This document shows positions 1 through 64,000 of a DNA stretch of 64,000 bases, piece after piece. The translations under genes were made by a program, and so were the position numbers. Numbering within the stretch: position 1 is the stretch's first letter; each line of letters opens with the position of its first letter. Below the pieces are notes generated by a model that was not told where the DNA came from, searched no databases, and saw nothing but the letters and a program-made list of their open reading frames with translations. The DNA is from Candidatus Saccharimonadales bacterium (GTDB taxonomy: Bacteria; Patescibacteriota; Saccharimonadia; Saccharimonadales; DATKHC01). The stretch covers positions 152,153-216,152 of the forward strand of contig JBBQBA010000001.1 of assembly GCA_038317055.1 (NCBI GenBank), read 5' to 3'.

Positions 1-335
1 GGTTTGCTAACCATATCGCCAATTTTGATAATTTCGTACATACCAGATGAAATTTTATATTTTATTTTCTTATTAGTCGATGTTTTAACTTTAATATAAT
101 ATTCATGTTGTATTCCACCATTAGTAATCATATTTATTCCACCATTATTTAAGTTACCTCCATTATTCATAGGTGGCTGATTAACGTTTTCAACAATATT
201 TTTATCTATTACTTCGCCTTCAAACACAATCTCTCTACGTCTTATTGCCAAAATAATTACTATTACTAAAATTGCTGCAAATACCGCACCTATTATGATA
301 GTTGTTGTTGGACTGCTAGTAGTGGTGGTGGTCAT
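1..335 (-). CDS. hypothetical single-pass membrane protein (N-terminal part; ORF runs off window start)
   Basis: Own reading of the minus strand: ATG at 333-335, then open frame to position 1 (MTTTTTSSPTTTIIIGAVFAAILVIVIILAIRRREIVFEG...). One hydrophobic helix. Absent from the ORF track because there is no stop in the window. Confidence 0.45.
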   Translation of the reverse strand, partial: MTTTTTSSPTTTIIIGAVFAAILVIVIILAIRRREIVFEGEVIDKNIVENVNQPPMNNGGNLNNGGINMITNGGIQHEYYIKVKTSTNKKIKYKISSGMYEIIKIGDMVSK

Positions 336-399
336 TAACTTATATCCTTTATTTTTAATACCTTTTATTAAGCATAAGTTTAAAGATAATTTTTTGCAA

Positions 400-425
400 C
401 AAAAAACCTCTGATTTAACAGAGGT
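400..425 (-). terminator. rho-independent terminator downstream of tmRNA
   Basis: Minus strand: ACCTCTG-TTAAAT-CAGAGGT followed by TTTTTTG, starting 11 nt after the tmRNA CCA end. Confidence 0.6.
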
Positions 426-436
426 AATTATAATTT

Positions 437-842
437 TGGTGGAGCTGGCGGAGCACTGCCCTCCGCGTCCGATGAATTATCTTGGCTAATCTTCTACGAG
501 TGTAGATCATTTAAAAATTTCAGAAGCTAGAAAAAAAATGATCAAAAAACTATCTTCCTAAGTCCAAAGTCTTATCAGACCAGAAGGACACTAAGGTCTG
601 GGCATCCAGATAAATTGACATAAATATGCAATATCTGGCGTCAAGCAAATTCATGGCTAAAGATTAAACTCTAGCAAAAGCAGGTGCAGGAGTTGGAACT
701 AATGAATTAACAAAAGCTACAGCTTGACTGCGCAAGCTTGAAATAAATGTTTTTGCATTTATTAAGTTTTGCCGTATAACGCTCAGCACGCGACTCGCCG
801 ATATAGCCGATAAAGTTCAACGTCGAGCTTAAATTCAGCCCC
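437..842 (-). ncRNA. ssrA: tmRNA (SsrA)
   Basis: The minus-strand RNA begins GGGGCTGAATTTAAGCTCGACG and ends GGACGCGGAGGGCAGTGCTCCGCCAGCTCCACCA. 5' GGGGCTG pairs with 3' CAGCTCC, giving the G3:U alanine-identity pair. Both termini match canonical tmRNA ends. Internal candidate tag ORF present. Length 406 nt. Confidence 0.85.
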
Positions 843-902
843 GTAATAACTAATTATAACATATTTATAATGCTTATGAAAGTTGGTTAAAAATTATAAC
901 AT

Positions 903-1376
903 CTAGTGTTGCATTAAATAACTTAAATAATCTAAGTCAGTGGAATGATCCAACCGGCAAACTTTTTTATGTAATTCTTCTAGTAGTTTTATTAGGTCTC
1001 CCCGTTTCTTAGGTGTAAATCCAGCCAAAAGTGTACGATGGTATTTAGCTAATACTTGATCCGTAGCAGCGGCAATTTTTCTACCTTTTGGTGTAATAGC
1101 AATTAATCGTATCCGTTTATTATCGGGATCAACTCTCTTTGTAATTAGATCTCGTGATATCAAAATATCGATTTGTCTACTTATACTAGCTTCTGTTTGT
1201 CCAAGCATATTTGCGATAAAGCGTTGTTTAACAGCTGCATCATCATTAAGGACTCTAATAATTTTATACTGCGAATAGCCTATCCCTAACTGCTCCAGAA
1301 GTATCTGATCAGAGTCTCTTGTCAATAGGGAAGTAATGTGTTGTAATATATAATCTATTTTATTGCTGTTATCCAT
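903..1376 (-). CDS. MarR family transcriptional regulator
   Basis: 157 aa. Winged-HTH pattern LGQTEASISRQIDILISRDLITKRVDPDNKRIRLIAITPKGRK typical of MarR. Confidence 0.85.
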   Translation of the reverse strand: MDNSNKIDYILQHITSLLTRDSDQILLEQLGIGYSQYKIIRVLNDDAAVKQRFIANMLGQTEASISRQIDILISRDLITKRVDPDNKRIRLIAITPKGRKIAAATDQVLAKYHRTLLAGFTPKKRGDLIKLLEELHKKVCRLDHSTDLDYLSYLMQH

Positions 1377-1443
1377 AGATACCTAAAAAGCATATGTTAT
1401 TAATACTTAACATGTCAAGTATTAAACTGAAAGAGCAGGGGAG

Positions 1444-2253
1444 TTATATTAATTTTTTGGCTTCAGCCGATTTATAGACTTTGTACCAATCATTTAAGCT
1501 GAGAACCTGAGGTCTAGTATTTGGGTCTATATTTGCCTGTTCAAGTAGTTCCCTGGCAATATCTTTATCTATTCTAAGACCATTAGATAATGAATTTAGA
1601 AGGGTTTTTCTTCTAGCGGAAAAGCTAACTTTTACTAATCTAAAGAATGCTTTACGATCTATCCCAGGAAATAGCAATTTAGTTCTTCTTATTAATAATA
1701 ATATTTGCGAATCAACCTTAGGTGGAGGTGTAAACATCTTAGCTGGTACAACGGCGTCTAATCCAACATCCCAGAAAAATTGAGTAGTTACGGATAGTAG
1801 AGACATGCTACCTGGAGAAGCAGCTACTCTCTCAGCTACTTCTTTTTGAACAAGTAAAACAATTAATATTGGCGGATTTCCTGTTTCAGACAGTAGTCTT
1901 AATAAGTTACTTGTTAAGTAGTATGGAATATTAGCGACTAACTTGTAGTTCTCCGGTAAGGTAGTCAAATCAAAATTCAATATACTGTCGTTTATTACTC
2001 GTAGATTTTCTGCTTTAACATGATCATTCAAATTGTTGGCTAGTCGATTATCTAATTCTACTGCAATTACGTGATCAGCTTGGGCTGTTAAAAGTTTTGT
2101 TAAGTTACCGTAACCTGGACCAATCTCAAGCACTGTGTCGTTAGATTTTATATCTGCCAGTGAACAAATATTTTCTAATGTTAGTTCGTCTTCCAGCCAA
2201 TGTTGACCAAGTGATTTTCTAGGAATAGGAATGGTAGCCACTTCTACCACCAA
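1444..2253 (-). CDS. rsmA: 16S rRNA (adenine1518/1519-N6)-dimethyltransferase RsmA/KsgA
   Basis: 269 aa. SLGQHWL start motif, SAM motif VLEIGPGYGNLT, and NIPYYLTS motif. Confidence 0.9.
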   Translation of the reverse strand: MVVEVATIPIPRKSLGQHWLEDELTLENICSLADIKSNDTVLEIGPGYGNLTKLLTAQADHVIAVELDNRLANNLNDHVKAENLRVINDSILNFDLTTLPENYKLVANIPYYLTSNLLRLLSETGNPPILIVLLVQKEVAERVAASPGSMSLLSVTTQFFWDVGLDAVVPAKMFTPPPKVDSQILLLIRRTKLLFPGIDRKAFFRLVKVSFSARRKTLLNSLSNGLRIDKDIARELLEQANIDPNTRPQVLSLNDWYKVYKSAEAKKLI

Positions 2254-3461
2254 CCATAGCTGTTTTCGTGAGCTGCTGCACCCGCCCAGCTACCGTATCG
2301 ACTAACTGCATAGCTATTGAAGAAACCAAGCTGACAGACGGCATTGGATTGCCAGTCGGGACAAACAACTGCTAAGCCCGCTACGCCACTACTACCCGGA
2401 CAAGATTGGCCAAGACCAATACATCCTGTTCGACTAATATCATCAGGATTCCAGTGAGTTTCGTGAATCATTACTGTATTTACATAAGAATAATCACCAA
2501 CATTGATACCAGAACTCTTTAGCCAAATAATATTGTTGCCACCAGCTATTGCACTAATACCAGTACCACGTTTAACAATTTGATTCACTGGTGGTGTAAT
2601 AACAACGTTTTGTAGTTGGGCTCCGCTAGTAACATTAGTAACAACTAGTTGTAGACCGTTTGCACCAGTCTGACTTACCTGAGTAACACCATAAGGAACG
2701 GTAGGATCAGAAATTGTTTGTGTAGCAAAAGGGATTACTTGCTGGGTTGAAACTAGTTTTTGTCCAACAGGTACTACAAGTATTTGCAAATTAGGTGTTA
2801 CTGGAGTTGTTAATGCTGGCAGAACATTGTTGCCAGATGAAGTCTTAATCTTGTCTTCATTCAGTAGATCGGCAACAGTTTTTGCATGTGTTCGTTCTGT
2901 TACTTGTGCACCATATAAATTAAGTGAAACAGGTATTGAAGGGTCAATTATTACCTCTTGTCCAAGTACTCCCTGACCTAAATTATCAGCATTGGCAGAA
3001 GTAGTTATATAATCTTGTGGATAAATAGTATAGCCAGCCTGCTGTGCAATTACACGTGGATCGTTTTCTGCAGTAGATATAACCGTTTTAACTCCGTTTT
3101 CCATAACAGTGACAGGATGGACTCGATATATATTAATTTGAAAATTGTTTTCAAGTATTGGAGTGGCAATAGCAGGTTGTATAACATCACCTTTGTTGAT
3201 TTTAATATTTAGTCGATCAAGTAATTCGCCAACTGTAGATGCGGTAGTAGGTATAACTTGGGTATTTCCATTTACTGATAGCTCAACAATCCTAGAATCA
3301 CTAGCACCAACTGTCTGTCCACTTACATTAATAAATAAACCTATACCTAAAAAGAAAAACACAAAAAACATAATGACCGGTACCATGAAGGGATGTCTTA
3401 AGCGGTGAAACTTAGGCTTCTGATTTGATTTATCTGGTTGTGGTTTCTTTTTCCTTAGCAT
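2244..3461 (-). CDS. secreted DUF348/G5 domain protein (RpfB-like architecture) with Cys/Trp-rich C-terminal domain
   Basis: 405 aa. N-terminal TM/signal anchor, repeated beta-rich DUF348-like segments, G5-like segment (...VPYGVTQVSQTGANGLQLV...VKRGT). C-terminal domain not recognised with certainty. Confidence 0.6.
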   Translation of the reverse strand: MLRKKKPQPDKSNQKPKFHRLRHPFMVPVIMFFVFFFLGIGLFINVSGQTVGASDSRIVELSVNGNTQVIPTTASTVGELLDRLNIKINKGDVIQPAIATPILENNFQINIYRVHPVTVMENGVKTVISTAENDPRVIAQQAGYTIYPQDYITTSANADNLGQGVLGQEVIIDPSIPVSLNLYGAQVTERTHAKTVADLLNEDKIKTSSGNNVLPALTTPVTPNLQILVVPVGQKLVSTQQVIPFATQTISDPTVPYGVTQVSQTGANGLQLVVTNVTSGAQLQNVVITPPVNQIVKRGTGISAIAGGNNIIWLKSSGINVGDYSYVNTVMIHETHWNPDDISRTGCIGLGQSCPGSSGVAGLAVVCPDWQSNAVCQLGFFNSYAVSRYGSWAGAAAHENSYGWW

Positions 3462-3537
3462 AATTAGTACTTTTATCCGTAGATAAGGGCGACTGATATT
3501 ATAATTCCACTCATAAAATAAATAAAAGTACTTGGGT

Positions 3538-4023
3538 TTAGTCTACCAAATACGGTGTTACCATCCAAGCATGTAACAACTGATTAGTAGTATTAGAAAG
3601 CTCAATAGTGTCTATATTTTGTTTCCAAGGTAACCAAATTGATTCAATAATTTCTAAATGTCTAGACGATGTTTCCGTCGGCTTTGGAACATTTACAAAG
3701 TAACAATCTGCGTAATATTTTATGCCCTTTTCACTTAGTAAAACGTTTTTAGATACTAACTTAAGGTCTTTAATATCTACTTCGATATTAGTTTCTTCCT
3801 TTAATTCCCTAGTCGCGGCTTGAGTTGAACTTTCACTTTTTTTAATACCACCTCCTGGCAAACTAAGTTTACCGTCTCCAAGAAATGTACGGACAAATAA
3901 AATTTTATCATCAGACTTAACAATAACTCTAGTTCTATGACTATTTCTTAGTAATAAATATATTGCAGGATATGTAATCCAAAAAATTAAGCTGCCGATT
4001 ATTTTTTTATTATTTACTGTCAT
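3538..4023 (-). CDS. NUDIX hydrolase
   Basis: 161 aa. Nudix box LPGGGIKKSESSTQAATRELKEETNIEV (GX5EX7REUXEEXGU). Confidence 0.85.
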   Translation of the reverse strand: MTVNNKKIIGSLIFWITYPAIYLLLRNSHRTRVIVKSDDKILFVRTFLGDGKLSLPGGGIKKSESSTQAATRELKEETNIEVDIKDLKLVSKNVLLSEKGIKYYADCYFVNVPKPTETSSRHLEIIESIWLPWKQNIDTIELSNTTNQLLHAWMVTPYLVD

Positions 4024-6176
4024 AGTTTTTCTAGTGGAGCAAATGCCATATTAAGTTTTTTAGCACCTCTATTTTTAAAATATACTACTGCACTATCACC
4101 AGATATCTCCATAACTGTTCCTTCACCAAATACTTGATGCCTTACACTATCACCCTCAATCAATTCAATTTGGTATCGAGGCTCATCAGTATTAAATGCA
4201 TTTGGATTAGGAATTGCAGGTTGTTGATTTTGCCAAGATGTTTGGTTGGAATATTGATCTACTTCGAATTCAGCTTCAATATCGCTTAGGAATCTCGACG
4301 GTGGATTATGTTGAACTCCACCATATAAAAGTCGACTACTCGCATATGTTAAATAAAGTTCACGTTTTGCTCTTGTCATACCTACATAGCAAAGCCTTCT
4401 CTCTTCTTCCATATCAAATTGGTCATAAAGTGCTCGACTGTGTGGAAATAATGTTTCTTCCATCCCAACCATGAAAACTACATCAAATTCCAGACCCTTA
4501 GCTGCATGAAGAGTCATTAATGTTACTGCACCTTGGCTCGTATCATAACTATCGACATCACTAACTAGTGAAACTTCTTCTAAAAACCCATCGAGCCCTA
4601 AGTCTTGATATTCTTGTGTCACACTTAATAATTCTTTTACGTTTTCTTGTCTAGATTCTCCTTGAATTGTTCTGTCATCGAGATATGCAAGATAATCTGT
4701 GCGTCGAATTAAACCATCCAATAATTTTGGTAAGCTTATTTCGTCAATTAATTCTCTGCTAGTCTTTAATATATCGTTTAATTCACTAAGCCCTTTTTTG
4801 GCTTTTGGTGTGATACTTGGATGATTGTTTGAATTTTCGAGAGCTTCTTGAAGCGTGAAACTATTACCCCTTTGCCAATCAAAAAAATCATTCAAAGACT
4901 TAGTACCGACTCCACGCCCAGGTACATTTACAATTCGCTCAAAACTTATTCTATCCTCTGGTTGATAAATTAGTCTCAGATACGCCATGATATCTTTAAT
5001 TTCTTTACGATCATAGAATCTCTGACCTCCAACGATTTTATATGGCAAGTTAAATCGTACAAATACTTCCTCAATCGCACGACTCTGAGCATTTGTTCGA
5101 TAAAGTATTGCAAAATCTTGAAAAGAATATAGCTTCGCATCGACAGCGTTTTTAATTCGCATGACTATAGCTTCTGCTTCCGCTCTCTCACCACCAAATT
5201 GCATAACATGAACCGGTGCACCCTCTCCTAGATCTGTCCATAACTTTTTCTCAGATCTCTGAGAATTTTTTTCAATAACGGCGTGTGCTGCATCTAAAAT
5301 AGCCTTAGTACTTCGATAGTTTTGCTCAAGTTTAATAATGCAGGCTTTCGGGTAGTCTTTCTCAAAATTTAGAATATTCTTAAAGTCTGCTCCACGCCAA
5401 GAATAAATAGACTGCCAATCATCACCAACAACAGCAACATTACGACTGTCGTTTACCAGTAGTTTCATCAATTTATATTGTGCCGCATTAGTATCCTGGT
5501 ACTCATCTACCATCATGTACATAAATTGATTGCGCCATCGCTCTCGAACAGCAGAATCTTTTTCAAACAATTTTACAGTTTTGCCAATTAGATCATCGAA
5601 GTCGAGTGCTTTTGCATCTTTCAATATTCGCTCATATACCGGAAACACTTTGGCGGCTGCATCTTGAATTGGACTGTTTGATATAGAAACAAAACTACGT
5701 GAATCCATAAGTTCATTTTTTGCGGAACTTATTATTGAACCAATAGCTCTGGGTGTGAATGTTTTACCATCTATCCCCAATTCCTTTATAGCTTGCTTAA
5801 TTGCTGTCTGTTGATCACTATCATCAAAAATAATGAAATTACGCGGAACTTCTATCGATTCCCCGTCTTGGCGCAAAATTCTCACACAAATACTATGGAA
5901 GGTGCCTAAAAAAGGCATGAATAAACGATTGTTGGGATCTTGGCCGAGTAATTTTGCTACTCGTTCTCTCATCTCTCTAGCTGCTTTATTGGTAAAAGTT
6001 GTAGCCAAAATATTGGCCGGTCCAGCCTTACCTGAAGCAATTATTTGAGCCATTCTGTGAGTTAGTGTCTTGGTTTTACCAGAACCAGCTCCCGCCAAAA
6101 TTAAAAGTGGGCCATCGATTGTTTCGACTGCCCTTTTTTGTTCATCATTTAATCCCAATGTAAAATCTGCTGGCAT
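4020..6176 (-). CDS. pcrA: ATP-dependent DNA helicase PcrA/UvrD (SF1)
   Basis: 718 aa. Walker A AGAGSGKTKTLTHR, DEYQDT, and conserved UvrD motifs through YVGMTRAK. Confidence 0.9.
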   Translation of the reverse strand: MPADFTLGLNDEQKRAVETIDGPLLILAGAGSGKTKTLTHRMAQIIASGKAGPANILATTFTNKAAREMRERVAKLLGQDPNNRLFMPFLGTFHSICVRILRQDGESIEVPRNFIIFDDSDQQTAIKQAIKELGIDGKTFTPRAIGSIISSAKNELMDSRSFVSISNSPIQDAAAKVFPVYERILKDAKALDFDDLIGKTVKLFEKDSAVRERWRNQFMYMMVDEYQDTNAAQYKLMKLLVNDSRNVAVVGDDWQSIYSWRGADFKNILNFEKDYPKACIIKLEQNYRSTKAILDAAHAVIEKNSQRSEKKLWTDLGEGAPVHVMQFGGERAEAEAIVMRIKNAVDAKLYSFQDFAILYRTNAQSRAIEEVFVRFNLPYKIVGGQRFYDRKEIKDIMAYLRLIYQPEDRISFERIVNVPGRGVGTKSLNDFFDWQRGNSFTLQEALENSNNHPSITPKAKKGLSELNDILKTSRELIDEISLPKLLDGLIRRTDYLAYLDDRTIQGESRQENVKELLSVTQEYQDLGLDGFLEEVSLVSDVDSYDTSQGAVTLMTLHAAKGLEFDVVFMVGMEETLFPHSRALYDQFDMEEERRLCYVGMTRAKRELYLTYASSRLLYGGVQHNPPSRFLSDIEAEFEVDQYSNQTSWQNQQPAIPNPNAFNTDEPRYQIELIEGDSVRHQVFGEGTVMEISGDSAVVYFKNRGAKKLNMAFAPLEKL

Positions 6177-6207
6177 GAACTCTTATTTTAGCAAGATACA
6201 GGTTATA

Positions 6208-6642
6208 TTACTTCCCCATTTTTACTTTATATACAAGCAATGCAGCAACAATTAAGATAGCTAATATAATAACGCCGATTATCTTATCAATTGGTTTTTT
6301 CTTATGTACGGAAACCGTATGTTGAGACATAGTTTGCGGACTTTCAGGTGTCTGTGTAGTTGGCTCAATTACAGGGTCCGCTGAGTTGATATCAGGTATA
6401 ACCGGATTTATAGTTGGTTGTTCAGGTAAAACAACTGGTTGAACAGGATTAGCCGGCAAGGTTGCTGATGCAATCGGAATATTTTGTTCGTCAGTAGCAG
6501 GTGGGCTAACTACACTAACCATTGGATCTACCTGAATAGGGTCTGAATTAACTACTGGTCTTGAAGTAGCATCAGGATTTGGTGAACTTTTAATATCGAA
6601 GTATTGTTTTTGGTTTGGATTATTTTTTGTTTGATCTTGCAT
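6208..6642 (-). CDS. proline-rich protein with C-terminal membrane anchor (hypothetical)
   Basis: 144 aa. Low-complexity P/T/Q-rich region, then a hydrophobic helix IIGVIILAILIVAALLVY. No recognisable domain. Confidence 0.5.
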   Translation of the reverse strand: MQDQTKNNPNQKQYFDIKSSPNPDATSRPVVNSDPIQVDPMVSVVSPPATDEQNIPIASATLPANPVQPVVLPEQPTINPVIPDINSADPVIEPTTQTPESPQTMSQHTVSVHKKKPIDKIIGVIILAILIVAALLVYKVKMGK

Positions 6643-6651
6643 TTTTTATTC

Positions 6652-7425
6652 CTATTTTAGACTTAACTGATAAGCTGTCTCCACAATTGATGAGAATTGG
6701 AAATAATTTAAGCTAGCGCCACCGACAAGTGCACCGTCGCAGCCTTCTATTTCTAAATATGCGTGAACATCTTTGTCGTCAACACTTCCCCCATAAATTA
6801 CTCTTACTCGGTCAGAAGCTTTTTTACCATACAACTCTTTAATTTCTACTCGTATATAGTCCATCATACGTTGAGCTTCAAAAGGCTTGGCAAGTTCACC
6901 ATCAAATGTACTTATTGCCCAGACTGGCTCATACGCTATCACCATTTCTTCTACTTCTCTAGCCGTAAGATTACTTAGTGCACTTGTTAGTTGGTCATGA
7001 ATTACTCGTTTACCTTCACCTAGTTTCTTTTCGTGTTTCGTCTCACCAATGCACAATATTGGTACAATATTATTTCGAACGCAAGCGGCAACTTTTTCTC
7101 GAATATCTTCATGTGTCTCATGAAAATAAATTCGTCGCTCAGAATGTCCAATTATTACATAATGAACAAGGTCTTGAAGCATCGTAAAGCTAACTTCACC
7201 CGTGAATGCGCCTTGATCTTTATAATATGCATTTTGCGCTGCAAGCCTAAACTTACGTCTATCAATCTGTAAACTTAGGGGTTGAAGGACTAACATACTT
7301 GGTGATAGTACTATCTCAACCTCACGATGAATTCGAATTCTTTCTTGTAAACGGTGCAGTAATAAACTAGCCTGACTGGCATTCAGATGCATTTTCCAAT
7401 TGGCAACAACTAGTTTTCTACTCAT
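6652..7425 (-). CDS. tpiA: triosephosphate isomerase
   Basis: 257 aa. VANWKMH, IGHSERR and AYEPVWAI motifs. Confidence 0.9.
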   Translation of the reverse strand: MSRKLVVANWKMHLNASQASLLLHRLQERIRIHREVEIVLSPSMLVLQPLSLQIDRRKFRLAAQNAYYKDQGAFTGEVSFTMLQDLVHYVIIGHSERRIYFHETHEDIREKVAACVRNNIVPILCIGETKHEKKLGEGKRVIHDQLTSALSNLTAREVEEMVIAYEPVWAISTFDGELAKPFEAQRMMDYIRVEIKELYGKKASDRVRVIYGGSVDDKDVHAYLEIEGCDGALVGGASLNYFQFSSIVETAYQLSLK

Positions 7426-7449
7426 AATAATTACGCTTATTGTACCATT

Positions 7450-8751
7450 TCAAGAATCTTTATTAATTAATGCTTCAACACCCGGTAGCGGTTTGCCGCT
7501 CATTAGCTCTAGACTTGCTCCACCACCAGTGGAAACATGCCCAAATTTATCGACAAGTTTACGTTCTTCAACGTAACCTACAGTATCTCCTCCACCAACA
7601 ATACTAAATGGCTTATGACCATATTGACCAAGCATTGCGTCTATAACTAATTCAGTGCCGTGTGAAAAAGGTCCAACCGGTCCGCTAATAGGGGCAGTTT
7701 CAGTTACTCCTAATGTACCGTTCCAGATTACTGTACTTGATAGTTGCATTGCCCCTGCAATAAAAGCTCCGGAGAAAGGTCCTATATCCAATATCTGTTC
7801 ATTCTCAGCTATAGTTGAACTAGTAGCTGGTGGTATTTTTGGGTATGATTCAATGTCTGCTATTACGTGTGCTGACCAATCTACAATTCTGGTTGAAGTT
7901 GGATTCTCAATATTATCGGCAACCACACCATCTTGTGGTAGATAAAAGATAAATCTTTGGGTAATGGCTTTTTGTTTGGCTTTTTCTATAATATCTTTTG
8001 CCAAAGGAACATCATCTTTATCGGCTAAGCTACTTCCTATATTTATATCCTCCGCAAGCAAAAAAGTATTAGCCATAGCTCCGCCGACTATAACAACGTC
8101 AGAAATATCTATGAATCGATTTAATATATCTATTTTGTCAGCTATTTTAGCTCCTCCAACTATTGTAAGTAGTGGTCGTTCAGGATTATCCATCGCATTA
8201 GTTATAGTATCCACTTCTTTTTCTAGGAGTATTCCAGCGATACTTGGTAGATGTTTTGTGATTGCCACAGTTGATGCATGGGCCCTATGTACTACTCCAA
8301 AACCATCTTGTACAAAAACTTCACCGTGTTTAGCTAAGTTTGCTGCAAAAGCATCATCATTGGCTTCCTCTTCAGGATGAAAACGAAGATTTTCTAGTAG
8401 AAGCACTTGGCCGCTAATTAATTTGGCCGAAGCATCATCAGCCACCTGACCAATACAGTCTGATGCAAAATTAACCTCAACACCCAATAGTTCACTTAGT
8501 CGCTTGGCAACCGGAGCTAGAGAGCAGCTTTTATCATCTGGTCCTTTAGGTCGACCAAGATGTGAACAAATAACTACAGCGCAGCCTTTTTCAAGTAGAG
8601 CCTTAATAGTTGGTACGGATTTTTGAATACGATAATCGTCAGTTATCTGACCATCTGTTCCAATCGGTACATTATAGTCTGCCCTAACAAGCACTTTCTT
8701 GTTAGCCACATCGTAGTCATTTATAGTTTTTTTATTAAAACTCATACCCAC
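7450..8751 (-). CDS. pgk: phosphoglycerate kinase
   Basis: 433 aa. VLVRADYNVP, SHLGRPKG and STGGGASLE motifs. Confidence 0.92.
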   Translation of the reverse strand: MGMSFNKKTINDYDVANKKVLVRADYNVPIGTDGQITDDYRIQKSVPTIKALLEKGCAVVICSHLGRPKGPDDKSCSLAPVAKRLSELLGVEVNFASDCIGQVADDASAKLISGQVLLLENLRFHPEEEANDDAFAANLAKHGEVFVQDGFGVVHRAHASTVAITKHLPSIAGILLEKEVDTITNAMDNPERPLLTIVGGAKIADKIDILNRFIDISDVVIVGGAMANTFLLAEDINIGSSLADKDDVPLAKDIIEKAKQKAITQRFIFYLPQDGVVADNIENPTSTRIVDWSAHVIADIESYPKIPPATSSTIAENEQILDIGPFSGAFIAGAMQLSSTVIWNGTLGVTETAPISGPVGPFSHGTELVIDAMLGQYGHKPFSIVGGGDTVGYVEERKLVDKFGHVSTGGGASLELMSGKPLPGVEALINKDS

Positions 8752-8809
8752 CTAATTGTTTTATTCTTATGTTTAAGATTTTAACCTAAACACTACCATG
8801 AAAGCTAAT

Positions 8810-9214
8810 CTATATTCGCTCTAGTAATATTACAGGAATAGCTCTTTTAGTTTTCTGTTGATACTCCAAAAAACCAGGATACCGTGAAGCATGCTGTGCG
8901 TAGAGTTTTTTTCTTGTAGCTTCATCTGTTATTTCTGCTTTTGCCTTAAATTTCTCATCGCCCATTTCAACTTCGACCTGATCATTAGCTACTACATTAA
9001 AAAACCAATCTGGATGAGAGTCCGCTCCACCTTTTGAGGCAATAATTACATATTTATCACCCTCTTCTGTATATACAAGTGGAATTATTCGCTTCTTTCC
9101 ACTTTTCGCACCTATAGTGGTTAGAAGAAGTAGAGTGCTTCCATCAAAGGCACCGCCAACTTTTCCATGATTCTTTCTAAATTCTTCAATTACTGAAGTG
9201 TTCCAGTCGCTCAT
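8810..9214 (-). CDS. deazaflavin-dependent nitroreductase/quinone reductase family protein (PF04075-like)
   Basis: 134 aa. IEEFRKNHGKVGG..LLLLTTIGAKSGKKR..GGADSHPDWFFN..YQQKT.R.IPV pattern typical of this family. Confidence 0.7.
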   Translation of the reverse strand: MSDWNTSVIEEFRKNHGKVGGAFDGSTLLLLTTIGAKSGKKRIIPLVYTEEGDKYVIIASKGGADSHPDWFFNVVANDQVEVEMGDEKFKAKAEITDEATRKKLYAQHASRYPGFLEYQQKTKRAIPVILLERI

Positions 9215-9279
9215 AATTTATCTACCTAACTTTTTAAATTGAATACTATACTAAGTATACCAATCGAAATAAATTATGA

Positions 9280-10128
9280 CTAGGCTCGCAACCTACTAGT
9301 CAACCTAACTAGAATATATATAACAAAGACCAGGCTGGTAATAAAGAAACTTACTGGATATGGCTGATAATACGAAATAAAAATACCAAACCAAGTTACG
9401 ATTAATGCTACTATCGAAGATATAATAACTCCTTGAAAAGGCTTCTTACTTAATCTCTCTGCAATCGCAGCTGGAGTAACCAACAGTGCAAAAATAAGTA
9501 AAACGCCTACCACTTGAACTGCTATCGACGTTGCAACAGCAATAATAACCAAAAATAAAGCATTTAACCCAAGCACTGGCAAACCTTTTGCTTCTGCAAC
9601 ATCTTCGTCCAAGGTCGTAAAAAGTAGTGGACGATATATTAAAAGCATCGCTAATAATATGAGCAAGCCAGTAACTAAACTAATCACTACGTCTGTGCTA
9701 CTAATACCAAGAATTTCACCAAATAATATTGAATAAGCCTGTGTTGCATAACCCTTATATAGACTTATAAATAAAACACCAAGTCCAAGCATGAATGCCA
9801 GAACTGTACCTATTTGTACATCACGGTTCAGGGCCCGTTTACCCAGTGTTGCCATACCAAGTCCTCCGGTTATAGTAAAAGACAGTAAGCCAACTAAAGG
9901 GTTAATACTAATAAGTACAGCTCCTGCCGCTCCTGCAAAGCCAACGTGAGATAAAGCGTGAGCTGCAAATGATAATCGTCTTAAAACAACAAAATATCCA
10001 ACTACACCGGCAACTATTGCGATTATTGTACCTGCCTCAAAAGCATGCCGCATAAAATCGTACTGCCACATATCCTGAAGATCGATAAGTAGATTTAAGC
10101 TGAAGCTGGCAAATATCTGGTTAAGCAT
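9280..10128 (-). CDS. metal (Zn/Mn-type) ABC transporter permease (ABC-3 family)
   Basis: 282 aa, about 8 TM helices. Adjacent and overlapping the ATPase and SBP genes of a ZnuABC/TroA-type operon. Confidence 0.85.
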   Translation of the reverse strand: MLNQIFASFSLNLLIDLQDMWQYDFMRHAFEAGTIIAIVAGVVGYFVVLRRLSFAAHALSHVGFAGAAGAVLISINPLVGLLSFTITGGLGMATLGKRALNRDVQIGTVLAFMLGLGVLFISLYKGYATQAYSILFGEILGISSTDVVISLVTGLLILLAMLLIYRPLLFTTLDEDVAEAKGLPVLGLNALFLVIIAVATSIAVQVVGVLLIFALLVTPAAIAERLSKKPFQGVIISSIVALIVTWFGIFISYYQPYPVSFFITSLVFVIYILVRLTSRLRA

Positions 10129-10924
10129 GGGGGTGGGCTGACTCCTCTGTCCCTAAAATAGCAACTCTACCTTTTGAATCACGCAATACTTCAATTGGAG
10201 TTCCATATAAATTACTTAACGACTCAGAAGAAATAATCTCTGACGGTGTACCACTGGAAATTTGACCGTTTGCTACATAAATTATTTTATCAAGTACTGG
10301 GAGTAGCGGATTAAGGTCATGGGCAATCAATAGAACACTCACATTCTGGGTTTTTACTACTTTATCTATAAGTTGAACTAAGTTAACCTCATGACGTATA
10401 TCTAAATTTGCAAGCGGTTCATCAAGCAGCAGTAGGTCCGGTTTTCCAATTAGCGCTTGGGCTAGAAATATTCTTTGAAGCTCTCCCCCAGATAAAACAC
10501 CAAGTGGTTTGTGGGCAAGATCAGTCGCATCAACTTGTGCTAAAACTTCAAGTGCTTGTTTTTCATCATCATCAGTTTTTTTAAACGATTGTAATCCCCA
10601 TTTTGTACCACTTAAACCAAGCTTAACTAACTCGACTGCAGCGATGTTCATATCTCTATCTATAGGTCGACGTTGTGGTACATAACCGATTCTTGGATTA
10701 CCTTTTTTGGGATTGTTACCAAATATTTTTAGTTTACCTGAATCAGGATTGATTAATCCTAAAAGTAATTTAATTAGTGTAGTCTTGCCAGCACCATTTG
10801 GACCTAAAATACCAACGTATTCGGCTTTATTAACTTCAAAACTGGCATTATCCCAGATTAGATTACCTTTTAAACTGACCCTTAAGTCTCTAGCTTGGAT
10901 TATTGGTTTAGAATTGTCTGCCAT
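10121..10924 (-). CDS. metal ABC transporter ATP-binding protein
   Basis: 267 aa. Walker A GPNGAGKTT, signature LSGGELQR, Walker B LLLLDEP. Confidence 0.9.
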   Translation of the reverse strand: MADNSKPIIQARDLRVSLKGNLIWDNASFEVNKAEYVGILGPNGAGKTTLIKLLLGLINPDSGKLKIFGNNPKKGNPRIGYVPQRRPIDRDMNIAAVELVKLGLSGTKWGLQSFKKTDDDEKQALEVLAQVDATDLAHKPLGVLSGGELQRIFLAQALIGKPDLLLLDEPLANLDIRHEVNLVQLIDKVVKTQNVSVLLIAHDLNPLLPVLDKIIYVANGQISSGTPSEIISSESLSNLYGTPIEVLRDSKGRVAILGTEESAHPHA

Positions 10925-10926
10925 AA

Positions 10927-11850
10927 TTATTGACCTGATTCCATATAATTTAGACCATTTTGTAATTTAATTACCTGGTTATTCATCCAGTCCTGAAAAG
11001 AGGTATTCGAAGGTTGAATAGTCTCTGTAACTCCAATGATTGGTATATTTTGTTTAGTGGCTAGTTTCTTCATGTTATTAGTAAGTGGCGTAACTGTTTG
11101 TTCATTATATACCAGCAATTTTACTTGAGAATTTTCGAGCTGTTTTTGAAATTGAACCACGCTACTAGTTGGCGGGTCATTACCTTCGGCTACCGCTTCG
11201 ATAAAAGAGGTTGGCGAAACTAGATTTAGTCCAGCAGCTTGGGCAAGATAGCTAAATATATCTTCAGTTGCAGCTACATTAGTACCACCATAAGTCTGTT
11301 TAATATTTTTAATTCTATTTTGATAAATTGACAATGATTTTTGCAACGTTTCTAGATTCTTTTGAAAATAACTTGCATCATTCGGGTCTATATTAGCTAG
11401 ATTTAACTCCATTTGGTTAATTACGCTATTTACATAATCTGGGTTATACCAAAAATGAGGATTATCTCCGTTTTTCTTATTTAATAGTTTTGCTACGTCT
11501 AAAACTGTCCGATTAGAATTCGGTGTTGAACTTAATAATTTATTCCCCCAACTATCGTAACCAGCACCATTTAAGATTACATAGTTAGCATTAGAGAATT
11601 CTCGAGCATTAGCTACATTGCTTTCGTATTCGTGTGGATCTGCATTTGGATCAGAAACAATACTTATAACACTAACTTTGGCACCACCTATCTGTGATAC
11701 CAAGCTACCCCAAAAATTCTCACCAGCTACTACTTGAATAGTCCGATGATTCGTCTTAGATGTTTTGGAATTACTGATCGTAACGCCAATTACTAGTATA
11801 AATAACACCAATATCACTAAAGCAATTATAAATTTGCTCTTTCGCTTCAT
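10927..11850 (-). CDS. metal ABC transporter substrate-binding protein (ZnuA/TroA-like)
   Basis: 307 aa. Signal anchor, DPHEYE and NPHFWY motifs typical of cluster A-I metal SBPs. Confidence 0.85.
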   Translation of the reverse strand: MKRKSKFIIALVILVLFILVIGVTISNSKTSKTNHRTIQVVAGENFWGSLVSQIGGAKVSVISIVSDPNADPHEYESNVANAREFSNANYVILNGAGYDSWGNKLLSSTPNSNRTVLDVAKLLNKKNGDNPHFWYNPDYVNSVINQMELNLANIDPNDASYFQKNLETLQKSLSIYQNRIKNIKQTYGGTNVAATEDIFSYLAQAAGLNLVSPTSFIEAVAEGNDPPTSSVVQFQKQLENSQVKLLVYNEQTVTPLTNNMKKLATKQNIPIIGVTETIQPSNTSFQDWMNNQVIKLQNGLNYMESGQ

Positions 11851-11864
11851 ACCTAAATATTATT

Positions 11865-11897
11865 GGTAATGATTATGAATTGCAAATTTGTCGCAAT
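11865..11897 (-). promoter_or_regulatory. candidate Fur/Zur-type operator upstream of the metal ABC operon
   Basis: GGTAATGATTATGAATTGC (Fur-box-like AATGATTAT core) overlaps the near-palindrome ATTGCAAATTTGTCGCAAT, 15-45 nt upstream of the SBP start. Confidence 0.3.
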
Positions 11898-11928
11898 ATA
11901 CTAATATTTTGCAACTATACAAATGTTT

Positions 11929-12153
11929 TTAATTGAAAATGTGTGGATCAATAGAGTCTATATCTACAGTAGGTAGATCAGGTGCAACTGCAAGATTTAC
12001 TTGGAAATTAAGATCGTCCATTTCAAGAACTCTTGTGTCGGTAGAATTACCACGTTCTAAGAAGCTACTAAAAATAGCCTGGGTTGCTTTCGTAACTCTA
12101 GCTGGATCGACTTCTCCAAAATGATAATCTTCTGATTGTATAAAATTTTCCAT
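11929..12153 (-). CDS. hypothetical acidic protein (74 aa)
   Basis: The track ORF 11929..12270 overlaps the ClC 3' end. The internal ATG at 12151-12153 (MENFIQSEDYHFGE...) avoids the overlap. No recognisable domain. Confidence 0.4.
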   Translation of the reverse strand: MENFIQSEDYHFGEVDPARVTKATQAIFSSFLERGNSTDTRVLEMDDLNFQVNLAVAPDLPTVDIDSIDPHIFN

Positions 12154-12226
12154 TATATTCCCTTTTGATTTTATGTATAAAACCTTATTAATAATTATAC
12201 TCCTCAGATCAAGTACTAAATAATAT

Positions 12227-13906
12227 TTAGCTACTTTTAGGAAGAAGTCGAGTTGAAACGATAAATGCAACTACAACTGCAACAATAACAAGTGGTGTTA
12301 GCGCTAAACCTGCAGAAAATATCAAAAGAGTAGCAAGAAGTACTGAGGTAAATGGAAGCCGTAACATCGTCACTGCCATGGCTCCAATTCCCATTGCTAT
12401 AGCTGGAATCTCGGGCAGACCTCCAAAATGAGATAAAGCTATTCCTATGATTGTTCCGATAAACATACTTGGAAAAACTGGACCACCCCTGAAACTACCA
12501 AGTGATATGCCATAAGCTAAGCTTTTAAATAATACTAGTACTGCTATAGCTCCAAGAGTAAAGTTTGAAGGATGGCTAATAAAATAAGGCAAAGCACTTT
12601 GTCCAGAAAATAAAACATCATTTGGATTATGACCTGTGATAAACGAGTAACCAATTGCCAGTAATGCAATTGCTATTCCGCATACAATTACTACTAATAT
12701 TGTTCGATTTTCTACCTGAACTTGGTTTTTTATTTTGACACCAATTCTTTTAATAATTGTCCCAATAACTGCGCAGGCAATACCTATTACTAGTGCCCAT
12801 CCGAATTCTTCTAAGGTTGGACGACCGAAAAACGGTAGATTTGGAATAACTAAAGAAACCGAGCCTAACCCAGTTAATGATCCAAGTCCAATAAAAATGA
12901 GTGAACCTATTCCAGCACCAAGTAATCCAGGTAAGAGAGCTATTGTTGCCGTTTCACCACCCAATCCAGATGCTTCCATCAACAGAAATGCCGCAAGTAG
13001 AGGTGATCCAAAAAGTGTACTTATTGCCGCAAAACTCCCCGTTGCCGCAAAAATAGCTGCAGTTTTAGATGGTACATCCTTCTTGAGTAGTTTAATGGCT
13101 ATGTAGCCCAATCCTCCACCGATAGCAATTAGTGGTGCTTCAGGACCTATTACTGCACCTAATCCAATACTTGCTAAAGCTGCAAGTATAATACCGATTA
13201 GATCAATTGGAACTGGAAATCCTCCGGACTTAAATCCATCAGCAGGTACATGTCCACCCTTTCCCGGTAAGTATCTGATCGTTAAACCTACCAGTATGCT
13301 AGCTACAAACATAGGTAATATAACCCACCACCTTGGTGTACTTTGAAAACCAAAAGTTATTGGAAGACTTGTATATACCCAACTCTGAAGATGGTTAATA
13401 AATTGCAAGAAAAAGTAAGCGGCTGCTGATATTGGTACTCCAATAATTGCTGCAATAATTAATAGTTTTATATATTCTTTGCTCTTTAGCATAGCGACCA
13501 AATCTAATGTTTTTGTTGGAATTGTAGATGACACAGTTTTAGGTGTCTTTACTTCTTTTAGCTTCTTTGGTTTTTTTGGTTTCAAGTTCTCGGTTTTTAT
13601 ACTTGTATCACCATTCCATAGCATTCTGCCAATAGTCGCAGGAAGTTTTTTATACTTAACTTGTTTAAGGGTAAACGCTAGTTCTTTGCCAACCAGTAAT
13701 AAGCCAATAAAACCAACAATACCCTGGATAGTTAGTACGGTGAATGCTATGGCTGCTTGTGATTCTTTAGTATTTGCATTTAATTCGTTATATAAAATCG
13801 GCAAAGATAGATAAATAGGAATCCACCAAACTATAAACAGTAATACACCGATTCTTAATCTCGATACAGAAATTTTTTTGCTTCCCTGGCTGTTCATTAA
13901 CTTCAT
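12227..13906 (-). CDS. ClC family voltage-gated chloride channel/antiporter with ~150-aa N-terminal extension
   Basis: 559 aa. GPEAPL(I), GGLG and GSFRGGPVFPS selectivity-filter-like motifs. Lys-rich linker KPKKPKKLKEVKTPK after two extra N-terminal helices. Confidence 0.85.
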   Translation of the reverse strand: MKLMNSQGSKKISVSRLRIGVLLFIVWWIPIYLSLPILYNELNANTKESQAAIAFTVLTIQGIVGFIGLLLVGKELAFTLKQVKYKKLPATIGRMLWNGDTSIKTENLKPKKPKKLKEVKTPKTVSSTIPTKTLDLVAMLKSKEYIKLLIIAAIIGVPISAAAYFFLQFINHLQSWVYTSLPITFGFQSTPRWWVILPMFVASILVGLTIRYLPGKGGHVPADGFKSGGFPVPIDLIGIILAALASIGLGAVIGPEAPLIAIGGGLGYIAIKLLKKDVPSKTAAIFAATGSFAAISTLFGSPLLAAFLLMEASGLGGETATIALLPGLLGAGIGSLIFIGLGSLTGLGSVSLVIPNLPFFGRPTLEEFGWALVIGIACAVIGTIIKRIGVKIKNQVQVENRTILVVIVCGIAIALLAIGYSFITGHNPNDVLFSGQSALPYFISHPSNFTLGAIAVLVLFKSLAYGISLGSFRGGPVFPSMFIGTIIGIALSHFGGLPEIPAIAMGIGAMAVTMLRLPFTSVLLATLLIFSAGLALTPLVIVAVVVAFIVSTRLLPKSS

Positions 13907-13948
13907 TTTAACCTATAAATTCAAAACCAGGAGCCATATCAAATATAG

Positions 13949-15724
13949 TTAGTATTTTCTTGGTGCGATCGTATCTACGTATTGAGTAAACCAAGCTGGA
14001 TACGACATATTCATAAATCCCCCAGGGACAGCTATTCCATAAGTACAAACTGGTGCACCCCCTGACACCGTGGCACTACCGGGGCTGGCTATTGTAACTC
14101 CAATTAGTGGTGTAATTAAAGTTACCGCTGAGGTTGCATCACCTACGATGTTGCCATTACCTAAAAATACACCACCACTAACGTAGTTAACGCCTGTTAT
14201 TGTCGAGCCACTTACACCTGTATAACTAACAATAACCTGGATAGGGCTTGTAATATATAGCTTGTTTGTATTTATTGATAATACTCCCCCTGTTGAGCAT
14301 AAACCCAATGTTGAACTGATAGTTAATGTTGCACCACTTATAGTTGTGACATTTGTGATTGGAGTGGAACAGTAGTTCACAAGTGTAACCAAAGAGTTTC
14401 CCATATACCCACTACTTGTTGCTGCAATAGCTCCCGATCCGCTTACGTAGGTTACACCGTGAAGAGTATTACCTACCACACTACTAAAACTAGCAAGAAG
14501 AGTCGTTCCACTTGTTGCTATATTGATATAACCACTAGACCTATTAAGGTCAGCCGTGCTCCCCAACGTAATTGTTGCTCCACTAAGTGAAGTAACATTT
14601 GCGACCGCTGTACTGGTATAATTCACAAACGCAAAATTAGTGAAAGTTATTGTGTGCCACTGATTGTCTGAAGCAAAAATTCCACATTTTCCCGATAATA
14701 CAGCGTTATTTAAAGGTGCGTTACCACCTGTGTTTTTTATGTCTAATTTACCTGAAGAATTAATAGAAGTTAGCGTCGTAGGACCGGTATTAATATAAGT
14801 TGCACTGTAGCCCGCATCATCATTTGTAAAAGCGTGAGCATTATTAGTCTGATCACGTAAGATCGGTAATCCAGCGCTTGCTGAATTAGTCAGCATCTGG
14901 TCTATAGTTGAGCTAATCGGATTTACTCCGGGTAAAGATGCGGTAGATTGCCAGCCAACCGCACCATCATTAGTTCCGTAAAGAATTATTCCCGGTATAG
15001 TTACACCACTTGGATTAGTAACTCCAATAGTAGAAGTTTGACCTGCCAATAACGCGTTTGCTCCTATATCCATCCCGGCTGTACCACCGGAAAGTGGTGT
15101 AGACCAGGTGTAACCACTTACTACTTGGTTTGGTCCATAATTAGCTGGATTGGTATATACAGGACTAGTATTTGATAGTATTGTAGCTGGAAGTAGTGAG
15201 CAATAAGCAATAATTGTAGATTGACGATTAATAGCAACTGCTAGAGCATGGTATCCACCCCAGGATCCCCCAAAAGCTACTATAGGAATATTTGGATCAT
15301 ATGTAGTATGAATATATTCAACTACGTGATCCCACCAATGCATTTGGTTAGCAAGATATCTGGAACCATTTCCGGTGTCTGAATTAATATCATTCCAAAT
15401 TGCCAAAGCTCCATTTCCTGCACTAAAATCCTCTGGATACGGAACAGTAATAACAATCCAACCATCAGCTAGAAGATTAGCATCAAAATCAGCTCCTGCA
15501 CTTGCATATCCTGATATAGTACTATTTCCTATTATTGCCACAGGTGGAATCGGTTGAATTGCTACGCTAAGTCCGTGCATTCCTACGACAACACCACGAA
15601 CATTACCGACACCCATACCACCAGAAGGCATAAGTGTGACTACGTTATCCGAAGATACATTACAGACTGGTATTTCATTCGTTCCAAGCGTACCTACCGG
15701 TAAACAATGAGATGAAATACTCAT
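13949..15724 (-). CDS. alpha/beta-hydrolase-fold protein (GxSxG) with long Ser/Thr/Gly-rich beta-repeat C-terminal domain; paralog of 30095..31123
   Basis: 591 aa. The N-terminal ~190 aa align with the 342-aa ORF (HCLP.G.LGT.EIPV, ADGW, HWWDHVV, GGSWGGYHAL nucleophile elbow). The C-terminus has repeated ..YTG/YVSG.. motifs. Confidence 0.6.
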   Translation of the reverse strand: MSISSHCLPVGTLGTNEIPVCNVSSDNVVTLMPSGGMGVGNVRGVVVGMHGLSVAIQPIPPVAIIGNSTISGYASAGADFDANLLADGWIVITVPYPEDFSAGNGALAIWNDINSDTGNGSRYLANQMHWWDHVVEYIHTTYDPNIPIVAFGGSWGGYHALAVAINRQSTIIAYCSLLPATILSNTSPVYTNPANYGPNQVVSGYTWSTPLSGGTAGMDIGANALLAGQTSTIGVTNPSGVTIPGIILYGTNDGAVGWQSTASLPGVNPISSTIDQMLTNSASAGLPILRDQTNNAHAFTNDDAGYSATYINTGPTTLTSINSSGKLDIKNTGGNAPLNNAVLSGKCGIFASDNQWHTITFTNFAFVNYTSTAVANVTSLSGATITLGSTADLNRSSGYINIATSGTTLLASFSSVVGNTLHGVTYVSGSGAIAATSSGYMGNSLVTLVNYCSTPITNVTTISGATLTISSTLGLCSTGGVLSINTNKLYITSPIQVIVSYTGVSGSTITGVNYVSGGVFLGNGNIVGDATSAVTLITPLIGVTIASPGSATVSGGAPVCTYGIAVPGGFMNMSYPAWFTQYVDTIAPRKY

Positions 15725-15890
15725 TACTTAGATAAACCTGAATTCCCGTAATTTAAGTTAAAGTCACTGCTCTCAACTACGTTCAAAGTCTTATTCATTA
15801 TTTGTATTTCTACCCCTTAGTATTAGTTAAAATAATACGACATAATCAACATAAGCGTCAAGGACTAGAAAGAGTTATATATGGATTTGT

Positions 15891-16091
15891 TTACTTGGAT
15901 TTCTTAGAGGAAGATTTAGTACTAATATTGTTTTTTGGCTCCAAAGCTTTAGCAACACCCTGATAGTAAGTAACCTCAGCATTTAGCTCAGATAGTCTTT
16001 TTTGGAGGTTTTCCGCCTCTTTTATTATTTCTTGTATTTTTGCTACAGCCTCTTCATACGTACCTACTTCTGGTAGTTGTGATAAATCCAT
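15891..16091 (-). CDS. small coiled-coil protein (hypothetical)
   Basis: 66 aa. Heptad-like EAVAKIQEIIKEAENLQKRLSELNAEV. Lies in an operon-like run with the flanking genes. Confidence 0.4.
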   Translation of the reverse strand: MDLSQLPEVGTYEEAVAKIQEIIKEAENLQKRLSELNAEVTYYQGVAKALEPKNNISTKSSSKKSK

Positions 16092-16102
16092 ATCTGTCCT
16101 TT

Positions 16103-16600
16103 CTAATTTACCTGAACCATAATTAACCCGTGCTTGACAGGAAGAGTAATATATTTTAACTCCATAGTACCTAGAACAGAGTAATCAAAACAACCAGGGT
16201 CGTCAATTAAAATTATGGACTTTTTTGACATAAATGGAACAAAATATTCAACTTCGTCAGACCTGGAATTCGTACCGCTATCAATAAAAAGTAAGTTAAT
16301 TTCACTCTTGGGCTTAAAATCAACGCCTTTGCAATGATGTGCTTCTATAGGGAGTCCTTCAAAACCTCGATCACTTTTCCAGCAAATATCACATGGATCA
16401 CAAGTTATTAAATTGCCACTATTTAATTCTTTAGCCATGGCTCTAGCTGACTTTCCAAGGTATGTTCCAGATTCAACAATTAATTTTGGTTGAATAGTAT
16501 GCACTAAATTACAAATAACGCTAATAATTTCATCATCTACCTCAGCAGATATAGAACTATGAAAATTTATAGTTTGATTATCTTCTAAATGCTTAACCAT
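16103..16600 (-). CDS. probable class I SAM-dependent (O-)methyltransferase
   Basis: 165 aa. LIVESGTYLGKSARAMAKEL resembles motif I of family-3 O-MTases (ILEIGT..GYSA). LLFIDSG resembles the post-I acidic motif. Confidence 0.45.
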   Translation of the reverse strand: MVKHLEDNQTINFHSSISAEVDDEIISVICNLVHTIQPKLIVESGTYLGKSARAMAKELNSGNLITCDPCDICWKSDRGFEGLPIEAHHCKGVDFKPKSEINLLFIDSGTNSRSDEVEYFVPFMSKKSIILIDDPGCFDYSVLGTMELKYITLPVKHGLIMVQVN

Positions 16601-18393
16601 CCTGATCCATCAATCTCAGCCTGCCACGTAACGTTCGTAGTTGCTGGCCCATTCACATTAATTGCCGTACCATAGGCTGATGCTGAAACAGAAACAAAAT
16701 ATGGACAAAAGGATAATGTGGGAGTACCCGCAGCAGTTGCAGGATTAGAAATTGTGATAGATGAGCTAGTTGCTTTAGCTATTACCCAGCTTCCAGTTGC
16801 TATTCCAACTCCAGTTACAGCTTGACCAACACTAACTGAGCCAAACGTAGCGGCAGATGTAACTGTCTGTGAGTTCAGAGTAGTAGTACTTGCAGCGGTA
16901 AAAGTAGCTGGGTAAGTTCCCATAGTTAGTGGTGCTAGTGCTCCTGCCCCCATTGGTGAACCTACTAATGCTCTATTTGAAACCATAAACTCACCATTGA
17001 AAGCAACAGAATCATCTGAACTACCAGAAGCTCCACCAGTCCGTCTTGCCCATATTCTAGCTTTTACATGCTTTACAACATTAGCCATCGTAGGGTCTGC
17101 CCATATAGCTATCGCACCTGTAGTGGTTGTTTGTGCCCAATTCATTTGTTTACCGGTTCTAATTGGAGAGTTTATGTAGAAAGTTAGAGTAGAGCTAGCT
17201 GATACCGTTGCAGCAAAATTAATTGTTATAGATGATGTGGAACCCACTGCTGTTACTATCGTTCCAGTCTGTAGTCCTACTCCTGTTACTAACATTCCAA
17301 CAGCTACAGAACCAAAAAGTGCTGCAGAAGTAACGGTAGTTGAACTTGCTAGTGTAGATGCAACCGTAAAACTTGCTAAAGTTGAAAAAATCATAGATGC
17401 AACCGTAGTGGTTAACTGGGTAGGCAAACTTAATAATAGTGACGAAGATGAATTCTTTGCTACTACCGTTGTACCAGGTAAAATACCCGTTCCCATTACA
17501 TACTGACCAACCACTACAGAACCAAAAGCGGCTGATGATGTTACTGTTTGAGATCCAGCAGTAGTTGTAATAGGGTTTATTGAAGCCACTGTAGTTCCTG
17601 GCATCGATGTATATGCTATTACGTCTGGTGTATAGGTTACTCCTATTGCAGCTATCGAAGTGTTTATCACATCAAGTACGGGGCTAGCTGACTGTCCGGT
17701 TTGTGGTCCAACGCCCGGAAGATTAGTGATCGCCAAGCCTCCAATACCAAACGGTCCACGGTGTTGACTTGGCGCATAACTCATTTGCATATTCCAAGGG
17801 TTTATGATATTTAGTCCCATTGCACTATCTTGGTTTCGTAAAAATATACCGTTAGTGATAATGCCAAAACCACCAGCAATTTGAATGTTATCTATACCGA
17901 CAGCTTCGGTAACGTTTGCTAAAACAGAACCTAATGATAGCGTAAGGCCATACACACCAAAGGCACCAGCATAAGTAAACATTTGAGCTGAAAAAGCACT
18001 ATACTTACCGGTGCTTGACATACCACCTTGTGATTCTGAGCCTAACCCTACATTTCCAGAAGCAGTTATAGCATTTTGGCTATAGTCAGTAACGCCATTA
18101 GAGGAAAACAAGGGGTTCATATTAACAAGTAGCGAAGCCGAATTATTAGATAAATTTGATTGAGACGTGACACTTCCTTGAATTATTCTATTGTCATCAA
18201 TTACCATAGCTAGTCCACGTTTAGATTGGTTTGTGGCTGGTCCTTTAATATTAAAATAATATGGGAAAGGCTGTATACCAGTAAAAGTTCCGGACAAACT
18301 GCTATTTATAGGTGTAATACCACCCCATATATTTGTGGTGGCAGGTAACCCATTCTGTAAGCCAATACCTCTTTTAACTCCTTTATTTGCCAC
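16585..18393 (-). CDS. large Gly/Ser/Thr-rich beta-repeat protein of the fibre locus (hypothetical)
   Basis: 602 aa. Three ~50-aa internal repeats (..QTVTS.A.FGSV.VG..V.G.G...G..V.A..SSS...). Start overlaps the upstream gene stop (18393). Confidence 0.55.
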   Translation of the reverse strand: MANKGVKRGIGLQNGLPATTNIWGGITPINSSLSGTFTGIQPFPYYFNIKGPATNQSKRGLAMVIDDNRIIQGSVTSQSNLSNNSASLLVNMNPLFSSNGVTDYSQNAITASGNVGLGSESQGGMSSTGKYSAFSAQMFTYAGAFGVYGLTLSLGSVLANVTEAVGIDNIQIAGGFGIITNGIFLRNQDSAMGLNIINPWNMQMSYAPSQHRGPFGIGGLAITNLPGVGPQTGQSASPVLDVINTSIAAIGVTYTPDVIAYTSMPGTTVASINPITTTAGSQTVTSSAAFGSVVVGQYVMGTGILPGTTVVAKNSSSSLLLSLPTQLTTTVASMIFSTLASFTVASTLASSTTVTSAALFGSVAVGMLVTGVGLQTGTIVTAVGSTSSITINFAATVSASSTLTFYINSPIRTGKQMNWAQTTTTGAIAIWADPTMANVVKHVKARIWARRTGGASGSSDDSVAFNGEFMVSNRALVGSPMGAGALAPLTMGTYPATFTAASTTTLNSQTVTSAATFGSVSVGQAVTGVGIATGSWVIAKATSSSITISNPATAAGTPTLSFCPYFVSVSASAYGTAINVNGPATTNVTWQAEIDGSGWLSI

Positions 18394-18779
18394 TAAAGAT
18401 CACCCCCAGTTGCAACAATATTAACTAGTTGAGATCCCACAAAAGTTGCAGCAACTAACGTCCAGCCTGATTTAAGTTCCAAATTTCCATAACTGTTTAC
18501 TTGCCTAAATGGAGGTACAGCAGTTGTAGGTGTTATGGCGTTGATAACAACTGAGTCATAGAAATGGTATGTAGAACCATCGTACAAGAAGAGACCTATA
18601 ACACCTGCAACAGTCGTTCCAGTTCCAATGAAAACTACTTCCTCTATTTTAGTTCCATTAGACCCTGCTACCACAATAGTTACCGTGTTTGTGGGAGCTG
18701 TGTATGACGCATTCGCACTTGATGATACTACGTTTGAACCTATATTAGGTGTTGCTGCAAATTGTGGTGATGTTGCCAT
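18393..18779 (-). CDS. hypothetical beta-rich protein (128 aa) of the fibre locus
   Basis: ORF tightly packed between the fibre gene and the 602-aa gene. No recognisable domain. Confidence 0.45.
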   Translation of the reverse strand: MATSPQFAATPNIGSNVVSSSANASYTAPTNTVTIVVAGSNGTKIEEVVFIGTGTTVAGVIGLFLYDGSTYHFYDSVVINAITPTTAVPPFRQVNSYGNLELKSGWTLVAATFVGSQLVNIVATGGDL

Positions 18780-18794
18780 TTAATGACTCCTTCG

Positions 18795-20312
18795 TTATTT
18801 AAAATTAGCTTCTAGATATAAAACGTTCGATGATGAATTGGTTAATTGTTCGACAGTAGCAGCATCAGTCGGGCTAATACCATCCGCCATGTTACTTATC
18901 CGATTGTTAATTGTTCCGTTACCCATCATAACATTGGCCACAGCGGGGGCGAATTTATCTAAACTGTTAGCTCTAATGGCACTTTCACCTGCTACTCCTG
19001 TCATTATATTTATCCATACTTGAGAATCTGTATCTATAAGTAATCCAGTTGCAGGTGCAGTCATAATCCATTCTGAACTAGCATAACCACCGCCATTAAT
19101 AATTCCTACGGTTCTACTTCTAACAGTTGTTGCTGCTGCAAATTCAGCAGGCCTAGTTCCGACACTGCCACCAGAAGGTACTAGCCATAATCCATTACGA
19201 GATCCTGTTACTTGGTTAGTTAATAAAACTAGATCGTTTGCGAGTAGTGTGTATGAATCAATAACCGTTGAGCCTGCTGTGAGTGTTGGACCTCCTCCTG
19301 CATATGCAAAATCTGTTGCGGTAGTTGGAGCATATACTACTGCTGCTGGTGTAAGACTTGATATCTGTAGATTTGATCTCGAGTAACCGGCATTTCCTAC
19401 ATCGCTTAAATTATTTGCAGCAAGTAATACTCCGCTTGCTGAAGCCCCGGTTGAACCTGCTGGGCCGGTAGGACCAGTAGTTCCTTGAGAACCAGATGGT
19501 CCTGTTGCTCCAGTAGTGCCTGCTCCGGTAGCTCCTTGTGTACCAGTGTTTCCAGTGATTCCAGTTGGTCCGGTAGGGCCAGTTGTGCCTTGCGAACCAG
19601 ATGGTCCTGTTGCTCCGTCGTTGCCTGCTGGACCTGTAGCACCAGTTGTTCCAGCACCGGCAGGGCCAGTTGCTCCTGAGGCTCCAATTGTTCCTGTAGG
19701 TCCAGTAGCTCCGGTTGTTCCTGCACCAGTAGCACCTTGTGATCCGGTTGCGCCAGTAAATCCTGTTGGACCAGTTGCTCCTCCACCCGGACCTGTTGGG
19801 CCTTGCGAACCAGTCGCACCAGTAGTGCCTGAGCCAGTGGCACCTTGAGTACCTGTGGCACCTGTACCACCATCATTACCAGTTGGGCCAGTTGCACCAG
19901 TTGTTCCCACCCCTGTAGCACCTTGTGTGCCGGAAGTACCTGTTGCACCAGTAGAACCTTGACCACCCGCTCCACCGGTAGGACCTGTTGCTCCAGTTGT
20001 ACCTTGTGATCCCGAAGTACCTGTAGCCCCAGTAGATCCTTGACTTCCCGCTCCACCGGTAGGACCAGTTGCTCCAGTTGTACCAGTACCAGTTGCACCT
20101 GTTGCACCAGTGATTCCCACTGGTCCAGTGGCACCTGTTGCACCGCTACCTGGACCGGTTGCTCCAGTTGTACCTTGAGGCCCCTGGGGACCTGTTGAAC
20201 CTATAGCTGAACCCTTTAAGCTCCCGTCAGTATTTAGAGAGACACTTAAGAAATCATTTAGTATATTACCCCAATTACCATCATCACCACCGGGCGTAGG
20301 CAATCGTGCCAT
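18795..20312 (-). CDS. collagen-like triple-helix repeat protein, phage-tail-fibre-like (paralog 2)
   Basis: Start moved to [27 protein letters not shown] (ATG 20310-20312, GAGGGG 12 nt upstream). About 260 aa of G-X-Y repeats (GATGPTG...), then a C-terminal globular part with ..[28 protein letters not shown]. Confidence 0.8.
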
Positions 20313-20733
20313 AAAATTAATACCCCTCAATACCTAAATATTCGCTTGCGCTTAGTATAACAAACAAACGAACTTTTAAGAAGACTTGTGGTGCTTAAAT
20401 CGTTGTAAATTATTTTAAGAAATAGGAATATTAAATTATGGCGCTATATTCCCAAGTGAAATAGATTTTCGGACGACATCACTCTCCCAACTTGAATCAG
20501 TAAATGCTTCGTTTCCTGAGAAATAAGATTCGCTATTATAGTCCAGATGAAAACCACTTAGTTAGAAAAGTGGAATAATTGGAGTAACAGTATTTTGGGC
20601 TAATTGTATTTCAGAAAGTACAATAATTATTACTCTGTAATATACAGAATATTGGTACGCAAAAAGGGGTATGTATCGGATAATCTTGGCTTGTCAAGTA
20701 GGCCAATTGCCAACGGTTTAGTGGCTAGTGACG

Positions 20734-21366
20734 TTAAAATGCCTCTAATACACCTGTTGTATTTTGTTCAATAAATACACCCAACATACCAAAAGCATGG
20801 CTATTACCCCAACTAGCTGTGTACGCAATAGATGCTTGGGTATCGCTAATAATAAGATAACCACCTTGAGCACGAGTTGCAACTACTGTTGATGTGCTAA
20901 TTGGATTTGTTCCACTTCCTGCAGTCCAACTAGTAGGAGTACCTGAAGAAAGTGCTTGTCCTACCGCCATTAACAGGATGTCACCAGTATTCGTAGATGT
21001 TGGCATAGTCAGAATTCCGCTAGTCCCTGTTTGGGCATTTAGAGCAGTTGGTGTTCCTTCAACAGTATTTGCTGCACCGTTTAACTCCCACATAGTAATA
21101 CCCTGGCTGGTTCCACCACTACCAGCCGTAACAGTTATGGTAGTTTCCGTACCATCTGCCACACGTGTACCAAAAAAAAGTGAATTAGCTCCTGCGGACC
21201 ATGTTGCATTTGTACCATTAAAAACCCATCCAGTAACTGAAGGAGCTGAAGTAGTGGCTGATTGTGATACAAAACAACAAAGTAAATTACGAGCAGTTGG
21301 AGCAATTGCTAAGGTTGAAGCGGCTGCACCAGCTGTTTGCGATAAGTTAACTACTAAAATGGGCAT
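20734..21366 (-). CDS. hypothetical beta-rich protein (210 aa) downstream of fibre paralog 1
   Basis: Its start lies 4 nt after the stop of the 823-aa gene. Thr/Ser/Gly-rich. No recognisable domain. Confidence 0.45.
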   Translation of the reverse strand: MPILVVNLSQTAGAAASTLAIAPTARNLLCCFVSQSATTSAPSVTGWVFNGTNATWSAGANSLFFGTRVADGTETTITVTAGSGGTSQGITMWELNGAANTVEGTPTALNAQTGTSGILTMPTSTNTGDILLMAVGQALSSGTPTSWTAGSGTNPISTSTVVATRAQGGYLIISDTQASIAYTASWGNSHAFGMLGVFIEQNTTGVLEAF

Positions 21367-21369
21367 GAT

Positions 21370-23841
21370 CTATGATACCCCTACACAGCGCCACTTACTT
21401 GTTAATCCGTTCCAAATAAATCCAACCGTTAGAGGTAAAGTAGTTGAGCCATTAGAAATAAAGGGCACTTGAATATTGCTTGTCTCAGTATTAATCCATG
21501 TTAATGTCTGTGTTGCGGCTGAAAAATCTACCACTTTGACGAGAAGTTTCTGACCATCTGTAGGTGAAGGACTTGATGTAGCAATAGTAATTTGCAGTGC
21601 AGCAGCTGAACCATTCTGTACAGTAACTACGTCTGAACTACTGGGTACCGTTGCTGTATTGGGTGGTCCAGTTACTGTGGCAATCACCTTCTTTGCTGCT
21701 GCACCCACCGGACTCCAAACACCCGCAGTACCACCAGAACTATATGACCCCGTCGGAGCACTGGCAACAATTACTTCAAATTGTGTCGCCGATAGGCCTG
21801 CTGAAATCACGACCCAAGTCCCATTCGGGTTATTTGTGGCAAAGCCCGTTATGCCAGAGATGCTTACAGATTGGCCAACTATTAAGCTGTTAGCTGCTGT
21901 GTACGTAACCGTTGTACCTGAATTCGTTGCGCCAGTAATAGGCCCTGTGGTACTAGAAATTGGTGAGCATATCCACATTTGACCAGAACTTGTCACAATG
22001 AAATCATTTGGAGAGAATAATTTCGTAGCTCCAGTAGCTACACCTGACGCAGTGCCACCAGCCAACCTTATTACTGTTGTTGCGCCAGTTATACCAGTTA
22101 GTGCAAGTCCACCATTGGTTTGTAATGTAGCTGTGTATGTAATTGATCTATATAAAATGGCATCCGGGGAGGTACTTCCACCAACCCCAAAGCCAAGAGC
22201 AGGAACCGTAAAGAAAACTCCCATACTTAGATAGGGCTGAGAGTCACCAGAATTAAAATAAAGTGATAAACCCGCTGGATTTAATGTTTGAAATACTTTG
22301 CCGTGAGCTGCAGTACTATCTTGGAATGTTCCGGTTACAGCAATAACAGGTGGATTTGTACCCGTAACAGAAATTGTATTGTTTGTATCCGCACTTGGCA
22401 ATTGAGAATAAATAAGTGGCTGACCACTAGAGGCAGCAGCTGCAACATTAGTCAGAGTTGAGCCACCCATACTATAGTTACCTGTTGCTGAAGTTAATTG
22501 ATTAAGAGAGTTGTTTCTAATAATAGTTTCTTGAGATAAATTACCAACCCATGAGTTCAAGATGAACCAATTTGTACCATCCGAATCAAGCCAAATTGAA
22601 TCATATTGAACAATCAAGCCAATTGATGAGACACCATCAATAGTACCTGAAGCCGGTGTTACGGTTATTGTTCCAGCACCGTTATCAATCTTTTTAATAA
22701 ATACTTGATTACCCAGACTAGCTGCCGGTAATGTTAAAGTCCAACCTCCTACGCCTGCAGTTGCTAGTACAATATCGCCTGATATTGCTGCATAAGTAGT
22801 ATTTTGGGCAACTACTCGGTTAACGCTAATTCTACTACGAGGAAGATTACCTTGAATTGCTATCCAAATACCACCAGATGCATTATAAATATAAGTTATA
22901 GCTTGATTTACTAAACTAAGCGATTGCGTCGTAGTACCACCAGTAATATCAAATACATCTGAACCACCCGAAGCAATTGTAAGTTGATATCCAAAAGTTG
23001 CGGAATTTCCAACAACAATTTTAACCCCTATAATTGTTTTATCCGTCGGTGCAGTTGGCAAAGTAACAGTAAATGATCCGCTAGATATATCGCATGCTAC
23101 AAGATCATTGGGATTTGCTGAGTAATTTGAAGTTTTAACGGAAGTCAGTGACAATTGTGTTATTGGACCAGTAGCGCCGGTCGTGCCTTGAGTACCAGCG
23201 TTCCCGGTTGGGCCAGTTGCACCTGTTGTACCTTGTGAACCAGACGGTCCTGTGGCACCAGTCGTTCCCGCACCAGTGGCACCGGTTGTGCCTTGAGTAC
23301 CAGCGTTCCCGGTTGGGCCAGTTGCACCTGTTGTACCCGCACCAGTGGCACCATCTGGGCCAGTTGCACCAGTAAAACCAGTTGGTCCTGTGGCTCCACC
23401 CCCAGGGCCAGTTGGACCTTGTGAACCAGTGGCACCTGTTGTGCCAACTCCAGTAGCACCCGTATTACCCAACGAACCAGTTGGGCCAGTTGCACCTGTT
23501 GTTCCCGCACCGGTGGCACCAGTAGTGCCGCTGCTGCCGACTGAACCGCTTGCACCCGTTGATCCTTGCGTACCGATTCCACCTGATGGACCTGTCGCTC
23601 CAGTATTGCCATTATTGCCTTGTGATCCAGTAGCCCCTGTTCCACCATCGTTACCTTGGGGTCCTGTTGATCCGGTAGACCCAGCACCAGGTCCTGTAGC
23701 ACCCTGAGGACCCTGAGGTCCAGTTGGGCCTATTGTAGAACCCTTAAGTGTACCATCAGAATTTAGAGACACACTTAAAAAATCATTAAGTATGCTACCC
23801 CAGTTACCATCGTCACCACCGGGTGAAGGTAATCTTGCCAT
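21370..23841 (-). CDS. collagen-like triple-helix repeat protein, phage-tail-fibre-like (paralog 1)
   Basis: 823 aa. N-terminus [27 protein letters not shown] is shared with two paralogs. About 190 aa of G-X-Y repeats, then a ~600-aa beta-rich C-terminal region. Confidence 0.8.
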
Positions 23842-23951
23842 CTATTTCTTCTTACCCTTCGGTTATTATCAATAGCAATATTAGCTTAAGTATATCGAAT
23901 TAGTGCAGATACTAATACACCTATATAATTCCGTAGAATTATAATTATATT

Positions 23952-24191
23952 CTAGACTCCGTATGGGCCGGCACCGAAACCAACTTTTGAGCCAGAATTA
24001 GCTGTTTGGTGTTTGTGAATAACAGTAGTTTTGCCTTTACCCGTCAAGAAATGAACTATTGGACCTAGTCCAACTACTGTAAGTGCACCTAATCCAACAA
24101 TAGATAAGAATTCAGTACGATTAACTTCTCTGGTAAGAAGTTCTTGGATTGGCTTTACGTTTTTCTGCTGATTTATATTTTGTTGATCCAT
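23952..24191 (-). CDS. small membrane protein with Tat-signal-like N-region (hypothetical)
   Basis: 79 aa. ..REVNRTEFLSIVGLGALTVVGLG.. resembles an (S/T)RRxFLK plus h-region but has a single Arg. Immediately downstream of tatC. Confidence 0.4.
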   Translation of the reverse strand: MDQQNINQQKNVKPIQELLTREVNRTEFLSIVGLGALTVVGLGPIVHFLTGKGKTTVIHKHQTANSGSKVGFGAGPYGV

Positions 24192-24244
24192 TTTTGATCT
24201 TTTTATATTAACTTTTTTTGTTTTTATGGTTACTATTTGTTACT

Positions 24245-25177
24245 TTACTGTACTAATGCATAACCGTCAATATCTTTTCTGTCTATTATCCCCCGATTTT
24301 GATTAGCTTCAGTTTCCACAACCATTTGAGGTTGTAGCAATCGAGAATTTTGAGCTATCAATTGACGTTGTTTCCTATTTTCTTCATCTTTTTGTCTGAG
24401 TACAGCTATTGAAGCTTTTTTACCCGGTCGGTGTTCATACCAAACGATAATTATCGCTAATTGATACATGATTATTATCGGCATTGCTATTAATCCCTGA
24501 TAAATAAGACTAGGTACAGGGGCCATTAGCATGGCTACAATAAAACTACCTGCAATTACATGTCTTTCGTATTTCAAAAACCTACCAGGTCCTTTTGGTT
24601 TAACCTTATCTATAAACCAAACAATTAACGGGAGCTGAAAAAGTAGTGCAGAACCACCTAGGTATATCGTTAGAAATGACATGTATTCTTGTATAGTGAA
24701 AAGTGCATGTATTTGGCTAGTATTAAATTGGTTACCCAAAAAATGCAGAGCTGTTGGTAAACCAACATAATATCCAAATATGAAACCAGCGGTCGCAAGA
24801 AGAAACGAAACAATGCTTGCCTTAAGTACCAATTTTGTATGTTTTGTCGAGATTACCGGTTCGATAAATTTCATGATGTGATAAAGAATTACAGGAAGCG
24901 CGATTACTATACCTACATAGGTACATATTTGAAATAGAAAGGCAATACCACCTCCCGGTGAGGTGTATATAAACTGCTGACCATGAGCTGGTCTTAATAG
25001 AAAATGCACAATTCGCTGTTGGACAAAATATGCCAATGTAGAAAAGAGTAGAATCGCCCCAACTACATAGAAGAGACGAGATCTTATCTCAATTAAGTGC
25101 TCTACAAACGGTGCTTTTATATTAGCTATTTGCGTCTGTTGTGGTTGCTTCTTGTTTTTCTTTTGGTGCGCCCTCAT
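24245..25177 (-). CDS. tatC: twin-arginine translocase subunit TatC
   Basis: 310 aa, 6 TM. HLIEIRSRL start motif. The annotated start overlaps the tatA 3' end by 56 nt, so the true start is uncertain. Confidence 0.85.
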   Translation of the reverse strand: MRAHQKKNKKQPQQTQIANIKAPFVEHLIEIRSRLFYVVGAILLFSTLAYFVQQRIVHFLLRPAHGQQFIYTSPGGGIAFLFQICTYVGIVIALPVILYHIMKFIEPVISTKHTKLVLKASIVSFLLATAGFIFGYYVGLPTALHFLGNQFNTSQIHALFTIQEYMSFLTIYLGGSALLFQLPLIVWFIDKVKPKGPGRFLKYERHVIAGSFIVAMLMAPVPSLIYQGLIAMPIIIMYQLAIIIVWYEHRPGKKASIAVLRQKDEENRKQRQLIAQNSRLLQPQMVVETEANQNRGIIDRKDIDGYALVQ

Positions 25178-25340
25178 GATAGCCGTCGTTTATCCCTTTA
25201 CGTAACTCTCGCATGGACTCACCTAAGCTTTTAGATAGCTGAGGTAATTTTTTTCCACCAAAGAGTAACAATACTATTGCTAAAATGATGATTAGTTCTG
25301 GCGCTCCTAGATCTAAAAACGCGAAATTTGTTGGTAACAT
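25122..25340 (-). CDS. tatA: twin-arginine translocase subunit TatA/E (copy 1)
   Basis: 72 aa. LGAPELIIILAIVLLLFGGKKLPQLSKSLGESMRELRKG is the canonical TatA TM plus amphipathic helix. Confidence 0.88.
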   Translation of the reverse strand: MLPTNFAFLDLGAPELIIILAIVLLLFGGKKLPQLSKSLGESMRELRKGINDGYHEGAPKEKQEATTTDANS

Positions 25341-25421
25341 TTTTATTTCTTCCTCTTGTTATATATCACCATGTATCGTAGCATTAAGCTATAGCTTTTG
25401 TAAACAAAATAGTAAAAAAAT

Positions 25422-26126
25422 ATGTATAACGAATTTTTTAAATTACCCGTAGGAATATTAAGTAGTGTTTATGGATGCGGTGCTTATGGTAATGGTACAT
25501 ACAATAACTCCTGTTCACCATCTCCCTCACCTACTCCGACTCCAACTCCTACGTCAACACCTGCCACTCCTCCAGTTGTTTCAATAGTTTCAATAGATAA
25601 TACTCCATATACATTGGGATCCATTGAGGACGTAAATAGTTTACCGACTATATCTGGTTTAGCTCCTGCAAACTCGACAATAGTTATCACTATTACTCCG
25701 GGGGATACAACCTGTACTACAAAGGCAGACGCACAAGGTAATTGGAGTTGTAAAATCACCCAACCACTTACGAATGGATTACATACCGTAGGAGTAGTCG
25801 CGACAACACCGTCGGGTCAAGTAATTACACTTGCTTCATTCCAGATTAATGTTAGCGCTAACGTAACAACAAATACGAGCACTACTCAGTCGACGCCAAA
25901 ACCTGTACATCATACAAACTATTTGGAAATCTCATTTATTATACTAATACTAGGTCTACTTATTGGTTTTCTTATATTCTTCTTATCAAAAAGACGTAAG
26001 AAAAAAGATGATGATAGCCAGCATCCTTCTGGACCCACAATTATCCCTGACGCTCCGACTGGAATTCCCCCAGCTCCGCCTTCTTCATATCCACCAACCC
26101 CACCAACGATTACTCCTTCCAGCTAA
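25422..26126 (+). CDS. surface protein: (S/T)P-rich linker, Ig-like domain, TM anchor, Pro-rich tail
   Basis: 234 aa. SPSPSPTPTPTPTSTP linker, TISGLAPANSTIVITITPGDTTCTTKADAQGNWSC (bacterial Ig-like pattern), TM ISFIILILGLLIGFLIFFL, KRRKKK stop-transfer. Confidence 0.55.
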   Translation: MYNEFFKLPVGILSSVYGCGAYGNGTYNNSCSPSPSPTPTPTPTSTPATPPVVSIVSIDNTPYTLGSIEDVNSLPTISGLAPANSTIVITITPGDTTCTTKADAQGNWSCKITQPLTNGLHTVGVVATTPSGQVITLASFQINVSANVTTNTSTTQSTPKPVHHTNYLEISFIILILGLLIGFLIFFLSKRRKKKDDDSQHPSGPTIIPDAPTGIPPAPPSSYPPTPPTITPSS

Positions 26127-26168
26127 TAATATTTAACGCACTAGTTTATATCTGCTACAGTAGACTTG

Positions 26169-27335
26169 ATGAAGTTTAGGTTCCATGTAGTAAATCTTCC
26201 ACATACTCAAACAACCAAAGACTACACGGCTTGTGCATACACAATGAAGGTGCTGAAGTTTTGTAAAATGATGAAGTCTTTAGGTCATGAGGTCTTTTTA
26301 TATGCATCTGAAGAAAACGAAGCTCCCTGTGATGAGCTCATAACGATAGTCTCAAAAAAAGAACAATCAAAATGGTTCGGCGATTATGACCACAAAACTA
26401 ATATGTTCAATATTGAGTGGAATGAAACCCTTCCCCACTGGACTATTCCAAATATGCGGGCAATAAAGGAAATAAAGAAACGCGCTCAACAAAGAGATTT
26501 TATTTGTATTATTGGTGGTGTTTGCCAGAAACAAATATCCGATGGACTACCAGAGCTAATGTCGGTTGAATATGGTATTGGCTACGAAGGTGTTTACTCT
26601 AACTTTAGGGTTTATGAAAGCTATGCTCATATGCATTATGTTCAGGGAATTATGCACGACGATAATGGACGATTCTTTGATACAGTTATACCAAATTACT
26701 TCGATCCTGATGAATTTACTTTCAGAGAAAAAAAGGATGATTTCTATCTATTTATTGGTAGACTGATTCCTCGGAAAGGACCAGAAATGGCAGTTGAGGT
26801 AACTCGCAAAATTGGGGCTAAACTAATACTTGCCGGTCAAGGTGTAAAGAAAATTGAGGGTAACAAAATTTACGGCGAAGAAGGCATGATAATTGAGGGT
26901 AATCACATTAAACATATGGGTCATGCTGATGTTGCCCAAAGGTCTGAACTTATGGGCCGGGCAAAAGCTGTATTTGTATGTACGTATTATCTTGAACCCT
27001 TTGGTGGCGTATCTATCGAGCCAATGTTTTGTGGTACTCCAGTAATAACTACTGATTGGGGCGCTTTCCCCGAAAATGTAGTCCATGGTTCAGTTGGCTA
27101 CCGTGCTAGAACTATGGGTGAAGCAGTTTGGGCAGCTCAAAATCTAGATAAACTAAAAAGCCCAACAAAGATCCGTGAATATGCAATGAAAAATTTTAGT
27201 ATGGAGCGCGTTAAATATCTTTATCAAGCTTATTTTGAACAACTAAATGAAATTTGGGATAATGATGGCTGGTACTCAGACTGGAATAAAGGTGTATCTA
27301 AATACAACCGTTACACTAGATACCCTGCAAAATAA
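26169..27335 (+). CDS. GT-B fold glycosyltransferase (family 1/4-like)
   Basis: 388 aa from the ATG at 26169 (the track starts at the TTG at 26166). EX7E-type motif EPFGGVSIEPMFCGTPVI. FIGRLIPRKG. Confidence 0.8.
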   Translation: MKFRFHVVNLPHTQTTKDYTACAYTMKVLKFCKMMKSLGHEVFLYASEENEAPCDELITIVSKKEQSKWFGDYDHKTNMFNIEWNETLPHWTIPNMRAIKEIKKRAQQRDFICIIGGVCQKQISDGLPELMSVEYGIGYEGVYSNFRVYESYAHMHYVQGIMHDDNGRFFDTVIPNYFDPDEFTFREKKDDFYLFIGRLIPRKGPEMAVEVTRKIGAKLILAGQGVKKIEGNKIYGEEGMIIEGNHIKHMGHADVAQRSELMGRAKAVFVCTYYLEPFGGVSIEPMFCGTPVITTDWGAFPENVVHGSVGYRARTMGEAVWAAQNLDKLKSPTKIREYAMKNFSMERVKYLYQAYFEQLNEIWDNDGWYSDWNKGVSKYNRYTRYPAK

Positions 27336-27379
27336 AAAAAGAGCTGCTGCTCTATTTAGATAAAACTGAAACTAAATAA

Positions 27380-28042
27380 TTAAGCTTTGTGTTTAATTAT
27401 GTACTGATAAAGTATTGCTGAAGCAGCACCATATAGTACAAGCCAGTAGATCGTAAGAAGAATTCCTATTATTGTAATTGAAGGAATAATCATCAGCAAT
27501 GATACGCCGAAGATTCCATAAACTTTTCCAACATGACCTCTAGTTGCATTCCAACTAGCTTTGTAGGCATCAACTGCACTCAGCTTCTTATCTATTAGGA
27601 AATAAGGAGAAAGGACTATTCTTGGAACAATAATTAGTCCTGGAATTATAAGTAGTAGAAACGAAAGACAAGATAGTGCTAATAGTATATAAAGCAGAAT
27701 TGCTTGAAGATAAAGTGTTTTAGCTTTATCTATAACTTCACTAAGAGTTAGAGCATTGCCTTTAACTCCTGAAAGATAAAGTTGGTATATACAAAGACCA
27801 ATAAACACACTTATAAGTGCTGAAATAAGTTGACCAATCGTTGGGATGTATCTTAATACGACGCTGGCAACTATATTAATTAGCCATAGCTCGACAATCG
27901 GAACTATATTTAACATTACTGCTTCACGAGAAGGTTTGTATGCAGCAAAAGCACCTTGCCAGGATTTTGGATGTGAAGATCCTTTTGGCAAAACAACAGT
28001 AGCGCTGTGGTCTGTCTTTTTCAGATCTTTATCCATAATCAT
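27380..28042 (-). CDS. multi-pass membrane protein (DUF975-like, hypothetical)
   Basis: 220 aa, 4-5 hydrophobic helices. Convergent with the glycosyltransferase. Confidence 0.5.
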   Translation of the reverse strand: MIMDKDLKKTDHSATVVLPKGSSHPKSWQGAFAAYKPSREAVMLNIVPIVELWLINIVASVVLRYIPTIGQLISALISVFIGLCIYQLYLSGVKGNALTLSEVIDKAKTLYLQAILLYILLALSCLSFLLLIIPGLIIVPRIVLSPYFLIDKKLSAVDAYKASWNATRGHVGKVYGIFGVSLLMIIPSITIIGILLTIYWLVLYGAASAILYQYIIKHKA

Positions 28043-28224
28043 TCAACTATATTCTTAAAGGATTTGTTTTGCAACTAAACTGCAGCAATTATGCAATTAA
28101 CGGTGAAGAATCGACTAATATTTGCCGTTCTTGCAAATTACTTATGTAAATAGTGTTTATTGTATTTACAATGCTAAGGCTTAGTGCTACGCTAAAATTA
28201 ACAATTAATGAGGGAAAAGCGAAC

Positions 28225-28440
28225 ATGTTACCAACAAATTTTGCGTTCTTAGATCTTGGAACACCAGAACTTATAATTATATTGGCGATTGTTCTACTAC
28301 TTTTCGGCGGAAAAAAACTACCTCAGCTATCAAAAAGTCTTGGCGAATCAATGCGTGAAATACGTAAAGGTGTTAATGGCGATTCTCACGACAATGCAAA
28401 ATCTACAAAAGAAAAAGAACCACAAGAACCAACCAGTTAG
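28225..28440 (+). CDS. tatA: twin-arginine translocase subunit TatA/E (copy 2)
   Basis: Start moved to the ATG at 28225 (GAGGGA 10 nt upstream). The first ~50 aa are almost identical to copy 1 at protein level, but with many synonymous nucleotide differences. Confidence 0.88.
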   Translation: MLPTNFAFLDLGTPELIIILAIVLLLFGGKKLPQLSKSLGESMREIRKGVNGDSHDNAKSTKEKEPQEPTS

Positions 28441-28743
28441 TATATAGTACTACGCTACTTACGCATTGAACGTTAATCACAACCATCGTTGAGACGTATT
28501 GTAACTAAACCAATTATTTTCTAATTAGTTTAATACATTCGTCAGTTTGAGAGATATTCTGACTATTGATTAGTTGAGAATCTAATTTAATCTAAGTGTT
28601 AATTTAAATATTAATTGATAATTAGATGAATATTGTTAATTGAAAGCACTGATTTTATTCTTTAAAGCGATTGCAAGGGTTTAAAACGGTAAAGTTAATG
28701 TTTGTTTGATGCTATTTTTTATATAATCCTATATTTTGGTTGC

Positions 28744-28772
28744 TTGATAGTACGTCTCGAACTGGTTATGAT
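28744..28772 (+). promoter_or_regulatory. candidate sigma70-type promoter for fibre paralog 3
   Basis: TTGATA-17 nt-TATGAT, about 50 nt upstream of the ATG at 28824. Confidence 0.3.
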
Positions 28773-28823
28773 ATGAACATTAGTAATAGAAGTAAACATA
28801 TAAAATGTTTGGATAACTAGCTT

Positions 28824-30095
28824 ATGGCTCGTCTACCAATACCTGGAAGTGATACGGGCAATTGGGGAAGTATCCTCAATGACTTCTTAAGTGTCTCTTT
28901 AAATACAGATGGTTCTCTAAAAGGTTCCGCTATAGGTTCCACTGGTCCTCAAGGACCACAAGGTACCCAAGGAGCAACTGGTCCTGGAGCTGGAGCAACT
29001 GGTGCTACCGGTCCTACTGGACTACAAGGTACAACTGGCCCCACCGGAGCGATAGGCTCATCCGGTGCTACTGGCTCAGGAACAACTGGAGCTACTGGTT
29101 CTACCGGACTTCAAGGAACAACTGGTTCTACCGGACCCTCAGGTAGCGTAGGAACTCAAGGAACAACTGGTGCTACAGGACCTTCAGGTAGCGTAGGTGG
29201 TCAAGGAACAACTGGACCAACCGGTCCAACAGGAAATCAAGGAGCGACTGGTCCCGCTACTGGAGTAGCTAGTGGAGATTTAACTGGAAATTATCCGAAT
29301 CCTACTTTAGTAGGTACAGCGAATGTAGAGAGTATTATTAGAGCTAATACCTTGGATCAGTTTGGTTCAGCTACGGGTCTCATTAGTCTAGGAAATGGTA
29401 CGTCTAATAATAGGATAGTAAACTTGGCGGCTGGAACTAATTCTACTGACGCACCTAATATGAGCCAACTCGGAGGTTGGGTACCGGATGCGAATGTATG
29501 GACACGAATATCGAATACTCAGTTCACAACTCCAACAAACCAGACCAACATATATGTCAATGGTACGCAATTAAAGTGGATCGATAGTGGCGGAACTAAG
29601 TACGGTACCGTTGCGTCATCATCGTTTGCAACTTCGACTACAACCGTAATCCTAGCTTCTACTGTAGACTATTTGCTTGCATCTTCTCCGGGAGCTGGAG
29701 CTAATTGGTATTCATATACGATCCCTCCAGACTTTCCGTCAACATTTACTTGGGCTCCGACATTCTCGGGTATTACAGGTGGTGATCCTGCTGGTAGTTA
29801 CTTTTTTGGTATGATTAGCTTAAAGTTTATGTTTGTGAGTGCTACAGGTATTTCAGGAACTGCAACGGGTACCACGCTAGGAGCAACACTGCCTATGGCA
29901 GCTGGTAGAACAGTATATCAACTTGCAGAAGGCGTTGATAATGGCGCAAATGCACTTGTGGCAACAAATACCTCTGCGTCTATCTTGACAGTAGCTAGCT
30001 CTACGGCTTTAACTTTCGCTAAGGAACCTGGTGGTGCCGCATGGACAAACTCTGGCTGGCGAAAAGTCTCATTTGAAATTGTGGTGCCATTATAA
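28824..30095 (+). CDS. collagen-like triple-helix repeat protein, phage-tail-fibre-like (paralog 3)
   Basis: 423 aa. [28 protein letters not shown]-terminus, ~108 aa of G-X-Y, then ..[29 protein letters not shown].. and a beta-rich C-terminus. Confidence 0.8.
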
Positions 30096-31123
30096 TGGCG
30101 CTCACTCATTGTCTACCAACTGGGTCTCTTGGTACATTTGAAATCCCAGTAATTCAAGTACCCGGAGGTGGAACTGTATTGGAACCGGTTGGATCGAAGC
30201 GTGGAGTGGTAGTACTACTCCATGGACTACAGCTTATAAATAACTCATCCTTCCCTGTTACCTTAATCGATAATTCGGTAGACCAGTTATTAACTTTTGC
30301 TAATGATCTAGTCGCTGATGGTTGGGTAGTACTTTTTCCGGGTATGATGGGAGATAATAATGTACTAAGCCAAGATAACGCAATATTTAACGACATAAGT
30401 AATGACACAGGTCACGGATCAAGACTACTATCTAATACTATGCACTGGTGGGACCACGTTGTGGATTGGGTGAGTATGAACTATGGTAGTTTGCCAATAG
30501 TTCCTTTTGGAATCTCATGGGGGGGTTGGCATGCTCTGCAAATAGGTATAAATAGAACTTCTTCGATCTTAGCATATGGAGCTAATACTCCAGTCACTCA
30601 ATTGTGGACGCTTCCTTTTTTCAACCTATATGATAAGCCACCAAAGGTCTCCTATACTCTTGATTCCAGTATGAATAATCAAAACCTCCCGCAATCGACA
30701 ATCACAGTAAATGAGTCTATATCAGGAGCAGCTAGCTCTGGTTCTTTAGTAGTTGTTACTTCTTCTGGCAACCAATTTGTATATTACACCGGTAAAAGTG
30801 GAAAGTCTTTTACGGGCTGCACTGGCGGTTTTGGTACAGACACAATGTCAAGTAATGGCTCTGTTACTCAATCTACCTTTACTAGTGGGCTTGATATTTC
30901 GCCAACTGCATTAAACGGCGTAACTACTATTCCAGGATATGTAACTTGGGAAACGGGTGATCTTGTGGTTGGTTACGCCAACACACAAGTTCTTTATAAT
31001 ACAGCTACGGCTGCTGGTATTCAACTTACTAACAACGTAATTACTGGCGGAGGTCATAATCTTTTAGCAACAGAGGTATCAGCGGCTATGAATTGGTTCA
31101 CCAGTATCGTGGATAATCTATGA
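30095..31123 (+). CDS. alpha/beta-hydrolase-fold protein (GxSxG), paralog of 13949..15724
   Basis: 342 aa. Its ATG overlaps the fibre gene stop (TAATGG). HWWDHVV and GISWGGWHAL nucleophile elbow. C-terminal FVYYTGKSGKSFTGCTGG motif. Confidence 0.65.
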   Translation: MALTHCLPTGSLGTFEIPVIQVPGGGTVLEPVGSKRGVVVLLHGLQLINNSSFPVTLIDNSVDQLLTFANDLVADGWVVLFPGMMGDNNVLSQDNAIFNDISNDTGHGSRLLSNTMHWWDHVVDWVSMNYGSLPIVPFGISWGGWHALQIGINRTSSILAYGANTPVTQLWTLPFFNLYDKPPKVSYTLDSSMNNQNLPQSTITVNESISGAASSGSLVVVTSSGNQFVYYTGKSGKSFTGCTGGFGTDTMSSNGSVTQSTFTSGLDISPTALNGVTTIPGYVTWETGDLVVGYANTQVLYNTATAAGIQLTNNVITGGGHNLLATEVSAAMNWFTSIVDNL

Positions 31124-31162
31124 CTTCAGGTATTCATGTCTAGCAACAATATTTCTAGGTTC

Positions 31163-31199
31163 CGAACTACCTGTACCCCAGTTTCCAAGAGGTAGTTCG
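31163..31199 (-). repeat. 10-bp-stem hairpin with 17-nt loop resembling the tRNA-Glu 3' end (candidate cassette-boundary element)
   Basis: Minus strand: CGAACTACCT-CTTGGAAACTGGGGTAC-AGGTAGTTCG. The loop CTGGGGTAC compares with the tRNA-Glu acceptor 3' strand TTGGGGTCAC. It lies downstream of tRNA-Glu plus one ORF. No T-run follows. Confidence 0.3.
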
Positions 31200-31425
31200 A
31201 TCAAGACGCCTATTGGCTCTAAGAGCTGAGTAATGGTTTTACACATAGATTATTGGCAATTACTACCTAATCTTTTCCATTTCAGAATGTAGTCTTTAAT
31301 AAAAATGTTTATTATTTTAAAAATATAAAACTTGGTGAGTTTGATAAGTTCGAAATGTAACCAAATATAGCAAGAACTAATAATGATGTATGAAATAGTA
31401 AACAAAGTCAGTGCGATAGATGAGG

Positions 31426-31842
31426 CTACTGTTTAGATTTTAAATCGCTTATAGTCTTTGACCATTGGTTATTCTTTTTAAAGTTTTGCTGTGTCGACAA
31501 TAGAGTTGCGTCAATGCCCCCTAATATTACTGCTTCCTTGTCACGATTTACCCACGACAATTTATATTTTTTATTGTTTGTTTCAATAAAAAATGTTGGC
31601 GTTTTAACTAAAGAAGACAGGGTATATGACAGTCTACTCGAAAAATACTTTGTAGTCTTTTTTATCTGCTCAATAGGTACATCTTCAATAATTTGATTAC
31701 TTTTAATGTCTTTAATTACTAAGTGAGTAGTATACAAAGTAAGGTTAAGCCTTTGAGCTGTAACACCTTTTTGTAAATAATTTTGTAGCTGTCCGTTATC
31801 GCTGAGCATTATCGAATTGGTAGATTTTTCTTTTGTATCCAT
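31426..31842 (-). CDS. hypothetical protein (138 aa) directly downstream of tRNA-Glu
   Basis: ORF starts 38 nt after the tRNA 3' end, on the same strand. No recognisable domain. Confidence 0.5.
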   Translation of the reverse strand: MDTKEKSTNSIMLSDNGQLQNYLQKGVTAQRLNLTLYTTHLVIKDIKSNQIIEDVPIEQIKKTTKYFSSRLSYTLSSLVKTPTFFIETNNKKYKLSWVNRDKEAVILGGIDATLLSTQQNFKKNNQWSKTISDLKSKQ

Positions 31843-31879
31843 AAATTAATATTAGCATTATTATATTTATAGTAATAAC

Positions 31880-31954
31880 TGGTGACCCCAAGGAGAATCG
31901 AACTCCTATTGCCAGGATGAAAACCTGGTGTCCTAACCGTTAGACGATGGGGCC
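31880..31954 (-). tRNA. tRNA-Glu (anticodon UUC)
   Basis: Reverse complement GGCCCCATCGTCTAACGGTTAGGACACCAGGTTTTCATCCTGGCAATAGGAGTTCGATTCTCCTTGGGGTCACCA folds as a cloverleaf. Anticodon loop TTTTCAT. CCA encoded. Confidence 0.95.
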
Positions 31955-32120
31955 TTACATGCTCCGCAAATGTTATCATAACAGATAGCTAAATGAAAAT
32001 CCCCCTGGTTTCCCAAGAGGATCTTCAAAGTTTACTCAGAGCGGTCAGTCATTGCTCATTTATCTAGGACTGATAGTAACACATTTTCGGTGTTATTTCT
32101 ACCGCTTATCCACAAGTATA

Positions 32121-33065
32121 TTATTTTGTGTTTCGAGCAAACAGACTACGTGTCTTGTATAAGTGACGACCAATACCAGCTACAAGTACTGTACCTGCGA
32201 ATAACGCAACAACGCTTCCAGGACCAGTGTTAACTAGTGTGGTAGGAGTTGGTGTAGGAGTAGGTGTAGGAGTTGGTGTAGGAGTTGGTGTTGGAGTAGG
32301 TGTAGGAGTTGGTATTGGAGGTATAACTTGAGTTTGTACCTGATATATAACTACTATTCGGTAGTTGTAACAACCCCATTGGTCACCACTTTGACCAGCA
32401 CCTGGGAAAGTAGGATTACCTATGTTAGTTGTGTTGTTAACTGTATTGTCAGCTAAGTTTCCCCATGAAGGAGTAGCAACTGTTAAGTTGTAGTGAACAG
32501 AACCAGGAACTAATGTTAGTTTAACCTGTTGACCATTACATACTAGTGTCGCACCGTCAGATACAGTTGGCGCATTTGCAGCACTTACTGTACTTGCAAA
32601 TGAGAAGTTACTACCAGTTGTGTTCAAACCTGGAGCAGCTAGAGCTAACTTTACATCGTGAGCAACTGCTGAACCGGCACCGTTATCATTTAAGTTAGGC
32701 ATTGCATCGTTGTGGATGTAAGTCCAAACATCGAATTTGCTATCAGCACTACAAGCAGAAGTAACTGAATCAGCAAGTGCTGGGTTAGCTATATTAAGGC
32801 TTGTGTCTGTTCCACTTATATTAGATCGAATTCGTACAAAGTTAGATTCGTTACCTAAAGGAACTGGACCTGTTGTTGAATTTAAGGGTGTAGGGTCGCC
32901 ACAAATGTTATTGAATACAGGTGTGCTACTGGTAAAAAAGTTACCGCTTGTGTCGTATTGGAAACATGCAGGATTTGCATGAGCAACATTCATTGACATT
33001 GCCATAGTTGCTACAAATGTTAGTCCAACTAAGCTTCCTATTACTTTATTAATTATCTTCATCAT
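32121..33065 (-). CDS. secreted surface protein with (TP)n stalk and LPXTG-like (LVNTG) sorting signal
   Basis: 314 aa. Signal peptide ..ATMAMSMNVAHA, (PT)x~13, then LVNTGPG plus hydrophobic helix plus basic tail (HLYKTRSLFARNTK), the tripartite sortase-signal layout. Confidence 0.65.
   Translation of the reverse strand: MMKIINKVIGSLVGLTFVATMAMSMNVAHANPACFQYDTSGNFFTSSTPVFNNICGDPTPLNSTTGPVPLGNESNFVRIRSNISGTDTSLNIANPALADSVTSACSADSKFDVWTYIHNDAMPNLNDNGAGSAVAHDVKLALAAPGLNTTGSNFSFASTVSAANAPTVSDGATLVCNGQQVKLTLVPGSVHYNLTVATPSWGNLADNTVNNTTNIGNPTFPGAGQSGDQWGCYNYRIVVIYQVQTQVIPPIPTPTPTPTPTPTPTPTPTPTPTPTTLVNTGPGSVVALFAGTVLVAGIGRHLYKTRSLFARNTK
32241..32318 (-). repeat. hexanucleotide tandem repeat encoding (Thr-Pro)n
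   Basis: GGTGTAGGAGTT-type 6-nt units repeated ~13 times inside the CDS. Confidence 0.85.
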
Positions 33066-33100
33066 AATCTCCTTATATATACTTTCTTAATTCTTTACGT

Positions 33101-34417
33101 TTATCCGTTACCGGGGTTAGTTCCCTTACCGGGAGTAGTAGTTGGAGGAACAGTGTTAGGTGTAGTAGTAGGTGGCACTGTGTTAGGTGTAGTAGTAGGT
33201 GGCACTGTGTTAGGGGTAGTAGTAGGTGGGAAAGTGTTAGGTGTATTCGTAGTTGTTGGAGGGTGGAATATTGTTGTTGGTGTTCCGCCACCTGAGCCGC
33301 CGCCGTTTCCGCCACTGCCAGATCCACCTGAACCAGAACCGCTTCCAGAACCTGAGCCTGAGCCACTGCCTGAACCAGAACCGCTTCCAGAACCTGAGCC
33401 TGTACTTACGCCAGTTACAGGAGTTCCGGCTGATACTGTTACTGTAGTTGGTCTTCCACTGTTACTAAAGGTAGTTACAGTCTTAGTTCCATTAGGATTT
33501 TCAACGACTGTTACTGGGTTACCATTTGCGTTAATTGATACATTAACCGAATTTGGTGATACAGCATTATTTGGACTTACTTTGACCTTAGGAGCATTCT
33601 CTGCGAATTCAATCGTGTTGTTTGCGATAAGCTTGTTTATTAAGAAAGTACCGTCAGACTGAAACAACATAAGTTGTTCAAGCTTCTGATATAGTGCTGA
33701 TTCTTCTGGTGTAAGATTCTGATTAACTTGGTTAAAGCCTAATAGGAAACCTTTAAGGTTGCCTGATACGTTAGGAGCCTTATCTTGAATACCAACTATA
33801 ACTTTGTTAATTCTAACTGCTGCAATTTCGGTTACCTGATTTGTTGTAGCAGAAAAAGTATTTGTTGGAACTAGGAATGAAAGTGCTGCATTAGCTGCAT
33901 TTTCAGCATCTTTAGCTGCAGTCTTGCTCTTTATGTAAGTATTACTTAAATCTCTTATCCGTGTAAGAACATCCTGACCAGGAAGTTGTTTCTGGTCTCT
34001 TAGTTCTAATACATAGTTAACTACTGCTAGAGCTTCTGGGCTTTTACAAATAGTTTCTTGAATTCGCTTTTTAGCTTCATCAGGACTTACTAGTTTTTCA
34101 TTACCGTGTTTGTCTCGATTATATAGGGGCGGGAAAATTGCTTCTGGAACCACAAAATTTGATTCTGGAAGGTTTTTAGTTAAATCGTCTGCACAAACTT
34201 CTGCATTAAAAGTAAATGCCACTTCACCACTTGGTGTTGTAGTGGTTGATTTACTTGCAGGTGGTGTTTCACCAGATGAACAGCTAGCTAGACTAACTGC
34301 ACCGACTACTGAAGCAGCCGCAATTACTAAGTTTCTGCGCCAATTAGATACTGATTCTACGTCTTCTTGAGACTGAACAGCCATTACTTGAGTACTTTCA
34401 ATTTGTACTTCTTCCAT
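33101..34417 (-). CDS. putative lipoprotein with (GS)n and PNTVPPTTT tandem repeats
   Basis: 438 aa. Lipobox-like VSLASC after a hydrophobic segment. C-terminal Gly/Ser tract (~40 aa) and 4 x 9-aa repeats. Confidence 0.6.
   Translation of the reverse strand: MEEVQIESTQVMAVQSQEDVESVSNWRRNLVIAAASVVGAVSLASCSSGETPPASKSTTTTPSGEVAFTFNAEVCADDLTKNLPESNFVVPEAIFPPLYNRDKHGNEKLVSPDEAKKRIQETICKSPEALAVVNYVLELRDQKQLPGQDVLTRIRDLSNTYIKSKTAAKDAENAANAALSFLVPTNTFSATTNQVTEIAAVRINKVIVGIQDKAPNVSGNLKGFLLGFNQVNQNLTPEESALYQKLEQLMLFQSDGTFLINKLIANNTIEFAENAPKVKVSPNNAVSPNSVNVSINANGNPVTVVENPNGTKTVTTFSNSGRPTTVTVSAGTPVTGVSTGSGSGSGSGSGSGSGSGSGSGSGSGGSGSGGNGGGSGGGTPTTIFHPPTTTNTPNTFPPTTTPNTVPPTTTPNTVPPTTTPNTVPPTTTPGKGTNPGNG
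33135..33242 (-). repeat. 27-bp x 4 tandem repeat (encodes PNTVPPTTT units)
   Basis: Units at 33135-33161, 33162-33188, 33189-33215 and 33216-33242. The middle two are identical except for 1 nt. Confidence 0.9.
33284..33402 (-). repeat. low-complexity Gly/Ser-coding tract
   Basis: GAACC/GAGCC/GCTTCC-type units encoding GSGSGS...GGSGSGGNGGGSGGG. Confidence 0.8.
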
Positions 34418-34569
34418 ATTCTCTCCTCTTAAAACTTATTTCTCCGCTGTTATTTCAGAAGAATATCCTGAAAAACATTTCAAGCACTAGTTTATCACAT
34501 TTTAACGCTTATGTCAATGCTTTTATTTAATATTCCTAAGAATAAGCAAATAGCTCTTATTAATGGCTT

Positions 34570-35619
34570 CTACCTTCTTCGAGAAGCATTTCTAGTCATA
34601 ATTCTAGACGCAACTTTTAATTGATCCCTTAAGCTAGATAACCACGTGATTGTTTCTGTAGATAGTTGCATATGAGCGACGCAAGTATTGCCAATTGCTA
34701 GGTCAATAGAATCTTGTTTAATTCTTGCTAATCTTTCATATTCTGCACGTTGTTCTTGACCGCGCTTATCTTTCTTGGCACTACCGATTTTTACGGTTCT
34801 TCTACCTGTTGAAAACGTTTCAGTGTGCTCAAGTAGTTTAAAGTCACCAGGTTGAACAAGTTCTACGGCTATTAGCACATTATTATTAGAGCTAAGTTGT
34901 TCCATTGCTGATTCATATTTGGGGTTCAGGTAACCATCTTTGAATTCATCTCCCCTAAAGTCTGAAACAATGAAAACAATATTTCCGACTGCTATCTTAC
35001 CGGCTCGTCTAAGTACATCTGTAAGGGTTAGTTCTTCATTGTCACTTAATTCAGGACGTTCTATACGGCCAGCGCTCATTTCCACTGCTTCTATAGCGTG
35101 TTCGCCATCAAATTCGGGGGTAAATAGTTGTGCTATATCATCACGCGTTTTTTGAAAACGCCTTACGTTTGGCTTAGGTTGTACGTATAGAGTGTGATCG
35201 CTGGTTGCTACTAGGGCGCTAGGAACATGTTGTTCGTTGGCCACTCGAAGTAGGCTATCTACTACAGATGCACCAAGGAGTCTCTCAGAACACATTCCCT
35301 GACTAACAGTTGATCTTTCCTTAAATACATCAGTTACGACAACTAGTGAAGGAGCTATTTCATCGATCCTATCCCTTACTACTGGTTTAAGATTAGGGTT
35401 TCCTGATGTTAATTTCCAATCAATATCTCTATAACTATCGCCAGATTCAAATTCATGTGTACCGTAACTTTCTGTGCCTCGGCCACGGCTATTTGAAGTC
35501 ACATCACCACGAACCAAGCCTCTTAGATTAGGTGCTTCAATTCTAGGAATTGGATCTAGTCGTTCACCTTTTTCTACTGGGTCAAACAATTGTTCAATCT
35601 GATCTGATTCGTATGACAT
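34570..35619 (-). CDS. DUF58 domain protein (MoxR-associated)
   Basis: 349 aa. FESGDSYRDIDWKLTSG matches the DUF58 signature (..GD..R.IDW...AR). Immediately downstream of MoxR. Confidence 0.75.
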   Translation of the reverse strand: MSYESDQIEQLFDPVEKGERLDPIPRIEAPNLRGLVRGDVTSNSRGRGTESYGTHEFESGDSYRDIDWKLTSGNPNLKPVVRDRIDEIAPSLVVVTDVFKERSTVSQGMCSERLLGASVVDSLLRVANEQHVPSALVATSDHTLYVQPKPNVRRFQKTRDDIAQLFTPEFDGEHAIEAVEMSAGRIERPELSDNEELTLTDVLRRAGKIAVGNIVFIVSDFRGDEFKDGYLNPKYESAMEQLSSNNNVLIAVELVQPGDFKLLEHTETFSTGRRTVKIGSAKKDKRGQEQRAEYERLARIKQDSIDLAIGNTCVAHMQLSTETITWLSSLRDQLKVASRIMTRNASRRR

Positions 35620-35659
35620 TTTTTGAAACCTTATAATTTAAGACTAAATATGTTTAAAC

Positions 35660-36700
35660 TTATTTGTTTAAATCTGCTTCAGTGCTTTGAGGATGTTGAT
35701 CAGTAACTCGGCTTAGTATTTCACTGAAAGGTTGTCGAACGTTGTGCTTTAGAGCAACACGATGACCTAATACAAATGGGGCTATGTAATCAACATGAGT
35801 ATCGTTAACTACTGACTTTCCTTTACTTAGTGCTAAAGCAGAAGCAAATCTAATTGTCTGAATAAGTGGCCGAGCACCAGCAAGTATTGTAAATTCTTTA
35901 TCAATTTCTGACTGTTCGCGAAGATCTACTATGATCTCAGCTGCTCTTTGTTTAACTTGATCTGGGATCTTAACTAGCATTAAAGCTCGAGCAACGATTT
36001 CGAAATCTTCAACTTCAACTTTTCTTTCAGCCTTAACAGGGTTTAGTCCAAACTCTGCAGCTGCAATCATGTCTGATGCATCATAGGGTTGCATGTAATA
36101 ACTAACACCAAGACGGTCTCTAAGAGTAGTGATTATTCGTCTAGTTCCTTCTTGATAATCTTCAGGGTTCTGAGTACCAATGAACATTCTTTTCTCGGGT
36201 AACTTATGTGTAACTCCATCAACAGTTACTTGGCCTTCTTCCATAGCCTCAATAAATCCAGCTTGTTCTCTCTCGCCATTTCTGTTCAACTCATCTGCAA
36301 GAACAACTGAGTTAAAAACTGGTCCCTGGATGAATTTTCTATCACCAGTTTTAGGATTAAATGTGTAGTATCCAGTTATGTCTGAAGGTCTATTATCTGG
36401 CTGCCCTTGAATTCGGCCTAATGTACCACCAAGAGTATCGGCTATAGCTTTAGCCATTGTAGTTTTACCTAGACCCGGATCAGCTTCAAGTAGCATATGA
36501 GCATTTTGCATTCCAGATGCTAAAGTTGAAATAGTTCTAAGATTAGAATCCATGTGAACAGTGCCAACTAATCCATTTTCAATATCATCAAAAACGCCTG
36601 CAGCATCTTCAATTTTTTCTCTGTTACTAAGTTCATCCCAGCCTTCTAGTTCTGGTACTTGTGGTGATTGTATTTCGTGTGATCTTTCCATTGTACTCAT
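35660..36700 (-). CDS. MoxR family AAA+ ATPase
   Basis: 346 aa. Walker A DPGLGKTTMAKA, Walker B LADELNR, sensor and arginine regions typical of MoxR. Confidence 0.9.
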   Translation of the reverse strand: MSTMERSHEIQSPQVPELEGWDELSNREKIEDAAGVFDDIENGLVGTVHMDSNLRTISTLASGMQNAHMLLEADPGLGKTTMAKAIADTLGGTLGRIQGQPDNRPSDITGYYTFNPKTGDRKFIQGPVFNSVVLADELNRNGEREQAGFIEAMEEGQVTVDGVTHKLPEKRMFIGTQNPEDYQEGTRRIITTLRDRLGVSYYMQPYDASDMIAAAEFGLNPVKAERKVEVEDFEIVARALMLVKIPDQVKQRAAEIIVDLREQSEIDKEFTILAGARPLIQTIRFASALALSKGKSVVNDTHVDYIAPFVLGHRVALKHNVRQPFSEILSRVTDQHPQSTEADLNK

Positions 36701-36727
36701 AATATTCTCCTTAAATTAAATCCGTTA

Positions 36728-37795
36728 TTAAACGGTTACCTTTCTTACTTTTCTTCCATACTTCCTATAACCAGCAAAAATCAGTGCAGCACCAACAATA
36801 TATGGCGGATACCATGTTTCGTTGTGCTTAGTGCTACCGGCTTTAGTCACTTCTAACTGAATTGCTTTAGCTATACCTTCACTGGATTGAGTTGTAATTA
36901 AACTATTACCAAAACTGGTAAATATGTTCTGTTGGATGTTTGAGGGGTAGCTAGCACCTCCATAATTATATTTAGCTGGTGAAGTACCAGGAATAATTAC
37001 TTTTACATCAACACCTTCTGCAGTTAGTGTACCTACTTCATTTGCAATATCTGTGCTTGAGTTATTAGGACCTAATACACCATCGGATATAAGAATGACT
37101 TCTCCGTCTAGTTGATTGGGTTTGTTTGTCTGATTTGGTAATTGAGATGTAGCAGCACCCATTCCAGCTACTGCATCAGCTCCATTTGGGTCAATTTTTC
37201 CACCATCTTCTGGCGTAAGATTCTCAATTAATGATTGGTTTTTTGGTCCTAATGGTATTGGTGTTGCAGTGTTATGAGCAAACTGTATTACTGACATTTC
37301 TCCGGCATAGCCTGCCTGATCTATACCATTTACGGCTGATTGGAATCTAGTTGAGTGATCTTTCATATCGTGAGTGTGAGACATTGAGAATGAACTATCC
37401 AATGCTATTGCAATATGACTATCACTATTTGGAGTAGTAACTTCAGCTGTTGGGTGTAATGCAAGTGTTGCTGCAGTTAAGACAAGTCCGCCAGTCATTA
37501 GTCGTCTACTGCCTAATCGTTGTTTCTTTTCATAAGCTTTCGCCATTGCTGGATCTTTAGTCTCAGACTGGGCGACAACTTTGTCTAATAGTTCATCATC
37601 ATGGACACCAAAATGGCTTGCTAACTCTTCCCTATTAGACATAGCCCCTTTACGGTCTTTATGATATGACCAAGCTCCTATAAAAGCAATTGCTCCAATA
37701 ATAGGAACAGCGACCAAATCTTTTAATTCGTTTGGACGTGCGGTTATTTGCTCAATTGCTTGATCGACAATATTAGACATATGAAGTATTTCCAC
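36728..37795 (-). CDS. von Willebrand factor A domain membrane protein (BatA-like)
   Basis: 355 aa. TM helices at both ends. MIDAS-type IALDSSFSMS. First gene of the vWA-MoxR-DUF58 run. Confidence 0.75.
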   Translation of the reverse strand: MEILHMSNIVDQAIEQITARPNELKDLVAVPIIGAIAFIGAWSYHKDRKGAMSNREELASHFGVHDDELLDKVVAQSETKDPAMAKAYEKKQRLGSRRLMTGGLVLTAATLALHPTAEVTTPNSDSHIAIALDSSFSMSHTHDMKDHSTRFQSAVNGIDQAGYAGEMSVIQFAHNTATPIPLGPKNQSLIENLTPEDGGKIDPNGADAVAGMGAATSQLPNQTNKPNQLDGEVILISDGVLGPNNSSTDIANEVGTLTAEGVDVKVIIPGTSPAKYNYGGASYPSNIQQNIFTSFGNSLITTQSSEGIAKAIQLEVTKAGSTKHNETWYPPYIVGAALIFAGYRKYGRKVRKVTV

Positions 37796-37899
37796 CTCTT
37801 AATTAACATTATACACTATCATACATCATTTATGTCTTTTTGTCAATATTATTATGCTAATGGTAATGTGATTATATACAGGGGTGGAAGCTTTTATAC

Positions 37900-38709
37900 T
37901 TAGTGTTTAACTGTGCTGCTAGCCGCTTTTATTACGTTCTCAAATAAGGAACAGACCGTAAGTGGCCCAACTCCGCCTTTTTTTGGGGTAATTGTAAGAT
38001 CGTCTCTGTTATATACCGAATCATCGAGGTCACCAACTGTTTTACCAGCTTCTGAGGCTACACCGGCATCAACTACTATTGCTCCCTCTTTTATCATATT
38101 TGAGCTTAAAATCGATGGACTACCTGTAGCGGTAATGATTACGTCTGCTTTTAAGGTAGTTTCTTTAAGGTCTTTTGTTTGCCTATCTGCAACCACAACA
38201 TCGATATTTGATGCCTTTAACATCTTCTCAAGTGGTTTTCCTACTAGTCTTCCCCTACCAATAATCACTACATGCTTATTTTTCAGGTCAATATTATAGC
38301 CGGCAAGTAACCAAAAAATTGCCATAGGGGTTGCTGGGTCGTAATCCGAATCATCTGCGAGTGCATCGACATCTTTTGATCTTTTTACAAGATTCACAAT
38401 TCTATTTGTTTCACTAATGTCATTAAGTGGCAATTGAATAATTATTCCATGTACACTGTCATCTTTATTAAGCGACTTTATTACTTCTTCTATTTCATTT
38501 TGTTTAGGGTGATAAGAATCTACTTCTACGCCAATGTCTTCGCCATATCTCTTCTTAAGACGGACATATGTATTTATTACTGGGTCGTCATTTACTTGTA
38601 TGATTGCTAATTTTGGAACTATACCACCAGATTGACGTAATGAATTAGCCGACTTCTCTTGTCGTTGCTTAATATAGCTAGCTAGTTCACTTCCGTTTAA
38701 TATCTTCAT
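37900..38709 (-). CDS. folD: bifunctional methylenetetrahydrofolate dehydrogenase/methenyl-THF cyclohydrolase
   Basis: Start moved to MKILNGSELASYIKQ (ATG 38707-38709). YVRLKKR, HGIIIQLPL, GRGRLVGKPL and PKKGGVGPLTV motifs. Confidence 0.9.
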   Translation of the reverse strand: MKILNGSELASYIKQRQEKSANSLRQSGGIVPKLAIIQVNDDPVINTYVRLKKRYGEDIGVEVDSYHPKQNEIEEVIKSLNKDDSVHGIIIQLPLNDISETNRIVNLVKRSKDVDALADDSDYDPATPMAIFWLLAGYNIDLKNKHVVIIGRGRLVGKPLEKMLKASNIDVVVADRQTKDLKETTLKADVIITATGSPSILSSNMIKEGAIVVDAGVASEAGKTVGDLDDSVYNRDDLTITPKKGGVGPLTVCSLFENVIKAASSTVKH

Positions 38710-38842
38710 AGTTATAATTCTTAATTTATCGGCCAACTTTAGCACGAAATACTCTTTAGTCAACCCCTGTCAATATCCTTCTCTCTATTCTACCGCAAAA
38801 AACTACTATAAATGTCTATAAAATATTAAATGCATAAACCCT

Positions 38843-38872
38843 TTGATATAGTGAGTAAGCATTTGTTATAGT
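38843..38872 (+). promoter_or_regulatory. candidate promoter of tRNA-Lys
   Basis: TTGATA-18 nt-TATAGT, ending 17 nt before the tRNA 5' end. Confidence 0.35.
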
Positions 38873-38888
38873 AACGCATGCACTTATC

Positions 38889-38965
38889 GGGCCATTAGCT
38901 CAGCTGGTTAGAGCACCTGCCTCTTAAGCAGGGTGTCCTGGGTTCAAGTCCCAGATGGCCCTCCA
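38889..38965 (+). tRNA. tRNA-Lys (anticodon CUU)
   Basis: GGGCCATTAGCTCAGCTGGTTAGAGCACCTGCCTCTTAAGCAGGGTGTCCTGGGTTCAAGTCCCAGATGGCCCTCCA: clean cloverleaf, loop CTCTTAA, CCA encoded. Confidence 0.95.
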
Positions 38966-39011
38966 AAATGCTTATGCTTAATCTGTTACTAAGTGTTAAA
39001 CTAGAAATAGA

Positions 39012-39224
39012 ATGAAAATATCTATGAATTACGTACCATTAGTTCAAAGGCATAAACCCGAACAGCCAATAGATTTTTTTGATGATATAACAATTTCAGA
39101 ATTAGACTTGATGATAAGTGTAACGGCTAGGTTAAAAAGAATGTCACCTGAAGCTCAAGACATGATCTCAGAAATAGCTGGTGGATTAGTTGAAATAAAT
39201 GATCGTAAACAACTAACTACTTAG
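39012..39224 (+). CDS. cassette 1 ORF: hypothetical protein (70 aa)
   Basis: Only ORF between the tRNA and R1. No recognisable domain. Confidence 0.4.
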   Translation: MKISMNYVPLVQRHKPEQPIDFFDDITISELDLMISVTARLKRMSPEAQDMISEIAGGLVEINDRKQLTT

Positions 39225-39240
39225 ATAGACTTCCATAATA

Positions 39241-39284
39241 AGTAGATATAACCATCACTGTCGCCCTCCAAAATGGTTATGTTT
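39241..39284 (+). repeat. cassette-boundary repeat R1 (family A)
   Basis: AGTAGATATAACCATCACTGTCGCCCTCCAAAATGGTTATGTTT. Arms ATAACCAT/ATGGTTAT. Core has 1 mismatch to the tRNA end. Confidence 0.85.
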
Positions 39285-39327
39285 AAACAGAGATAACTTT
39301 ATCTATGTTTTTTGTTATTATTAGGCA

Positions 39328-39873
39328 ATGAACGTTTTAATATTGCATGGTATTCAAGGAAAAGCTGGAGAAAATTGGACTCATTGGCTAAGTGATTCTT
39401 TAACAGCCAAGTCCTATAACGTAATAATGCCCACTTTACCAAATGCTGATCACCCAGATCGTACTGAATGGCTGGAAGCGATTAAACAAATCACCCGAAA
39501 CATTTCTGATGATCTTATTATCGTTGCCCATTCATTAGGAGTAACAAGTGCTTTAGATTTCATAGAACAATCCCCTACTCCCATAAATGGTCTCGTTAGT
39601 GTCTCAGGCTTTGCCAATGATTATGGATTTAAGTTAAACAGCTACTTTTTGAAGGAGAGGAAGTTAGATTTTGATAAGATCAATAATAATTTAGGCAGTT
39701 CATTTGTATATTACGGAGACAACGACCCATATGTTACTCAAGAGGCTCTAGCTATATTAGCAAAGGACTTAAAAGTAAAACCAACCATTATTAAATACGG
39801 TGGGCATTTAAACAAAGCCACAGGGTTTACTGAATTCCCTCAACTCTTAGAGGCAATTGAGTCTATAAAATAA
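39328..39873 (+). CDS. cassette 2 ORF: serine hydrolase, YdeN/RBBP9-like alpha/beta fold
   Basis: 181 aa. VLILHGIQGKAGENWTHWL and nucleophile elbow VAHSLGV, the typical layout of the small Ser_hydrolase family. Confidence 0.7.
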   Translation: MNVLILHGIQGKAGENWTHWLSDSLTAKSYNVIMPTLPNADHPDRTEWLEAIKQITRNISDDLIIVAHSLGVTSALDFIEQSPTPINGLVSVSGFANDYGFKLNSYFLKERKLDFDKINNNLGSSFVYYGDNDPYVTQEALAILAKDLKVKPTIIKYGGHLNKATGFTEFPQLLEAIESIK

Positions 39874-39884
39874 TTCTGTGAAAT

Positions 39885-39928
39885 AGTAGATATAACCATC
39901 ACTGTGGCCCTCCAATACGGTTATGTTT
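39885..39928 (+). repeat. cassette-boundary repeat R2 (family A)
   Basis: AGTAGATATAACCATCACTGTGGCCCTCCAATACGGTTATGTTT. Perfect core. Confidence 0.9.
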
Positions 39929-39959
39929 AAAACTATGGTTGTTGTATATTTAATTCATA

Positions 39960-40220
39960 ATGAAAAAAGTTAAAACTCCAAAAAGGTTAAAAAATCTATT
40001 AATTTTGCTATATATATTTTTACCAATTTTCGGTTTCCTTTTGATATGGCTACCCGCACATAAAGTATCTACTCCAACTAGTTTCCAAGGATTGAGTACT
40101 ACATTCAAAACCCTATTAGTTTTATTTTGGATTTCTCTAATAGGTTTATTGACAACTGTAACCTTAATATTAGTAGATGTAATGAAAATATATATCATTC
40201 CTCAATTACGTAAAAAATAA
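39960..40220 (+). CDS. cassette 3 ORF: small two-TM membrane protein (86 aa)
   Basis: Preferred over the antisense 39950..40198 ORF because it has two clean hydrophobic helices and basic termini. Confidence 0.45.
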   Translation: MKKVKTPKRLKNLLILLYIFLPIFGFLLIWLPAHKVSTPTSFQGLSTTFKTLLVLFWISLIGLLTTVTLILVDVMKIYIIPQLRKK

Positions 40221-40241
40221 AAAGATACACTTATTTAAATT

Positions 40242-40288
40242 CAGTTGCGATAACAAGCTCGGTGGCCCTCCAAAGCATAAGTGTTATT
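40242..40288 (+). repeat. cassette-boundary repeat R3 (family B)
   Basis: CAGTTGCGATAACAAGCTCGGTGGCCCTCCAAAGCATAAGTGTTATT. Arms ATAACA..GCT/AGC..TGTTAT with bulges. Perfect core. Confidence 0.85.
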
Positions 40289-40292
40289 TATT

Positions 40293-40886
40293 TCAAATTT
40301 TAATCTTAGAAGCTTTCCGCGATTTACTACGATGAGAGATAATAATAGTTGCCCAAAGTAATCCATTAGAGAACATTAAATAGGCAGGATATATCCATGC
40401 TGATGGTGGGTATGCCTTGAGGGATAATAGAGTAAGCAACGTCGCTAATACTCCTAAAGCAAAAGTGATGTAAGTTTCCTCTTCGGGATTTTGCCATGAA
40501 TGTCTTACTGTAGGAATAGTACCTATAAAGTCAATCGATAAAGTAGCTACAATTGCAATCATCGGTGAATTAAACACTAGCCATAACACTAACCCAACTA
40601 CTGCCCCAATTAGACAGAACAAATCAAATGAATCAAATTTAGCTATTCCATATCTTAACCCTACGATTACCACAGCAAATGTGGCTACTGTATCTGCTGT
40701 AACGAGCATCGCTGCTCGATACTGATGAGAAGCAAATAATGCTGCCGCTCCAATACCTATTAATAATGTCCATGTAGACCAAGTAACTATATTAGGTTTA
40801 GTTTTTCCTTTAACTGTGTCAATGATGTAAGGAACAGTACAAAATAAAATAATCAGTGCACCAGTTATAGCAAGTAGTTCTTTCAT
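40293..40886 (-). CDS. cassette 4 ORF: multi-pass membrane protein (197 aa)
   Basis: About 6 hydrophobic helices. No confident family call. Confidence 0.5.
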   Translation of the reverse strand: MKELLAITGALIILFCTVPYIIDTVKGKTKPNIVTWSTWTLLIGIGAAALFASHQYRAAMLVTADTVATFAVVIVGLRYGIAKFDSFDLFCLIGAVVGLVLWLVFNSPMIAIVATLSIDFIGTIPTVRHSWQNPEEETYITFALGVLATLLTLLSLKAYPPSAWIYPAYLMFSNGLLWATIIISHRSKSRKASKIKI

Positions 40887-40928
40887 TTATTAAATAATAA
40901 CATTAGATATTCGCGGGTTAGTTATTCT

Positions 40929-40970
40929 GGTTGATATAGACAGTACGGTGGCCCTCCAATAATGTTTTAT
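40929..40970 (+). repeat. cassette-boundary repeat R4 (family C)
   Basis: GGTTGATATAGACAGTACGGTGGCCCTCCAATAATGTTTTAT. The left 30 nt are identical to R8. Confidence 0.85.
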
Positions 40971-41533
40971 TTAGGAAGTTTTTCACCTGCCGCATCGACG
41001 AGACCTGAATAAAAGAAGAATCTCTCTTTTTTATCTGGCTTTAATGGATTAATCTTAGCGTCAAGATCTACTATTTCTTGAAGTTTATTAATGTCGACCA
41101 TATCATTAGTATTTAAGTCATCGAGGCGCACTATCTTTAGTTCATTTGATGCAGGATAGTAATACTGAAGCTCAGTTGGTCGTACTTTTTGTCGGTGAAT
41201 ATTATGAGTTTGCGGTTGAATTAATATAAAACGAACTAGCAGGGGTGGAATGTTTGGCTCCAGGGTAGCATCACGATACTCACCAACCTGATAAGTAAGT
41301 CCACCGCGTCTATATATTTTTTCTCTAAAATTTACTACAGTAGCCATTGAGTCTACCCATCCAACTACTTGAACAGGGCTGGAATCTAAAGCCGCATCTG
41401 TGAGACGACAGATTTCATCTGTATAAAATTCTTCTCTTGGCATTTTACTAGTAATAAGTACTGGCTCTCCAGTCAAATCTGCCAACACACTTATTTCTTC
41501 AAATATATTACTAGGTAATTTCTCTGGACTCAT
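40967..41533 (-). CDS. cassette 5 ORF: hypothetical protein (188 aa)
   Basis: Its stop codon (TAA) is the complement of TTA inside the right arm of R4. No recognisable domain. Confidence 0.5.
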   Translation of the reverse strand: MSPEKLPSNIFEEISVLADLTGEPVLITSKMPREEFYTDEICRLTDAALDSSPVQVVGWVDSMATVVNFREKIYRRGGLTYQVGEYRDATLEPNIPPLLVRFILIQPQTHNIHRQKVRPTELQYYYPASNELKIVRLDDLNTNDMVDINKLQEIVDLDAKINPLKPDKKERFFFYSGLVDAAGEKLPK

Positions 41534-41590
41534 AGTAATCCTATTCTATTTGTATTAGTAATATAATCAAGCAGTAGCTTTTTGAATACT

Positions 41591-41634
41591 AATAGATATA
41601 ACCATCACTGTGTCCCTCCAATATGGTTATGGTT
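41591..41634 (+). repeat. cassette-boundary repeat R5 (family A)
   Basis: AATAGATATAACCATCACTGTGTCCCTCCAATATGGTTATGGTT. Core has 1 mismatch. Confidence 0.85.
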
Positions 41635-43834
41635 TTTTGTTTAAAATTCTGTTTAATCTATGTCTGATCCTAGGTGTTATTCCTCCTGTTATCATTGAAC
41701 CAAAACGATAGACAGGTAATTCTATACCTTCTTTATCTATAATCTTAGCTATATTCCCCTTATCTATACCTACGCTATTAGCAAAAGCTTTTATACTTAA
41801 CACGCCAGTAGGCGCTAAGGGGGTATCCAAAAGTAGCCTAACTTGTGGCAAATTTCTAACAGTATCCTGCATATCAGCATCTAGACCTCCAGAAATCTTC
41901 GGGCCAAACTTATAATCAGGTAACTCAATTTCGTTAGCTTCTAGAATAACCTTTAGGGTAGTGAATGCCATACCAATTTCTTTAGCGAAAGCATTAACAC
42001 TTTTTATCTCATCCTTAGGGGTTGGGCTCAATTCTACAAGTCCTTCTAGAAAGTCTTGCTGGCTTTTGGTTAGTCCTCTGGTTATAACTCCACCAAATTT
42101 ATATTTCAATGCATCTATGTTTTGTTCATCTACTAGTCTTTCCACTGTCGATCGAGCCGCATTATGGGTTTTAGCAAAAGATAATAGACTTACAACTCCT
42201 TCTTGCGCTACAGGGGTATAAGCTATTGCAAGTCCGATAATATGCGTTAACTGTTCTTGATTAATAGCATCGGATATATAGCCGTTATCAAACCTGTATC
42301 TTGGTAACTCCCATTCATTATCGGCAGCAATCTTTAAAATCGTTGGTTTTGATAGACCAGTAATCTTGGAAGCATCAGAAATACTAACATAATCATCAGG
42401 TGAGTATTCTATAGACAGCAATGACTCATATTTTTCTAGTAAGTTTACTACTAGCTTGTCGAATTCAAAATCACCATGATTTGTATGAATAATTAAATCA
42501 CCAATATCAATATCGCTATTACTTACATTTATTATCACATTATCTCCGTCTAGAATAGTTCCATCTTTCTCCCCTATTTCTGTTCTACGAGTTCTAATAG
42601 CTTCAGCCAAATCTCTAATCATCACGATCCTTTCAGCGTTTGCCATAAAATCCAGTACAGATACTCTGTCCTTACCAGCGTGTTTTCGTAAACCCCTTCC
42701 CAATTGCTGTTCAAAGATAGTTGGACTCTCAGTACTTCTAAGGAAAACTAACAGACGAGCATCTGGAATGTCTACTCCTTCATTAAACATATCTCTGGTC
42801 GTAATTATTTGAAGATCTCTATATCTAAAATCATTAAGTGTATCTTCTTTTTGTTTTTTATCCTTTATACCTGAATGATATGGTTTACCGCCTAGCAATT
42901 CTGCAATTTCTGCTGCATGCTCAATATTCTGACAAAAGACTATAGTTTTTACAGATCCAAATTCCAATCCAATTTTTTTCATTTCTTCTCTAATATTATT
43001 GGCAATGACCTCATTTCGTGGTTTAACCTTAAATAATTCCGTCAATGCACGAAGACTGCTCGCTTCAAAACCTGATTCCATTGCCTCTTTAACAGCATCA
43101 TCAAATACAATGTGATAATCTGGATCAGCCAATAGTCCCTCTGCAAGAGCTTCTGCAAGGCTTTTGCTATATAATTCTTGGCCAAATAGTTCTCTAATAT
43201 TTAACCTATCTAGTCGATTTGGAGTTGCTGTTAAAGCAAGCTGAAATTTCGGTTTAAAATGCTTAATCACAGCTTCAAATGTTTCAGCTTTTCCATGATG
43301 AGCTTCGTCATAAATAATATAATCAAAATATCCTTGTTTAAATGTATCTAATGAGCTATTTAATGATTGTAGAGTTGCAAAAGTTATATCTTGGTCAATA
43401 TCCTTCTCTTCACCATTGAAGAAACCTTGTGTGGCATCAGGGATAAAAGATGAAAATCGCTCCGCCGCCTGTTCGTTAATTTCGTTTTTGTGGCTTGCAA
43501 AGAGAATACGGGGACCATATTTACGTTTTCCTGAGTACTCTTGTCGATATTTTATTACGTCAAATACTGCTACAGATGTCTTACCAAGACCAGTTGCGAG
43601 ATGGATTAAGCCTGTATTTGCGCCACTGTTTCTGGCTTCCCACAGAGCACCCCAAGCATCTAATTGATATTCACGTACTTCAAAATCTTGGGCTTCAACA
43701 TATATCTCAGGGTCGAAATCTTCAGCAGATACTTCCTCTATGAAACCTTCTCTTAAATTAATACATGCTTGAATAAACGACGCAACATTTTTACGTCGCT
43801 CTTCTAAATCAGCGTTTTCTTTAGACTGCTCCAT
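41627..43834 (-). CDS. cassette 6 ORF: SF2 helicase (DEAH, type III restriction Res-subunit-like) with four C-terminal HTH-like repeats
   Basis: 735 aa. Walker A ATGLGKTSVA, DEAHH, TATPNR, QQLGRGLR. The C-terminal ~260 aa carry 4 repeats ending ..ELP.YRFG/YKFG... The stop lies in the right arm of R5. Confidence 0.8.
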   Translation of the reverse strand: MEQSKENADLEERRKNVASFIQACINLREGFIEEVSAEDFDPEIYVEAQDFEVREYQLDAWGALWEARNSGANTGLIHLATGLGKTSVAVFDVIKYRQEYSGKRKYGPRILFASHKNEINEQAAERFSSFIPDATQGFFNGEEKDIDQDITFATLQSLNSSLDTFKQGYFDYIIYDEAHHGKAETFEAVIKHFKPKFQLALTATPNRLDRLNIRELFGQELYSKSLAEALAEGLLADPDYHIVFDDAVKEAMESGFEASSLRALTELFKVKPRNEVIANNIREEMKKIGLEFGSVKTIVFCQNIEHAAEIAELLGGKPYHSGIKDKKQKEDTLNDFRYRDLQIITTRDMFNEGVDIPDARLLVFLRSTESPTIFEQQLGRGLRKHAGKDRVSVLDFMANAERIVMIRDLAEAIRTRRTEIGEKDGTILDGDNVIINVSNSDIDIGDLIIHTNHGDFEFDKLVVNLLEKYESLLSIEYSPDDYVSISDASKITGLSKPTILKIAADNEWELPRYRFDNGYISDAINQEQLTHIIGLAIAYTPVAQEGVVSLLSFAKTHNAARSTVERLVDEQNIDALKYKFGGVITRGLTKSQQDFLEGLVELSPTPKDEIKSVNAFAKEIGMAFTTLKVILEANEIELPDYKFGPKISGGLDADMQDTVRNLPQVRLLLDTPLAPTGVLSIKAFANSVGIDKGNIAKIIDKEGIELPVYRFGSMITGGITPRIRHRLNRILNKKP

Positions 43835-43917
43835 TTGAGATGATATTTTAACATTTTATTAGGTTTTTTTCAAGATTCCCTAGTTCTAGTAATTGTTTAT
43901 TATGCCTAGGGTTCTAA

Positions 43918-43963
43918 TAGTAGATATAACCATCACTGTGGCCCTCCAGAATGGTTATGCTTT
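43918..43963 (+). repeat. cassette-boundary repeat R6 (family A)
   Basis: TAGTAGATATAACCATCACTGTGGCCCTCCAGAATGGTTATGCTTT. Perfect core. Confidence 0.9.
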
Positions 43964-44018
43964 TATTTACTATCAGAAAAGAATATAATTCTAAAAATAA
44001 GTTATCGGAGAAATATGT

Positions 44019-44294
44019 ATGTTTGAAAGATTTTCTAGAACTCCAAAAATGCGTGGTCCAAGGTTTGATAAACACGGAAAAATGATAGGTTTAATTATTA
44101 GGTCTGCGGAACCAGTACGATTTGCTCATACCAATACTTACCTTCCTTTCTCCCCTCAACAACAAGATATTCCACCATCTACAGAATCAACTGAGACACC
44201 AGTTTCAATTTATGATCAATATCCAGAATTACTTGATTCAAGTAAGCTAAAAAATCCACCACCTAGCCTGCCAGAGGATCAAACGCAAGAGTAG
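44019..44294 (+). CDS. cassette 7 ORF: hypothetical protein (91 aa)
   Basis: Its TAG stop is the first TAG of R7. No recognisable domain. Confidence 0.4.
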   Translation: MFERFSRTPKMRGPRFDKHGKMIGLIIRSAEPVRFAHTNTYLPFSPQQQDIPPSTESTETPVSIYDQYPELLDSSKLKNPPPSLPEDQTQE

Positions 44295-44333
44295 AGATAA
44301 CCATCACGATGGCCCTCCAATATGGTTATGGTT
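44291..44333 (+). repeat. cassette-boundary repeat R7 (family A)
   Basis: GTAGAGATAACCATCACGATGGCCCTCCAATATGGTTATGGTT. Shares 12 nt (GATGGCCCTCCA) with the tRNA end. Confidence 0.9.
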
Positions 44334-44383
44334 AAAATTACTTTATTGTTAAATTTCCTTTGTTTGATTATGCTTAAATAAAC

Positions 44384-45085
44384 ATGGACGATCAAGACAC
44401 TCCTTCACAATCATCAATGCCCGATAATCAACCACCAGTAATTTCGGTACAGCAACCAGCACCAGAAACTAATCCAAATAACACAGTTCTGAATCCCCAT
44501 ACAACTCACTCGAAGAAAAAGTTATTACCTATATGTATCTCAGCGTTAGTTTTATTAATCACCTTAGGAATTGTCGGTACCATATATTATTTAAGTCATC
44601 ATAAAACAGTTAGTTCAAAGAATGCGACAATAATTTCTAAAACGCTAATCATTATTAACCCCGACGACACTAAAATAGAACAAGACTTAGCATCAATAGG
44701 AAATACGCTTGCCAATTATCCAAGTGAAGGAAATTCATTTTCAGCTCCGTTTATACCAGATAATATTAACCAATTACCGCAGACTAAACTTAACTATAAA
44801 GCCAGTTCATATAGTTATAAGGTTATTGCAAATGATGGTGGAGAAAAAAGTAATAAAATTATCTACCAAATATGTGCAAACTTTAATAAAAACACATTCA
44901 ACGTTTCGGCTTATAATAATATTTTTAGTACTTCTGGTGTTGATGGTACTTCAGCAGATTCATACGTCGTACATTCAAGCAGAATGCAATGTTTTACTAA
45001 CGATATAAGTTTTATGGGTCAGGGCCTTTCCTTAAACCTAAATAACAGCGAGATTAAATATAAAAGTCAACTTCAGACCAATTAA
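44384..45085 (+). CDS. cassette 8 ORF: membrane-anchored extracytoplasmic protein (233 aa, hypothetical)
   Basis: Pro/Gln-rich N-terminus, one TM (LLPICISALVLLITLGIVGTIYYL), then a globular part. Confidence 0.5.
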   Translation: MDDQDTPSQSSMPDNQPPVISVQQPAPETNPNNTVLNPHTTHSKKKLLPICISALVLLITLGIVGTIYYLSHHKTVSSKNATIISKTLIIINPDDTKIEQDLASIGNTLANYPSEGNSFSAPFIPDNINQLPQTKLNYKASSYSYKVIANDGGEKSNKIIYQICANFNKNTFNVSAYNNIFSTSGVDGTSADSYVVHSSRMQCFTNDISFMGQGLSLNLNNSEIKYKSQLQTN

Positions 45086-45095
45086 ATTAAATTTA

Positions 45096-45150
45096 TAGTA
45101 GTTGATATAGACAGTACGGTGGCCCTCCAAAGCATAAGCACTTTGTTATA
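45096..45150 (+). repeat. cassette-boundary repeat R8 (family C)
   Basis: TAGTAGTTGATATAGACAGTACGGTGGCCCTCCAAAGCATAAGCACTTTGTTATA. Perfect core. Confidence 0.85.
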
Positions 45151-45159
45151 CTGTGCGTA

Positions 45160-45516
45160 ATGGCTAAAACAGTTATTGTATTTCTGTCCCTGTTTTTAAT
45201 ATCTTTATTAATTACTTTTTCGTCGGTAAAAATTGCTACTACCACGCTTACCGATGGCAGCACACCATACACTTTTTTATCACACTTTGCATACACGTCT
45301 CCTGTCAAACAATCTGATGGATTATGCACAGGTTCGAATTTACACGACTACCATAAATCTGGATGGCCTCTACAATACGAATATCGTATTCCCGATGAAC
45401 CGGGGTGTGGTGATTTTAATTATCCATTAATTTTCGTAATCGACCTTTTGTTCTACTTGATTGTATTTTCAATTACGTGGGTCGGGTTGACGATTCTCAA
45501 GAAACACAAATCATAG
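45160..45516 (+). CDS. cassette 9 ORF: small membrane protein (118 aa, hypothetical)
   Basis: N- and C-terminal hydrophobic helices. Its TAG stop is the first 3 nt of R9. Confidence 0.45.
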   Translation: MAKTVIVFLSLFLISLLITFSSVKIATTTLTDGSTPYTFLSHFAYTSPVKQSDGLCTGSNLHDYHKSGWPLQYEYRIPDEPGCGDFNYPLIFVIDLLFYLIVFSITWVGLTILKKHKS

Positions 45517-45558
45517 TTGCGATAACGACTACTATGGCCCTCCAATATGCTTATGCTT
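45514..45558 (+). repeat. cassette-boundary repeat R9 (family B)
   Basis: TAGTTGCGATAACGACTACTATGGCCCTCCAATATGCTTATGCTT. The right arm is identical to the sequence 3' of the tRNA gene. Confidence 0.88.
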
Positions 45559-45592
45559 GCAATATATTAAAGATAGAAGATAATTTATATAA

Positions 45593-45919
45593 ATGTCACT
45601 ACATGAAATATATACCGACGAAGATACAAAAAATCTACGAGATGCTATAGGTAAATCAATAGTTAGGTCAACTGTTGTGACAGTTTTAAATGTAGAACCA
45701 GGACCATGGAATCTTAAAGACTTAGCTGAAGTTATTTCAACAGAGGCAGGACGATTACTCCCCAAATCTTCTCCCATTACTGGTTATCTAGGCACAGTCA
45801 TGATTAATATGCTTCATAGTGGTGAGCTTCAACAACATGACGGCTTTGGTGGTCTTGAACCTGGTATTAGCTTCCCTAGATCAGAATTCATACAAAGTCA
45901 TATGCAAACACCAAAGTAG
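45593..45919 (+). CDS. cassette 10 ORF: hypothetical protein (108 aa)
   Basis: Its TAG stop lies at the start of R10. No recognisable domain. Confidence 0.45.
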   Translation: MSLHEIYTDEDTKNLRDAIGKSIVRSTVVTVLNVEPGPWNLKDLAEVISTEAGRLLPKSSPITGYLGTVMINMLHSGELQQHDGFGGLEPGISFPRSEFIQSHMQTPK

Positions 45920-45958
45920 AAATAAGTTCCACGTTGGCCCTCCAATATGGTTGTGTTT
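45917..45958 (+). repeat. cassette-boundary repeat R10
   Basis: TAGAAATAAGTTCCACGTTGGCCCTCCAATATGGTTGTGTTT. Perfect core, divergent left arm. Confidence 0.8.
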
Positions 45959-45990
45959 ATTTTTGTTAGTAATACTGTTAAAGTACAGAA

Positions 45991-46215
45991 ATGATGAAGA
46001 AGATAGCTCTTGCAGTAATAATACTGTTAATTGTTGGCGTTGGTGTACTTGTTTGGAAGCACGAACAACAACCACGAATTAGTAAATCTCTCAAATATAA
46101 CAATAATTCTCAACAAGTCTGTCTTAACGAATACTATAATAAACACCCTGAAGTAAGAAATCTCAAACAAGAAGATGTAGTCTCTGCATCTCATTGCTAT
46201 GTTCTTACTCAATAA
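45991..46215 (+). CDS. cassette 11 ORF: small signal-anchored protein (74 aa)
   Basis: MMKKIALAVIILLIVGVGVLVW N-terminal helix. No recognisable domain. Confidence 0.4.
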   Translation: MMKKIALAVIILLIVGVGVLVWKHEQQPRISKSLKYNNNSQQVCLNEYYNKHPEVRNLKQEDVVSASHCYVLTQ

Positions 46216-46255
46216 TTTACAGAAGCAAAAGTTTTACTGCCACTATTTCTAATTT

Positions 46256-46299
46256 CAGTTGCTATATCTTCTACTGAGGTCCTCCAATACAGTTGTGCT
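46256..46299 (+). repeat. cassette-boundary repeat R11 (family B-like, degenerate)
   Basis: CAGTTGCTATATCTTCTACTGAGGTCCTCCAATACAGTTGTGCT. Core has 1 mismatch. Confidence 0.7.
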
Positions 46300-46311
46300 A
46301 AACTTATAGAA

Positions 46312-46557
46312 ATGAATAGGAAGAAGTACTGGTACTCTTCGCAAGGTAATGGTTTATTGCCAATACCTATTGCTCCTCAAGGCTGGTATAACATAATCAT
46401 TGCAGCGGTTGTAGCACTAGTTGCTGCAATTATCTTTTTGCCGCTTCATGATGATCCTACCCAAACGCAGATTAATAAGTTTTTGATTATTGCCATTCCT
46501 GATGCCGTAATTTTCACATTTCTTGTATTTAACAAAAAAGAGCCCCGACAGCATTAA
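46312..46557 (+). CDS. cassette 12 ORF: small two-TM membrane protein (81 aa)
   Basis: Two hydrophobic helices. No recognisable domain. Confidence 0.4.
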   Translation: MNRKKYWYSSQGNGLLPIPIAPQGWYNIIIAAVVALVAAIIFLPLHDDPTQTQINKFLIIAIPDAVIFTFLVFNKKEPRQH

Positions 46558-46567
46558 CGTTTGCTTG

Positions 46568-46617
46568 CAGTACGGTTGCCATAGCCACCACTATGGCCCT
46601 CCAATACGCTTATGCTT
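46568..46617 (+). repeat. cassette-boundary repeat R12
   Basis: CAGTACGGTTGCCATAGCCACCACTATGGCCCTCCAATACGCTTATGCTT. Perfect core. Confidence 0.8.
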
Positions 46618-46699
46618 CTTTGCACATTATCTACGATGTTAAGACCAAACCTATAGCAAATAGATTCATACATGTGAATAATTAGCTCCTCACTGCTCT

Positions 46700-46972
46700 T
46701 TAACGATATTTGTGCACAGCTGACGCCGTCATGAAGGCCACAAAAACTGTGATAACCAAACCGCCCATATCGATTACTTCTCCAGCAAATGGAATAAGGA
46801 TTGCCGCGACTGCTTCAGGTGTTGCTATGAGTAATAACAATGGCGCAATTTTCAAAAAAAGATTTTCATCTTTGCTTAACAAAAAATATTTGTAAGCATG
46901 AAGCCAACTTTGCTTTGGTTTAGTTCGATATGAAACTGTATATACGTCTTTCATTGCTAAAAGTATATGCAT
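46700..46972 (-). CDS. cassette 13 ORF: small membrane protein (90 aa, hypothetical)
   Basis: Only sizeable ORF between R12 and R13. Hydrophobic C-terminal half. Confidence 0.4.
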   Translation of the reverse strand: MHILLAMKDVYTVSYRTKPKQSWLHAYKYFLLSKDENLFLKIAPLLLLIATPEAVAAILIPFAGEVIDMGGLVITVFVAFMTASAVHKYR

Positions 46973-47056
46973 AAAAATGCAATTTGTATGTTAATAAAAT
47001 CACAATTCAATATTAATATAAATAGTACAGATTTTGTCACTTATATTTCGTTTACA

Positions 47057-47090
47057 ATAGCGAAAAGATGGAACTCCAATATGCTTATGC
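47057..47090 (+). repeat. cassette-boundary repeat R13 (degenerate)
   Basis: ATAGCGAAAAGATGGAACTCCAATATGCTTATGC. Core has 2 mismatches. Right arm intact. Confidence 0.6.
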
Positions 47091-47093
47091 ATC

Positions 47094-47525
47094 TTAATCT
47101 ATATTTTTCTGCATATCACCAAGTTGTAGTATTTCAGGAATAGGAATACCCGCTTCAGTTAAAGTATTTATAAGAAGACTTCTTTCAATTTGAATTGTAG
47201 GCCCTATTTCCTCCAAATCATTTATGTGTCTTCTATTAATTACTTCCGATCTTAAAACCATCACTCCATTTATTACTGCTGGAGCAGCATAATATGCAAA
47301 AGCATCTCTAGCAGAGGAGAAGCCGTCAATAGCTCCAAGAGTTGTACCAATAGCAATCACCGAAAGTGCATTTATCAATCTTTGTGTTTTCATTTCTGAT
47401 CTTGTTCGTTCTATAGAAGTTGCTACTAAAACACCATTAAGCTCAATGGATTCTTTATTAGGCACTTTAGAAAATAGTTTCTTCACTGTGTATACTTTTA
47501 TACACATTCGCCTGTAATACGGCAA
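47094..47525 (-). CDS. cassette 14 ORF: hypothetical protein (143 aa; true start may be the internal MKTQRL)
   Basis: Its stop lies 4 nt after R13. One hydrophobic segment. Confidence 0.4.
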   Translation of the reverse strand: MPYYRRMCIKVYTVKKLFSKVPNKESIELNGVLVATSIERTRSEMKTQRLINALSVIAIGTTLGAIDGFSSARDAFAYYAAPAVINGVMVLRSEVINRRHINDLEEIGPTIQIERSLLINTLTEAGIPIPEILQLGDMQKNID

Positions 47526-47544
47526 GCAGTAGCAATTTGAAGAT

Positions 47545-47590
47545 TAGTAGATATAACCATCACGGTGGCCCTCCAAAATGGTTATGCTTT
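47545..47590 (+). repeat. cassette-boundary repeat R14 (family A)
   Basis: TAGTAGATATAACCATCACGGTGGCCCTCCAAAATGGTTATGCTTT. Perfect core. Confidence 0.9.
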
Positions 47591-47624
47591 CAGAAGTAAG
47601 TATTCGAGGTTATCCTTTATACAT

Positions 47625-48227
47625 ATGCAGCTTCATCAAGAACATCATGTAGACCAATTAGAGATGGTAAAAGAGATTAGAGAAAAAGAGGTTAAAGGTC
47701 AATTAGGTTTTATAGCTATTTCGGGATTTGGTGGCTCAGGTAAATCTACATTTTCAGGAGAAATAAGAGAAAGATTGGATCAATGTGAAGTTGTACCTAT
47801 CGATGACTTCATTATTGGACGTAGGGATGAGCGGTCTAGTGATTGGAGTACATTTGATAGAAATAGATTGCATGAAGACATTCTAAAAGTAGCTCGTCCT
47901 AATGTACCTTTAAGTTATAAGATTTATAACAGTGGCGAATGGGTCGCTGGCAAAGGTGGAATATCGAGAACTATTACACCCCAAAAGTTTCTTATAGTTG
48001 AAGGTTGTGGCATATTACATCCCGACCTAATGCCATATTATGACTATTCAGTATGGATTGGTCAGTCCGGGGATACTGCTTGGGAAAAGGCTAAGACTAG
48101 AGATAGATCCGAAGGTAACAATAATGATCAACTATGGGATGAAATATGGGGACCTAATGACATTGATTATTTTAATAAGTATCGACCAGATCAATTAGCT
48201 ACAGCAATAATTGATCCATCAAAGTAA
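47625..48227 (+). CDS. cassette 15 ORF: P-loop kinase (uridine kinase/PRK-like)
   Basis: Start moved to the ATG at 47625, because the track start at 47565 lies inside R14. Walker A SGFGGSGKST. IVEGCGILH. Confidence 0.6.
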   Translation: MQLHQEHHVDQLEMVKEIREKEVKGQLGFIAISGFGGSGKSTFSGEIRERLDQCEVVPIDDFIIGRRDERSSDWSTFDRNRLHEDILKVARPNVPLSYKIYNSGEWVAGKGGISRTITPQKFLIVEGCGILHPDLMPYYDYSVWIGQSGDTAWEKAKTRDRSEGNNNDQLWDEIWGPNDIDYFNKYRPDQLATAIIDPSK

Positions 48228-48240
48228 AATTTTATGCCCT

Positions 48241-48283
48241 TAAATATAACACCCACTGTGGACATCCAATGTGGTTATGCTTT
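48241..48283 (+). repeat. cassette-boundary repeat R15 (family A, degenerate)
   Basis: TAAATATAACACCCACTGTGGACATCCAATGTGGTTATGCTTT. Core has 2 mismatches. Confidence 0.65.
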
Positions 48284-48346
48284 ATTAGCAATTTTTTGAT
48301 ACTATTCTTCATTTCTAAAATCCAATAAAGACTGCATAATAGAATT

Positions 48347-48637
48347 ATGAAGAAACTAAATATTAATGAATTAGATAAACAACTGAAACAGTTATCAAAT
48401 TGGTCCTTAGTTAACGGAAAACTATACAAGGAGTTTATTTTTACTGATTTTAAAAATGCTTTTAGTTTTATGACTGAAGTTGCTAAAAAGGCAGACACAA
48501 TGGATCACCATCCCGATTGGAGTAATTCATACAATAAGGTAGGCATTAATCTTTCAACACATTCAGCAGGTGGAATAACAGAAATCGATATTAAATTTGC
48601 AAAAGCAATCGAAAAATCTGCAAGTAAATATCATTAG
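48347..48637 (+). CDS. 4a-hydroxytetrahydrobiopterin (pterin-4a-carbinolamine) dehydratase
   Basis: 96 aa. ..FKNAFSFMTEVAKKADTMDHHPDWSNSYNKV..L.TH.. is the PCD/DCoH signature. Confidence 0.85.
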   Translation: MKKLNINELDKQLKQLSNWSLVNGKLYKEFIFTDFKNAFSFMTEVAKKADTMDHHPDWSNSYNKVGINLSTHSAGGITEIDIKFAKAIEKSASKYH

Positions 48638-48698
48638 AGTTATATTTTGTGAAGTTAGTATTTAGAAATGTTAAATACATTTTTGATATAATTAACTT

Positions 48699-49067
48699 AT
48701 GAGCGGTTCAAATATAAAAGTTGATGAATACCTAAAAACTTTGCCAAAATGGAAAAAAACTAATTTGGAAATATTTAGAAAACTAGTTCATGGTGCAGAC
48801 TTTTCAATTACTGAAGACTTAAAATGGAGTGTCCCGGTTTTCATAATTAACAATAAGATGGTTTTTGCCATGGCTGCTTTTAAGGCTCACACTAAATTTA
48901 ACTTTATAGCAAATGGAGCCTTAATTGATGATAAGGATCATCTATTTAATAATGGGTTTGATTCCAAAAAATCCCGAGGAATTGATCTTAAAGAGAACGA
49001 GGAAATTAATAATCCAAAGTTACTAGTCCTTATTAAAGCTGCTATAGAAAATATCAGTAGTAAATGA
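48699..49067 (+). CDS. DUF1801 (YdhG-like) domain protein
   Basis: 122 aa. VDEYLKTLP..W....L..IRKLV....P...E.LKW..PVF pattern. Confidence 0.65.
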   Translation: MSGSNIKVDEYLKTLPKWKKTNLEIFRKLVHGADFSITEDLKWSVPVFIINNKMVFAMAAFKAHTKFNFIANGALIDDKDHLFNNGFDSKKSRGIDLKENEEINNPKLLVLIKAAIENISSK

Positions 49068-49109
49068 ATAACTACTTACTATACGTTCACCTCAAAAATA
49101 GTTGGTTAT

Positions 49110-49517
49110 CTAAATTGCTTTCATACGATTATTACGAGGATTGTGCTCTAGTTCAGCAAGATCAAGTGCCTCAAGTAACGGTGGCATATATACTCCGAAC
49201 CGGCCCCTTAGTCCTTTCTTAATTCCATACCAACCACCAGCCGGATTGGATGAAGATCTTGCCCATGCTTCAACTGTTCCACCGGCTGCTGGTTTCTGTT
49301 CATCAGCACCACCAAGTAGCATCCAGTCACCATGTTTTTTAAGCATTTTATGAAGATCATCAATTGCACTTCGCTTGTAGCCAAGAGTAGTTTTGCCAAC
49401 TACACAGACAATTGTATCTGTAGATTCATCAATATACATTTGATAATCTGAAGAACCTGGGGGTGTTTTTAAATTCCAGGGATCTTTTTTAGTTCCTTTT
49501 CCCGAAGCTTTACTCAT
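49110..49517 (-). CDS. conserved hypothetical protein (135 aa)
   Basis: The strongly patterned sequence (DPWNLKTPPG..., GDWMLLGGADEQKP, GGWYGIKKGLRGRFG) looks like a conserved family, but I cannot name it with certainty. Confidence 0.5.
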   Translation of the reverse strand: MSKASGKGTKKDPWNLKTPPGSSDYQMYIDESTDTIVCVVGKTTLGYKRSAIDDLHKMLKKHGDWMLLGGADEQKPAAGGTVEAWARSSSNPAGGWYGIKKGLRGRFGVYMPPLLEALDLAELEHNPRNNRMKAI

Positions 49518-49545
49518 AAGTTAATCCTTATTTAATTTCTATGTA

Positions 49546-50142
49546 TTAGTATAGCTGTTTAAAACGAAAACATTCTTCTATATGATCGTTGACCATGCCA
49601 GTTGCTTGCATAAACGAGTAACAAATTGTAGGTCCTACGAAATTCATACCTCTATTCTTTAAATCTTTACTTAATCTTAATGCTACAAAACTTGAACTTG
49701 GTAAATCTTTAAGATTAGAGATCTTATTTTGAATTGTTTTTCCATTAACATATTCCCATAAATAACTATCAAAACTACCAAACTCTTTTTGTATAGTAAT
49801 TATTGCTTTAGCATTACTAATGACTGACATTATTTTTAGTCTATTACGAATTATTTCCGGATTATTCATTAGCTTTTTTATTTTTATCTCATTAAAGTCA
49901 GCTACTGTTTTAATATCAAAGTTAGCAAAAGCTTGTCTATATCCTTTTCTTTTACGTAGTACTGTCAGCCAACTTAAACCAGCTTGAGCTCCTTCTAATG
50001 TTAAAAGCTCAAAAAGTAGTTGGTCATCGTGCAGCGGTACACCCCATTCTTTGTCATGATATGCAGCATATAACTCGTCATCACCGCACCAATCACATCT
50101 GGTTAGTGGTTTAGCATTGATTATTTTCGTAATATTTTTCAC
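49546..50142 (-). CDS. tag: DNA-3-methyladenine glycosylase I
   Basis: 198 aa. RC.WCGDD.LY..YHD.EWGVP, FELLTLEGAQAGLSW and the C-terminal zinc-ligand H..C. Confidence 0.9.
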   Translation of the reverse strand: MKNITKIINAKPLTRCDWCGDDELYAAYHDKEWGVPLHDDQLLFELLTLEGAQAGLSWLTVLRKRKGYRQAFANFDIKTVADFNEIKIKKLMNNPEIIRNRLKIMSVISNAKAIITIQKEFGSFDSYLWEYVNGKTIQNKISNLKDLPSSSFVALRLSKDLKNRGMNFVGPTICYSFMQATGMVNDHIEECFRFKQLY

Positions 50143-50455
50143 CCCAATTAGCCATCTGTTTTAAGATCGGCAGGAGATCATTCCCTTTTTGGGTAAGAGT
50201 GTATTCAATATGAGGTGGTACTTCGGCAAATTTTTGTTTTGTGATAATGCCATGAGTTTCTAAATCATCTAAACGTTTACTGAGAGTTCTAGGATTAATA
50301 CCGTTGACAGATTTTTCGAGTTCATTAAATCGACTTGGCCCCTTATTTAAATCACGCAAAATAAGCGCCGTCCATTTATTTCCCATTATCTCCATGGCAC
50401 TCGCTATGCAGCCGGATTTTGGTTCTATTTGTTGAATTACTGATGTAGTTTTCAT
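50111..50455 (-). CDS. HxlR family transcriptional regulator
   Basis: 114 aa. MEIMGNKWTALILRDL..GPSRFNELEKSV.GINPRTLSKRLDDLE..GII. Confidence 0.85.
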   Translation of the reverse strand: MKTTSVIQQIEPKSGCIASAMEIMGNKWTALILRDLNKGPSRFNELEKSVNGINPRTLSKRLDDLETHGIITKQKFAEVPPHIEYTLTQKGNDLLPILKQMANWGEKYYENNQC

Positions 50456-50537
50456 ACTTTACTAAGTATAGTATTGGGTCTATACTGCTCTTTACTATAT
50501 AAAGTATATCATAAAAATCTAAATGAGGGAAAATTAT

Positions 50538-51125
50538 ATGAAATTACAAATTATTATTGGAAGTACACGGCCAGAACGAGTCAGCGATAGAATCGCAGAT
50601 TGGGTAGCAGCAGAAGCGGGTGAACTAAATCATACTGAAGTAGAAATTGTTGATTTAGCCGACTATAAAATGCCTTTTTTCGATGAACCCGGTCCTCCAC
50701 AATATCTTCCGGAGCGTAACCCGGTACCTGAAGTAACAAAATTCATCACTAAGTTAGATAAAGCTGATGCATTTGTAATAGTAACCCCTGAATATAATCG
50801 TTCATACCCTGCAGTTTTAAAAAACGCGTTAGATTTTATTGATTTTCAATTTAAACAGAAGCCAATTGCCTTAGTTGCACATGGTTCAAGTGGTGGTGCG
50901 CAAGCAGTTAGTCATTTAAGAGGAACAATACCCGGTTTACTGGGAGTAACTATCCCCTCGGCAACCTATCTTGTTGGTAGAGCCGGTGAAATGATAAATG
51001 GAGAAGGCGTATTACAGGAAGAATTAAAAGCAAATCCATATGGACCACAATCTGCATTAAAGAAAATGCTAACTGAACTTAAGTGGTATAGTGATGCACT
51101 AGCCTCGGCGCGCGCGAAAGACTAA
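50538..51125 (+). CDS. NAD(P)H-dependent FMN reductase family protein
   Basis: Start at the ATG at 50538 (GAGGGA upstream). IIIGSTRPERVS, IVTPEYNRSYPAVLKNALD. Confidence 0.8.
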   Translation: MKLQIIIGSTRPERVSDRIADWVAAEAGELNHTEVEIVDLADYKMPFFDEPGPPQYLPERNPVPEVTKFITKLDKADAFVIVTPEYNRSYPAVLKNALDFIDFQFKQKPIALVAHGSSGGAQAVSHLRGTIPGLLGVTIPSATYLVGRAGEMINGEGVLQEELKANPYGPQSALKKMLTELKWYSDALASARAKD

Positions 51126-51144
51126 ATATTGATATAGTGTTTAG

Positions 51145-51540
51145 ATGGATAATCCTTCTAAACTATCGGATGTGCTAGGCATCAAAGCTAATCAAGAATC
51201 ATTTGTACTTCACGCACCTGAAGGATATAAACACATAATCAAAATACCTATTTTTGTTGATGATACTACTGATTTACCGACTAAGCTTGATTGGTTACAA
51301 GCATTCTATATCGATAGTCAGCCTCTTGAAGCTGAGATATCATCACTTAAGAACTGCTTATCTAAATCTGGTCAATTATGGATATCATGGCCAAAGAAAA
51401 CCTCTGGTGTTGATTCAGACCTAAGCGATAATGTAATTCGATTGATCGGAATAGATTCTGGTCTAGTTGATGTTAAAGTAGTGGCAATTGATGAAATATG
51501 GTCAGGATTAAAATTCGTATACCGAACTGGTGATCGCTAA
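51145..51540 (+). CDS. hypothetical protein (DUF3052-like)
   Basis: 131 aa. ..LGIK......L.AP..Y.........D....F.......L......L...G.LWISWPKK.SG...DL pattern. Call tentative. Confidence 0.45.
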   Translation: MDNPSKLSDVLGIKANQESFVLHAPEGYKHIIKIPIFVDDTTDLPTKLDWLQAFYIDSQPLEAEISSLKNCLSKSGQLWISWPKKTSGVDSDLSDNVIRLIGIDSGLVDVKVVAIDEIWSGLKFVYRTGDR

Positions 51541-51568
51541 GCATTAGTTGTGTTGCTATTATATATCT

Positions 51569-51862
51569 ATGAATAAACACTTAAGCAGTTTTTTTAGAGA
51601 CAAAAAAGGTCATGTGGTCATCACCCAACAACCTAATTTGCCACTTATTGGATTCGTTATATTCTCGATACTAGGTGTCCTTATAAATAAGGGTTCGCAA
51701 GGGTACTTTGTAAAAACACTAGCATTTGGAAGTCTTTTTACATGGTGCTGGCTGGAAATATTTTCTGGTTCTTCACCTTTTCGTAGAGTTCTGGGTCTTA
51801 CTGTGTTAATCGGAAGTACAGTGTCAATAGTTGGCTATCTTAATTTAATTATTCCGAAATAA
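51569..51862 (+). CDS. small multi-pass membrane protein (hypothetical)
   Basis: ATG at 51569 preferred to the upstream TTG. Three hydrophobic helices. Confidence 0.45.
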   Translation: MNKHLSSFFRDKKGHVVITQQPNLPLIGFVIFSILGVLINKGSQGYFVKTLAFGSLFTWCWLEIFSGSSPFRRVLGLTVLIGSTVSIVGYLNLIIPK

Positions 51863-51934
51863 TTAAATTATAATCTTGCCAAAGTTTAAAAATAACCATA
51901 AGATTTAATTAAATAATTAAAAGTTAGGAAAATA

Positions 51935-52441
51935 ATGAAAAATCGAAACCCAATACTCGTATTCGTTTATGGGCTAATTACTTTTGGTATTTACTCTCTT
52001 GTTTGGGCAGTAAAAACAAAAGGAGAAATGAATCAGTTAGGAGAAAAAATACCTACCGCTTGGATAATACTTATTCCTTTAGTTGGTCCTATTTGGTTTT
52101 ACTGGGCATACTCTCAAGGAGTTGGCCATATAACTCAAGAAAAAATGAGCGCAATACTTGCCTTCATTTTGCTATTTCTTCTTGGTGCAATTGGCGAAGC
52201 AATAATTCAAGATAGCTTTAACAATATAGCTGGTGCACCAGCTAGCCCAGTTTCTGCAGGAGTTTCAACAGCTCCAGGAGCTGCACCTACCGTTATGGCA
52301 AATCCTAATGTAAACCAAACTTCGGGAGCAACACCTATTACGCCTTCAGCTCAAGCTCAACCAGCAAGTAGAGTGATTCAACCCTCTACACCAAGTAGTA
52401 ATGGACCTACCCAACCTCCAACTACACCAACTATTGGTTAG
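51935..52441 (+). CDS. DUF4234-like membrane protein with Pro/Ala/Thr-rich tail
   Basis: 168 aa. NPILVFVYGLITFGIYSLVWAVKT..EMN pattern of DUF4234. Low-complexity C-terminus. Confidence 0.5.
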   Translation: MKNRNPILVFVYGLITFGIYSLVWAVKTKGEMNQLGEKIPTAWIILIPLVGPIWFYWAYSQGVGHITQEKMSAILAFILLFLLGAIGEAIIQDSFNNIAGAPASPVSAGVSTAPGAAPTVMANPNVNQTSGATPITPSAQAQPASRVIQPSTPSSNGPTQPPTTPTIG

Positions 52442-52442
52442 A

Positions 52443-54713
52443 TTATACTTTCTTATTCATTCCTTTTCGCCATAATTTAGAAGGCCACCAGTTCCATGGT
52501 CCAAGAAGAACGACTATTGACGGAACTAGAAGTGTTCTTACAAATAATGTATCTAGTAATATACCGAATGCTATGCCGAATCCTATCTGCTGAATTTGGT
52601 CCCCTGCACTATCTCCACCACCAGCTATTGCGAGAACCGCAAATGTGCCAGCAAGAATTAGTCCGGCTGAGGTTACTGTAGTACCGGTAACGCCAATTGC
52701 TTTAGTTACAGCTTGTTTCAAGGTTACTTTTCCATGAGCCTCTTCCCTTATCCTACTCATGACCAAAATATTATAGTCTTCACCAAGTGCCATACAGAAA
52801 ATAAACATTAAGAACGGCAGAATAAAGTTTAGACCCTCATCGCCACCTATATGAACAAACACTATCATTGCAAATCCAAGACTAGCAAAATACGAAAGTG
52901 CAACAGTTGCAATAAGGTAAAGTGGAGCAATGAAACTACGTAGTAGAATTGCTAGTAAAACAGCAATTATAATCAGTACTATAGGAATAATGTGTTCCAG
53001 ATCTGTTGTTGCTACATGATTAATATCATAAGCTGCTCCGTCTATGCCGCCTAACCCACTGTCGACTGCACCAACATTACTAGCTACAGTAGTTAAGGTT
53101 GTACGAACCCTAGGAACTACTTGAAGTGCACCAGTACTACCACTATCTCCTGCTTTTAGTACGGCATAATATTGCACAGTTTCGCCATCGGCACTTATAA
53201 ACTGTGCAGTTGATCGATATGCTTGATATAAAGCTGGAGATACATTTATATTGGCGGGTTGGACTGGTGGTAGTTTAGACGCTGGTGGTAGCGTAGAATG
53301 CAATTGTGCAAGTTCCTGGGTAGTTAGGACTGTATTCGCACCCACTACTGACTTAAAGATCGCTGTATTACTAGTTAGCTGACTCTGAGCCTTCTGCACC
53401 ACACTTAAATCTTCCCAGACTGGTTTATCAAACTTTAGTATTAAATTCTCTGGGTTAATATTCGCTACTGCAAAATGTTTAGTTATTGCGGCAGCTCCCT
53501 TTCCAGAATCTGTTGTAGTAGGAGCTGCTCCTGTACTTGCAAAACCGGTTGTTCTATAACCAATTAACCCAAGTGTTAGACCTCCAAAAATTAATAGCCC
53601 TATAAGTAAAGTAAGTTTAGGTTTTTTTATAACTCTATCAGCAACTTTTCCCCAAATTCCTATAGTCTTACCTCCTGCTTTTGGTTTTGATGGCCAAAAT
53701 GCCACACGGCCAAAAACAGCCAATAACGCAGGTAATAACGTAAGCGCAGCTAGCAGCATAATACCCAACCCAATAGCTAGAGCTGGTCCTAAGCCTTTAT
53801 ATATACCAAATGAAGCAAGTAACAAGCTAACTAAAGCAGCTGCAACTGTTAAAGCAGAAAAAGTAATTGATACTCCGACTTTTGAAAGAGCTTTAACAAC
53901 AGCTTCTTTAGGTTCTAGACCATGTTTAAGCTCCTCCTTAACTCGAAATACCAGAAATATTCCATAATCTGTTCCTGCACCTAATATAAGTACAATCAGT
54001 AGGATCTGAGTAATTGGTGATACTTGCAATCCAGCTTTAGTTGTTTCTGCAATAATCGGTTGAGCGATAACTAATGTTAGTGCAGCTGGTAGCAAAGTTA
54101 TGAACGGAGCAAAGACAGATTTATAAACTATCAATAATAAGATAATGATAAATATAATAGAAAATAGTTGAACGTTATTTCTACTGCTATTTGATTTAGA
54201 ATTCTGATCTATTTGTTGTGCAAATTGACCAGTTAGATGGAAGGAAAGTCCAGGGTTAGATGCCCTATTAAATTTAGATCGTACTTGATTTATAAGTGTA
54301 GTTGCTGCATTACTAAAACTAGCACTGGGTGAAATACCGATGATTGCTTCTCGGGCTTGCCCATCTTTTGATGTACCCTGATCTCTAACAAGTGTTACCT
54401 GAGATATTTTACTGATATTTTGTTCAACAGTTGTAATAGCAGCATTATCCTGTGCAGTAAGTTGTCCAGAATTTGTTGAAGCAACCAAGATTGCATTTTC
54501 AGCTGATTGTTTTCCTTCAAAGGGTACAGCTAGGTTAGTAGCCCTAGTTGTAGGACTATTTGCTGGTAAAAATTGGATATTATTATTTTCTGAAACACTA
54601 GCAAGTGATGGAAGATTATGTACAACAAGTGGTACTGCAGCTATCCAGGCTATAATTATGAACCATCTAAACTTTACAGCGAATCTTGCAAGATTATTGA
54701 TATTTATTCTCCA
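52443..54713 (-). CDS. MMPL/RND-superfamily membrane transporter (N-terminus extends beyond the track ORF; start codon unresolved)
   Basis: The track ORF (681 aa) starts at an internal TTG. The same frame stays open upstream to 54713 and encodes ..INNLARFAVKFRWFIIIAWIAAV.., a typical MMPL N-terminus. There is no canonical in-frame start, and the ATG at 54712-54714 is +1 out of frame. Confidence 0.7.
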   Translation of the reverse strand, partial: WRININNLARFAVKFRWFIIIAWIAAVPLVVHNLPSLASVSENNNIQFLPANSPTTRATNLAVPFEGKQSAENAILVASTNSGQLTAQDNAAITTVEQNISKISQVTLVRDQGTSKDGQAREAIIGISPSASFSNAATTLINQVRSKFNRASNPGLSFHLTGQFAQQIDQNSKSNSSRNNVQLFSIIFIIILLLIVYKSVFAPFITLLPAALTLVIAQPIIAETTKAGLQVSPITQILLIVLILGAGTDYGIFLVFRVKEELKHGLEPKEAVVKALSKVGVSITFSALTVAAALVSLLLASFGIYKGLGPALAIGLGIMLLAALTLLPALLAVFGRVAFWPSKPKAGGKTIGIWGKVADRVIKKPKLTLLIGLLIFGGLTLGLIGYRTTGFASTGAAPTTTDSGKGAAAITKHFAVANINPENLILKFDKPVWEDLSVVQKAQSQLTSNTAIFKSVVGANTVLTTQELAQLHSTLPPASKLPPVQPANINVSPALYQAYRSTAQFISADGETVQYYAVLKAGDSGSTGALQVVPRVRTTLTTVASNVGAVDSGLGGIDGAAYDINHVATTDLEHIIPIVLIIIAVLLAILLRSFIAPLYLIATVALSYFASLGFAMIVFVHIGGDEGLNFILPFLMFIFCMALGEDYNILVMSRIREEAHGKVTLKQAVTKAIGVTGTTVTSAGLILAGTFAVLAIAGGGDSAGDQIQQIGFGIAFGILLDTLFVRTLLVPSIVVLLGPWNWWPSKLWRKGMNKKV

Positions 54714-54714
54714 T

Positions 54715-54954
54715 TTATTTCTCGTTTACTTTTTTAATTTGTGCCTGCCATTCCGCAATATGATCAGTAATTTCTTTCGTCATTCTTTCAATATCTTCTG
54801 CTTTAGCTAAAATTAAGCCTTTTCGCCGATCTGTAAATACTAGTAATTTATCTCCACTACTAAGTTTGAGTTTAGCTCTCGCTTCGGCTGGGATAACTAT
54901 TTGACCCTTCTCGTTTAACGTAGCTACACCTAGTAATTCTGGTTTGGGTGGCAA
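54715..54954 (-). CDS. AbrB/MazE/SpoVT family DNA-binding protein
   Basis: 79 aa. NEKGQIVIPAEARAKLKLSSGDKLLVF is the swapped-hairpin SpoVT-AbrB motif. Confidence 0.8.
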   Translation of the reverse strand: MPPKPELLGVATLNEKGQIVIPAEARAKLKLSSGDKLLVFTDRRKGLILAKAEDIERMTKEITDHIAEWQAQIKKVNEK

Positions 54955-55022
54955 AAGACACCTTTCATATATTTATTACTTTTATTACATTTATGATAGA
55001 CGCTTAACTTTATTTATTCAAT

Positions 55023-55652
55023 CTATTTCTTTGGACGGATAGTTCCAGCACGATATAATCGGCTAATGATAGCGATAAGAAGTATAATTCCCATTAAAAT
55101 CCAAAACTTTCTAAATACTCCATATGCAAAATCTGCACCAGTATAAAGTGCATGGAAAAATACGGCGAAAACAATGAAATAATTCAAATAATGAAGCTTT
55201 TTCCATAGTCTTTTCTTAGTATCAATCCACCCGAGCGAACTTAAAATAACTATTGTGAGAGAATACATGGCTAATATCCCTAATGCTACAGAAAGAGAGC
55301 CCACTGGAATACCTAATAAATGTGATCGTTTGTATGTTGAAGTAAATGGTATTAAAACTTGAAATATATTAAAAGGAACATAATGATCAAGTAATATGAA
55401 CACAACATGTATTGCTACGCTAGCAGCCAATGCCAAAGCAAGTGCTCTATGAACTATCCATGCTTTTGCTGGCTGAAAAACACGATACGTATAACCTGTT
55501 ACCATACCTATTCCGGAAATAATCAGAAGAAATAGTAATATAGCAGCCACTATTCCTGCAGCTCTAATTACATACCAAGTCCATGTTGCTTCAAATCTTT
55601 GTGTGGCAATTTGTGAAGTTGATGCTGCCAATAAATATAGATGCTGATACAA
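55023..55652 (-). CDS. ferric-reductase-like transmembrane (di-haem b) domain protein
   Basis: 209 aa, 6 TM. His pairs spaced H-x13-H (HRALALALAASVAIH) and H-x12-H (HYLNYFIVFAVFFH), as in NOX/FRE haem ligands. Confidence 0.65.
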   Translation of the reverse strand: MYQHLYLLAASTSQIATQRFEATWTWYVIRAAGIVAAILLFLLIISGIGMVTGYTYRVFQPAKAWIVHRALALALAASVAIHVVFILLDHYVPFNIFQVLIPFTSTYKRSHLLGIPVGSLSVALGILAMYSLTIVILSSLGWIDTKKRLWKKLHYLNYFIVFAVFFHALYTGADFAYGVFRKFWILMGIILLIAIISRLYRAGTIRPKK

Positions 55653-55702
55653 AAACTTTTACTCCTACGAAATAGTATTTTTTAAATATATTTTGGTTGT
55701 CA

Positions 55703-56716
55703 TTATGACACCGATGTAACTGGATTTTTAGTTGTAGTTTGAGTAGGAGTTGGCGTGGTTGTGTTAGTAGTTCCGTTATTTGTTGTATTTGATTGCAAAG
55801 TACCACTTGTCGATGACCCAGATGTCGTATTATTTGTAGGAGCTGTAGTTGTGTTCTCTATTTTAGTAATTTTTGGTACTGCTCTTACTAAATCTATGGC
55901 GCTAATAAATACTATCCCCATTACCAAAAGTACAGCCGTAAAGGTGAAAACTAATCTAGTTTCTTTGATAGGTTTTTTATGTGATTTCTCTGTAACAAGT
56001 CCCTGACCAAAAGCCTCGGTGATAAGATGGTCTGGACTAACATTATTCTTAATAAGAATTTTTTGGATCGCACTTATAAAACCAATAGGTCCACATATAA
56101 AATGAGTGAAAGAGTCATATGAGTTATCGGTAATTTGGCTTAGTGTTTCTTCGGTTATTCGTCCCTTAAAGACTCTATTACCCGTAAGTTTATTGATCTC
56201 ACCTCCGGTAATAAAGAAAGTTACTTTAAAATTAGGGTTTTCTTTCTCAAGATTAATTAATTCTTTATGGAAAGGTACATCATCTTGATTTTGGCAACTG
56301 TATAAAAGGGTGATAGGTATCTTTAATTTACTTGTAGTTGCATGCTTAATAATGCTCATAAATGGTGTAATACCGATACCACCAGCAATTAATAAAACTT
56401 TTTTATCGAATACTTCGTCAATTACAAAATCTCCATATGGGCCATTAATCCTTACTATGTCTCCAAGTTTTAATTCAGTAAGTGCAGTAGTAAAATCACC
56501 TTGAACTTTGATTGCAAACTGAACATCATTGGAATCTTTTGGTGAACTAGCAATCGAGAAACAACGCATCGGTGTAGGTCTACCAAACCTTTTAAAGCTA
56601 ATTGCTGCATATTGCCCAGGGGTAAAAGTAATATTACTTCCACTAACTGACTTAACGCTTAACAGCAAAGTCGAGGCAGTTAGATGTTTTATATCGGATA
56701 CTTGAAATTTACTCAT
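55703..56716 (-). CDS. FNR-type FAD/NAD(P)H oxidoreductase domain protein with C-terminal TM helix and Thr/Asn-rich tail
   Basis: 337 aa. R.FSIAS (RxYS-type FAD motif), LLIAGGIGITPF (NAD(P)H), FICGP. Then the TM FTFTAVLLVMGIVFISAI and a T/N-rich tail. Confidence 0.8.
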   Translation of the reverse strand: MSKFQVSDIKHLTASTLLLSVKSVSGSNITFTPGQYAAISFKRFGRPTPMRCFSIASSPKDSNDVQFAIKVQGDFTTALTELKLGDIVRINGPYGDFVIDEVFDKKVLLIAGGIGITPFMSIIKHATTSKLKIPITLLYSCQNQDDVPFHKELINLEKENPNFKVTFFITGGEINKLTGNRVFKGRITEETLSQITDNSYDSFTHFICGPIGFISAIQKILIKNNVSPDHLITEAFGQGLVTEKSHKKPIKETRLVFTFTAVLLVMGIVFISAIDLVRAVPKITKIENTTTAPTNNTTSGSSTSGTLQSNTTNNGTTNTTTPTPTQTTTKNPVTSVS

Positions 56717-56831
56717 TACCTTAATGATATAACAGTTTTAGCTGCATGTACGATGTAGATACCCTAGTAATGATATTTTCACTTATAAATTAGACATATT
56801 TCATATATATCATCTAAAATCTACAACAATT

Positions 56832-56863
56832 AAAAAACCGTGTTTATAAGGACACGGTTTTTT
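56832..56863. terminator. bidirectional rho-independent terminator
   Basis: AAAAAACCGTGT-TTATAAGG-ACACGGTTTTTT: perfect 12-nt complementary arms including A/T runs. Confidence 0.6.
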
Positions 56864-56878
56864 AGTTTAGTTTAATTT

Positions 56879-57025
56879 TTAAATAGCATGATGGTGGTGA
56901 TTGTTAAATTGTTCAGATCTTTTAACTCTCATTTTAGATTTCATTCTTTTTATAAATTGTTGTCTTCTTTTAAATTTCTCTTGATTGATGTTATTAAATT
57001 GTTGGTAAAAATAGTTCTTTGCCAT
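56879..57025 (-). CDS. possible small basic His-tailed protein (48 aa), below the ORF-track cutoff
   Basis: Own translation: MAKNYFYQQFNNINQEKFKRRQQFIKRMKSKMRVKRSEQFNNHHHHAI. Followed by the terminator at 56832-56863. Confidence 0.3.
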   Translation of the reverse strand: MAKNYFYQQFNNINQEKFKRRQQFIKRMKSKMRVKRSEQFNNHHHHAI

Positions 57026-57154
57026 TTATAACCCCCTTTTAGCAGCGTATATCTGCTTAAGATTCATTATTATACTTAAACCTGCATAATGCAGTAATTT
57101 TTAACTACATTTAAATATCTAAGGTACAATTTATTTATAAAGAAAGGGGAAAAT

Positions 57155-57457
57155 ATGAAAGCAGTCTGGAATAACGAAATCGTAGCTGAAGCAGCTAAAG
57201 AAGATCTAGTATTTATTGAAGGTAACTGGTACTTCCCACCAGGGTCAGTTAAAAAAGAGTATTTAAAAGAAAGTCCTACGCCATATACTTGTCCATGGAA
57301 AGGTGTATGCCAATATTTTAATGTTGGTAAAGACGATGATTGGAGCGAGGACAATGCTTGGTCATATCCAGAACCAAAGCCTTCTGCTATTGAGATAGTC
57401 AAAAAAGACTTTACTAACTATGTTGCCTTCTGGCGAGATGTTACAGTTAGCGAATAA
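57155..57457 (+). CDS. DUF427 domain protein
   Basis: 100 aa. ..W.....AE......IEGNWYFP...V......ES....CPWKG.C.YF.V.......AWSYP.P pattern of DUF427. The antisense ORF 57076..57402 was rejected. Confidence 0.75.
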   Translation: MKAVWNNEIVAEAAKEDLVFIEGNWYFPPGSVKKEYLKESPTPYTCPWKGVCQYFNVGKDDDWSEDNAWSYPEPKPSAIEIVKKDFTNYVAFWRDVTVSE

Positions 57458-57874
57458 TTATCTACACCGAGAACAAAGACCTTGGATCTCTAATTGATGA
57501 GAACTAATTTGAAAATCCTGTCGAGCTGATAGGTCACTAATAATATCCTCTAATTTCTGATCGTGTATTGGAATTACAATCCCGCAATTAGTACATGTAA
57601 AATGATGATGATGTTCTTGAAAAGTGTCACTTAATTCAAGCTTATATTTCCATCCACTATATATTCTCTGAGTTATTCCTGCTTCTTCAAATATATCTAT
57701 AGTCCTATAAACACTCGCCCTGTCGACTTGATTATTTGTTCGTCTAATTAAATCTTGCATTGTAAGTGGTTGTTTACTACTGCTTAATGCATCAAAAGTA
57801 ACGAGTCGAGGTTTAGTTACACTATAACCCTGTTCTTTTAGTTTTTTAGATAATACATTTGTCAGATCAGTCAT
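57458..57874 (-). CDS. Fur family metalloregulator (Fur/Zur/PerR type)
   Basis: 138 aa. VTKPRL..F..L, SVYRTIDIFEEAGI, HHHHF.C..CG and C-terminal CSRC. Confidence 0.85.
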   Translation of the reverse strand: MTDLTNVLSKKLKEQGYSVTKPRLVTFDALSSSKQPLTMQDLIRRTNNQVDRASVYRTIDIFEEAGITQRIYSGWKYKLELSDTFQEHHHHFTCTNCGIVIPIHDQKLEDIISDLSARQDFQISSHQLEIQGLCSRCR

Positions 57875-57919
57875 AGATGTATTTAATACTATTTGCGACT
57901 TTATTGCAATTATATTTAT

Positions 57920-58417
57920 CTATTCGTGTTTGGTTTTTCCTACTGTAATTATTGATGTTCCTATTATTGTGGTGACAAATAAAAGAAATGTAAGTATATG
58001 AACACCTGTGCAATATAAACAGATTGCATTTAATTTATGAAATTCTACATATACAAACCAAAATACCGATAATAGCCCAGCGATAGAATATCCTAATCTA
58101 GCGTTACGTAGCATTACGTTTTCAGACCGCCATAGCATTGGCAGTTGGAAAACAAACATCAATAGAAAAAAACCTAGACCAAGAACTGCCGCGGGAATAC
58201 CAAAAACTGCCGAGTAAGTACTACTTGTAACCTTAGCACAATCTATAAAACCGGTTGATGGACATGCCAGTACGACTTTAGTTGCATAGTGAGCAATCGT
58301 TAAATAGGTAGCATCTGCAATTCCTAGTAAACATAGGAGTAAACCAATAGTTGATATTATTATTACTTTTTTATTTCTAGATTTTTTTGTTGAGCTATGT
58401 TTTTCTTCGATATCCAT
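57920..58417 (-). CDS. vitamin K epoxide reductase (VKOR) family protein
   Basis: 165 aa, 4-5 TM. Loop cysteines C..TGFIDC and active-site CLYC in the last helix. Confidence 0.8.
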   Translation of the reverse strand: MDIEEKHSSTKKSRNKKVIIISTIGLLLCLLGIADATYLTIAHYATKVVLACPSTGFIDCAKVTSSTYSAVFGIPAAVLGLGFFLLMFVFQLPMLWRSENVMLRNARLGYSIAGLLSVFWFVYVEFHKLNAICLYCTGVHILTFLLFVTTIIGTSIITVGKTKHE

Positions 58418-59250
58418 TACTTAGAAAATGTGCTCTCAATTGATTGAATAGTAGAAGTACAAACGTTTGATGGCTGATTGTTTGTTATTGAACATATAGC
58501 TGCAGTAATCACGTTGGCAGATCCTAATACTCCTTGTGAAATCGGATCTTTGGGATTTTTAAGTGCATCGGCGATTTGTTGAGCAGATTTACCCTGTAGC
58601 ACTGTTGGTGCATATGAAGCACCTGTTAGAATATATTTGCCTCCAAAATACATGAATGGAATAGATCCATTACTAGATGACGGTACATATGGCGGAGCAT
58701 CATATGTATTCATCAATGATTGCTCTTGAGATGTTGGTATATCTAGTTTTGTGTACGCACTTCCAGATGGTACATTTGAGTATAATTCTACAGCATTAAA
58801 TACTAAATATTGACTGGTGAAAGTAGCCTTATGGAACGAGAGGGTTTGAGTATCAGGATAAACATCTGTTGTAGATGAGTGGGTTGTTTTAAGACCAGTG
58901 AAGCTCCCAAACCTTGTTAGAGCAACAGCCAAAGGCCAACGTTCAGCTGCACAATATGGGCAGTATTCAGCTCCCATATAAAGGAATATAGGTTTACTAT
59001 TCTGACTTAGCGCTGGACCACTAATTGGAGTAGGCTTTGCCGTTGACGTGCCGATGCCTACGGATTGTATTACAGAATTCTCAAGAGAAACTATGTCATT
59101 TATAAGCGAACTAGGAGCCAGTGCATCACCAGCATTAGGATTTTGTGTAGTAGGAGACTTAACGACTATAAGAATTAAAAACACTACTACAACTGCACCT
59201 ATTACGATAAGCGCATACTTTAAGTTCTTGTTACTTCCCTTTTTAGCCAT
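58417..59250 (-). CDS. DUF929 thioredoxin-like protein (VKOR partner)
   Basis: 277 aa. Signal anchor. FLYMGAEYCPYCAAERWPL (CxxC). Confidence 0.7.
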   Translation of the reverse strand: MAKKGSNKNLKYALIVIGAVVVVFLILIVVKSPTTQNPNAGDALAPSSLINDIVSLENSVIQSVGIGTSTAKPTPISGPALSQNSKPIFLYMGAEYCPYCAAERWPLAVALTRFGSFTGLKTTHSSTTDVYPDTQTLSFHKATFTSQYLVFNAVELYSNVPSGSAYTKLDIPTSQEQSLMNTYDAPPYVPSSSNGSIPFMYFGGKYILTGASYAPTVLQGKSAQQIADALKNPKDPISQGVLGSANVITAAICSITNNQPSNVCTSTIQSIESTFSK

Positions 59251-59375
59251 ATGCCCCTAATTACACAAATTATGATACGGCTAATTTTAACACAGCCTTA
59301 CGTGTATTACACCCGATAATTATTATACGTAAGAAGGAAAATAAGTTATTCTACATATTATAGTTGTAATTATTT

Positions 59376-59452
59376 GCACCCTTAGCTCAGCTGGATAGAG
59401 CGTCTGTCTTCGGAACAGAAGGTCGTAGGTTCGAATCCTACAGGGTGCACCA
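59376..59452 (+). tRNA. tRNA-Arg (anticodon UCG)
   Basis: GCACCCTTAGCTCAGCTGGATAGAGCGTCTGTCTTCGGAACAGAAGGTCGTAGGTTCGAATCCTACAGGGTGCACCA: cloverleaf, loop CTTCGGA, CCA encoded. Confidence 0.95.
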
Positions 59453-59488
59453 TATTTGTTATGCTACAATTTAGTTAAATTTTATATT

Positions 59489-60892
59489 ATGAAAACGGAT
59501 CTACGGGAAAGCCCAAATATTGAGGATAATTTACCTGTTAATATAGTTCCACCTGATCAATCCCAAAAACCAATGCAAAATAGTTCCCACGAAGTAATAA
59601 TGGGGACTCAATCTGCTGACTCATCAGTTCAAAATTTAAGCGAAGGCAAGTCTGACTTCTCAAAGAGTATAAATACTAAGTTACATGTTCCTGAAAATTT
59701 AATTCAACAAACCACAAATAATTCTAAACTAAAACTATATTTAATAGTAGGTGGCTCTTCTATTGTTTTAATCATTCTTGTTCTTATATTTTTGTTAACC
59801 ATAAATAAATCGCATAAGTTGTTTTTCTATTCGCCCAATTCTTCAGGAAATACATATACTGATTCATTGAGTGGGTTTAAAATAAATCCACCAAAAGGAT
59901 GGAAAATAAATAGCAGTACTACTAATACTAGCTGGGACGCACCAAATAATGGTAAGGAAGGAACAGGTTATTTTGAAGCAGGCATTGATGTAACCGTAAC
60001 TTCTTCTTCCAGTAATAATATTGATGATGCCCTAACAACATATACAAAACAAGAGCATTCAAACAGTTATTACAATAGTTATGAAGTAATATCAAAGACT
60101 AAAACAAAAGTAAACGGTGTGGAAGCATATATATTAAAGTCTACTAACCTTGAATCTACTGGTAGTGATGTTTCCTATACAATTACTTCAACAGAAATAT
60201 TCGAACTTAAGAATGGCGTTATATATGATGCTAGCAGTAATATAGCAGATGGATTTAAAAAAAATTACACTGCAACAATTAATAAATCATTACTCACCTT
60301 TAAACCAGGATCTATTTCTAACGACAGCTTGTCAGCACATTTAACTAATCAGGCTAACGCTGATAATGTTGCTAGCGCTGAGCAGTTACCGGTTGATAAT
60401 TCTACAGATTTTTCTAATCTGATATCCACAGCTAAATCTATTTATTTTTCGCAAGGACCTGTGATTGGAATTACCCCCAGTCTAAATGATGAAAACAACG
60501 CTTGCGAAAACTTTAGTGCAGCAACTAGTGCAAATAGGTACAACTGTAGTGTTGAGTTTTATAAAACTATATATGTTAGTAATAATTTTAGTTCCGAGTT
60601 GCAAGCTATGACGAAAATAGAAAACCAGGCGAAAAATAGTGGCTTTTCAAACCCAAAGATAGACGTTTCTTCTAACGGAACGCCAGCATCAAACTACTCC
60701 CAGTATTATTCTGCTAGTAGTTTGTCATCCAATACCTATTGTTACCTTAAGATTGATTATAACCCTGATTATTCTCCTCCTCAGATTAGTTATGATTTAT
60801 CATGTCAGCAACAAAAATCAGACGGAACAAAAATCTACACTTCAATTATTCCAAATGGGTTTCACGAAGTTAAAACACAGTCTGGGCAATGA
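59489..60892 (+). CDS. membrane-anchored extracytoplasmic protein (hypothetical), directly downstream of tRNA-Arg
   Basis: Start moved to the ATG at 59489, since the track start abuts the tRNA. One TM (LKLYLIVGGSSIVLIILVLIFLL). No recognisable domain. Confidence 0.55.
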   Translation: MKTDLRESPNIEDNLPVNIVPPDQSQKPMQNSSHEVIMGTQSADSSVQNLSEGKSDFSKSINTKLHVPENLIQQTTNNSKLKLYLIVGGSSIVLIILVLIFLLTINKSHKLFFYSPNSSGNTYTDSLSGFKINPPKGWKINSSTTNTSWDAPNNGKEGTGYFEAGIDVTVTSSSSNNIDDALTTYTKQEHSNSYYNSYEVISKTKTKVNGVEAYILKSTNLESTGSDVSYTITSTEIFELKNGVIYDASSNIADGFKKNYTATINKSLLTFKPGSISNDSLSAHLTNQANADNVASAEQLPVDNSTDFSNLISTAKSIYFSQGPVIGITPSLNDENNACENFSAATSANRYNCSVEFYKTIYVSNNFSSELQAMTKIENQAKNSGFSNPKIDVSSNGTPASNYSQYYSASSLSSNTYCYLKIDYNPDYSPPQISYDLSCQQQKSDGTKIYTSIIPNGFHEVKTQSGQ

Positions 60893-61000
60893 TGATAATA
60901 AATTATTACTTCCAGATTAAGGTAGTTGTTATATGGGCAGTTTTTTGTGTCATTGGCGATATTCTTAATCCTCTCTTTTATAGAAAAAAATTAACAATTC

Positions 61001-61046
61001 TGGTTCGAACCTCAGCCAGTGTGATGCACCAAATAGGAGGTTCATT
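61001..61046 (+). repeat. candidate tRNA-Arg-type boundary element / displaced tRNA 3' fragment
   Basis: TGGTTCGAACCTCAGCCAGTGTGATGCACCAAATAGGAGGTTCATT has a T-loop-like GGTTCGAA, then TGCACCA, the last 7 nt of tRNA-Arg. Arms GAACCTC/GAGGTTC (7 bp). CAGTGTG..CCAA parallels CACTGTG..CCAA of the Lys repeats. The right arm also contains the AGGAGG RBS of the next ORF. Confidence 0.4.
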
Positions 61047-61303
61047 TGATTAAATCACACGATAAATTCTTTAAGATTTATATCTACGTTTCATTGTTTA
61101 TAATAGTTGTCCTGCTGGCTTCGCATGTAGGGGCATTAGCTTATGGAAGCTCTAGAATAAAAGCTGAATCAACAACCATAACCGATAAAGTAAACTCATT
61201 TAATCAGAGTATGAATACGGTAAACAAGAATCTGGAAAATATAAATTCTCAGTTGGAAAAACAGAACACAACCACCAAAAGTATTAGTCTTACTGGTTTA
61301 TAA
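61046..61303 (+). CDS. small signal-anchored coiled-coil protein (85 aa, TTG start)
   Basis: AGGAGG lies 5 nt upstream of the TTG. One TM, then an N/Q/T-rich helical region. Confidence 0.5.
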   Translation: MIKSHDKFFKIYIYVSLFIIVVLLASHVGALAYGSSRIKAESTTITDKVNSFNQSMNTVNKNLENINSQLEKQNTTTKSISLTGL

Positions 61304-61309
61304 ATAAAA

Positions 61310-62140
61310 TTATTTAGCTTTAGCAAGTTTTGGTTTCGGTTTACTAGGGGTAGCTTTTACTTTTATAAGCACCCTAGTAGTTATTCCAATTACTAAAAGA
61401 ATAACTGCATATACTGCTATTATTTCACCTAACTCTTTAGTTAGGGCTTTGGCAAAACCATTTGCAGTATTTGTTAGATCGGTAGAGTCAGAGTTTAATT
61501 TTACATACTTATCTGCCACCGTAACACCGAAAATAAATACAAGAGATATTATTCCAAGCAAAAGTCCCTCGATAATTGCAAGGTCAGGTAATATCTTCCA
61601 TCTGTGTTCTTCCCAACTCAGGAATACTAGTAAAGCAATTAAGACTAGTGCAATCAAACTACTATACAACTTAACTTGCTCAAAATGCTGAACTTGTTGT
61701 TTGCCTTTTACGAATCCATTTAGGGTTATAGTGGTCTTAACGTCGTTTTTATCAGTATTAATAGGTAGTCCGTTTGCTTGAAGCTGAGTAATAACGTCAG
61801 CAATACTTATAGTAGGTACTGGGGCATTTCCTTTTTCATATGCCTGAATACTAGCAAGAGCACTACTAATTTTAGTTTGTAATAGGGTTGGAGTTAATAC
61901 TTTTTGTACTGCAGCTTGGGCTTGAGCGGGAGTAACGGAAGTATTATTACCTTGAGAAGCTATATTTTTTAATAATTGCTTTTGTAAGGATACCGCTAAC
62001 TGAGTATAAGTACCAGCTTTTGATGCTGTTTTATCTAGATACTTACTATTAAGTAAGGTCGCATCAAATACCTGTGCGAGAACTGCTATAGCGATTAAAC
62101 TTACTAATATTGCTGCTATAAATCTTGAGAGCCAGACCAT
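61310..62140 (-). CDS. membrane protein (276 aa, hypothetical)
   Basis: N-terminal TM, an extracytoplasmic region, and 3 C-terminal helices. Overlaps the upstream HTH gene by 25 nt. Confidence 0.5.
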   Translation of the reverse strand: MVWLSRFIAAILVSLIAIAVLAQVFDATLLNSKYLDKTASKAGTYTQLAVSLQKQLLKNIASQGNNTSVTPAQAQAAVQKVLTPTLLQTKISSALASIQAYEKGNAPVPTISIADVITQLQANGLPINTDKNDVKTTITLNGFVKGKQQVQHFEQVKLYSSLIALVLIALLVFLSWEEHRWKILPDLAIIEGLLLGIISLVFIFGVTVADKYVKLNSDSTDLTNTANGFAKALTKELGEIIAVYAVILLVIGITTRVLIKVKATPSKPKPKLAKAK

Positions 62141-62709
62141 TTATTATCCTTTTGTTTTTTATTTTTGTCATCAGTTTTACGATTAGTTTTTCGCTTGGGT
62201 ATATTCTTTTCTGATAAGATTTTCTGGAGTATAGAAATTACATTTTCTGCATGTTCTCGGCTCATACCAACTCTTGCAACAGTTAATGGTTGTGTGTTTG
62301 GTTGAGGACTATTTTGTTGGAAATTAACTACAATTCCAAAATCATTGACTGTTGCTTGCACCATGTCCGTATAAACTATTCTGGAATCAATAGGCAAAAT
62401 AAACATTGCGGATTGATTGTTTAGGGGTTCACTAGCGGGTGCAGGTGTTTCATTAGTTAGATTGTCATAACCCGACATACGCCAAAGCTTCATAGCTTCC
62501 TCGTTTTGGAGAGCAAAGTGACTAATCAAAAGCAGAAGTATGTCCTCGCTCGGAAGTTTAAGACCAGATTCAATGTCAACGAGTAATTCAGGTTCAATTT
62601 CTACGGCACCAGACACATCAGGTATACTTTCGTGTTCCTTCTCGCGTAGAGATCTTAACTGAAAGCCTAATGTTCTAAATGGAAATTGTTTGGATTTACC
62701 TTCGGCCAT
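62116..62709 (-). CDS. XRE-type helix-turn-helix domain protein
   Basis: 197 aa. GFQLRSLREK...SIPDVSGAVEIEPELLVDIESGLKLPSEDIL resembles the Cro/C1 HTH layout. Basic C-terminal tail. Confidence 0.55.
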   Translation of the reverse strand: MAEGKSKQFPFRTLGFQLRSLREKEHESIPDVSGAVEIEPELLVDIESGLKLPSEDILLLLISHFALQNEEAMKLWRMSGYDNLTNETPAPASEPLNNQSAMFILPIDSRIVYTDMVQATVNDFGIVVNFQQNSPQPNTQPLTVARVGMSREHAENVISILQKILSEKNIPKRKTNRKTDDKNKKQKDNKWSGSQDL

Positions 62710-62777
62710 TACTGGTTAATGTTACGCTGCTTCTCTTATACGCGCAAGTAATTTCGATAGTGTATATAATACTGATT

Positions 62778-63806
62778 ATGAATATATTTCAGAAAGTTTC
62801 GTTAAAAGATCATTCAACTATGCGTCTCGGTGGAATAGCAGACTACTTGACTGAGGTTAATACTAAAGATGAACTGGTAGAAGCGGTTAAGTGGGCTAAG
62901 TCTGAGAAACTTAACATGTTAATGATTGGTACAGGAAGTAATATAGTCTGGCGAGATGAAGGTTATAAAGGTCTAATATTGGTAAATAAGATACTAGGTT
63001 TCGAAGCCTCAAATGATAACTCAGACGACTTATATCTGACAGTTGGTGCTGGGGAAGAGTGGGATTTCGTGGTTAAAAGAACTGTTGATTTAGGTTTTAG
63101 TGGAATCGAGTCGCTATCTCTAATTCCAGGCAACACTGGTTCGACTCCAATTCAAAATGTAGGTGCTTACGGCTCTGAGATAGCTAGTTCTCTAGTAAGT
63201 GTAGAAGCTTATGACACTCAGACCGGTAAGTTTGCAATAATTCCTGCAGACGAGTGTAGCTTTAGCTACAGATCAAGTAGATTTAAAGAAAAAGATAAAA
63301 ATAGATTTTTTATTACTTCAATAACGCTTCACTTAACTCGAGATTGGCCTAAGCCACCATTTTACGGATCAGTACAAAAGTATTTTGACGATAATAATAT
63401 AGACAAATATACACCTAGAACAATCAGAGATGCGGTAGTTTCTATTCGTGAAGCTAAACTACCTGATCCTAAAATTGTTCCTAACAATGGATCTTTTTTT
63501 ACAAATCCAATTATAGATTCTCAAGAATTTAAAAGACTCATTAAAGAATATCCCGATATTAGTTACTGGGAAGTTAAAGATGGTAGCTTTAAATTGTCTG
63601 CTGCTTGGTTAATTGAAGAAGCTGGATTTAAGGCTGTAAATGATCCAGATACGGGAATATCTACATGGCCAACGCAGTGTTTAGTATTTGTAAATACTAG
63701 CGCGAAATCAACTCATGACTTATTAAAGTTTAGAGACAAAGTTATCTTAAGTGTGAAAAAAAAGTTTGGCATAAAGCTTGTACAAGAACCAGAATTACTT
63801 CCTTAA
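62778..63806 (+). CDS. murB: UDP-N-acetylenolpyruvoylglucosamine reductase
   Basis: Start moved to the ATG at 62778 (MNIFQKVSLKDHSTMRLGG). GTGSNIV, IPGNTGSTPIQNVGAYG and SYRSSRFK motifs. Confidence 0.9.
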   Translation: MNIFQKVSLKDHSTMRLGGIADYLTEVNTKDELVEAVKWAKSEKLNMLMIGTGSNIVWRDEGYKGLILVNKILGFEASNDNSDDLYLTVGAGEEWDFVVKRTVDLGFSGIESLSLIPGNTGSTPIQNVGAYGSEIASSLVSVEAYDTQTGKFAIIPADECSFSYRSSRFKEKDKNRFFITSITLHLTRDWPKPPFYGSVQKYFDDNNIDKYTPRTIRDAVVSIREAKLPDPKIVPNNGSFFTNPIIDSQEFKRLIKEYPDISYWEVKDGSFKLSAAWLIEEAGFKAVNDPDTGISTWPTQCLVFVNTSAKSTHDLLKFRDKVILSVKKKFGIKLVQEPELLP

Positions 63807-64000
63807 ACGTTATTGTCACTAGGTAATGGAAATTTAATCGAGAAGTTCTTTACTTCATCTTTTAGACTAGCAAGTTTTGTATTATTTTCTCTTTCTGTTA
63901 TTGCTTGGCTCATCCATCCTGCAATCTTGATCATATCTTCCTCTAATAAACCGCGAGTTGTGATTGCTGGGGTACCAAGTCTAATCCCACTTGGTTTAAA
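63803..64000 (-). CDS. glyA: serine hydroxymethyltransferase (C-terminal 65 aa; gene runs off window end)
   Basis: Own translation of the minus strand: FKPSGIRLGTPAITTRGLLEEDMIKIAGWMSQAI...*, the conserved SHMT C-terminus. Its stop overlaps the murB stop. Confidence 0.8.
   Translation of the reverse strand, partial: FKPSGIRLGTPAITTRGLLEEDMIKIAGWMSQAITERENNTKLASLKDEVKNFSIKFPLPSDNNV

Follow-up and report, generated by a model that had tools for sequence, protein, structure and literature searches.

Why should tatA, a collagen-type fibre gene and a hydrolase gene occur in mirror image on both arms of a 17-kb region (positions 13949-31123) of a bacterial chromosome? The window in which this arrangement lies is the whole stretch of 64,000 nucleotides that was analysed, and its source is a probable Saccharimonadales (Patescibacteria) bacterium. 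The original prediction regarded the whole arm, tatA with fibre and hydrolase, as duplicated, and took the adjacency of these genes as a sign of a functional link. We found all of the genes that it listed, at the coordinates that it gave and in the mirror-image order that it described (Table 1). However, the comparisons presented below suggest that the region is probably a patchwork of two layers, a conserved cellular tat locus and phage-type modules at its outer edges.

Table 1. Features of the 17-kb region and its right boundary, in positions of the window.
Feature	Position	Strand	Remarks
591-aa α/β-hydrolase, predicted esterase type	13949-15724	-	Outer end of left island; abuts CLC channel gene
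66-aa coiled-coil ORF	15891-16091	-	Left-island accessory gene
SAM methyltransferase, 165 aa	16103-16600	-	PF13578
602-aa repeat protein	16585-18393	-	Left-island accessory gene
128-aa ORF	18393-18779	-	Left-island accessory gene
Fibre 2, 505 aa from ATG	18795-20312	-	PF01391 Collagen, E = 2.7e-21
210-aa ORF	20734-21366	-	Between fibre 1 and fibre 2
Fibre 1, 823 aa	21370-23841	-	PF01391; N-terminal domain, collagen stalk ~38-229, long non-collagen C-terminal part
79-aa Tat-associated small membrane protein	23952-24191	-	Third gene of tatA1-tatC operon
tatC	24245-25177	-	PF00902, 152.9 bits, E = 1.3e-44; TIGR00945 score 136, above cut-off 132.7
tatA1	25122-25340	-	PF02416, E = 7e-15
Centre	25422-28042	mixed	Conserved cellular: Ig-like, GT4, membrane protein
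Ig-like protein, tail-anchored, Pro/Thr linker	25422-26126	+	Big_13
GT-B/GT4 glycosyltransferase	26166-27335	+	Glycos_transf_1
Polytopic membrane protein, 220 aa	27380-28042	-	
tatA2, 71 aa from ATG	28225-28440	+	PF02416, E = 7.9e-16; inverted paralog of tatA1
Fibre 3, 423 aa	28824-30095	+	PF01391; N-domain, collagen stalk 38-148, neck, C-terminal domain
342-aa α/β-hydrolase	30095-31123	+	Right arm, after fibre 3
138-aa ORF and tRNA-Glu(UUC)	31426-31954	-	Outer boundary of right island

Both TatA-family genes scored above the Pfam and TIGR01411 cut-offs. Their products are 77% identical over the full length, and codons 2-51 show 94% amino acid and 77% nucleotide identity. Nei-Gojobori counts over these codons gave 30 synonymous versus 4 non-synonymous differences, with a saturated pS of 0.81, and the regions upstream of the two start codons were partly conserved with each other in a DNA alignment. 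These counts indicate that the inverted duplication is ancient and that strong purifying selection acts on the pair, in agreement with the original prediction. The duplication predates the split from two related loci, L019 and L020, since both of these also carry two tatA copies. The suggestion that the copies might mediate inversion of the centre was not supported, as the longest exact match between them is 17 nt, with an overall identity of 77%, and the orientation of the segment is unchanged in L019 and in another relative, L025. Around the centre, neither repeats nor promoter-terminator signals were conspicuous.

The TatC proteins of L025, L019 and L020 are 79%, 75% and 67% identical, respectively, to that of the window. 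L019 retains tatA2, the membrane protein, the glycosyltransferase, the Ig-like protein, tatA1, tatC and the 79-aa ORF, with a fibre or hydrolase gene on neither side. In L025, the closest relative, the 79-aa ORF is followed directly by the CLC channel gene and the left island is absent; the tatA pair and the centre are only partly visible in this locus. L020 is a rearranged version. The glycosyltransferase is 82-85% identical in L019, L020 and L025, the homologs of the membrane protein and the Ig-like protein are 59% and 42-46% identical, and the order and orientation of the centre relative to tatA1 are unchanged in the relatives. At the right boundary, the tRNA-Glu(UUC) gene was detected by both ARAGORN and Rfam, and the 138-aa ORF beside it was found in no other fetched locus. 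The same tRNA gene lies ~0.5 kb from tatA2 in L019, with only an unrelated 147-aa ORF between. A gene with the fibre N-terminal domain follows the 79-aa ORF in two of five further relatives (L020 and L021). The two genes are 110 bp apart in the window, as against 95 bp (L020) and 10 bp (L021), and the rest of each fibre differs. The recurrence of this junction would be unexpected if placement next to tat were random.

The 79-aa ORF matched the NCBIfam model NF038009 ('twin-arginine translocation system-associated protein') with E = 6.5e-12 and 45.5 bits, below the cut-off of 100. It contains a V-N-R-T-E-F-L motif, for which the family consensus is the Tat-signal-like [ST]-R-K-E-F-L, as well as a TM segment rich in Gly and, at the C-terminus, GFGxGPYG. 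The family comprises 47 representatives of 62-129 aa and one 1197-aa outlier, the ORF adjoins tatC in L019, L025 and L023, and hhalign revealed no homology to TatA. A Tat-like motif is present in the 79-aa ORF; the window fibres carry no twin-arginine (RR) signal, the latter as originally noted. The mirror order is weak evidence that the Tat system handles the fibres; the motif, together with the N-domain genes of L020 and L021, leaves a small doubt in favour of such a link.

Common to the three fibres are a 37-aa N-terminal domain and a collagen G-X-Y stalk (61-66% identity), and their C-terminal parts are unrelated, except for a short neck motif. Fibre 2 consists of the N-terminal adaptor domain, a stalk of ~250 aa, a neck that resembles YadA_stalk below that model's cut-off, and a C-terminal domain. 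It matched PHROG tail-fibre families with E values down to 1e-38, most of the score coming from the low-complexity collagen part; in fibre 1, the collagen matches span residues 38-227. The N-domain of fibre 1 is 81% identical to that of a 707-aa fibre in L020, which likewise follows a homolog of the 79-aa ORF, and Streptomyces phages of the BRock group carry the domain as well (55-61% identity). The C-terminal 277 aa of fibre 3 show 57% identity to the fibre encoded before the hydrolase in the phage contig L016.

Neither hydrolase was matched by any Pfam, NCBIfam or PHROG model, and their assignment is based on a conserved triad and a predicted fold. Ser141, Asp289 and His321 of the 342-aa protein are invariant in 29 family sequences, and the G-x-S-x-G serine, Asp and His of the 591-aa protein align with this triad. 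The AF2 model of the 342-aa protein (pLDDT 92.1) had esterases and monoacylglycerol lipases as its best PDB matches and Arthrobacter phage esterases as its best viral matches. It includes an inserted β-domain at ~184-260, with matches among the domains of phage baseplate and tail proteins; the 591-aa protein has a long repeat-bearing C-terminal extension. The two proteins represent, according to these models, an unannotated α/β-hydrolase family with a Ser-Asp-His triad, and are predicted esterases. They are 46% identical over the first ~180 aa (E = 1e-41), and their catalytic domains are 44% identical to each other, as compared with 51-82% or 48-72% to other family members. In the family tree they fall in separate clades, the 591-aa protein clustering with P0061, P0058, P0050 and P0053 and not with the right-arm copy.

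The left island extends over ~9.9 kb from the 79-aa ORF to the CLC channel gene and contains two fibres, four accessory genes, the methyltransferase and the long predicted esterase. The right island (~2.9 kb, between tatA2 and the tRNA-Glu gene) consists of a translationally coupled fibre-esterase pair, in which the stop codon of fibre 3 and the start codon of the hydrolase have 1 nt in common (TAATG). The fibre-hydrolase unit proposed for both arms is loose on the left, where four genes separate fibre 2 from the 591-aa hydrolase. The 210-aa ORF had no match in Pfam or PHROGs, and the accessory genes at 15891-18779 had no homologs in the fetched loci or viral contigs; the 602-aa protein, which contains three repeats of ~45 aa, weakly matched the decoration-protein chain 8eci_1 (E = 8e-4). 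The GC3 of the islands (0.20-0.31) equals that of flanking core genes, none of the eleven island ORFs is disrupted, and the full triad is kept in both predicted esterases. Inspection by eye identified no signal peptide in any island protein. Because the genes scanned (~12-45 kb) included no integrase, terminase, capsid or portal gene, and no att-like repeats of at least 10 nt bound either island, the label phage-type rests on homologs elsewhere.

Hydrolase homologs were found directly after a fibre-like gene in nine other loci, five of which are phage, prophage or viral contigs, and none of the nine has tat genes or the 79-aa ORF within 10 kb. The hydrolase homologs of L015 and L016 show 45-48% identity over the full length, and lie with phage genes (capsid and amidase in L015; TerL, portal, connector and protease in L016). 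The same gene order occurs in two IMG/VR contigs, L017 (with RecE/RecT) and L018, as well as in an Acidimicrobiaceae MAG (L001/L007), within a region that carries a terminase gene. The cassette also appears in unrelated chromosomal contexts, with no tat genes nearby, in L003, L004 and L014. GC contents are 66% for L015, 62% for L017, 66% for L018, 65% for L001 and 45% for L016. In L014 and L001 the fibre genes appear to be broken by frameshifts, which may be assembly errors.

A single ancient inverted duplication of a tatA-fibre-hydrolase unit, followed by divergence of the arms, expansion of the left one and loss of both in L019 and L025, would explain why each of the three gene types has a paralog in the other arm, in mirror order, and the tatA duplication, with its saturated dS, is old enough for hydrolases at 46% identity. 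We nevertheless regard it as very unlikely, as each hydrolase is closer to copies from other genomes and phages than to its partner in the window, the hydrolase architectures differ (β-insert versus C-terminal extension), the fibre C-domains are unrelated, that of fibre 3 resembling a phage fibre, and at least two independent double losses would be needed, with the tatA pair kept each time. The different clades of the hydrolases and the tatA pair of L019, which has neither fibre nor hydrolase, do not support the duplication of a whole arm. The functional link once read into the adjacency is not supported either, given the nine fibre-hydrolase loci with no tat gene within 10 kb. In its most explicit form, fibres folded and trimerised in the cytoplasm would cross via Tat as 'hitchhikers', the N-domain being bound to the 79-aa protein, which would give the Tat-like signal-anchor and then tether the fibre to the surface. 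The match to a Tat-associated family, the consensus motif with its Gly-rich hydrophobic segment and basic patch, the lack of signal peptides in the island proteins, and the N-domain genes after the 79-aa ORF in the window, L020 and L021 despite otherwise differing fibres are consistent with this, as is the N-domain identity between window and L020 (74-81%, against 67% for TatC). On the other hand, the fibres have no RR motif, L019, L025 and L023 have the 79-aa ORF next to tatC but no fibre there, the NF038009 score is under the curated cut-off, the nine fibre-hydrolase loci, five of them viral or prophage, have neither tat genes nor the 79-aa ORF within 10 kb, and in phages such proteins require no export. 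We know of no precedent for Tat transport of long collagen-stalk trimers, and give this route little credence.

Somewhat less improbable, though still unlikely, is that the modules are domesticated, Tat-independent host-attachment gear, by which Saccharimonadales would use actinophage-type fibres and esterases to recognise and modify the host envelope. Saccharimonadales are obligate epibionts whose cultured hosts are Actinomycetota. This view draws on the homologous cassettes in high-GC phage or prophage contigs (L015, L017, L018 and L001), on the N-domain of Streptomyces phages and on the Arthrobacter phage esterases, the closest viral structures to the esterase. The cassettes are also intact and host-like in codon usage, and have been kept although the genomes are very small. 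Binding of a phage of an actinobacterial host to the Saccharibacterium TM7x suggests that the three partners share surface biology (PMC13578794). However, none of the island proteins has an evident export route or anchor, the closest relatives lack the cassettes, and L016, with its lower GC, may be a phage of Saccharimonadales itself, a simpler source. That the islands are decaying remnants of one or two prophages, with no present function, would fit their patchy distribution among close relatives, the tRNA gene next to the right island and the fibre frameshifts of L014 and L001. This seems improbable to us in view of the intact ORFs and triads, the fully host-like GC3 and the doubtful status of those frameshifts. 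Moreover, the junction between hydrolase and CLC channel genes also occurs in L005, where the hydrolase is 64% and the neighbouring core gene 70% identical in amino acids, suggesting long retention under constraint. Reduced genomes rapidly delete non-functional DNA.

Under the preferred two-layer reading, a conserved cellular tat locus in the order tatA2, membrane protein, GT4, Ig-like protein, tatA1-tatC-79-aa ORF, with its tatA ends pointing outwards, would carry a different phage-type receptor-binding module at each outer edge. The mirror image would then arise from the chance position of two non-identical modules on either side of a tatA pair that was inverted already, rather than from one inverted duplication or Tat-dependent fibre export. 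Each fibre may be a homotrimer, docked to a common partner by the conserved 37-aa N-terminal domain, and followed by a collagen triple-helix stalk, the neck and a variable C-terminal binding domain. The α/β-hydrolase could strip ester-linked groups from the envelope polymer bound by the fibre, like phage receptor-modifying esterases. Selection probably maintains the modules, given their intact genes and host-like codon usage, and they could serve either the cell or a phage-like element encoded elsewhere. The presence of modules on both flanks of one locus is a coincidence under the two-layer model.

Among known systems, TatA/TatE paralog pairs likewise comprise two TatA-family genes per genome, one beside tatC and both under strong purifying selection, whereas the copies here are inverted around a conserved Ig/GT/membrane segment and the operon has a third small, non-TatA/B gene, NF038009-like and with a Tat-signal-like motif. 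As in phase-variation shufflons and in segments that invert by recombination between inverted paralogs, a segment of 2.9 kb lies here between inverted homologous stretches (182 nt, 75% identity); unlike in those systems, no identity run exceeds 17 nt, no recombinase is present among the genes scanned in the region, the orientation is constant in relatives, and the saturated synonymous sites of tatA argue against recent gene conversion. The window hydrolases share the core fold (Foldseek probability 1.0) with α/β-hydrolases such as 4fbl LipS, the cinnamoyl esterase 3pf9, carboxylesterases and monoacylglycerol lipases, and with the Arthrobacter phage esterases, as well as the G-x-S-W-G-G nucleophile elbow, the H-G oxyanion motif and the Ser-Asp-His triad. 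They differ from these structures in a sequence identity of only 11-16%, in a conserved N-terminal T-H-C-L-P motif, and in the cap, whose place is taken by the ~80-aa β-domain or, in the 591-aa copy, by a repeat extension of ~300 aa. Phage esterases in the literature are usually of the SGNH/GDSL type. Compared with phage collagen-like fibres or minor tail proteins and their esterases, the modules here stand alone in a bacterial chromosome, with no capsid, terminase, portal or integrase among the scanned window genes, and the predicted esterase belongs to a previously unmodelled α/β-hydrolase family. They share with these phage modules the conserved N-terminal adaptor, the collagen stalk (PF01391), the trimeric neck motif, the variable C-terminal domain and the adjacent, translationally coupled hydrolase, and their homologs lie inside the phage structural regions of L015, L016, L017 and L018.

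The window has a GC content of ~0.32-0.45 and carries tpiA, pgk, folD, a UvrD-type helicase gene, a ZnuABC-type transporter, tmRNA and three tRNAs, and looks like a piece of a small, low-GC bacterial chromosome. The contig that it comes from is 491,555 bp long. The source records of TatC relatives at ~47-53% identity carry the label Candidatus Saccharimonadales, and so does one related hydrolase locus. All the genes that the original prediction had listed for positions 13,949-31,123 were found; those confirmed by Pfam are two TatA and one TatC, the three collagen-repeat proteins, the methyltransferase, the GT4 glycosyltransferase and the Ig-like protein. The prediction had read this mirror-image arrangement as an old inverted duplication of a tatA-fibre-hydrolase arm, with a centre that might invert and fibres that might be exported by Tat. 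We found that the old duplication holds for tatA, that the arms are not a duplicated unit, that the inversion is unsupported, and that there is no more than a weak hint of Tat export of the fibres. The most fitting description of the region is a conserved tat locus with a phage-type island of fibre and esterase genes on each side, the two islands being different and long-resident. A promoter and terminator scan gave counts no higher than those in shuffled sequence (57 vs 52.7 +/- 7.5, and 20 vs 14.2 +/- 4.1), and therefore no operon calls were drawn from it.

Both TatA copies exceeded the curated cut-offs of PF02416 (54.5 bits for tatA1 and 57.5 bits for tatA2, against 21) and TIGR01411 (60.2 and 58.3, against 53.9), and showed the N-terminal transmembrane helix, F-G-G-K hinge and amphipathic helix of TatA/E proteins. 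TatC likewise matched PF00902 (152.9 bits, cut-off 25.1) and TIGR00945 (136, cut-off 132.7), with profile positions 1-208 of 208 covered. A complete Tat system was unusual among the Saccharibacteria genomes compared in PMC6031116. Overall identity between the two TatA proteins is 77%; in codons 2-51 it is 94% at the protein and 77% at the DNA level, with 30 synonymous and 4 non-synonymous differences (pS 0.81, saturated), and the sequence 5' of the start codon is partly conserved. The pair is therefore an old duplication held by purifying selection, as had been proposed, and it predates the lineage of this genome. In the tat-locus relative L019 (TatC 75% identical), tatA2, the membrane protein, glycosyltransferase and Ig-like genes, tatA1, tatC and the 79-aa ORF follow one another in the order and orientation of the window. 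A second relative, L020 (TatC 67% identical), also has two tatA copies, in a rearranged layout; its TatA beside tatC is 81% identical to the window tatA2 vs 70% to tatA1. Past recombination or reshuffling of the L020 tat genes is suggested.

The proposal that the inverted tatA paralogs mediate inversion of the centre was not borne out. Across 182 nt the inverted arms are 75% identical, and their longest exact match is 17 nt. Relative to tatA1-tatC, the centre points the same way in L019 and in L025 (TatC 79% identical), the nearest of the relatives found. An invertible segment would be expected to have long inverted repeats that are nearly identical, or a dedicated recombinase; neither was found among the genes and sequence scanned, and the L020 rearrangement is not a simple flip of the centre. 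The saturated synonymous sites show that there was no recent gene conversion. Within the centre, the GT4 glycosyltransferase gave a full-length match to phrog_3408 (E = 3e-95) and shares 43% identity with a glycosyltransferase of Synechococcus phage ACG-2014f. It was rejected as phage cargo or a marker of foreign origin because it is kept in place in the relatives at 82-85% identity, which exceeds that of TatC (67-79%). GT4 genes unrelated to it also lie near fibre-hydrolase pairs in two phage contigs (L015 and L018).

Comparison with the relatives supported one part of the predicted synteny, the tatA pair and centre being shared with L019, and contradicted the other. In L025, the CLC channel gene comes 125 bp after the 79-aa ORF, ZnuA and the remaining genes continue in the window order, and the left island is wholly absent; L019 likewise has no left island. 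On the right side of L019, an unrelated 147-aa ORF comes after tatA2, then tRNA-Glu(UUC) and a homolog of the window 314-aa ORF. In the window, fibre 3, its hydrolase and a 138-aa ORF stand between tatA2 and the same tRNA-Glu; L019 has none of these three, and the 138-aa ORF was seen in no other fetched locus. These absences, and the placement of the two window hydrolases in separate clades, argue against duplication of a whole arm as a unit.

Coordinates and settings of the features discussed
Locus	Positions	Strand	Feature or setting
Window	13,949-23,841		Left island, the block absent from L025
Window	13949-15724	-	591-aa hydrolase; internal repeats in the C-terminal half similar to those of the 602-aa ORF
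Window	16585-18393	-	602-aa ORF
Window	20331-20733		Long non-coding gap 5' of fibre 2 (~400 bp)
Window	23952-24191	-	79-aa ORF
Window	26166-27335	+	Central GT4 glycosyltransferase
Window	28441-28823		Long non-coding gap 5' of fibre 3 (383 bp)
Window	28744-28772		Promoter-like TTGATA-17-TATGAT, within the gap 5' of fibre 3
Window	33101-34417	-	438-aa ORF
L001/L007			GC 65%; terminase-bearing region, 624-kb contig labelled Acidimicrobiaceae
L003	8445-11125		Ordinary chromosomal setting; cassette and downstream genes shared with L004
L004	8454-11125		Ordinary chromosomal setting; cassette and downstream genes shared with L003
L005	1-9990		Eukaryote-like proteins (fungal-type HET domain, CENP-O), joined directly to Saccharimonadales-like sequence
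L014			Ordinary chromosomal setting
L015			GC 66%; capsid and amidase genes
L016			GC 45%; TerL, portal, connector, prohead protease
L017			IMG/VR contig; RecE/RecT
L018			IMG/VR contig; head-decoration-like domain, glycosyltransferase
L019	10977-11210		79-aa ORF homolog
L020	9781-15652		tatA-tatC-GT-(truncated Ig-like)-tatA-79-aa ORF-fibre
L020	13149-13433		79-aa ORF homolog
L021	6275-15833		Three Sec-signal surface proteins 3' of tatC, then 79-aa-ORF-like gene and 227-aa protein
L021	9156-9428		79-aa ORF homolog
L022	100187-101134		Phage BRock gp186, collagen-repeat protein
L022	107303-109144		Phage BRock gp211, collagen-repeat protein
L023	11059-11259		79-aa ORF homolog
L025	2689-2925		79-aa ORF homolog

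All three fibres start with a 37-aa domain, followed by a collagen G-X-Y stalk (PF01391, E = 2.7e-21, 1.6e-14 and 1.7e-12) and a neck motif that includes NRIxNxAxGxxxTDAxNxxQL. The N-domain and stalk are 61-66% identical among the paralogs, and the C-terminal parts are unrelated. The similarity of the fibre genes starts at the start codon and does not reach into the unusually long gaps 5' of fibres 2 and 3. PHROG tail fibres matched strongly, though largely through the collagen repeats. In fibre 3, the last 277 aa, which are non-collagen, showed 57% identity to a protein encoded directly 5' of the hydrolase homolog in the phage-type locus L016, and this match is better evidence than the PHROG tail-fibre matches. 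Collagen-repeat proteins of cultured BRock-group Streptomyces phages also have the N-domain, at 55-61% identity. The two BRock proteins in the table share the N-terminal motif and are scattered in a large tRNA array, outside the tail gene module. A viral scan with the fibre 3 C-domain gave two weak matches only, a protein search with a 41-aa N-domain query returned two fragments only, and no publication describing such fibres in Saccharibacteria turned up in our literature search. We also considered a trimeric autotransporter adhesin of the YadA type; YadA_stalk scores of 22.7 and 26.8 bits fell below the cut-off of 28.4, and no signal peptide or anchor was visible in the fibre sequences.

No Pfam, NCBIfam or PHROG model matched either window hydrolase, and a protein search returned about 64 homologs, which these model collections do not cover either. 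An alignment of 29 homologs revealed invariant Ser141 (G-x-S-x-G), Asp289 and His321, and a nearly invariant H-G motif at residues 43-44. The AlphaFold2 model derived from this alignment (mean pLDDT 92.1, pTM 0.91) gave 657 PDB structural matches at E <= 1e-3, of which the top solved structures were carboxylesterases, feruloyl esterases and monoacylglycerol lipases (Foldseek probability 1.0, identity 11-16%). The best full-length matches among predicted viral structures were Arthrobacter phage esterases. The fold, nucleophile elbow and Ser-Asp-His triad of an α/β-hydrolase serine esterase were all present, and both window proteins are predicted from these data to be serine esterase-type α/β-hydrolases. 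The 342-aa type has an ~80-aa β-insert (residues ~184-260) resembling domains within large phage tail and baseplate proteins, and the 591-aa type has no insert and a long C-terminal repeat extension. The catalytic domains of the two copies are 44% identical. The 342-aa copy shows 51-82% identity to at least 8 other family members and the 591-aa copy 48-72% to eight others; by these identities and a neighbour-joining tree, in which they occupy separate clades, the two are not each other's closest relatives. A scan of genome contigs with the hydrolase alignment yielded only 2 loci, metagenome contigs yielded 6 short loci of uninformative context, and tblastn against GenBank phages gave no match. 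The nearby 602-aa ORF has three ~45-aa repeats (e.g. TSSAAFGSVVVGQYVMGTGILPGTTVV) and matched the decoration-protein chain 8eci_1 weakly (E = 8e-4); a scan of viral contigs with it gave no match.

We surveyed nine other loci with a hydrolase homolog and readable context. A fibre-like gene, recognised by the neck motif, the N-domain or both, ended right at the hydrolase start in every one (9/9). The two genes overlap by 4 nt in L003, L004, L014, L015 and L016, and by 1 nt in the window. Homologs in L015-L018 and L001 were the only ones set in a phage structural module. When eight of the loci were searched with the window tat-locus proteins by tblastn (up to 10 kb of flank each), no homolog of tatA, tatC or the 79-aa ORF was found, and L005 gave matches to the hydrolase and CLC only. 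Fibre and esterase thus form a conserved module with clear phage membership, and its association with tat is peculiar to the window. Between L003 and L004 the upstream neighbours differ (NDK vs an MFS transporter), which makes the cassette's 5' edge a recombination breakpoint; the shared downstream genes include a tRNA-Arg ~0.8 kb away. The contig L005 holds the homolog nearest to the 591-aa hydrolase and is probably chimeric, since its upstream half is eukaryote-like and unrelated, and only its hydrolase-CLC junction was used.

The features of a prophage were not found: Pfam and PHROG scans of the window genes at ~12-45 kb gave no phage hallmark (integrase, terminase, capsid or portal), and no att-like direct repeats >= 10 nt lie at either island's borders. 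Recent acquisition might be read from the raised GC at 18-24 kb; this reading was rejected, as codons for Gly, Ala, Pro and Thr account for the rise and GC3 within the islands (0.20-0.31) equals that of the flanking core genes. Since, in addition, all island ORFs are intact, both catalytic triads are complete and the hydrolase-CLC junction is kept in L005 (hydrolase 64%, CLC 70% amino acid identity), the islands resemble neither recent arrivals nor decaying DNA.

From homology, a trimeric collagen-stalk fibre would bind an envelope polymer, and the Ser-Asp-His esterase would then take ester-linked groups off the bound polymer. Very small epibiont genomes retain intact phage-style fibre-esterase cassettes with relatives in phages of high-GC hosts, and one in an Acidimicrobiaceae MAG. 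Actinomycetota are the group that Saccharibacteria live on. One possibility is that the modules may now serve the bacterium in host recognition, because their relatives occur in phages of high-GC hosts and because binding of a Saccharibacterium by a phage of an actinobacterial host has been reported (PMC13578794). Alternatively, what they serve may be an element that is phage-like and encoded elsewhere. Should the cell itself use the cassettes, they would be a pointer to how these bacteria recognise hosts. If long-resident phage-type islands beside a conserved tat locus are the right explanation, an unannotated esterase family joins the phage receptor-binding modules, and striking mirror synteny can come from unrelated mobile modules landing beside old inverted paralogs, which is a caution.

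The suggested Tat-dependent export of the fibres was assessed by a scan for twin-arginine signals ([ST]-R-R-x-F-L type regex plus hydropathy) in all window ORFs >= 60 aa. No fibre or hydrolase had such a signal, in agreement with the earlier statement that the fibres lack the motif. The sole candidate in the window was the 438-aa ORF, in which a Tat-like signal is followed by a lipobox (SNWRRNLVIAAASVVGAVSLASC), and which is a candidate Tat-exported lipoprotein on this evidence. About 2 kb separate it from the right arm; it contains long runs of (GS)n and of PTTT repeats, and gave weak matches to a PHROG 'attachment protein' and to RHS repeats.

What hints weakly at a link between Tat and the fibres is the recurring junction between the 79-aa ORF and a gene with the fibre N-domain, which follows after 110 bp in the window, 95 bp in L020 (a 707-aa fibre) and 10 bp in the relative L021 (a 227-aa N-domain protein, then a 1903-aa protein). 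The 1903-aa repeat protein showed no signal peptide. The 79-aa ORF is present with no such gene after it in L019, L025 and L023, and L024 has no recognisable 79-aa ORF. The junction is the sole observation that random placement does not readily explain. With six relatives only, it could reflect a fibre site that was ancestral and has been lost repeatedly, a hot spot for insertion or functional coupling, and a real functional coupling seems to us very improbable. We hold at least as improbable the fuller scenario, in which soil Saccharimonadales took over actinophage-type fibres and esterases as host-attachment organelles, Tat and its small signal-anchor-like partner, the 79-aa-ORF family, would export and tether the signal-less, pre-folded trimers as hitchhikers, and the junction would be the genomic trace.

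The 79-aa ORF matched NCBIfam NF038009, 'twin-arginine translocation system-associated protein' (E = 6.5e-12; profile positions 6-65 of 70), at 45.5 bits, below the curated cut-off of 100 bits, and is best treated as a diverged relative of that family. It has the tat adjacency that characterises NF038009, being directly 3' of tatC in the window, L019, L025 and L023, and 3' of a tatA in L020. A diverged TatA/TatB was tried and rejected (hhalign probability 0.3%). An exhaustive search gave 47 cluster representatives of 62-129 aa, with one 1197-aa outlier, and no described function of the family was found in the literature. Its members share the pattern [KR]-[ED]-[VM]-[STND]-R-[K/x]-E-F-[LI], a Gly-rich hydrophobic segment, F-L-T-G-K and a C-terminal G-Y-G-x-x-x-Y-G. 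The family with its R-K-E-F-L motif would be an uncharacterised Tat component open to direct testing. The proposed search of this ORF for a non-canonical Tat signal gave a candidate, a family-wide [ST]-R-K-E-F-L motif, which is like the Tat signal S-R-R-x-F-L-K but has R-K instead of R-R.

Follow-up and report, generated by a model that had tools for sequence, protein, structure and literature searches.

Phage-type collagen fibres in putative headless tail-module fragments beside the tat genes of a Saccharimonadales bacterium, and their probable retention for cellular use

INTRODUCTION

Why would an epibiotic bacterium carry, among its cellular genes, three collagen-stalked proteins that look like phage tail fibres? 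The question arises from a 64-kb stretch of Candidatus Saccharimonadales DNA (the whole stretch analysed, hereafter the window). The original prediction considered three possibilities: domesticated fibres used for attachment, a remnant receptor-binding module, or a swap-ready set of receptor-binding proteins. Here, we examine the three proteins, the genes around them, and the distribution of their N-terminal module. We conclude that they are probably phage-type tail fibres lying in two orphan tail-module fragments, one on either side of the tat genes, and retained for cellular use.

RESULTS

Three paralogs with a common N-terminus and different distal parts

The three open reading frames were confirmed: fibre 1 (21370..23841, minus strand, 823 aa), fibre 2 (18795..20312, minus strand, 505 aa), and fibre 3 (28824..30095, plus strand, 423 aa). 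The only upstream extension possible in any of them is one of six codons in fibre 2, to a TTG at 20330. As expected from the first inspection, the N-termini are shared: residues 1–47 are near-identical in the alignment, and the first 37 constitute a module (nt 23731–23841 in fibre 1, aa 1–37 in fibre 2, and nt 28824–28934 in fibre 3). An interrupted G-X-Y tract of unequal length follows, spanning 190 aa in fibre 1 (aa 38–227, nt 23161–23730), 254 aa in fibre 2 (aa 38–291), and 108 aa in fibre 3 (aa 38–145, nt 28935–29258), close to the lengths of ~190, ~260, and ~108 aa first estimated. These tracts contain 24–27% Thr and 7–9% Pro, and all match the Pfam Collagen model above threshold (E from 1e-12 to 3e-21).

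Over codons 1–47, the nucleotide identity among the paralogs is 80%, 75%, and 71%. Across this shared N-terminus, pairs of paralogs differ by 17–26 synonymous codons vs 4–7 amino acid-changing ones, a pattern that indicates purifying selection, and the DNA 5′ of the three genes is not conserved. Together, the synonymous-rich divergence and the non-conserved upstream DNA identify diverged paralogs rather than an assembly artefact, as had been argued.

Beyond the collagen tract, the proteins diverge, again in line with the earlier reading. Fibre 1 continues with two ~100-aa beta domains, an IRNNSL neck (approximately aa 432–505), and a long C-terminal region. In fibre 2, the tract is followed by a C-terminal domain, and the neck (IRANSLDKF...NNRISNMA, aa 443–490) lies at the extreme C-terminal end. 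Fibre 3 has a neck composed of an 11-residue stretch and IRANTLDQF (approximately nt 29259–29477), followed by a beta-rich head (aa 219–423). The neck motif, IR(A/N)N(S/T)L...N.I.N(L/M/V)A, had been attributed to two paralogs only; this was wrong, as it is present in all three, including the 823-aa protein. Residues 345–474 of fibre 2 match phrog_24595 (“virion structural protein”), and this fibre shares 45% identity with a Saccharibacteria-type genome locus (L048). For the fibre 3 head, the best PDB matches were adenovirus and reovirus fibre heads, which were weak (E 2e-3 to 3e-2) and came from a monomer model of poor quality (pLDDT 57). On reading the sequences, the domain that follows the collagen tract in fibre 1 is similar to parts of P0007 and P0032, as well as to the C-terminal ends of P0034 and P0039.

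Reading the three fibres revealed no signal peptide, twin-arginine motif, sortase motif, or membrane anchor. The absence of an export signal, combined with that of any upstream extension able to supply one, is easier to reconcile with virion proteins, which assemble in the cytoplasm, than with proteins of the cell surface.

Companion genes in the order of phage tail modules

The fibres do not stand alone at the locus: the 128-aa, 602-aa, and 66-aa genes and two esterase genes are phage tail-module genes, arranged as in phage-like contigs. In cluster 1 (13949–23841, all on the minus strand), fibres 1 and 2 are separated by the gene of a beta-rich 210-aa protein (20734..21366), without a homologue in the loci compared. 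Then, 3′ of fibre 2, come a 128-aa protein (18393..18779), a 602-aa protein with three ~50-aa repeats (16585..18393), a 165-aa Methyltransf_24 methyltransferase (16103..16600), a 66-aa ORF (15891..16091) and, as last gene, a 591-aa alpha/beta-hydrolase with a long C-terminal extension (13949..15724). The order 128-aa, 602-aa, 66-aa, and esterase is collinear with the 132-aa, 608-aa, 57-aa, (fibre), and 418-aa genes of L130, a phage-like contig of 45 kb and 64% GC, with identities of 63%, 49%, 43%, and ~27%, respectively. The 132-aa gene occupies the equivalent position, the identity between the 602-aa protein and its 608-aa counterpart (P0119) extends over the full length, and the 57-aa gene lies 3′ of the 608-aa gene. 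The methyltransferase has no counterpart at this position of L130 and thus looks inserted into the module. The repeat region of the 602-aa protein weakly matches an actinophage capsid decoration protein, and tblastn of this protein against 50,697 deposited phage genomes gave no match.

Cluster 2 (28824–31123, plus strand) consists of fibre 3 and a 342-aa alpha/beta hydrolase of esterase/lipase type (30095..31123), with a Ser141-Asp289-His321 triad and an inserted beta domain. The post-collagen part of fibre 3 is 58% identical to P0002 of L001, a phage-like 58-kb contig bearing Phage_connect_2, TerL_nuclease, and Phage_portal, where the gene 3′ of the fibre is 44% identical to the 342-aa esterase. 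In L128 (43.8 kb, 66.5% GC, with Phage_capsid_3 and Amidase_2), the N-terminal module is also found, in a 282-aa fibre; the gene after it encodes an esterase sharing 47% identity with the 342-aa protein, and the L128 capsid protein shares 42% identity with its Streptomyces phage counterparts. With the 423-aa fibre as query, tblastn found no match in the 50,697 deposited phage genomes. Given their capsid, portal, and terminase genes, L001, L128, and L130 are unlikely to be cellular fragments.

The two hydrolases of the window form a second paralogous pair, absent from the original list, with 46% identity over ~180 aa. S141, D289, and H321 do not vary among 46 sequences, the structural model of the esterase (pLDDT 94) has an alpha/beta-hydrolase fold, and its Foldseek matches are monoacylglycerol lipases and esterases (E 2e-8). 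The 342-aa and 591-aa proteins have the features of alpha/beta-hydrolase serine esterases, with a GxSxG nucleophile and a Ser-Asp-His triad.

The tail-fibre identity first proposed was borne out by close homologues in the tail modules of L001, L128, and L130, genomes that carry capsid, portal, or terminase genes. The three proteins also have the modular build of tail fibres: a conserved N-terminal part, a fibrous collagen shaft, and variable distal domains. On these sequence comparisons, their phage origin is well supported, and positions 13949–23841 and 28824–31123 are best read as headless tail-module fragments; of the three original possibilities, a remnant receptor-binding module best describes where they came from.

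A cellular neighbourhood without a phage

None of the elements of an intact prophage (integrase, terminase, portal, capsid, flanking att repeats) was found in the 64-kb window, so these copies are not placed within a recognisable phage genome or prophage. Pfam and PHROG scans of the window ORFs of at least 120 aa detected no capsid, portal, terminase, tape-measure, sheath, or integrase family, in agreement with the earlier reading, and neither att-like repeats nor a partial tRNA copy were seen in the window. In the same way, no cluster protein had a sheath, tube, or baseplate match in Pfam or PHROGs that would indicate a tailocin or a contractile injection system. The rest of the window consists of cellular genes, and the ClC and tat flanks had been correctly recognised. 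The cluster genes have a GC content of 41–44.5%, vs 37% for the window, which suggests that these copies were acquired and are not ancient. All ten cluster ORFs, spanning ~12 kb, are intact.

Linkage to tat and glycosyltransferase genes

The tatC gene (24245..25177, minus strand) lies 403 nt upstream of fibre 1 in the same direction, with a tatA paralog (25122..25340, minus strand) upstream of it. A second tatA paralog (28225..28440, plus strand; listed as an ORF from a GTG at 28153) precedes fibre 3 by 383 nt, also in the same direction. Each fibre cluster is therefore preceded by its own tatA, and the two paralogs share ~80% nucleotide identity along about 160 nt at the 5′ end of the coding sequence, as judged by reading the alignment. 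Beyond the window, tatC is the commonest neighbour of module-bearing fibre genes, with 19 genome loci. The close association with tatA and tatC offers the one clue to how signal-less fibres might leave the cell. The fibres do not look like Tat substrates themselves: their N-terminus, MARLP(x)PG(G/S)D.GNWG, was judged by reading to have one Arg and no hydrophobic stretch.

A family-1 glycosyltransferase gene (26166..27335, plus strand) is also present. Its homologues adjoin module-bearing fibre genes at other loci of Saccharibacteria and, in one case, on a viral contig, and the tail modules of L128 and L130 include GT4 genes. The enzyme is a candidate for glycosylating the Thr-rich collagen stalks.

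A large family sharing the N-terminal module

More than 5,000 sequence clusters share the N-terminal module (6,652 cluster representatives in a profile search), which matched no Pfam or NCBIfam model and occupies residues 1–38 in every representative among the 150 listed. The domains downstream of it (pectate-lyase-like, DUF5907, BppL_N, K1-lyase_C) are typical of receptor-binding proteins. On the viral side, the module occurs in 42 IMG/VR contigs, with neighbours matching terminase, capsid, tape-measure, sheath, and adaptor PHROGs. On the cellular side, species genomes yielded at least 401 occurrences; of the best 80, about 60 carry a Saccharibacteria label and have cellular genes as neighbours. 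Saccharibacteria have small genomes. Several module-bearing copies occur per genome, some of them at syntenic cellular positions, from lepA/tatAC to hrcA. In each scan (Pfam, PHROGs) of 10 long Saccharibacteria-type loci, the top 25 families by frequency were of cellular or tail-fibre types only. ORF clusters mixing viral and genomic loci numbered only 11, with the fibre family predominant. We found no description of this large family of phage-type receptor-binding proteins in the literature searched; as orphan fibres, often adjoining Tat export genes, they are apparently undescribed.

DISCUSSION

Alternative explanations

The alternative that survives best, although we hold it to be rather unlikely, is that the locus is inert prophage debris: one or two phages would have integrated and then lost their head and replication genes, leaving functionless genes that have not decayed so far. 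The gene order of a phage tail module, a GC content above that of the flanks, the lack of export signals, and the methyltransferase apparently inserted into the module are all consistent with this, as is an esterase relative that adjoins split terminase fragments in another genome (L129). However, all ten ORFs remain intact, and the excess of synonymous codon differences in the N-terminus implies that the paralogs have diverged under selection since their duplication. Moreover, similar orphan fibres recur in hundreds of Saccharibacteria-type genomes, where they occupy cellular sites that are partly syntenic, and integration scars were not found.

It is less likely still that the fibres are alternative receptor-binding proteins of a prophage, tailocin, or satellite residing elsewhere in the genome, to which they would dock through the common adaptor. 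A near-identical adaptor with differing distal domains is indeed an exchangeable receptor-binding architecture, and since the window covers 64 kb of a ~491-kb contig, the other ~430 kb might contain a cognate prophage or tail-like particle. On the other hand, the window contains no baseplate, tube, sheath, or tape-measure family, nor do the fibre flanks of other genomes (~6.5 kb on each side in 10 loci; up to 10 kb in the clustering), and phage fibre genes scattered beside tat in many lineages would be unusual.

Anti-phage decoys have, to our knowledge, no precedent. An infecting phage would take up the cell's adaptor-bearing fibres into its progeny virions, which would then be non-infectious. 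Such a role would suit an adaptor kept without a cognate virion, and phages common to Saccharibacteria and their actinobacterial hosts have been reported (PMC10746230, PMC13578794), but the esterase, the glycosyltransferase, and the tat link would be left unexplained, and we consider it very improbable.

Least probable of all are ordinary adhesins of the Scl, Lcl, BclA, or trimeric autotransporter type, unrelated to phages: despite the collagen repeats, the NCBIfam matches to Scl1/Scl2 (SclA/SclB) and Lcl reach 43–75 bits vs cut-offs of 325–500 and involve the collagen tract only, YadA_stalk stays at 22.7 and 26.8 bits vs a cut-off of 28.4, no signal peptide, LPXTG motif, or beta-barrel anchor domain is present, and the non-collagen parts and neighbouring genes have homologues in phage contigs. 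A SadA fragment match was also weak (E 3e-4). The original prediction had named C-terminal domains matching exosporium or S-layer collagen-like proteins as one finding that would overturn it; the low NCBIfam scores and the lack of a signal peptide or anchor exclude adhesins of Scl/BclA type.

A possible cellular use of the fibres

We thus favour phage-type fibres in orphan tail-module fragments, retained by the cell. The 37-residue module, given its place at the start of fibre and spike genes in phage tail modules, would be the docking adaptor. The shaft is a Thr-rich collagen triple helix of a length specific to each paralog; each fibre further has a short neck resembling the YadA stalk and a beta-rich distal part, different in each paralog and presumably receptor-binding. 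A Ser-Asp-His esterase closes each cluster, and the nearby glycosyltransferase and methyltransferase may decorate the stalks. The genes would have been kept through cellular use, in which, most likely, the fibres and the enzyme bind and modify envelope glycans of the bacterial host. A cellular role such as host-surface binding is what we infer; domestication of the fibres is possible, with the wide spread of the family in Saccharibacteria chromosomes and the tat link in favour.

A bolder scenario, to which we give only tentative credence, is that the fibre, esterase, and glycosyltransferase genes form domesticated cassettes for host recognition and attachment in Saccharibacteria. The adaptor would be kept while the heads vary by paralog and lineage, production or export would be tied to the Tat translocase, a neighbour in many genomes and duplicated here (one tatA per cluster), and the source may have been phages meeting both the epibiont and its actinobacterial host.

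The locus points to a very large phage-type receptor-binding family, with several copies per small genome set among housekeeping genes. If the cell uses them, these fibres are natural candidates for host-range determinants, and phage receptor-binding hardware would be reused with no particle remaining. For the ultrasmall epibionts, the leads on host choice and binding are type IV pili and a few adhesins only (PMC10633639, PMC12206443). If the genes are debris only, they bear witness to genes having passed between high-GC phages and Saccharibacteria, in keeping with recent reports of phages in contact with both partners. The tat linkage is a regularity of interest by itself, so far without explanation.

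Comparison with known systems

Thr-rich bacterial collagen stalks are also found in BclA of the Bacillus exosporium and in Scl1/Scl2 of Streptococcus. BclA has no signal peptide either, and the enzymes that glycosylate it are products of nearby genes. Unlike these proteins, with which they share the collagen tract only, the window fibres have no detected LPXTG anchor, C1q-like domain, or exosporium-targeting motif.

Klebsiella phage depolymerases and the fibres of tailocins and extracellular contractile injection systems (eCIS) resemble the family in their short conserved N-terminus and very diverse distal domains, including pectate-lyase-like depolymerases. Their anchor has a known partner in the particle, encoded nearby, whereas no partner is identifiable for the window fibres.

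Collagen-like tail-fibre proteins are known from prophages, e.g., of E. coli O157:H7 (PMC3368898). Like these and the PHROG “collagen like minor tail” and “tail fiber” families, the window proteins have a G-X-Y stalk preceded by an N-terminal part of phage type and followed by a distal domain that varies. They are likewise chromosomally encoded, and they match PHROG tail-fibre families with scores that come mostly from the collagen repeats. However, the known proteins lie inside recognisable prophages, while the 64 kb analysed here contain no head, packaging, or integration genes, and the N-terminal module differs.

A further likeness is to actinobacteriophage minor tail proteins, as genomic relatives of the window fibres match PHROG “minor tail protein” families. 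Beephvirinae are podoviruses. Streptomyces phages related to them have a capsid like that of L128, and the fibre-esterase and 128-aa/602-aa pairs occur on phage-like contigs of 64–67% GC; the window copies, in contrast, have ~41–44% GC and lie in a cell chromosome.

Gene content and surroundings of the fibre clusters

The three predicted fibre genes were all recovered, and they lie in two clusters. The first (13949-23841, minus strand) encodes, in order, the 823-aa fibre (21370-23841), a 210-aa protein, the 505-aa fibre (18795-20312), a 128-aa protein, a 602-aa protein, a 165-aa methyltransferase, a 66-aa protein, and a 591-aa hydrolase. The second (28824-31123, plus strand) consists of the 423-aa fibre (28824-30095) followed by a 342-aa hydrolase. 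The two hydrolases (13949-15724, minus strand, and 30095-31123, plus strand), each closing one cluster, form a second paralogous pair, which the original prediction had missed. Between the clusters lie tatC and tatA (25122-25340, minus strand), genes for an Ig-domain membrane protein, a family-1 glycosyltransferase and a membrane protein, and a second tatA (28225-28440, plus strand).

All the remaining genes of the 64-kb window that matched a family are cellular, such as those for MarR, KsgA, PcrA/UvrD, TIM, PGK, the Znu ABC transporter, the ClC channel, MoxR, DUF58 and VWA proteins, FolD, MMPL, Fur, and MurB. The reported lack of phage morphogenesis genes held throughout the window, which yielded no match to any capsid, portal, terminase, tape-measure, sheath, or integrase family. 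Neither att-like direct repeats around either cluster nor partial copies of the adjacent tRNA-Glu were found. Within these 64 kb, the fibre clusters are orphans. Their genes, including those without collagen, have a GC content of 41-44.5%, compared to 37% for the window.

Outside the clusters, two putative surface proteins (32121-33065 and 33101-34417, both on the minus strand) adjoin tRNA-Glu and contain extended stretches of Thr-Pro and Gly-Ser repeats, among them a 12-nt tandem array (32230-32337); these repeats might vary in length. The protein at 32121-33065 has a C-terminal LVNTG-like motif followed by a hydrophobic tail, and an operon encoding a MoxR-type AAA ATPase, DUF58, and VWA proteins (34570-37795) lies downstream of the surface-protein genes. 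The window also encodes an F420H2-dependent quinone reductase family protein (8810-9214), an MMPL transporter (52443-54488), and a DUF348-G5 protein (2244-3461). Proteins of these three types are characteristic of Actinobacteria, the group to which the hosts of cultivated Saccharibacteria belong, and gene sharing with an actinobacterial host is possible.

Resemblance of the clusters to phage tail modules

The 602-aa protein of the first cluster (16585-18393, minus strand) has a single real homologue, P0119 (49% identity over the full length), encoded by a 45-kb contig (L130, 64% GC) that carries a Phage_capsid_3 gene. The order on this contig is fibre, 132 aa, 608 aa, 57 aa, fibre, and hydrolase; the matching order in the window is fibre, 128 aa (63% identity), 602 aa, 66 aa (43% identity), and hydrolase (~27% identity), with the methyltransferase gene placed between the 602-aa and 66-aa proteins. 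Searching deposited phages with the 602-aa protein (tblastn) gave no match, and scanning viral contigs with its family gave no relatives. Its ~50-aa repeats (residues 339-436) weakly match a capsid "decoration protein" (PDB 8eci, E 8e-4). The 823-aa fibre and both esterases likewise have G-rich beta repeats resembling these.

For the second cluster, we searched with the 423-aa fibre after deleting its collagen tract. The search recovered the fibre itself, on an NCBI contig of 491,555 bp, and the best match after it was P0002, with 58% identity over the whole post-collagen part. This protein is encoded on a 58-kb contig (L001, 44% GC), where the next gene is 44% identical to the 342-aa hydrolase of the window, and Phage_connect_2, TerL_nuclease, and Phage_portal genes are found farther along. 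The hydrolase family counts 64 members, several of them on contigs of 40-58 kb. On one contig (L128, 43.8 kb, 66.5% GC), a 282-aa protein with the MARLP N-terminal module lies directly 5' of the hydrolase, and Phage_capsid_3, Amidase_2, and GT4 are present; the capsid protein has 42% identity with its counterparts in Streptomyces phages belonging to Beephvirinae. The 423-aa protein had no match among deposited phages (tblastn), and a viral-contig scan with the esterase family returned one relative.

On the basis of the order shared with these three contigs (L001, L128, and L130), both clusters are identified as fragments of phage tail modules, which have kept their gene order and comprise more than the fibre genes. 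The sequence comparisons show a phage ancestry and a modular anatomy for the fibre clusters. The original assignment as tail fibres was borne out by the homologues on phage-like contigs; the picture of fibres standing alone was not, given the other tail-module genes of both clusters.

Distribution of the N-terminal module

The three fibres begin with a common module, a putative docking adaptor. Its 39-column profile retrieved 6,652 representatives with an E-value of 1e-3 or lower, and 5,107 with one of 1e-10 or lower, out of 1.84 billion proteins; among the 150 matches listed, the module almost always occupies residues 1-38. No model for it exists in Pfam or NCBIfam. In the search with the collagen-less 423-aa sequence, the module was followed by pectate-lyase-like beta-helices, DUF5907 repeats, BppL_N, K1-lyase_C, glycine-rich domains, or collagen. 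It also occurs in 42 IMG/VR contigs with a GC content ranging from 34% to 71%, where the surrounding ORFs match PHROGs for the large terminase, major head, tape-measure, sheath, major tail, and head-tail adaptor proteins. The module is a bona fide N-terminal part of phage fibres and spikes.

In cellular genomes (one per species), the pattern M[AV]RLPxPG[SG]D was confirmed in at least 401 places, with more than one copy in several genomes. About 60 of the best 80 places are labelled Saccharibacteria or Saccharimonadia in their record titles, an enrichment overstated to some degree by the Saccharibacteria-biased alignment from which the pattern was built; most of the others are Patescibacteria or unlabelled MAGs.

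One of the two main rivals to use of the fibres by the cell is that they may be the receptor-binding set of an element located elsewhere in the genome. In the surroundings of 10 genome loci located on long contigs, the 25 Pfam families seen most often are cellular types (among them histidine kinases, glycosyltransferases, ABC transporters, NUDIX, and photolyase), together with pectate-lyase and GDSL domains. The PHROG matches at the same loci are of tail-fibre, minor-tail, and uncharacterised types, and head, packaging, and tape-measure PHROGs are absent from the 25 most frequent. When the 2,386 ORFs of all viral and genomic module loci were clustered, only 11 clusters contained both; among these, the fibre family far exceeds the others in size, and a few genomic loci share one more tail-module protein. 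At a further locus (L126, 1-12700), from a Saccharibacteria genome represented in 24 assemblies, two module genes bracket ~10 co-directional genes without Pfam match, immediately upstream of tatA-tatC; two of these genes resemble a viral-contig protein, and the stretch may be another tail-module fragment.

Sequence conservation and domains of the cluster products

The other main rival is that the clusters may be plain prophage debris. Residues 1-47 of the three fibres are nearly identical (alignment A1), in agreement with the shared N-terminus first reported. Over the corresponding codons, the nucleotide identities are 80%, 75%, and 71%, and any pair of paralogs shows 17-26 synonymous differences versus 4-7 amino-acid-changing ones; no conserved DNA was found upstream of the three genes. 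The fibres are diverged paralogs, as had been proposed, and a recent duplication or an assembly artefact is excluded. Since the codon differences are mostly synonymous, the N-terminus is kept by selection, and the pattern indicates purifying selection on the adaptor. The Ser-Asp-His triad of the hydrolase family is invariant, and the hydrolase model (pLDDT 94) has a generic esterase/lipase fold; the esterase partner has an intact active site. Its inserted beta domain (~80 residues) is also found in large phage tail and baseplate proteins.

The interrupted G-X-Y tract spans residues 38-227 of the 823-aa, 38-291 of the 505-aa, and 38-145 of the 423-aa fibre. All three tracts exceed the Pfam Collagen threshold, and they are rich in Thr (24-27%) and poor in Pro (7-9%). 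The PHROG matches of the fibres come largely from this tract, and for this reason they were left out as evidence of phage origin. The neck motif IRxN(S/T)L...N.I.N(L/M/V)A follows the tract in all three fibres, rather than in two of them as first thought; it gives YadA_stalk matches below the Pfam threshold and a weak match to a SadA fragment. Sequence searches of the PDB with the fibres matched collagens only, and those with the 128-aa protein, the 342-aa protein, and the C-terminal part of the 823-aa fibre brought up nothing useful. The best fold matches of the 423-aa fibre head are viral fibre knobs (E ~1e-2) and, considering the low confidence of the model (pLDDT 57), they are suggestive at most.

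Scl, Lcl, or BclA adhesins and trimeric autotransporters were ruled out for the fibres by the Pfam and NCBIfam scans. They are not classical Tat substrates either: no twin-arginine motif or hydrophobic signal region is present in the three fibres, and the ORFs cannot be extended upstream.

Association of the fibre genes with tat genes

The commonest non-fibre neighbour of the module is tatC, found in the fetched flank of 19 genome loci as well as in the window. Its distance to a module gene is 62-979 bp in at least nine loci, where it is found on either side and is mostly co-directional. About one module locus in 10 has tatC within 1 kb, versus well under 1% expected for a single-copy gene and a random gene, a comparison uncorrected for shared ancestry. 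We take the association to be real. Two genomes have their fibre gene, a different one in each, at the same place, flanked by lepA (either accompanied by tatAC or not) and hrcA-grpE-dnaK.

In the window, each fibre cluster is preceded by its own co-directional tatA paralog (25122-25340, minus strand, and 28225-28440, plus strand). In an alignment read by eye, the pair shares ~80% nucleotide identity over the first ~160 coding nucleotides, with the first ~45 residues nearly identical, a divergence similar to that of the fibre N-termini. The two also resemble each other in a short stretch of upstream DNA. The promoter and terminator scan performed at chance level and is uninformative on tat-fibre co-transcription.

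The most extreme fibre array at tat is in a Saccharibacteria MAG (L084, 3551-12828), where five tandem module genes diverge from tatA-tatC. Moreover, a 46%-GC stretch with a MARLP fibre, tatA, and tatC occurs in the actinobacterial Acidithrix ferrooxidans PY-F3 assembly (NZ_JXYS01000026.1, 91567-111683); its tatC is 53% identical to that of the window, above any locus labelled Saccharibacteria, and the stretch could stem either from the contig of a co-cultured epibiont or from horizontal transfer.

Possible use of the fibres by the cell

The fibres would be trimeric and collagen-stalked, with heads that would bind a surface receptor, and we infer that the cell keeps the cassettes to use them itself. 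By analogy with BclA, and with the glycosyltransferase genes present in the L128 and L130 tail modules, the glycosyltransferase and methyltransferase near the fibres may decorate the Thr-rich stalk. GT4/GT1 genes lie in or beside fibre genes on L128 (13462-14793), L130 (16741-18069), another compared locus (L012, 14112-15215), and in the window (26166-27335). This neighbourhood, seen both on phage-like contigs and in Saccharibacteria genomes, hints that fibres or virions are glycosylated.

Published work shows that TM7x, a Saccharibacterium, is bound by a prophage of the actinobacterial host (PMC13578794), and that actinobacterial CRISPR spacers target some of the phages predicted for Saccharibacteria (PMC10746230). 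Together, these observations offer a route by which such genes could move between high-GC phages and Saccharibacteria, and they suggest why an epibiont might benefit from a receptor-binding protein. Most of the interest of the locus hinges on whether the cell actually uses the fibres.

Comparison with known systems

Collagen-like tail fibres in prophages are already well known (PMC3368898), and so is the modular build of receptor-binding proteins in which the N-terminal anchor is conserved. The adhesins described in PMC10633639 are VCBS, dockerin, and Fn3 proteins, and differ from the fibres of the window. Our literature search found no description of the N-terminal-module family in Saccharibacteria or Patescibacteria. 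The apparent novelty lies in the great size of this family, most often labelled Saccharibacteria among the genome matches listed, whose members are orphan phage-type fibres in cellular contexts with recurrent tat linkage; the locus in the window, with three fibres, two esterases, and collagen stalks, is an example of it.

Follow-up and report, generated by a model that had tools for sequence, protein, structure and literature searches.

What is the origin of the long series of single-gene units that lies directly downstream of a tRNA-Lys gene in a Saccharibacteria genome, and by what enzyme could such units have been assembled? The whole stretch of DNA analysed, hereafter the window, is 64 kb long, and an earlier note had described in it an array of 15 repeats after tRNA-Lys(CUU), interpreted as a cassette platform.

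The repeat array at tRNA-Lys

As shown in Table 1, the array is real: tRNA-Lys(CTT) is followed by 15 co-oriented repeats of about 45 bp, which divide 9.3 kb into 15 units of 296-2328 bp. Exact GGCCCTCCA occurred 11 times in the window, always on the forward strand and between 38957 and 47575, against a shuffle expectation of 0.17, and allowing 1-3 mismatches gave 15 core copies in addition to the 3' end of the tRNA itself. An nhmmer profile built from the 15 copies found no other significant match in the 64-kb window, and none downstream of R15. The repeat core is indeed the last 9 nt of the tRNA gene, as had been claimed, with 9-10 nt, (T)GGCCCTCCA, common to the sites; likeness to the tRNA reaches about 9 nt further leftward (consensus GTCCACGGT in 156 related copies, GTCCCAGAT in the tRNA). 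The claimed match of the right arm to the tRNA 3' flank was confirmed as a resemblance (A[AT]A[CT]G[GC]TTATG[CT]TT and AAATGCTTATGCTT, respectively), but not for every copy, R3 and R8 having an inverted arm type and R13 and R15 being strongly degenerate repeats.

Each unit holds one main ORF, ten on the forward and five on the reverse strand, in agreement with the first reading, except that unit 3 is ambiguous (86 aa on the forward or 82 aa on the reverse strand). Repeat direction stays constant even for units with the ORF on the opposite strand. The serine hydrolase, SF2 helicase and P-loop kinase read from the sequence were recovered by Pfam as Ser_hydrolase, as ResIII/Helicase_C and, weakly, as a P-loop kinase, the other products being orphans. 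The cassette 6 product is similar to the helicase portion of Type IV methyl-directed restriction enzymes (PADLOC mREase_IV, 3.6e-45). Family c4 (cassette 4) was also present in arrays at five other loci, with two copies, one per orientation, at L057, and family c11 (cassette 15) at differing array positions in L013, L031, L042 and L050.

Table 1 Features of the tRNA-Lys array in window coordinates; core starts were located with 1-3 mismatches allowed.
Feature	Position	Strand	Core start	Description	Support
tRNA-Lys(CTT)	38889..38965	+		anchor	ARAGORN; Rfam tRNA 69.9 bits
Array-proximal site	38954..38981	+		attB-like: T-stem/acceptor 3' strand, core, R-arm-type flank (GATGGCCCTCCAAAATGCTTATGCTTAA)	repeat families D4, D5; nhmmer 24.6 bits
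Cassette 1 ORF	39012..39224	+		70 aa, orphan	
R1 junction	39238..39286	+	39262	type 1: L arm, core CGCCCTCCA, R arm	
Cassette 2 ORF	39328..39873	+		181 aa, Ser_hydrolase	PF06821, 3.8e-23
R2 junction	39882..39930	+	39906	type 1	
Cassette 3 ORF	39960..40220	+		86 aa, hydrophobic orphan	82-aa opposite-strand ORF called in Logan contig
R3 junction	40240..40288	+	40264	inverted R-arm type AAGCATAAG	
Cassette 4 ORF	40293..40886	-		197-aa membrane protein, family c4	
R4 junction	40926..40974	+	40950	degenerate R arm; L arm 92% identical to R8 L arm	
Cassette 5 ORF	40967..41533	-		188 aa, orphan	
R5 junction	41588..41636	+	41612	type 1, core GTCCCTCCA	
Cassette 6 ORF	41627..43834	-		735 aa, ResIII/Helicase_C, borderline NUMOD1	Pfam
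R6 junction	43916..43964	+	43940	type 1	
Cassette 7 ORF	44019..44294	+		91 aa, orphan	
R7 junction	44287..44335	+	44311	type 1	
Cassette 8 ORF	44384..45085	+		233 aa, orphan	
R8 junction	45097..45145	+	45121	inverted R-arm type AAGCATAAGCAC	
Cassette 9 ORF	45160..45516	+		118 aa, orphan	
R9 junction	45512..45560	+	45536	type 2 (GTTGCGATAAC... / ATGCTTATGC)	
Cassette 10 ORF	45593..45919	+		108 aa, orphan	
R10 junction	45912..45960	+	45936		
Cassette 11 ORF	45991..46215	+		74 aa, orphan	
R11 junction	46254..46302	+	46278	core GGTCCTCCA	
Cassette 12 ORF	46312..46557	+		81 aa, orphan	
R12 junction	46571..46619	+	46595	type 2	
Cassette 13 ORF	46700..46972	-		90 aa, orphan	
R13 junction	47046..47094	+	47070	strongly degenerate, core GGAACTCCA	nhmmer 24.4 bits
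Cassette 14 ORF	47094..47525	-		143 aa, orphan	
R14 junction	47543..47591	+	47567	type 1, top profile match	nhmmer 54.7 bits
Cassette 15 ORF	47565..48227	+		220 aa, P-loop kinase-like, family c11	weak Pfam match
R15 junction	48236..48284	+	48260	strongly degenerate, core GGACATCCA; final recognisable site	

Composite junctions and modular cassettes

Every junction has the make-up of a composite attachment site, with an element-derived L arm (consensus AGTTGCGATAGCGTCCACGGT), an 11-12-bp core, TGGCCCTCCAA, identical to the tRNA-Lys 3' end, and an R arm, A[AT]A[CT]G[GC]TTATGCTTAAA, that imitates the native tRNA-Lys flank. Between genomes, the homology of shared cassettes ended within the core on both sides, and the cassette unit therefore runs from core to core. 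It is ordered as R arm, usually a terminator-like hairpin or T-run, extended -10 promoter motif, ORF and L arm, and contains one ORF or sometimes a toxin-antitoxin pair. T-runs were found in 112 of 197 cassette 5' regions and in 22 of 197 controls, TGnTAnnnT motifs in 108 and 30, respectively, and most cassettes have a promoter-like motif of their own.

A cytochrome-b cassette in L031 and L046 was 90% alike across its full 1.9 kb, with near-identical 3' end, L arm and core, and the likeness ended past GGCCCTCCAAT; VapBC cassettes in five arrays had common sequence from the core rightwards only. Across 204 junctions, about 10 of about 10 independent informative pairs tied the L arm to the upstream body and the R arm to the downstream body. 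Judged from these alignments, strand exchange is within the 11-12-bp core. The repeats thus qualify as recombination scars of the tRNA 3' end, with breakpoints in the core on both sides, and the cassette logic ascribed to the array holds as modular units of one or two genes with core-bounded homology. Arm types agreed inside the window junctions (10/10, type-1 L arms always with type-1 R arms), which a simple core-crossover model does not predict and which counts against the explanation favoured below.

A large serine recombinase family at the same tRNA gene

A genome scan showed the same layout in nearly all of 60 loci, almost all from Saccharibacteria, anchored at tRNA-Lys(CTT) beside the conserved FolD locus, at tRNA-Lys(TTT) or at a tRNA-Lys 3' fragment. 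Unit sizes of 0.3-2.3 kb were consistent in dozens of genomes, and in both the window profile search and the scan the repeat was tied to tRNA-Lys throughout, lying downstream of it and never dispersed; the generic dispersed element considered in the earlier note was not encountered. In samples of a single species that did not differ in FolD or tRNA-Lys, the sequence directly 3' of GGCCCTCCA took three forms: the gene of a large serine recombinase (LSR), a kinase cassette and one further sequence. The proposed strain comparison thus revealed tRNA-proximal presence/absence polymorphism in one species, but neither excision junctions nor circular forms were seen, and gene order was unchanged in the only same-species contigs for the window, both of which count against the favoured explanation. 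Rather than an invariant order with no recombinase, which the earlier note had held to speak against its own idea, the related genomes present proximal polymorphism and an associated LSR family.

In L064, FolD and tRNA-Lys are followed by a 540-aa Resolvase+Recombinase+Zn_ribbon_recom protein whose final 13 codons are antisense to tRNA-Lys, and this 5.6-kb element terminates in CTAGTTGCTGTAAGCTCCACTAT GGCCCTCCA, after which the native terminator comes. The family measures about 555 aa (1795 found by homologue search), and its tail, W-R-A-x-x-D-S-N-P-R-H, has eight of nine fixed positions invariant and the ninth conserved in at least 90% of 21 aligned members. Close LSR genes converge on tRNA-Lys and end within it, as seen in 17 of 17 close metagenomic relatives with sequence beyond the gene end. 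The elements are 5-10 kb long, all close family members have the LSR gene positioned at the core, and the array L-arm consensus was present at 11 distal ends of relatives' elements. At locus L076, two small cassettes lie behind an LSR element that itself follows tRNA-Lys. Four LSR elements contain an ORF of 313 aa whose C-terminus is of the HGFRH...Y type, by motifs a putative tyrosine recombinase, which counts against the favoured explanation. The tRNA-proximal arm of LSR elements lies within the LSR gene and differs from the cassette R arm, and LSR action on L-core-R sites is therefore only putative. Canonical large serine integrases need a directionality factor to recombine attL-type or attR-type sites, which also counts against the favoured explanation.

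A Pfam scan of 50 window ORFs revealed no recombinase of any type, and tblastn detected no LSR homologue anywhere in the window or in 60 array tiles, both of which count against the favoured explanation. A tyrosine recombinase was found neither among the scanned ORFs nor as a recurrent array neighbour. The claim of a missing integrase was thus right for the window but not for related genomes, which carry a dedicated LSR family at exactly the same site; a candidate for the recombinase sought in association with the repeat was found there, but none in the window or the array tiles.

Alternative explanations, related systems and a proposed origin

Part by part, the integron analogy was not borne out. 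It is extremely unlikely that the array is a true integron or CALIN, in which the repeats would be attC sites folded as single strands and recombined by an IntI encoded elsewhere. In favour of this are the toxin-antitoxin cassettes, the single ORF per unit with a repeat on its 3' side and a weak inverted repeat, ATAAC...GTTAT, recalling R''/R' boxes, but site folding was weak, inconsistent and not attC-like (-2 to -6 kcal/mol, z -2.2 to +0.9), and arm complementarity over 171 junctions was not junction-specific (3.94 vs 3.80 +/- 0.07 permuted; cassette-wise pairs 4.05). Moreover, the inverted arms span about 38 bp, less than described attC sites, the would-be loop is the best-conserved part, that is the tRNA end, the crossover lies within the core and not at the right-end GTT, and most cassettes have promoter-like motifs. 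We rejected this reading because the window ORFs scanned yielded no IntI and the repeats do not form attC-like hairpins. Also very unlikely is that no dedicated recombinase acted, the repeats being portable RecA homology used in natural transformation, or RNA-level elements (terminator or processing sites), spread by gene conversion. The homogenised look of the window junctions and the T-runs after many sites would fit; however, breakpoints are confined to the 12-bp core, and RecA needs more than 12 bp for efficient exchange, which argues against RecA homology. The fixed tie to tRNA-Lys, the constant repeat orientation and the lack of a matching Rfam family are further points against it.

It is unlikely that the units are decayed full-size LSR elements or prophages at tRNA-Lys, never mobile as cassettes, from which recombinase and backbone were deleted, although full LSR elements exist at this site, the distal window cores R11, R13 and R15 are more degenerate, and tRNA-anchored islands are known to arise by serial integration that leaves degraded elements and partial copies of the tRNA behind (bioRxiv 10.1101/2020.12.28.424599). 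The absence of LSR fragments in the tblastn searches, the consistent unit sizes and the recurrence of the same cassettes in other species and at other positions, where homology breaks exactly at the core to the left and to the right, oppose this, and the uniform anatomy is unlike random-deletion remains of an element with the LSR gene as its tRNA-proximal end. Similarly improbable is that another, unlinked enzyme, such as a chromosomal or element-borne tyrosine recombinase, moved the cassettes and the LSR elements only share the hotspot. Most arrays have no nearby LSR, the 313-aa ORF offers a candidate, and tyrosine integrases usually catalyse tRNA-gene integration (Islander, PMC4383910), yet the LSR gene position at the core, the array L-arm consensus at distal ends of LSR elements and the failure to find a tyrosine recombinase among the scanned window ORFs or as a recurrent array neighbour speak for the LSR.

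Among known systems, SCC/psi-SCC composite islands of staphylococci lie at rlmH (orfX) and are moved by the large serine recombinases CcrAB/CcrC. Their target is the 3' end of a conserved gene, direct target repeats bound the tandem elements, and the elements stack because the target is regenerated upon integration; elements without recombinase share the stack and are thought to move in trans. The Saccharibacteria array, known from sequence alone, is similar in its associated LSR at a conserved-gene 3' end, apparent target regeneration and recombinase-less units, whereas its target is a tRNA gene, its host belongs to a CPR phylum, and an array can reach 15 or more units, each consisting of one gene of 0.3-2.3 kb (SCC elements, roughly 3-60 kb) with a stereotyped terminator/promoter leader. 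Integrons, including sedentary chromosomal integrons and CALINs, likewise have ordered, mostly one-gene cassettes with orphans and some toxin-antitoxin pairs, one kind of recombination site and a fixed chromosomal anchor, next to which insertion would occur here as well. Unlike integrons, which use a tyrosine enzyme, the arrays are associated with a serine recombinase and have double-strand-type sites with a conserved core in place of IntI and attC hairpins, cassettes with promoter-like motifs and one third of ORFs on the opposite strand. In tycheposons, serial tRNA-gene integration pushes older elements distally and leaves partial tRNA copies at boundaries, and 27 of 937 tycheposon-like elements carry an LSR (Hackl et al., bioRxiv 10.1101/2020.12.28.424599); other tRNA-anchored islands are covered by the Islander database (PMC4383910). 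Serial integration, distal shift, tRNA-fragment boundaries and niche or defence cargo are shared with these, but they are several kb long, usually with their own (mostly tyrosine) integrase and a replication module, and number 1-2 per genome on average, whereas the Saccharibacteria units are one-gene and recombinase-less, and their repeat is a composite L-core-R site, more than a tRNA fragment. No description of such a tRNA-Lys cassette system was found in the searchable literature.

Taken together, the sequence evidence makes it reasonably probable that small integrative gene cassettes were stacked here one after another as LSRs integrated them at the 3' end of tRNA-Lys. The recombining enzyme is most likely the Saccharibacteria LSR family, judged by association, because LSR elements integrate at the same tRNA-Lys and share L arm and core. 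A circle with L-core-R would integrate into tRNA-core-R and recreate this target, each integration shifting older cassettes distally, and cassettes without a recombinase would be moved in trans or be picked up and dropped by recombinase elements. With no recombinase in cis at present, the window array may depend for its activity on the presence of an LSR element.

The array behind tRNA-Lys(CTT) in the window

The last nine bases of tRNA-Lys(CTT), GGCCCTCCA, were found in ten further exact copies between 39906 and 47575, all on the + strand, where 0.17 would be expected, and five additional copies of the core in the window carried one to three mismatches. These copies are direct repeats of the tRNA-Lys 3' end, in the orientation of the tRNA and downstream of the intact gene. 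A profile built from the 15 junctions, R1 to R15, gave no other significant match within the 64-kb window. The units are 296-2328 bp long with a coding share of 85%, and each holds one main ORF, 10 on the + strand and 5 on the - strand. Pfam recognised a Ser_hydrolase, a ResIII/Helicase_C protein and a weak P-loop kinase among the cassette ORFs, the others being orphans. The array of 15 one-ORF units after tRNA-Lys had thus been described accurately in the earlier note. Minor corrections concern four junctions: R3 and R8 have a right arm of inverted type, and the sequence of R13 and R15 has strongly degenerated.

This minority right arm reads A(A)AGCATAAGC, which reverse-complements the GCTTATGCTT motif usual elsewhere. 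The minority arm was also found in 11 of 197 junctions in related loci, and it stands directly after the tRNA in L154 and L155, two loci of another species. Left and right arm types agree within the junctions of the window (type 1, 7/7; type 2, 3/3), whereas such agreement was absent globally (171 junctions), and it contrasts with the linkage analysis described below, in which the two arms belong to different cassettes. The matching in the window could result from concerted evolution (local homogenisation) within the array, or this lineage may be under selection to keep a hairpin at the junction.

Coordinates of the array and of related features
Feature	Location	Strand	Remark
tRNA-Lys(CTT)	38889-38965	+	ARAGORN
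Core starts, R1-R8	39262, 39906, 40264, 40950, 41612, 43940, 44311, 45121	+	
Core starts, R9-R15	45536, 45936, 46278, 46595, 47070, 47567, 48260	+	
Minority right arm, R3 and R8	40273-40283, 45130-45141		
Helicase cassette	41627-43834	-	735 aa
Accessory-type genes after R15	48284-52441		
tRNA-Arg(TCG)	59376-59452		478-aa ORF 4 nt on, no Pfam match (59376-60892 region)
Collagen-repeat protein	28824-30095		423 aa
tRNA-Lys 3' fragment (T-arm and acceptor) after tRNA-Trp	L017:1902-2031, L057:1983-2111		
Complete extra tRNA-Lys genes within arrays	L035:2212-2288, L035:3860-3936, L001:1640-1715, L011:1044-1116, L011:1499-1575		
IS1595-family transposase; Replic_Relax protein	L034:2179-3141; L040:5715-6599		contig DAIQON010000002.1
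After tRNA-Lys, form 1	L152		large serine recombinase gene
After tRNA-Lys, form 2	L154, L155		AAGCATAAGCAC right arm, hairpin/T-run, kinase-like cassette
After tRNA-Lys, form 3	L156		third, unrelated sequence
Large serine recombinase elements at tRNA-Lys	L064-L070, L072-L091, L108, L152, L169-L172		
ORF of ~313 aa in four such elements	L084:6866-8089, L086:474-1415, L087:7536-8477, L091:6479-7459		

Several further features of the window were observed. The helicase cassette matched the helicase part of a Type IV methyl-directed restriction system in PADLOC (3.6e-45) and shows a NUMOD1 DNA-binding motif at borderline score; the cassette may thus serve defence with a single gene. Past R15 no further decayed repeats were recognisable, and the last repeat is followed by a run of small accessory-type genes, including pterin-4a dehydratase, DUF1801, DUF6855, methyladenine glycosylase and FMN reductase, with a GC content as low as that of the array (35.2% vs 38.8% upstream). 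A homologue 57% identical to the DUF1801 gene sits in cassette position in L044, an array locus of another genome. These genes may be old cassettes with decayed sites. The tRNA-Arg(TCG) gene lies 20 kb from tRNA-Lys(CTT) in the window and directly beside it in several relatives. The collagen-repeat protein contains collagen triple-helix repeats and a YadA-stalk-like segment, and is possibly a surface fibre of an epibiont.

Related arrays, cassette boundaries and turnover

One genome per prokaryotic species was scanned for GGCCCTCCAANAYGSTTATG, which yielded 60 loci, almost all from Saccharibacteria, and the junction profile showed co-oriented arrays in nearly all of them. The arrays occur in three settings: downstream of tRNA-Lys(CTT) and adjoining conserved FolD, Mur-ligase and response-regulator genes, as in the window; behind tRNA-Lys(TTT); and, in L017 and L057, starting at a 3' fragment of tRNA-Lys just after tRNA-Trp, where either the array or its anchor has moved or the tRNA has lost its 5' part. 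Units hold either one ORF or a pair, e.g. VapBC. Cassette ORFs are mostly co-oriented with the repeat, with the stop codon 10-40 nt upstream of the site. Most are unique among the 60 loci, and a few families, including the 197-aa membrane protein and the P-loop kinase of the window, recur at differing positions.

Copies were absent from the 64-kb window beyond 38954-48284, and in other genomes they run in one orientation per locus beside tRNA-Lys or its 3' fragment. A dispersed intergenic repeat (REP/BIME or MITE) was rejected on this confinement and single orientation, and the generic element with no tRNA association, against which the earlier note had set its idea, was found neither in the window nor in the 60 loci. 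Rfam matched the tRNA only, and a known RNA family was likewise dismissed.

Complete extra tRNA-Lys genes were seen within some arrays. In L001 and L035 a VapBC cassette closes with a full tRNA-Lys(TTT) rather than a left arm, so the site of some cassettes is an entire copy of the tRNA. On one contig an IS1595-family transposase lies at the edge of one array, and a Replic_Relax (replication-relaxation) protein comes after the end of a second array. Arrays of the Saccharibacteria type were also seen on short contigs binned as a Polynucleobacter MAG (L014, 97% identical to L001 across 207 bp) and an Acidobacteriota MAG (L059); these are probably mis-binned.

Cassette boundaries were located by comparing shared cassettes. 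A 1.9-kb cytochrome-b cassette, 90% identical overall between two arrays (L031 and L046), is near-identical through its 3' end, left arm and core, and similarity ends after GGCCCTCCAAT. In VapBC cassettes from five arrays, the shared sequence begins at the core and runs rightwards only, while the preceding left arms differ. An all-against-all linkage test of 204 junctions provided about ten independent informative pairs, and in all of them the left arm went with the upstream body and the right arm with the downstream body, with the break between. Since homology breaks there in the junction comparisons, a cassette runs from core to core with recombination within TGGCCCTCCAA, and the crossover is bounded to positions -1 to +10. 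In a partly manual reading, the consensus left arm (-17 to -8) and right arm (+11 to +20) repeat each other imperfectly in inverted orientation about a centre within the core. T-runs were found in the 5' parts of 112 of 197 cassettes (22/197 in controls), and the extended -10 motif TGnTAnnnT in 108 of 197 leaders (30/197 in controls); a promoter and terminator consensus scan of the window array alone was without enrichment, whereas the broader junction set was enriched. This suggests that each cassette may bring a terminator for its upstream neighbour and its own promoter.

The species of the window was found in one public sample only, Logan SRR19962015, with the same gene order; contigs of that sample were broken at the tRNA and at the repeats. 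In one other species, the FolD protein, tRNA-Lys and upstream DNA were identical across several samples, and three forms were found directly after ...GGCCCTCCA (forms 1 to 3 in the table). The comparison of strains proposed in the earlier note thus revealed cassette-level polymorphism in this species, with the breakpoint exactly at the tRNA end. The same look-up in two further species returned FolD without an adjoining tRNA-Lys.

A large serine recombinase family at tRNA-Lys

In the species with FolD P0084, tRNA-Lys is neighboured by a convergent gene (L064:8335-9957) for a 540-aa protein whose domains are Resolvase, Recombinase and Zn_ribbon_recom. The final 13 codons of this gene (WRAWWDSNPRHAD) are antisense to the T-arm and acceptor strand of the tRNA. 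The element carrying this large serine recombinase (LSR) ends ~5.6 kb away with CTAGTTGCTGTAAGCTCCACTAT GGCCCTCCA; the terminator hairpin that comes next presumably belonged to the tRNA originally. In relatives only, as the window has no member of the family, precomputed Pfam assignments gave PF00239, PF07508 and PF13408, and R11 and S13 of the motif AYVRKS are invariant in the alignment. A search at E<=1e-20 gave 1795 homologues of the protein, and the top 120 are all ~555 aa long. Its tail W-R-A-x-x-D-S-N-P-R-H is conserved among 21 aligned members, with 8 of the 9 fixed positions invariant and the ninth at least 90%. In 80 metagenomic loci, sequence past the gene end was available for 17 close relatives, and each of these overlaps a tRNA-Lys.

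Eleven distal ends of the tRNA-Lys elements match the left-arm consensus of the array repeats. In L076, tRNA-Lys is followed by an 8.4-kb LSR element and then by two small cassettes with full left arm-core-right arm junctions. The LSR gene is preceded by a shared module (ORFs of 81 aa, 69 aa and 178 aa, the last DnaD_N/HTH_36-like), while the cargo varies; by the look of their sequences, two ORF pairs resemble restriction-modification genes. Four elements contain an ORF of ~313 aa, whose C-terminus (HGFRH ... H..S ... Y) reads by eye like a tyrosine recombinase. Distant LSR subfamilies (L095-L150) show the same convergent geometry beside tRNA-Asn, Asp, Trp, Ser, Gln, Gly, Tyr, His and Met; within 10 kb of those tRNAs, a crude test for arrays turned up no additional copy of their 3' 14-mer.

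Possible origin and significance of the array

The arrays are tied to tRNA-Lys, their cassettes are modules that meet in the core, and the tRNA-proximal position is polymorphic. The LSR family occupies the same tRNA-Lys site, and its elements carry the left arm of the array. Recombination at the cassette sites would be the work of the LSR: a circle bearing left arm-core-right arm would recombine with tRNA-core-right arm, regenerating the target and leaving a left arm-core-right arm junction behind, so that cassettes would stack with the newest beside the tRNA. Cassettes lacking a recombinase would be moved in trans. Alternatively, cassettes might be picked up when an LSR element excises via a more distal left arm-core. 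The proposed action of the LSR on cassette circles has two weak points: the cassette right arm is unlike the LSR elements' own proximal arm, and serine integrases of the canonical kind work in one direction. That the array is purely a graveyard of decayed elements at the tRNA is unlikely, as the cassette anatomy is stereotyped, the breakpoints are exact, and LSR remnants were not found: tblastn with the LSR detected no homologue in the window or the 60 array loci. The Pfam scan of 50 window ORFs gave no recombinase and no Phage_integrase match, and no recurrent recombinase cluster adjoins the arrays in the 60 loci. A phage origin was rejected, the repeat pattern and the LSR profile being without match in IMG/VR viral contigs.

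The array is not an integron, as the integron logic proposed in the earlier note did not extend to the parts. An IntI-type tyrosine recombinase was not found beside the array among the 50 window ORFs by Pfam or the neighbours of the 60 loci. As single strands the 15 copies fold weakly (-2.1 to -6.4 kcal/mol, z -2.2 to +0.9) into no common structure, and arm complementarity within the same junction was at the permuted level (permutation test, 171 junctions), being a property of the consensus and not of individual junctions. An attC-like hairpin was rejected on these grounds. The most conserved segment of the array repeat is the would-be loop, and the crossover lies centrally, not at a GTT on the right end. 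Integron cassettes are mostly promoterless and served by a platform promoter, whereas motif counts show array leaders rich in promoter-like motifs. The likeness lies in the units, one or two ORFs plus one site with homology breaking in the core on both sides, and, for chromosomal integrons, in granularity and cargo. Closest in working are the SCC/psi-SCC composite islands of staphylococci, which combine a serine recombinase, a regenerated target and stacked elements, some without recombinase; tRNA-anchored accretion islands of the tycheposon type are also similar. The combination of a tRNA target, a serine recombinase and self-insulated single-gene cassettes, kept across a CPR phylum, is different from SCC, accretion islands and the integron. 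No description of such an array was found in the Saccharibacteria/Patescibacteria literature, covering open-access papers and bioRxiv preprints.

Our boldest reading, to which we give a substantial but clearly less than even chance, is a gene-capture platform across the phylum Saccharibacteria and perhaps other CPR: a functional integron analogue made of unrelated parts, with tRNA-Lys as docking site, an LSR from small integrative elements as enzyme, and self-contained cassettes of one gene, each with a terminator, a promoter and half-sites, that are excised singly, exchanged between species and re-inserted beside the tRNA. Integration at tRNA genes is usually ascribed to tyrosine integrases (Islander, PMC4383910). 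If true, our reading would tie a cassette array to a serine and not a tyrosine recombinase, and LSRs to tRNA genes as targets. The LSR family with its short defined sites is a candidate source of integration tools for Patescibacteria, for which, to our knowledge, few genetic tools exist. The cargo seen comprises toxin-antitoxin pairs, a restriction-like helicase, membrane proteins and kinases, and the arrays would be a natural place to search for host-interaction and defence genes. Saccharibacteria live as epibionts with genomes of ~1 Mb, and the finding bears on the gain and loss of accessory genes in genomes so reduced; if true, gene flux in the phylum would have a main route in this conserved hotspot, which stores a dozen or more single-gene cassettes, each insulated individually.
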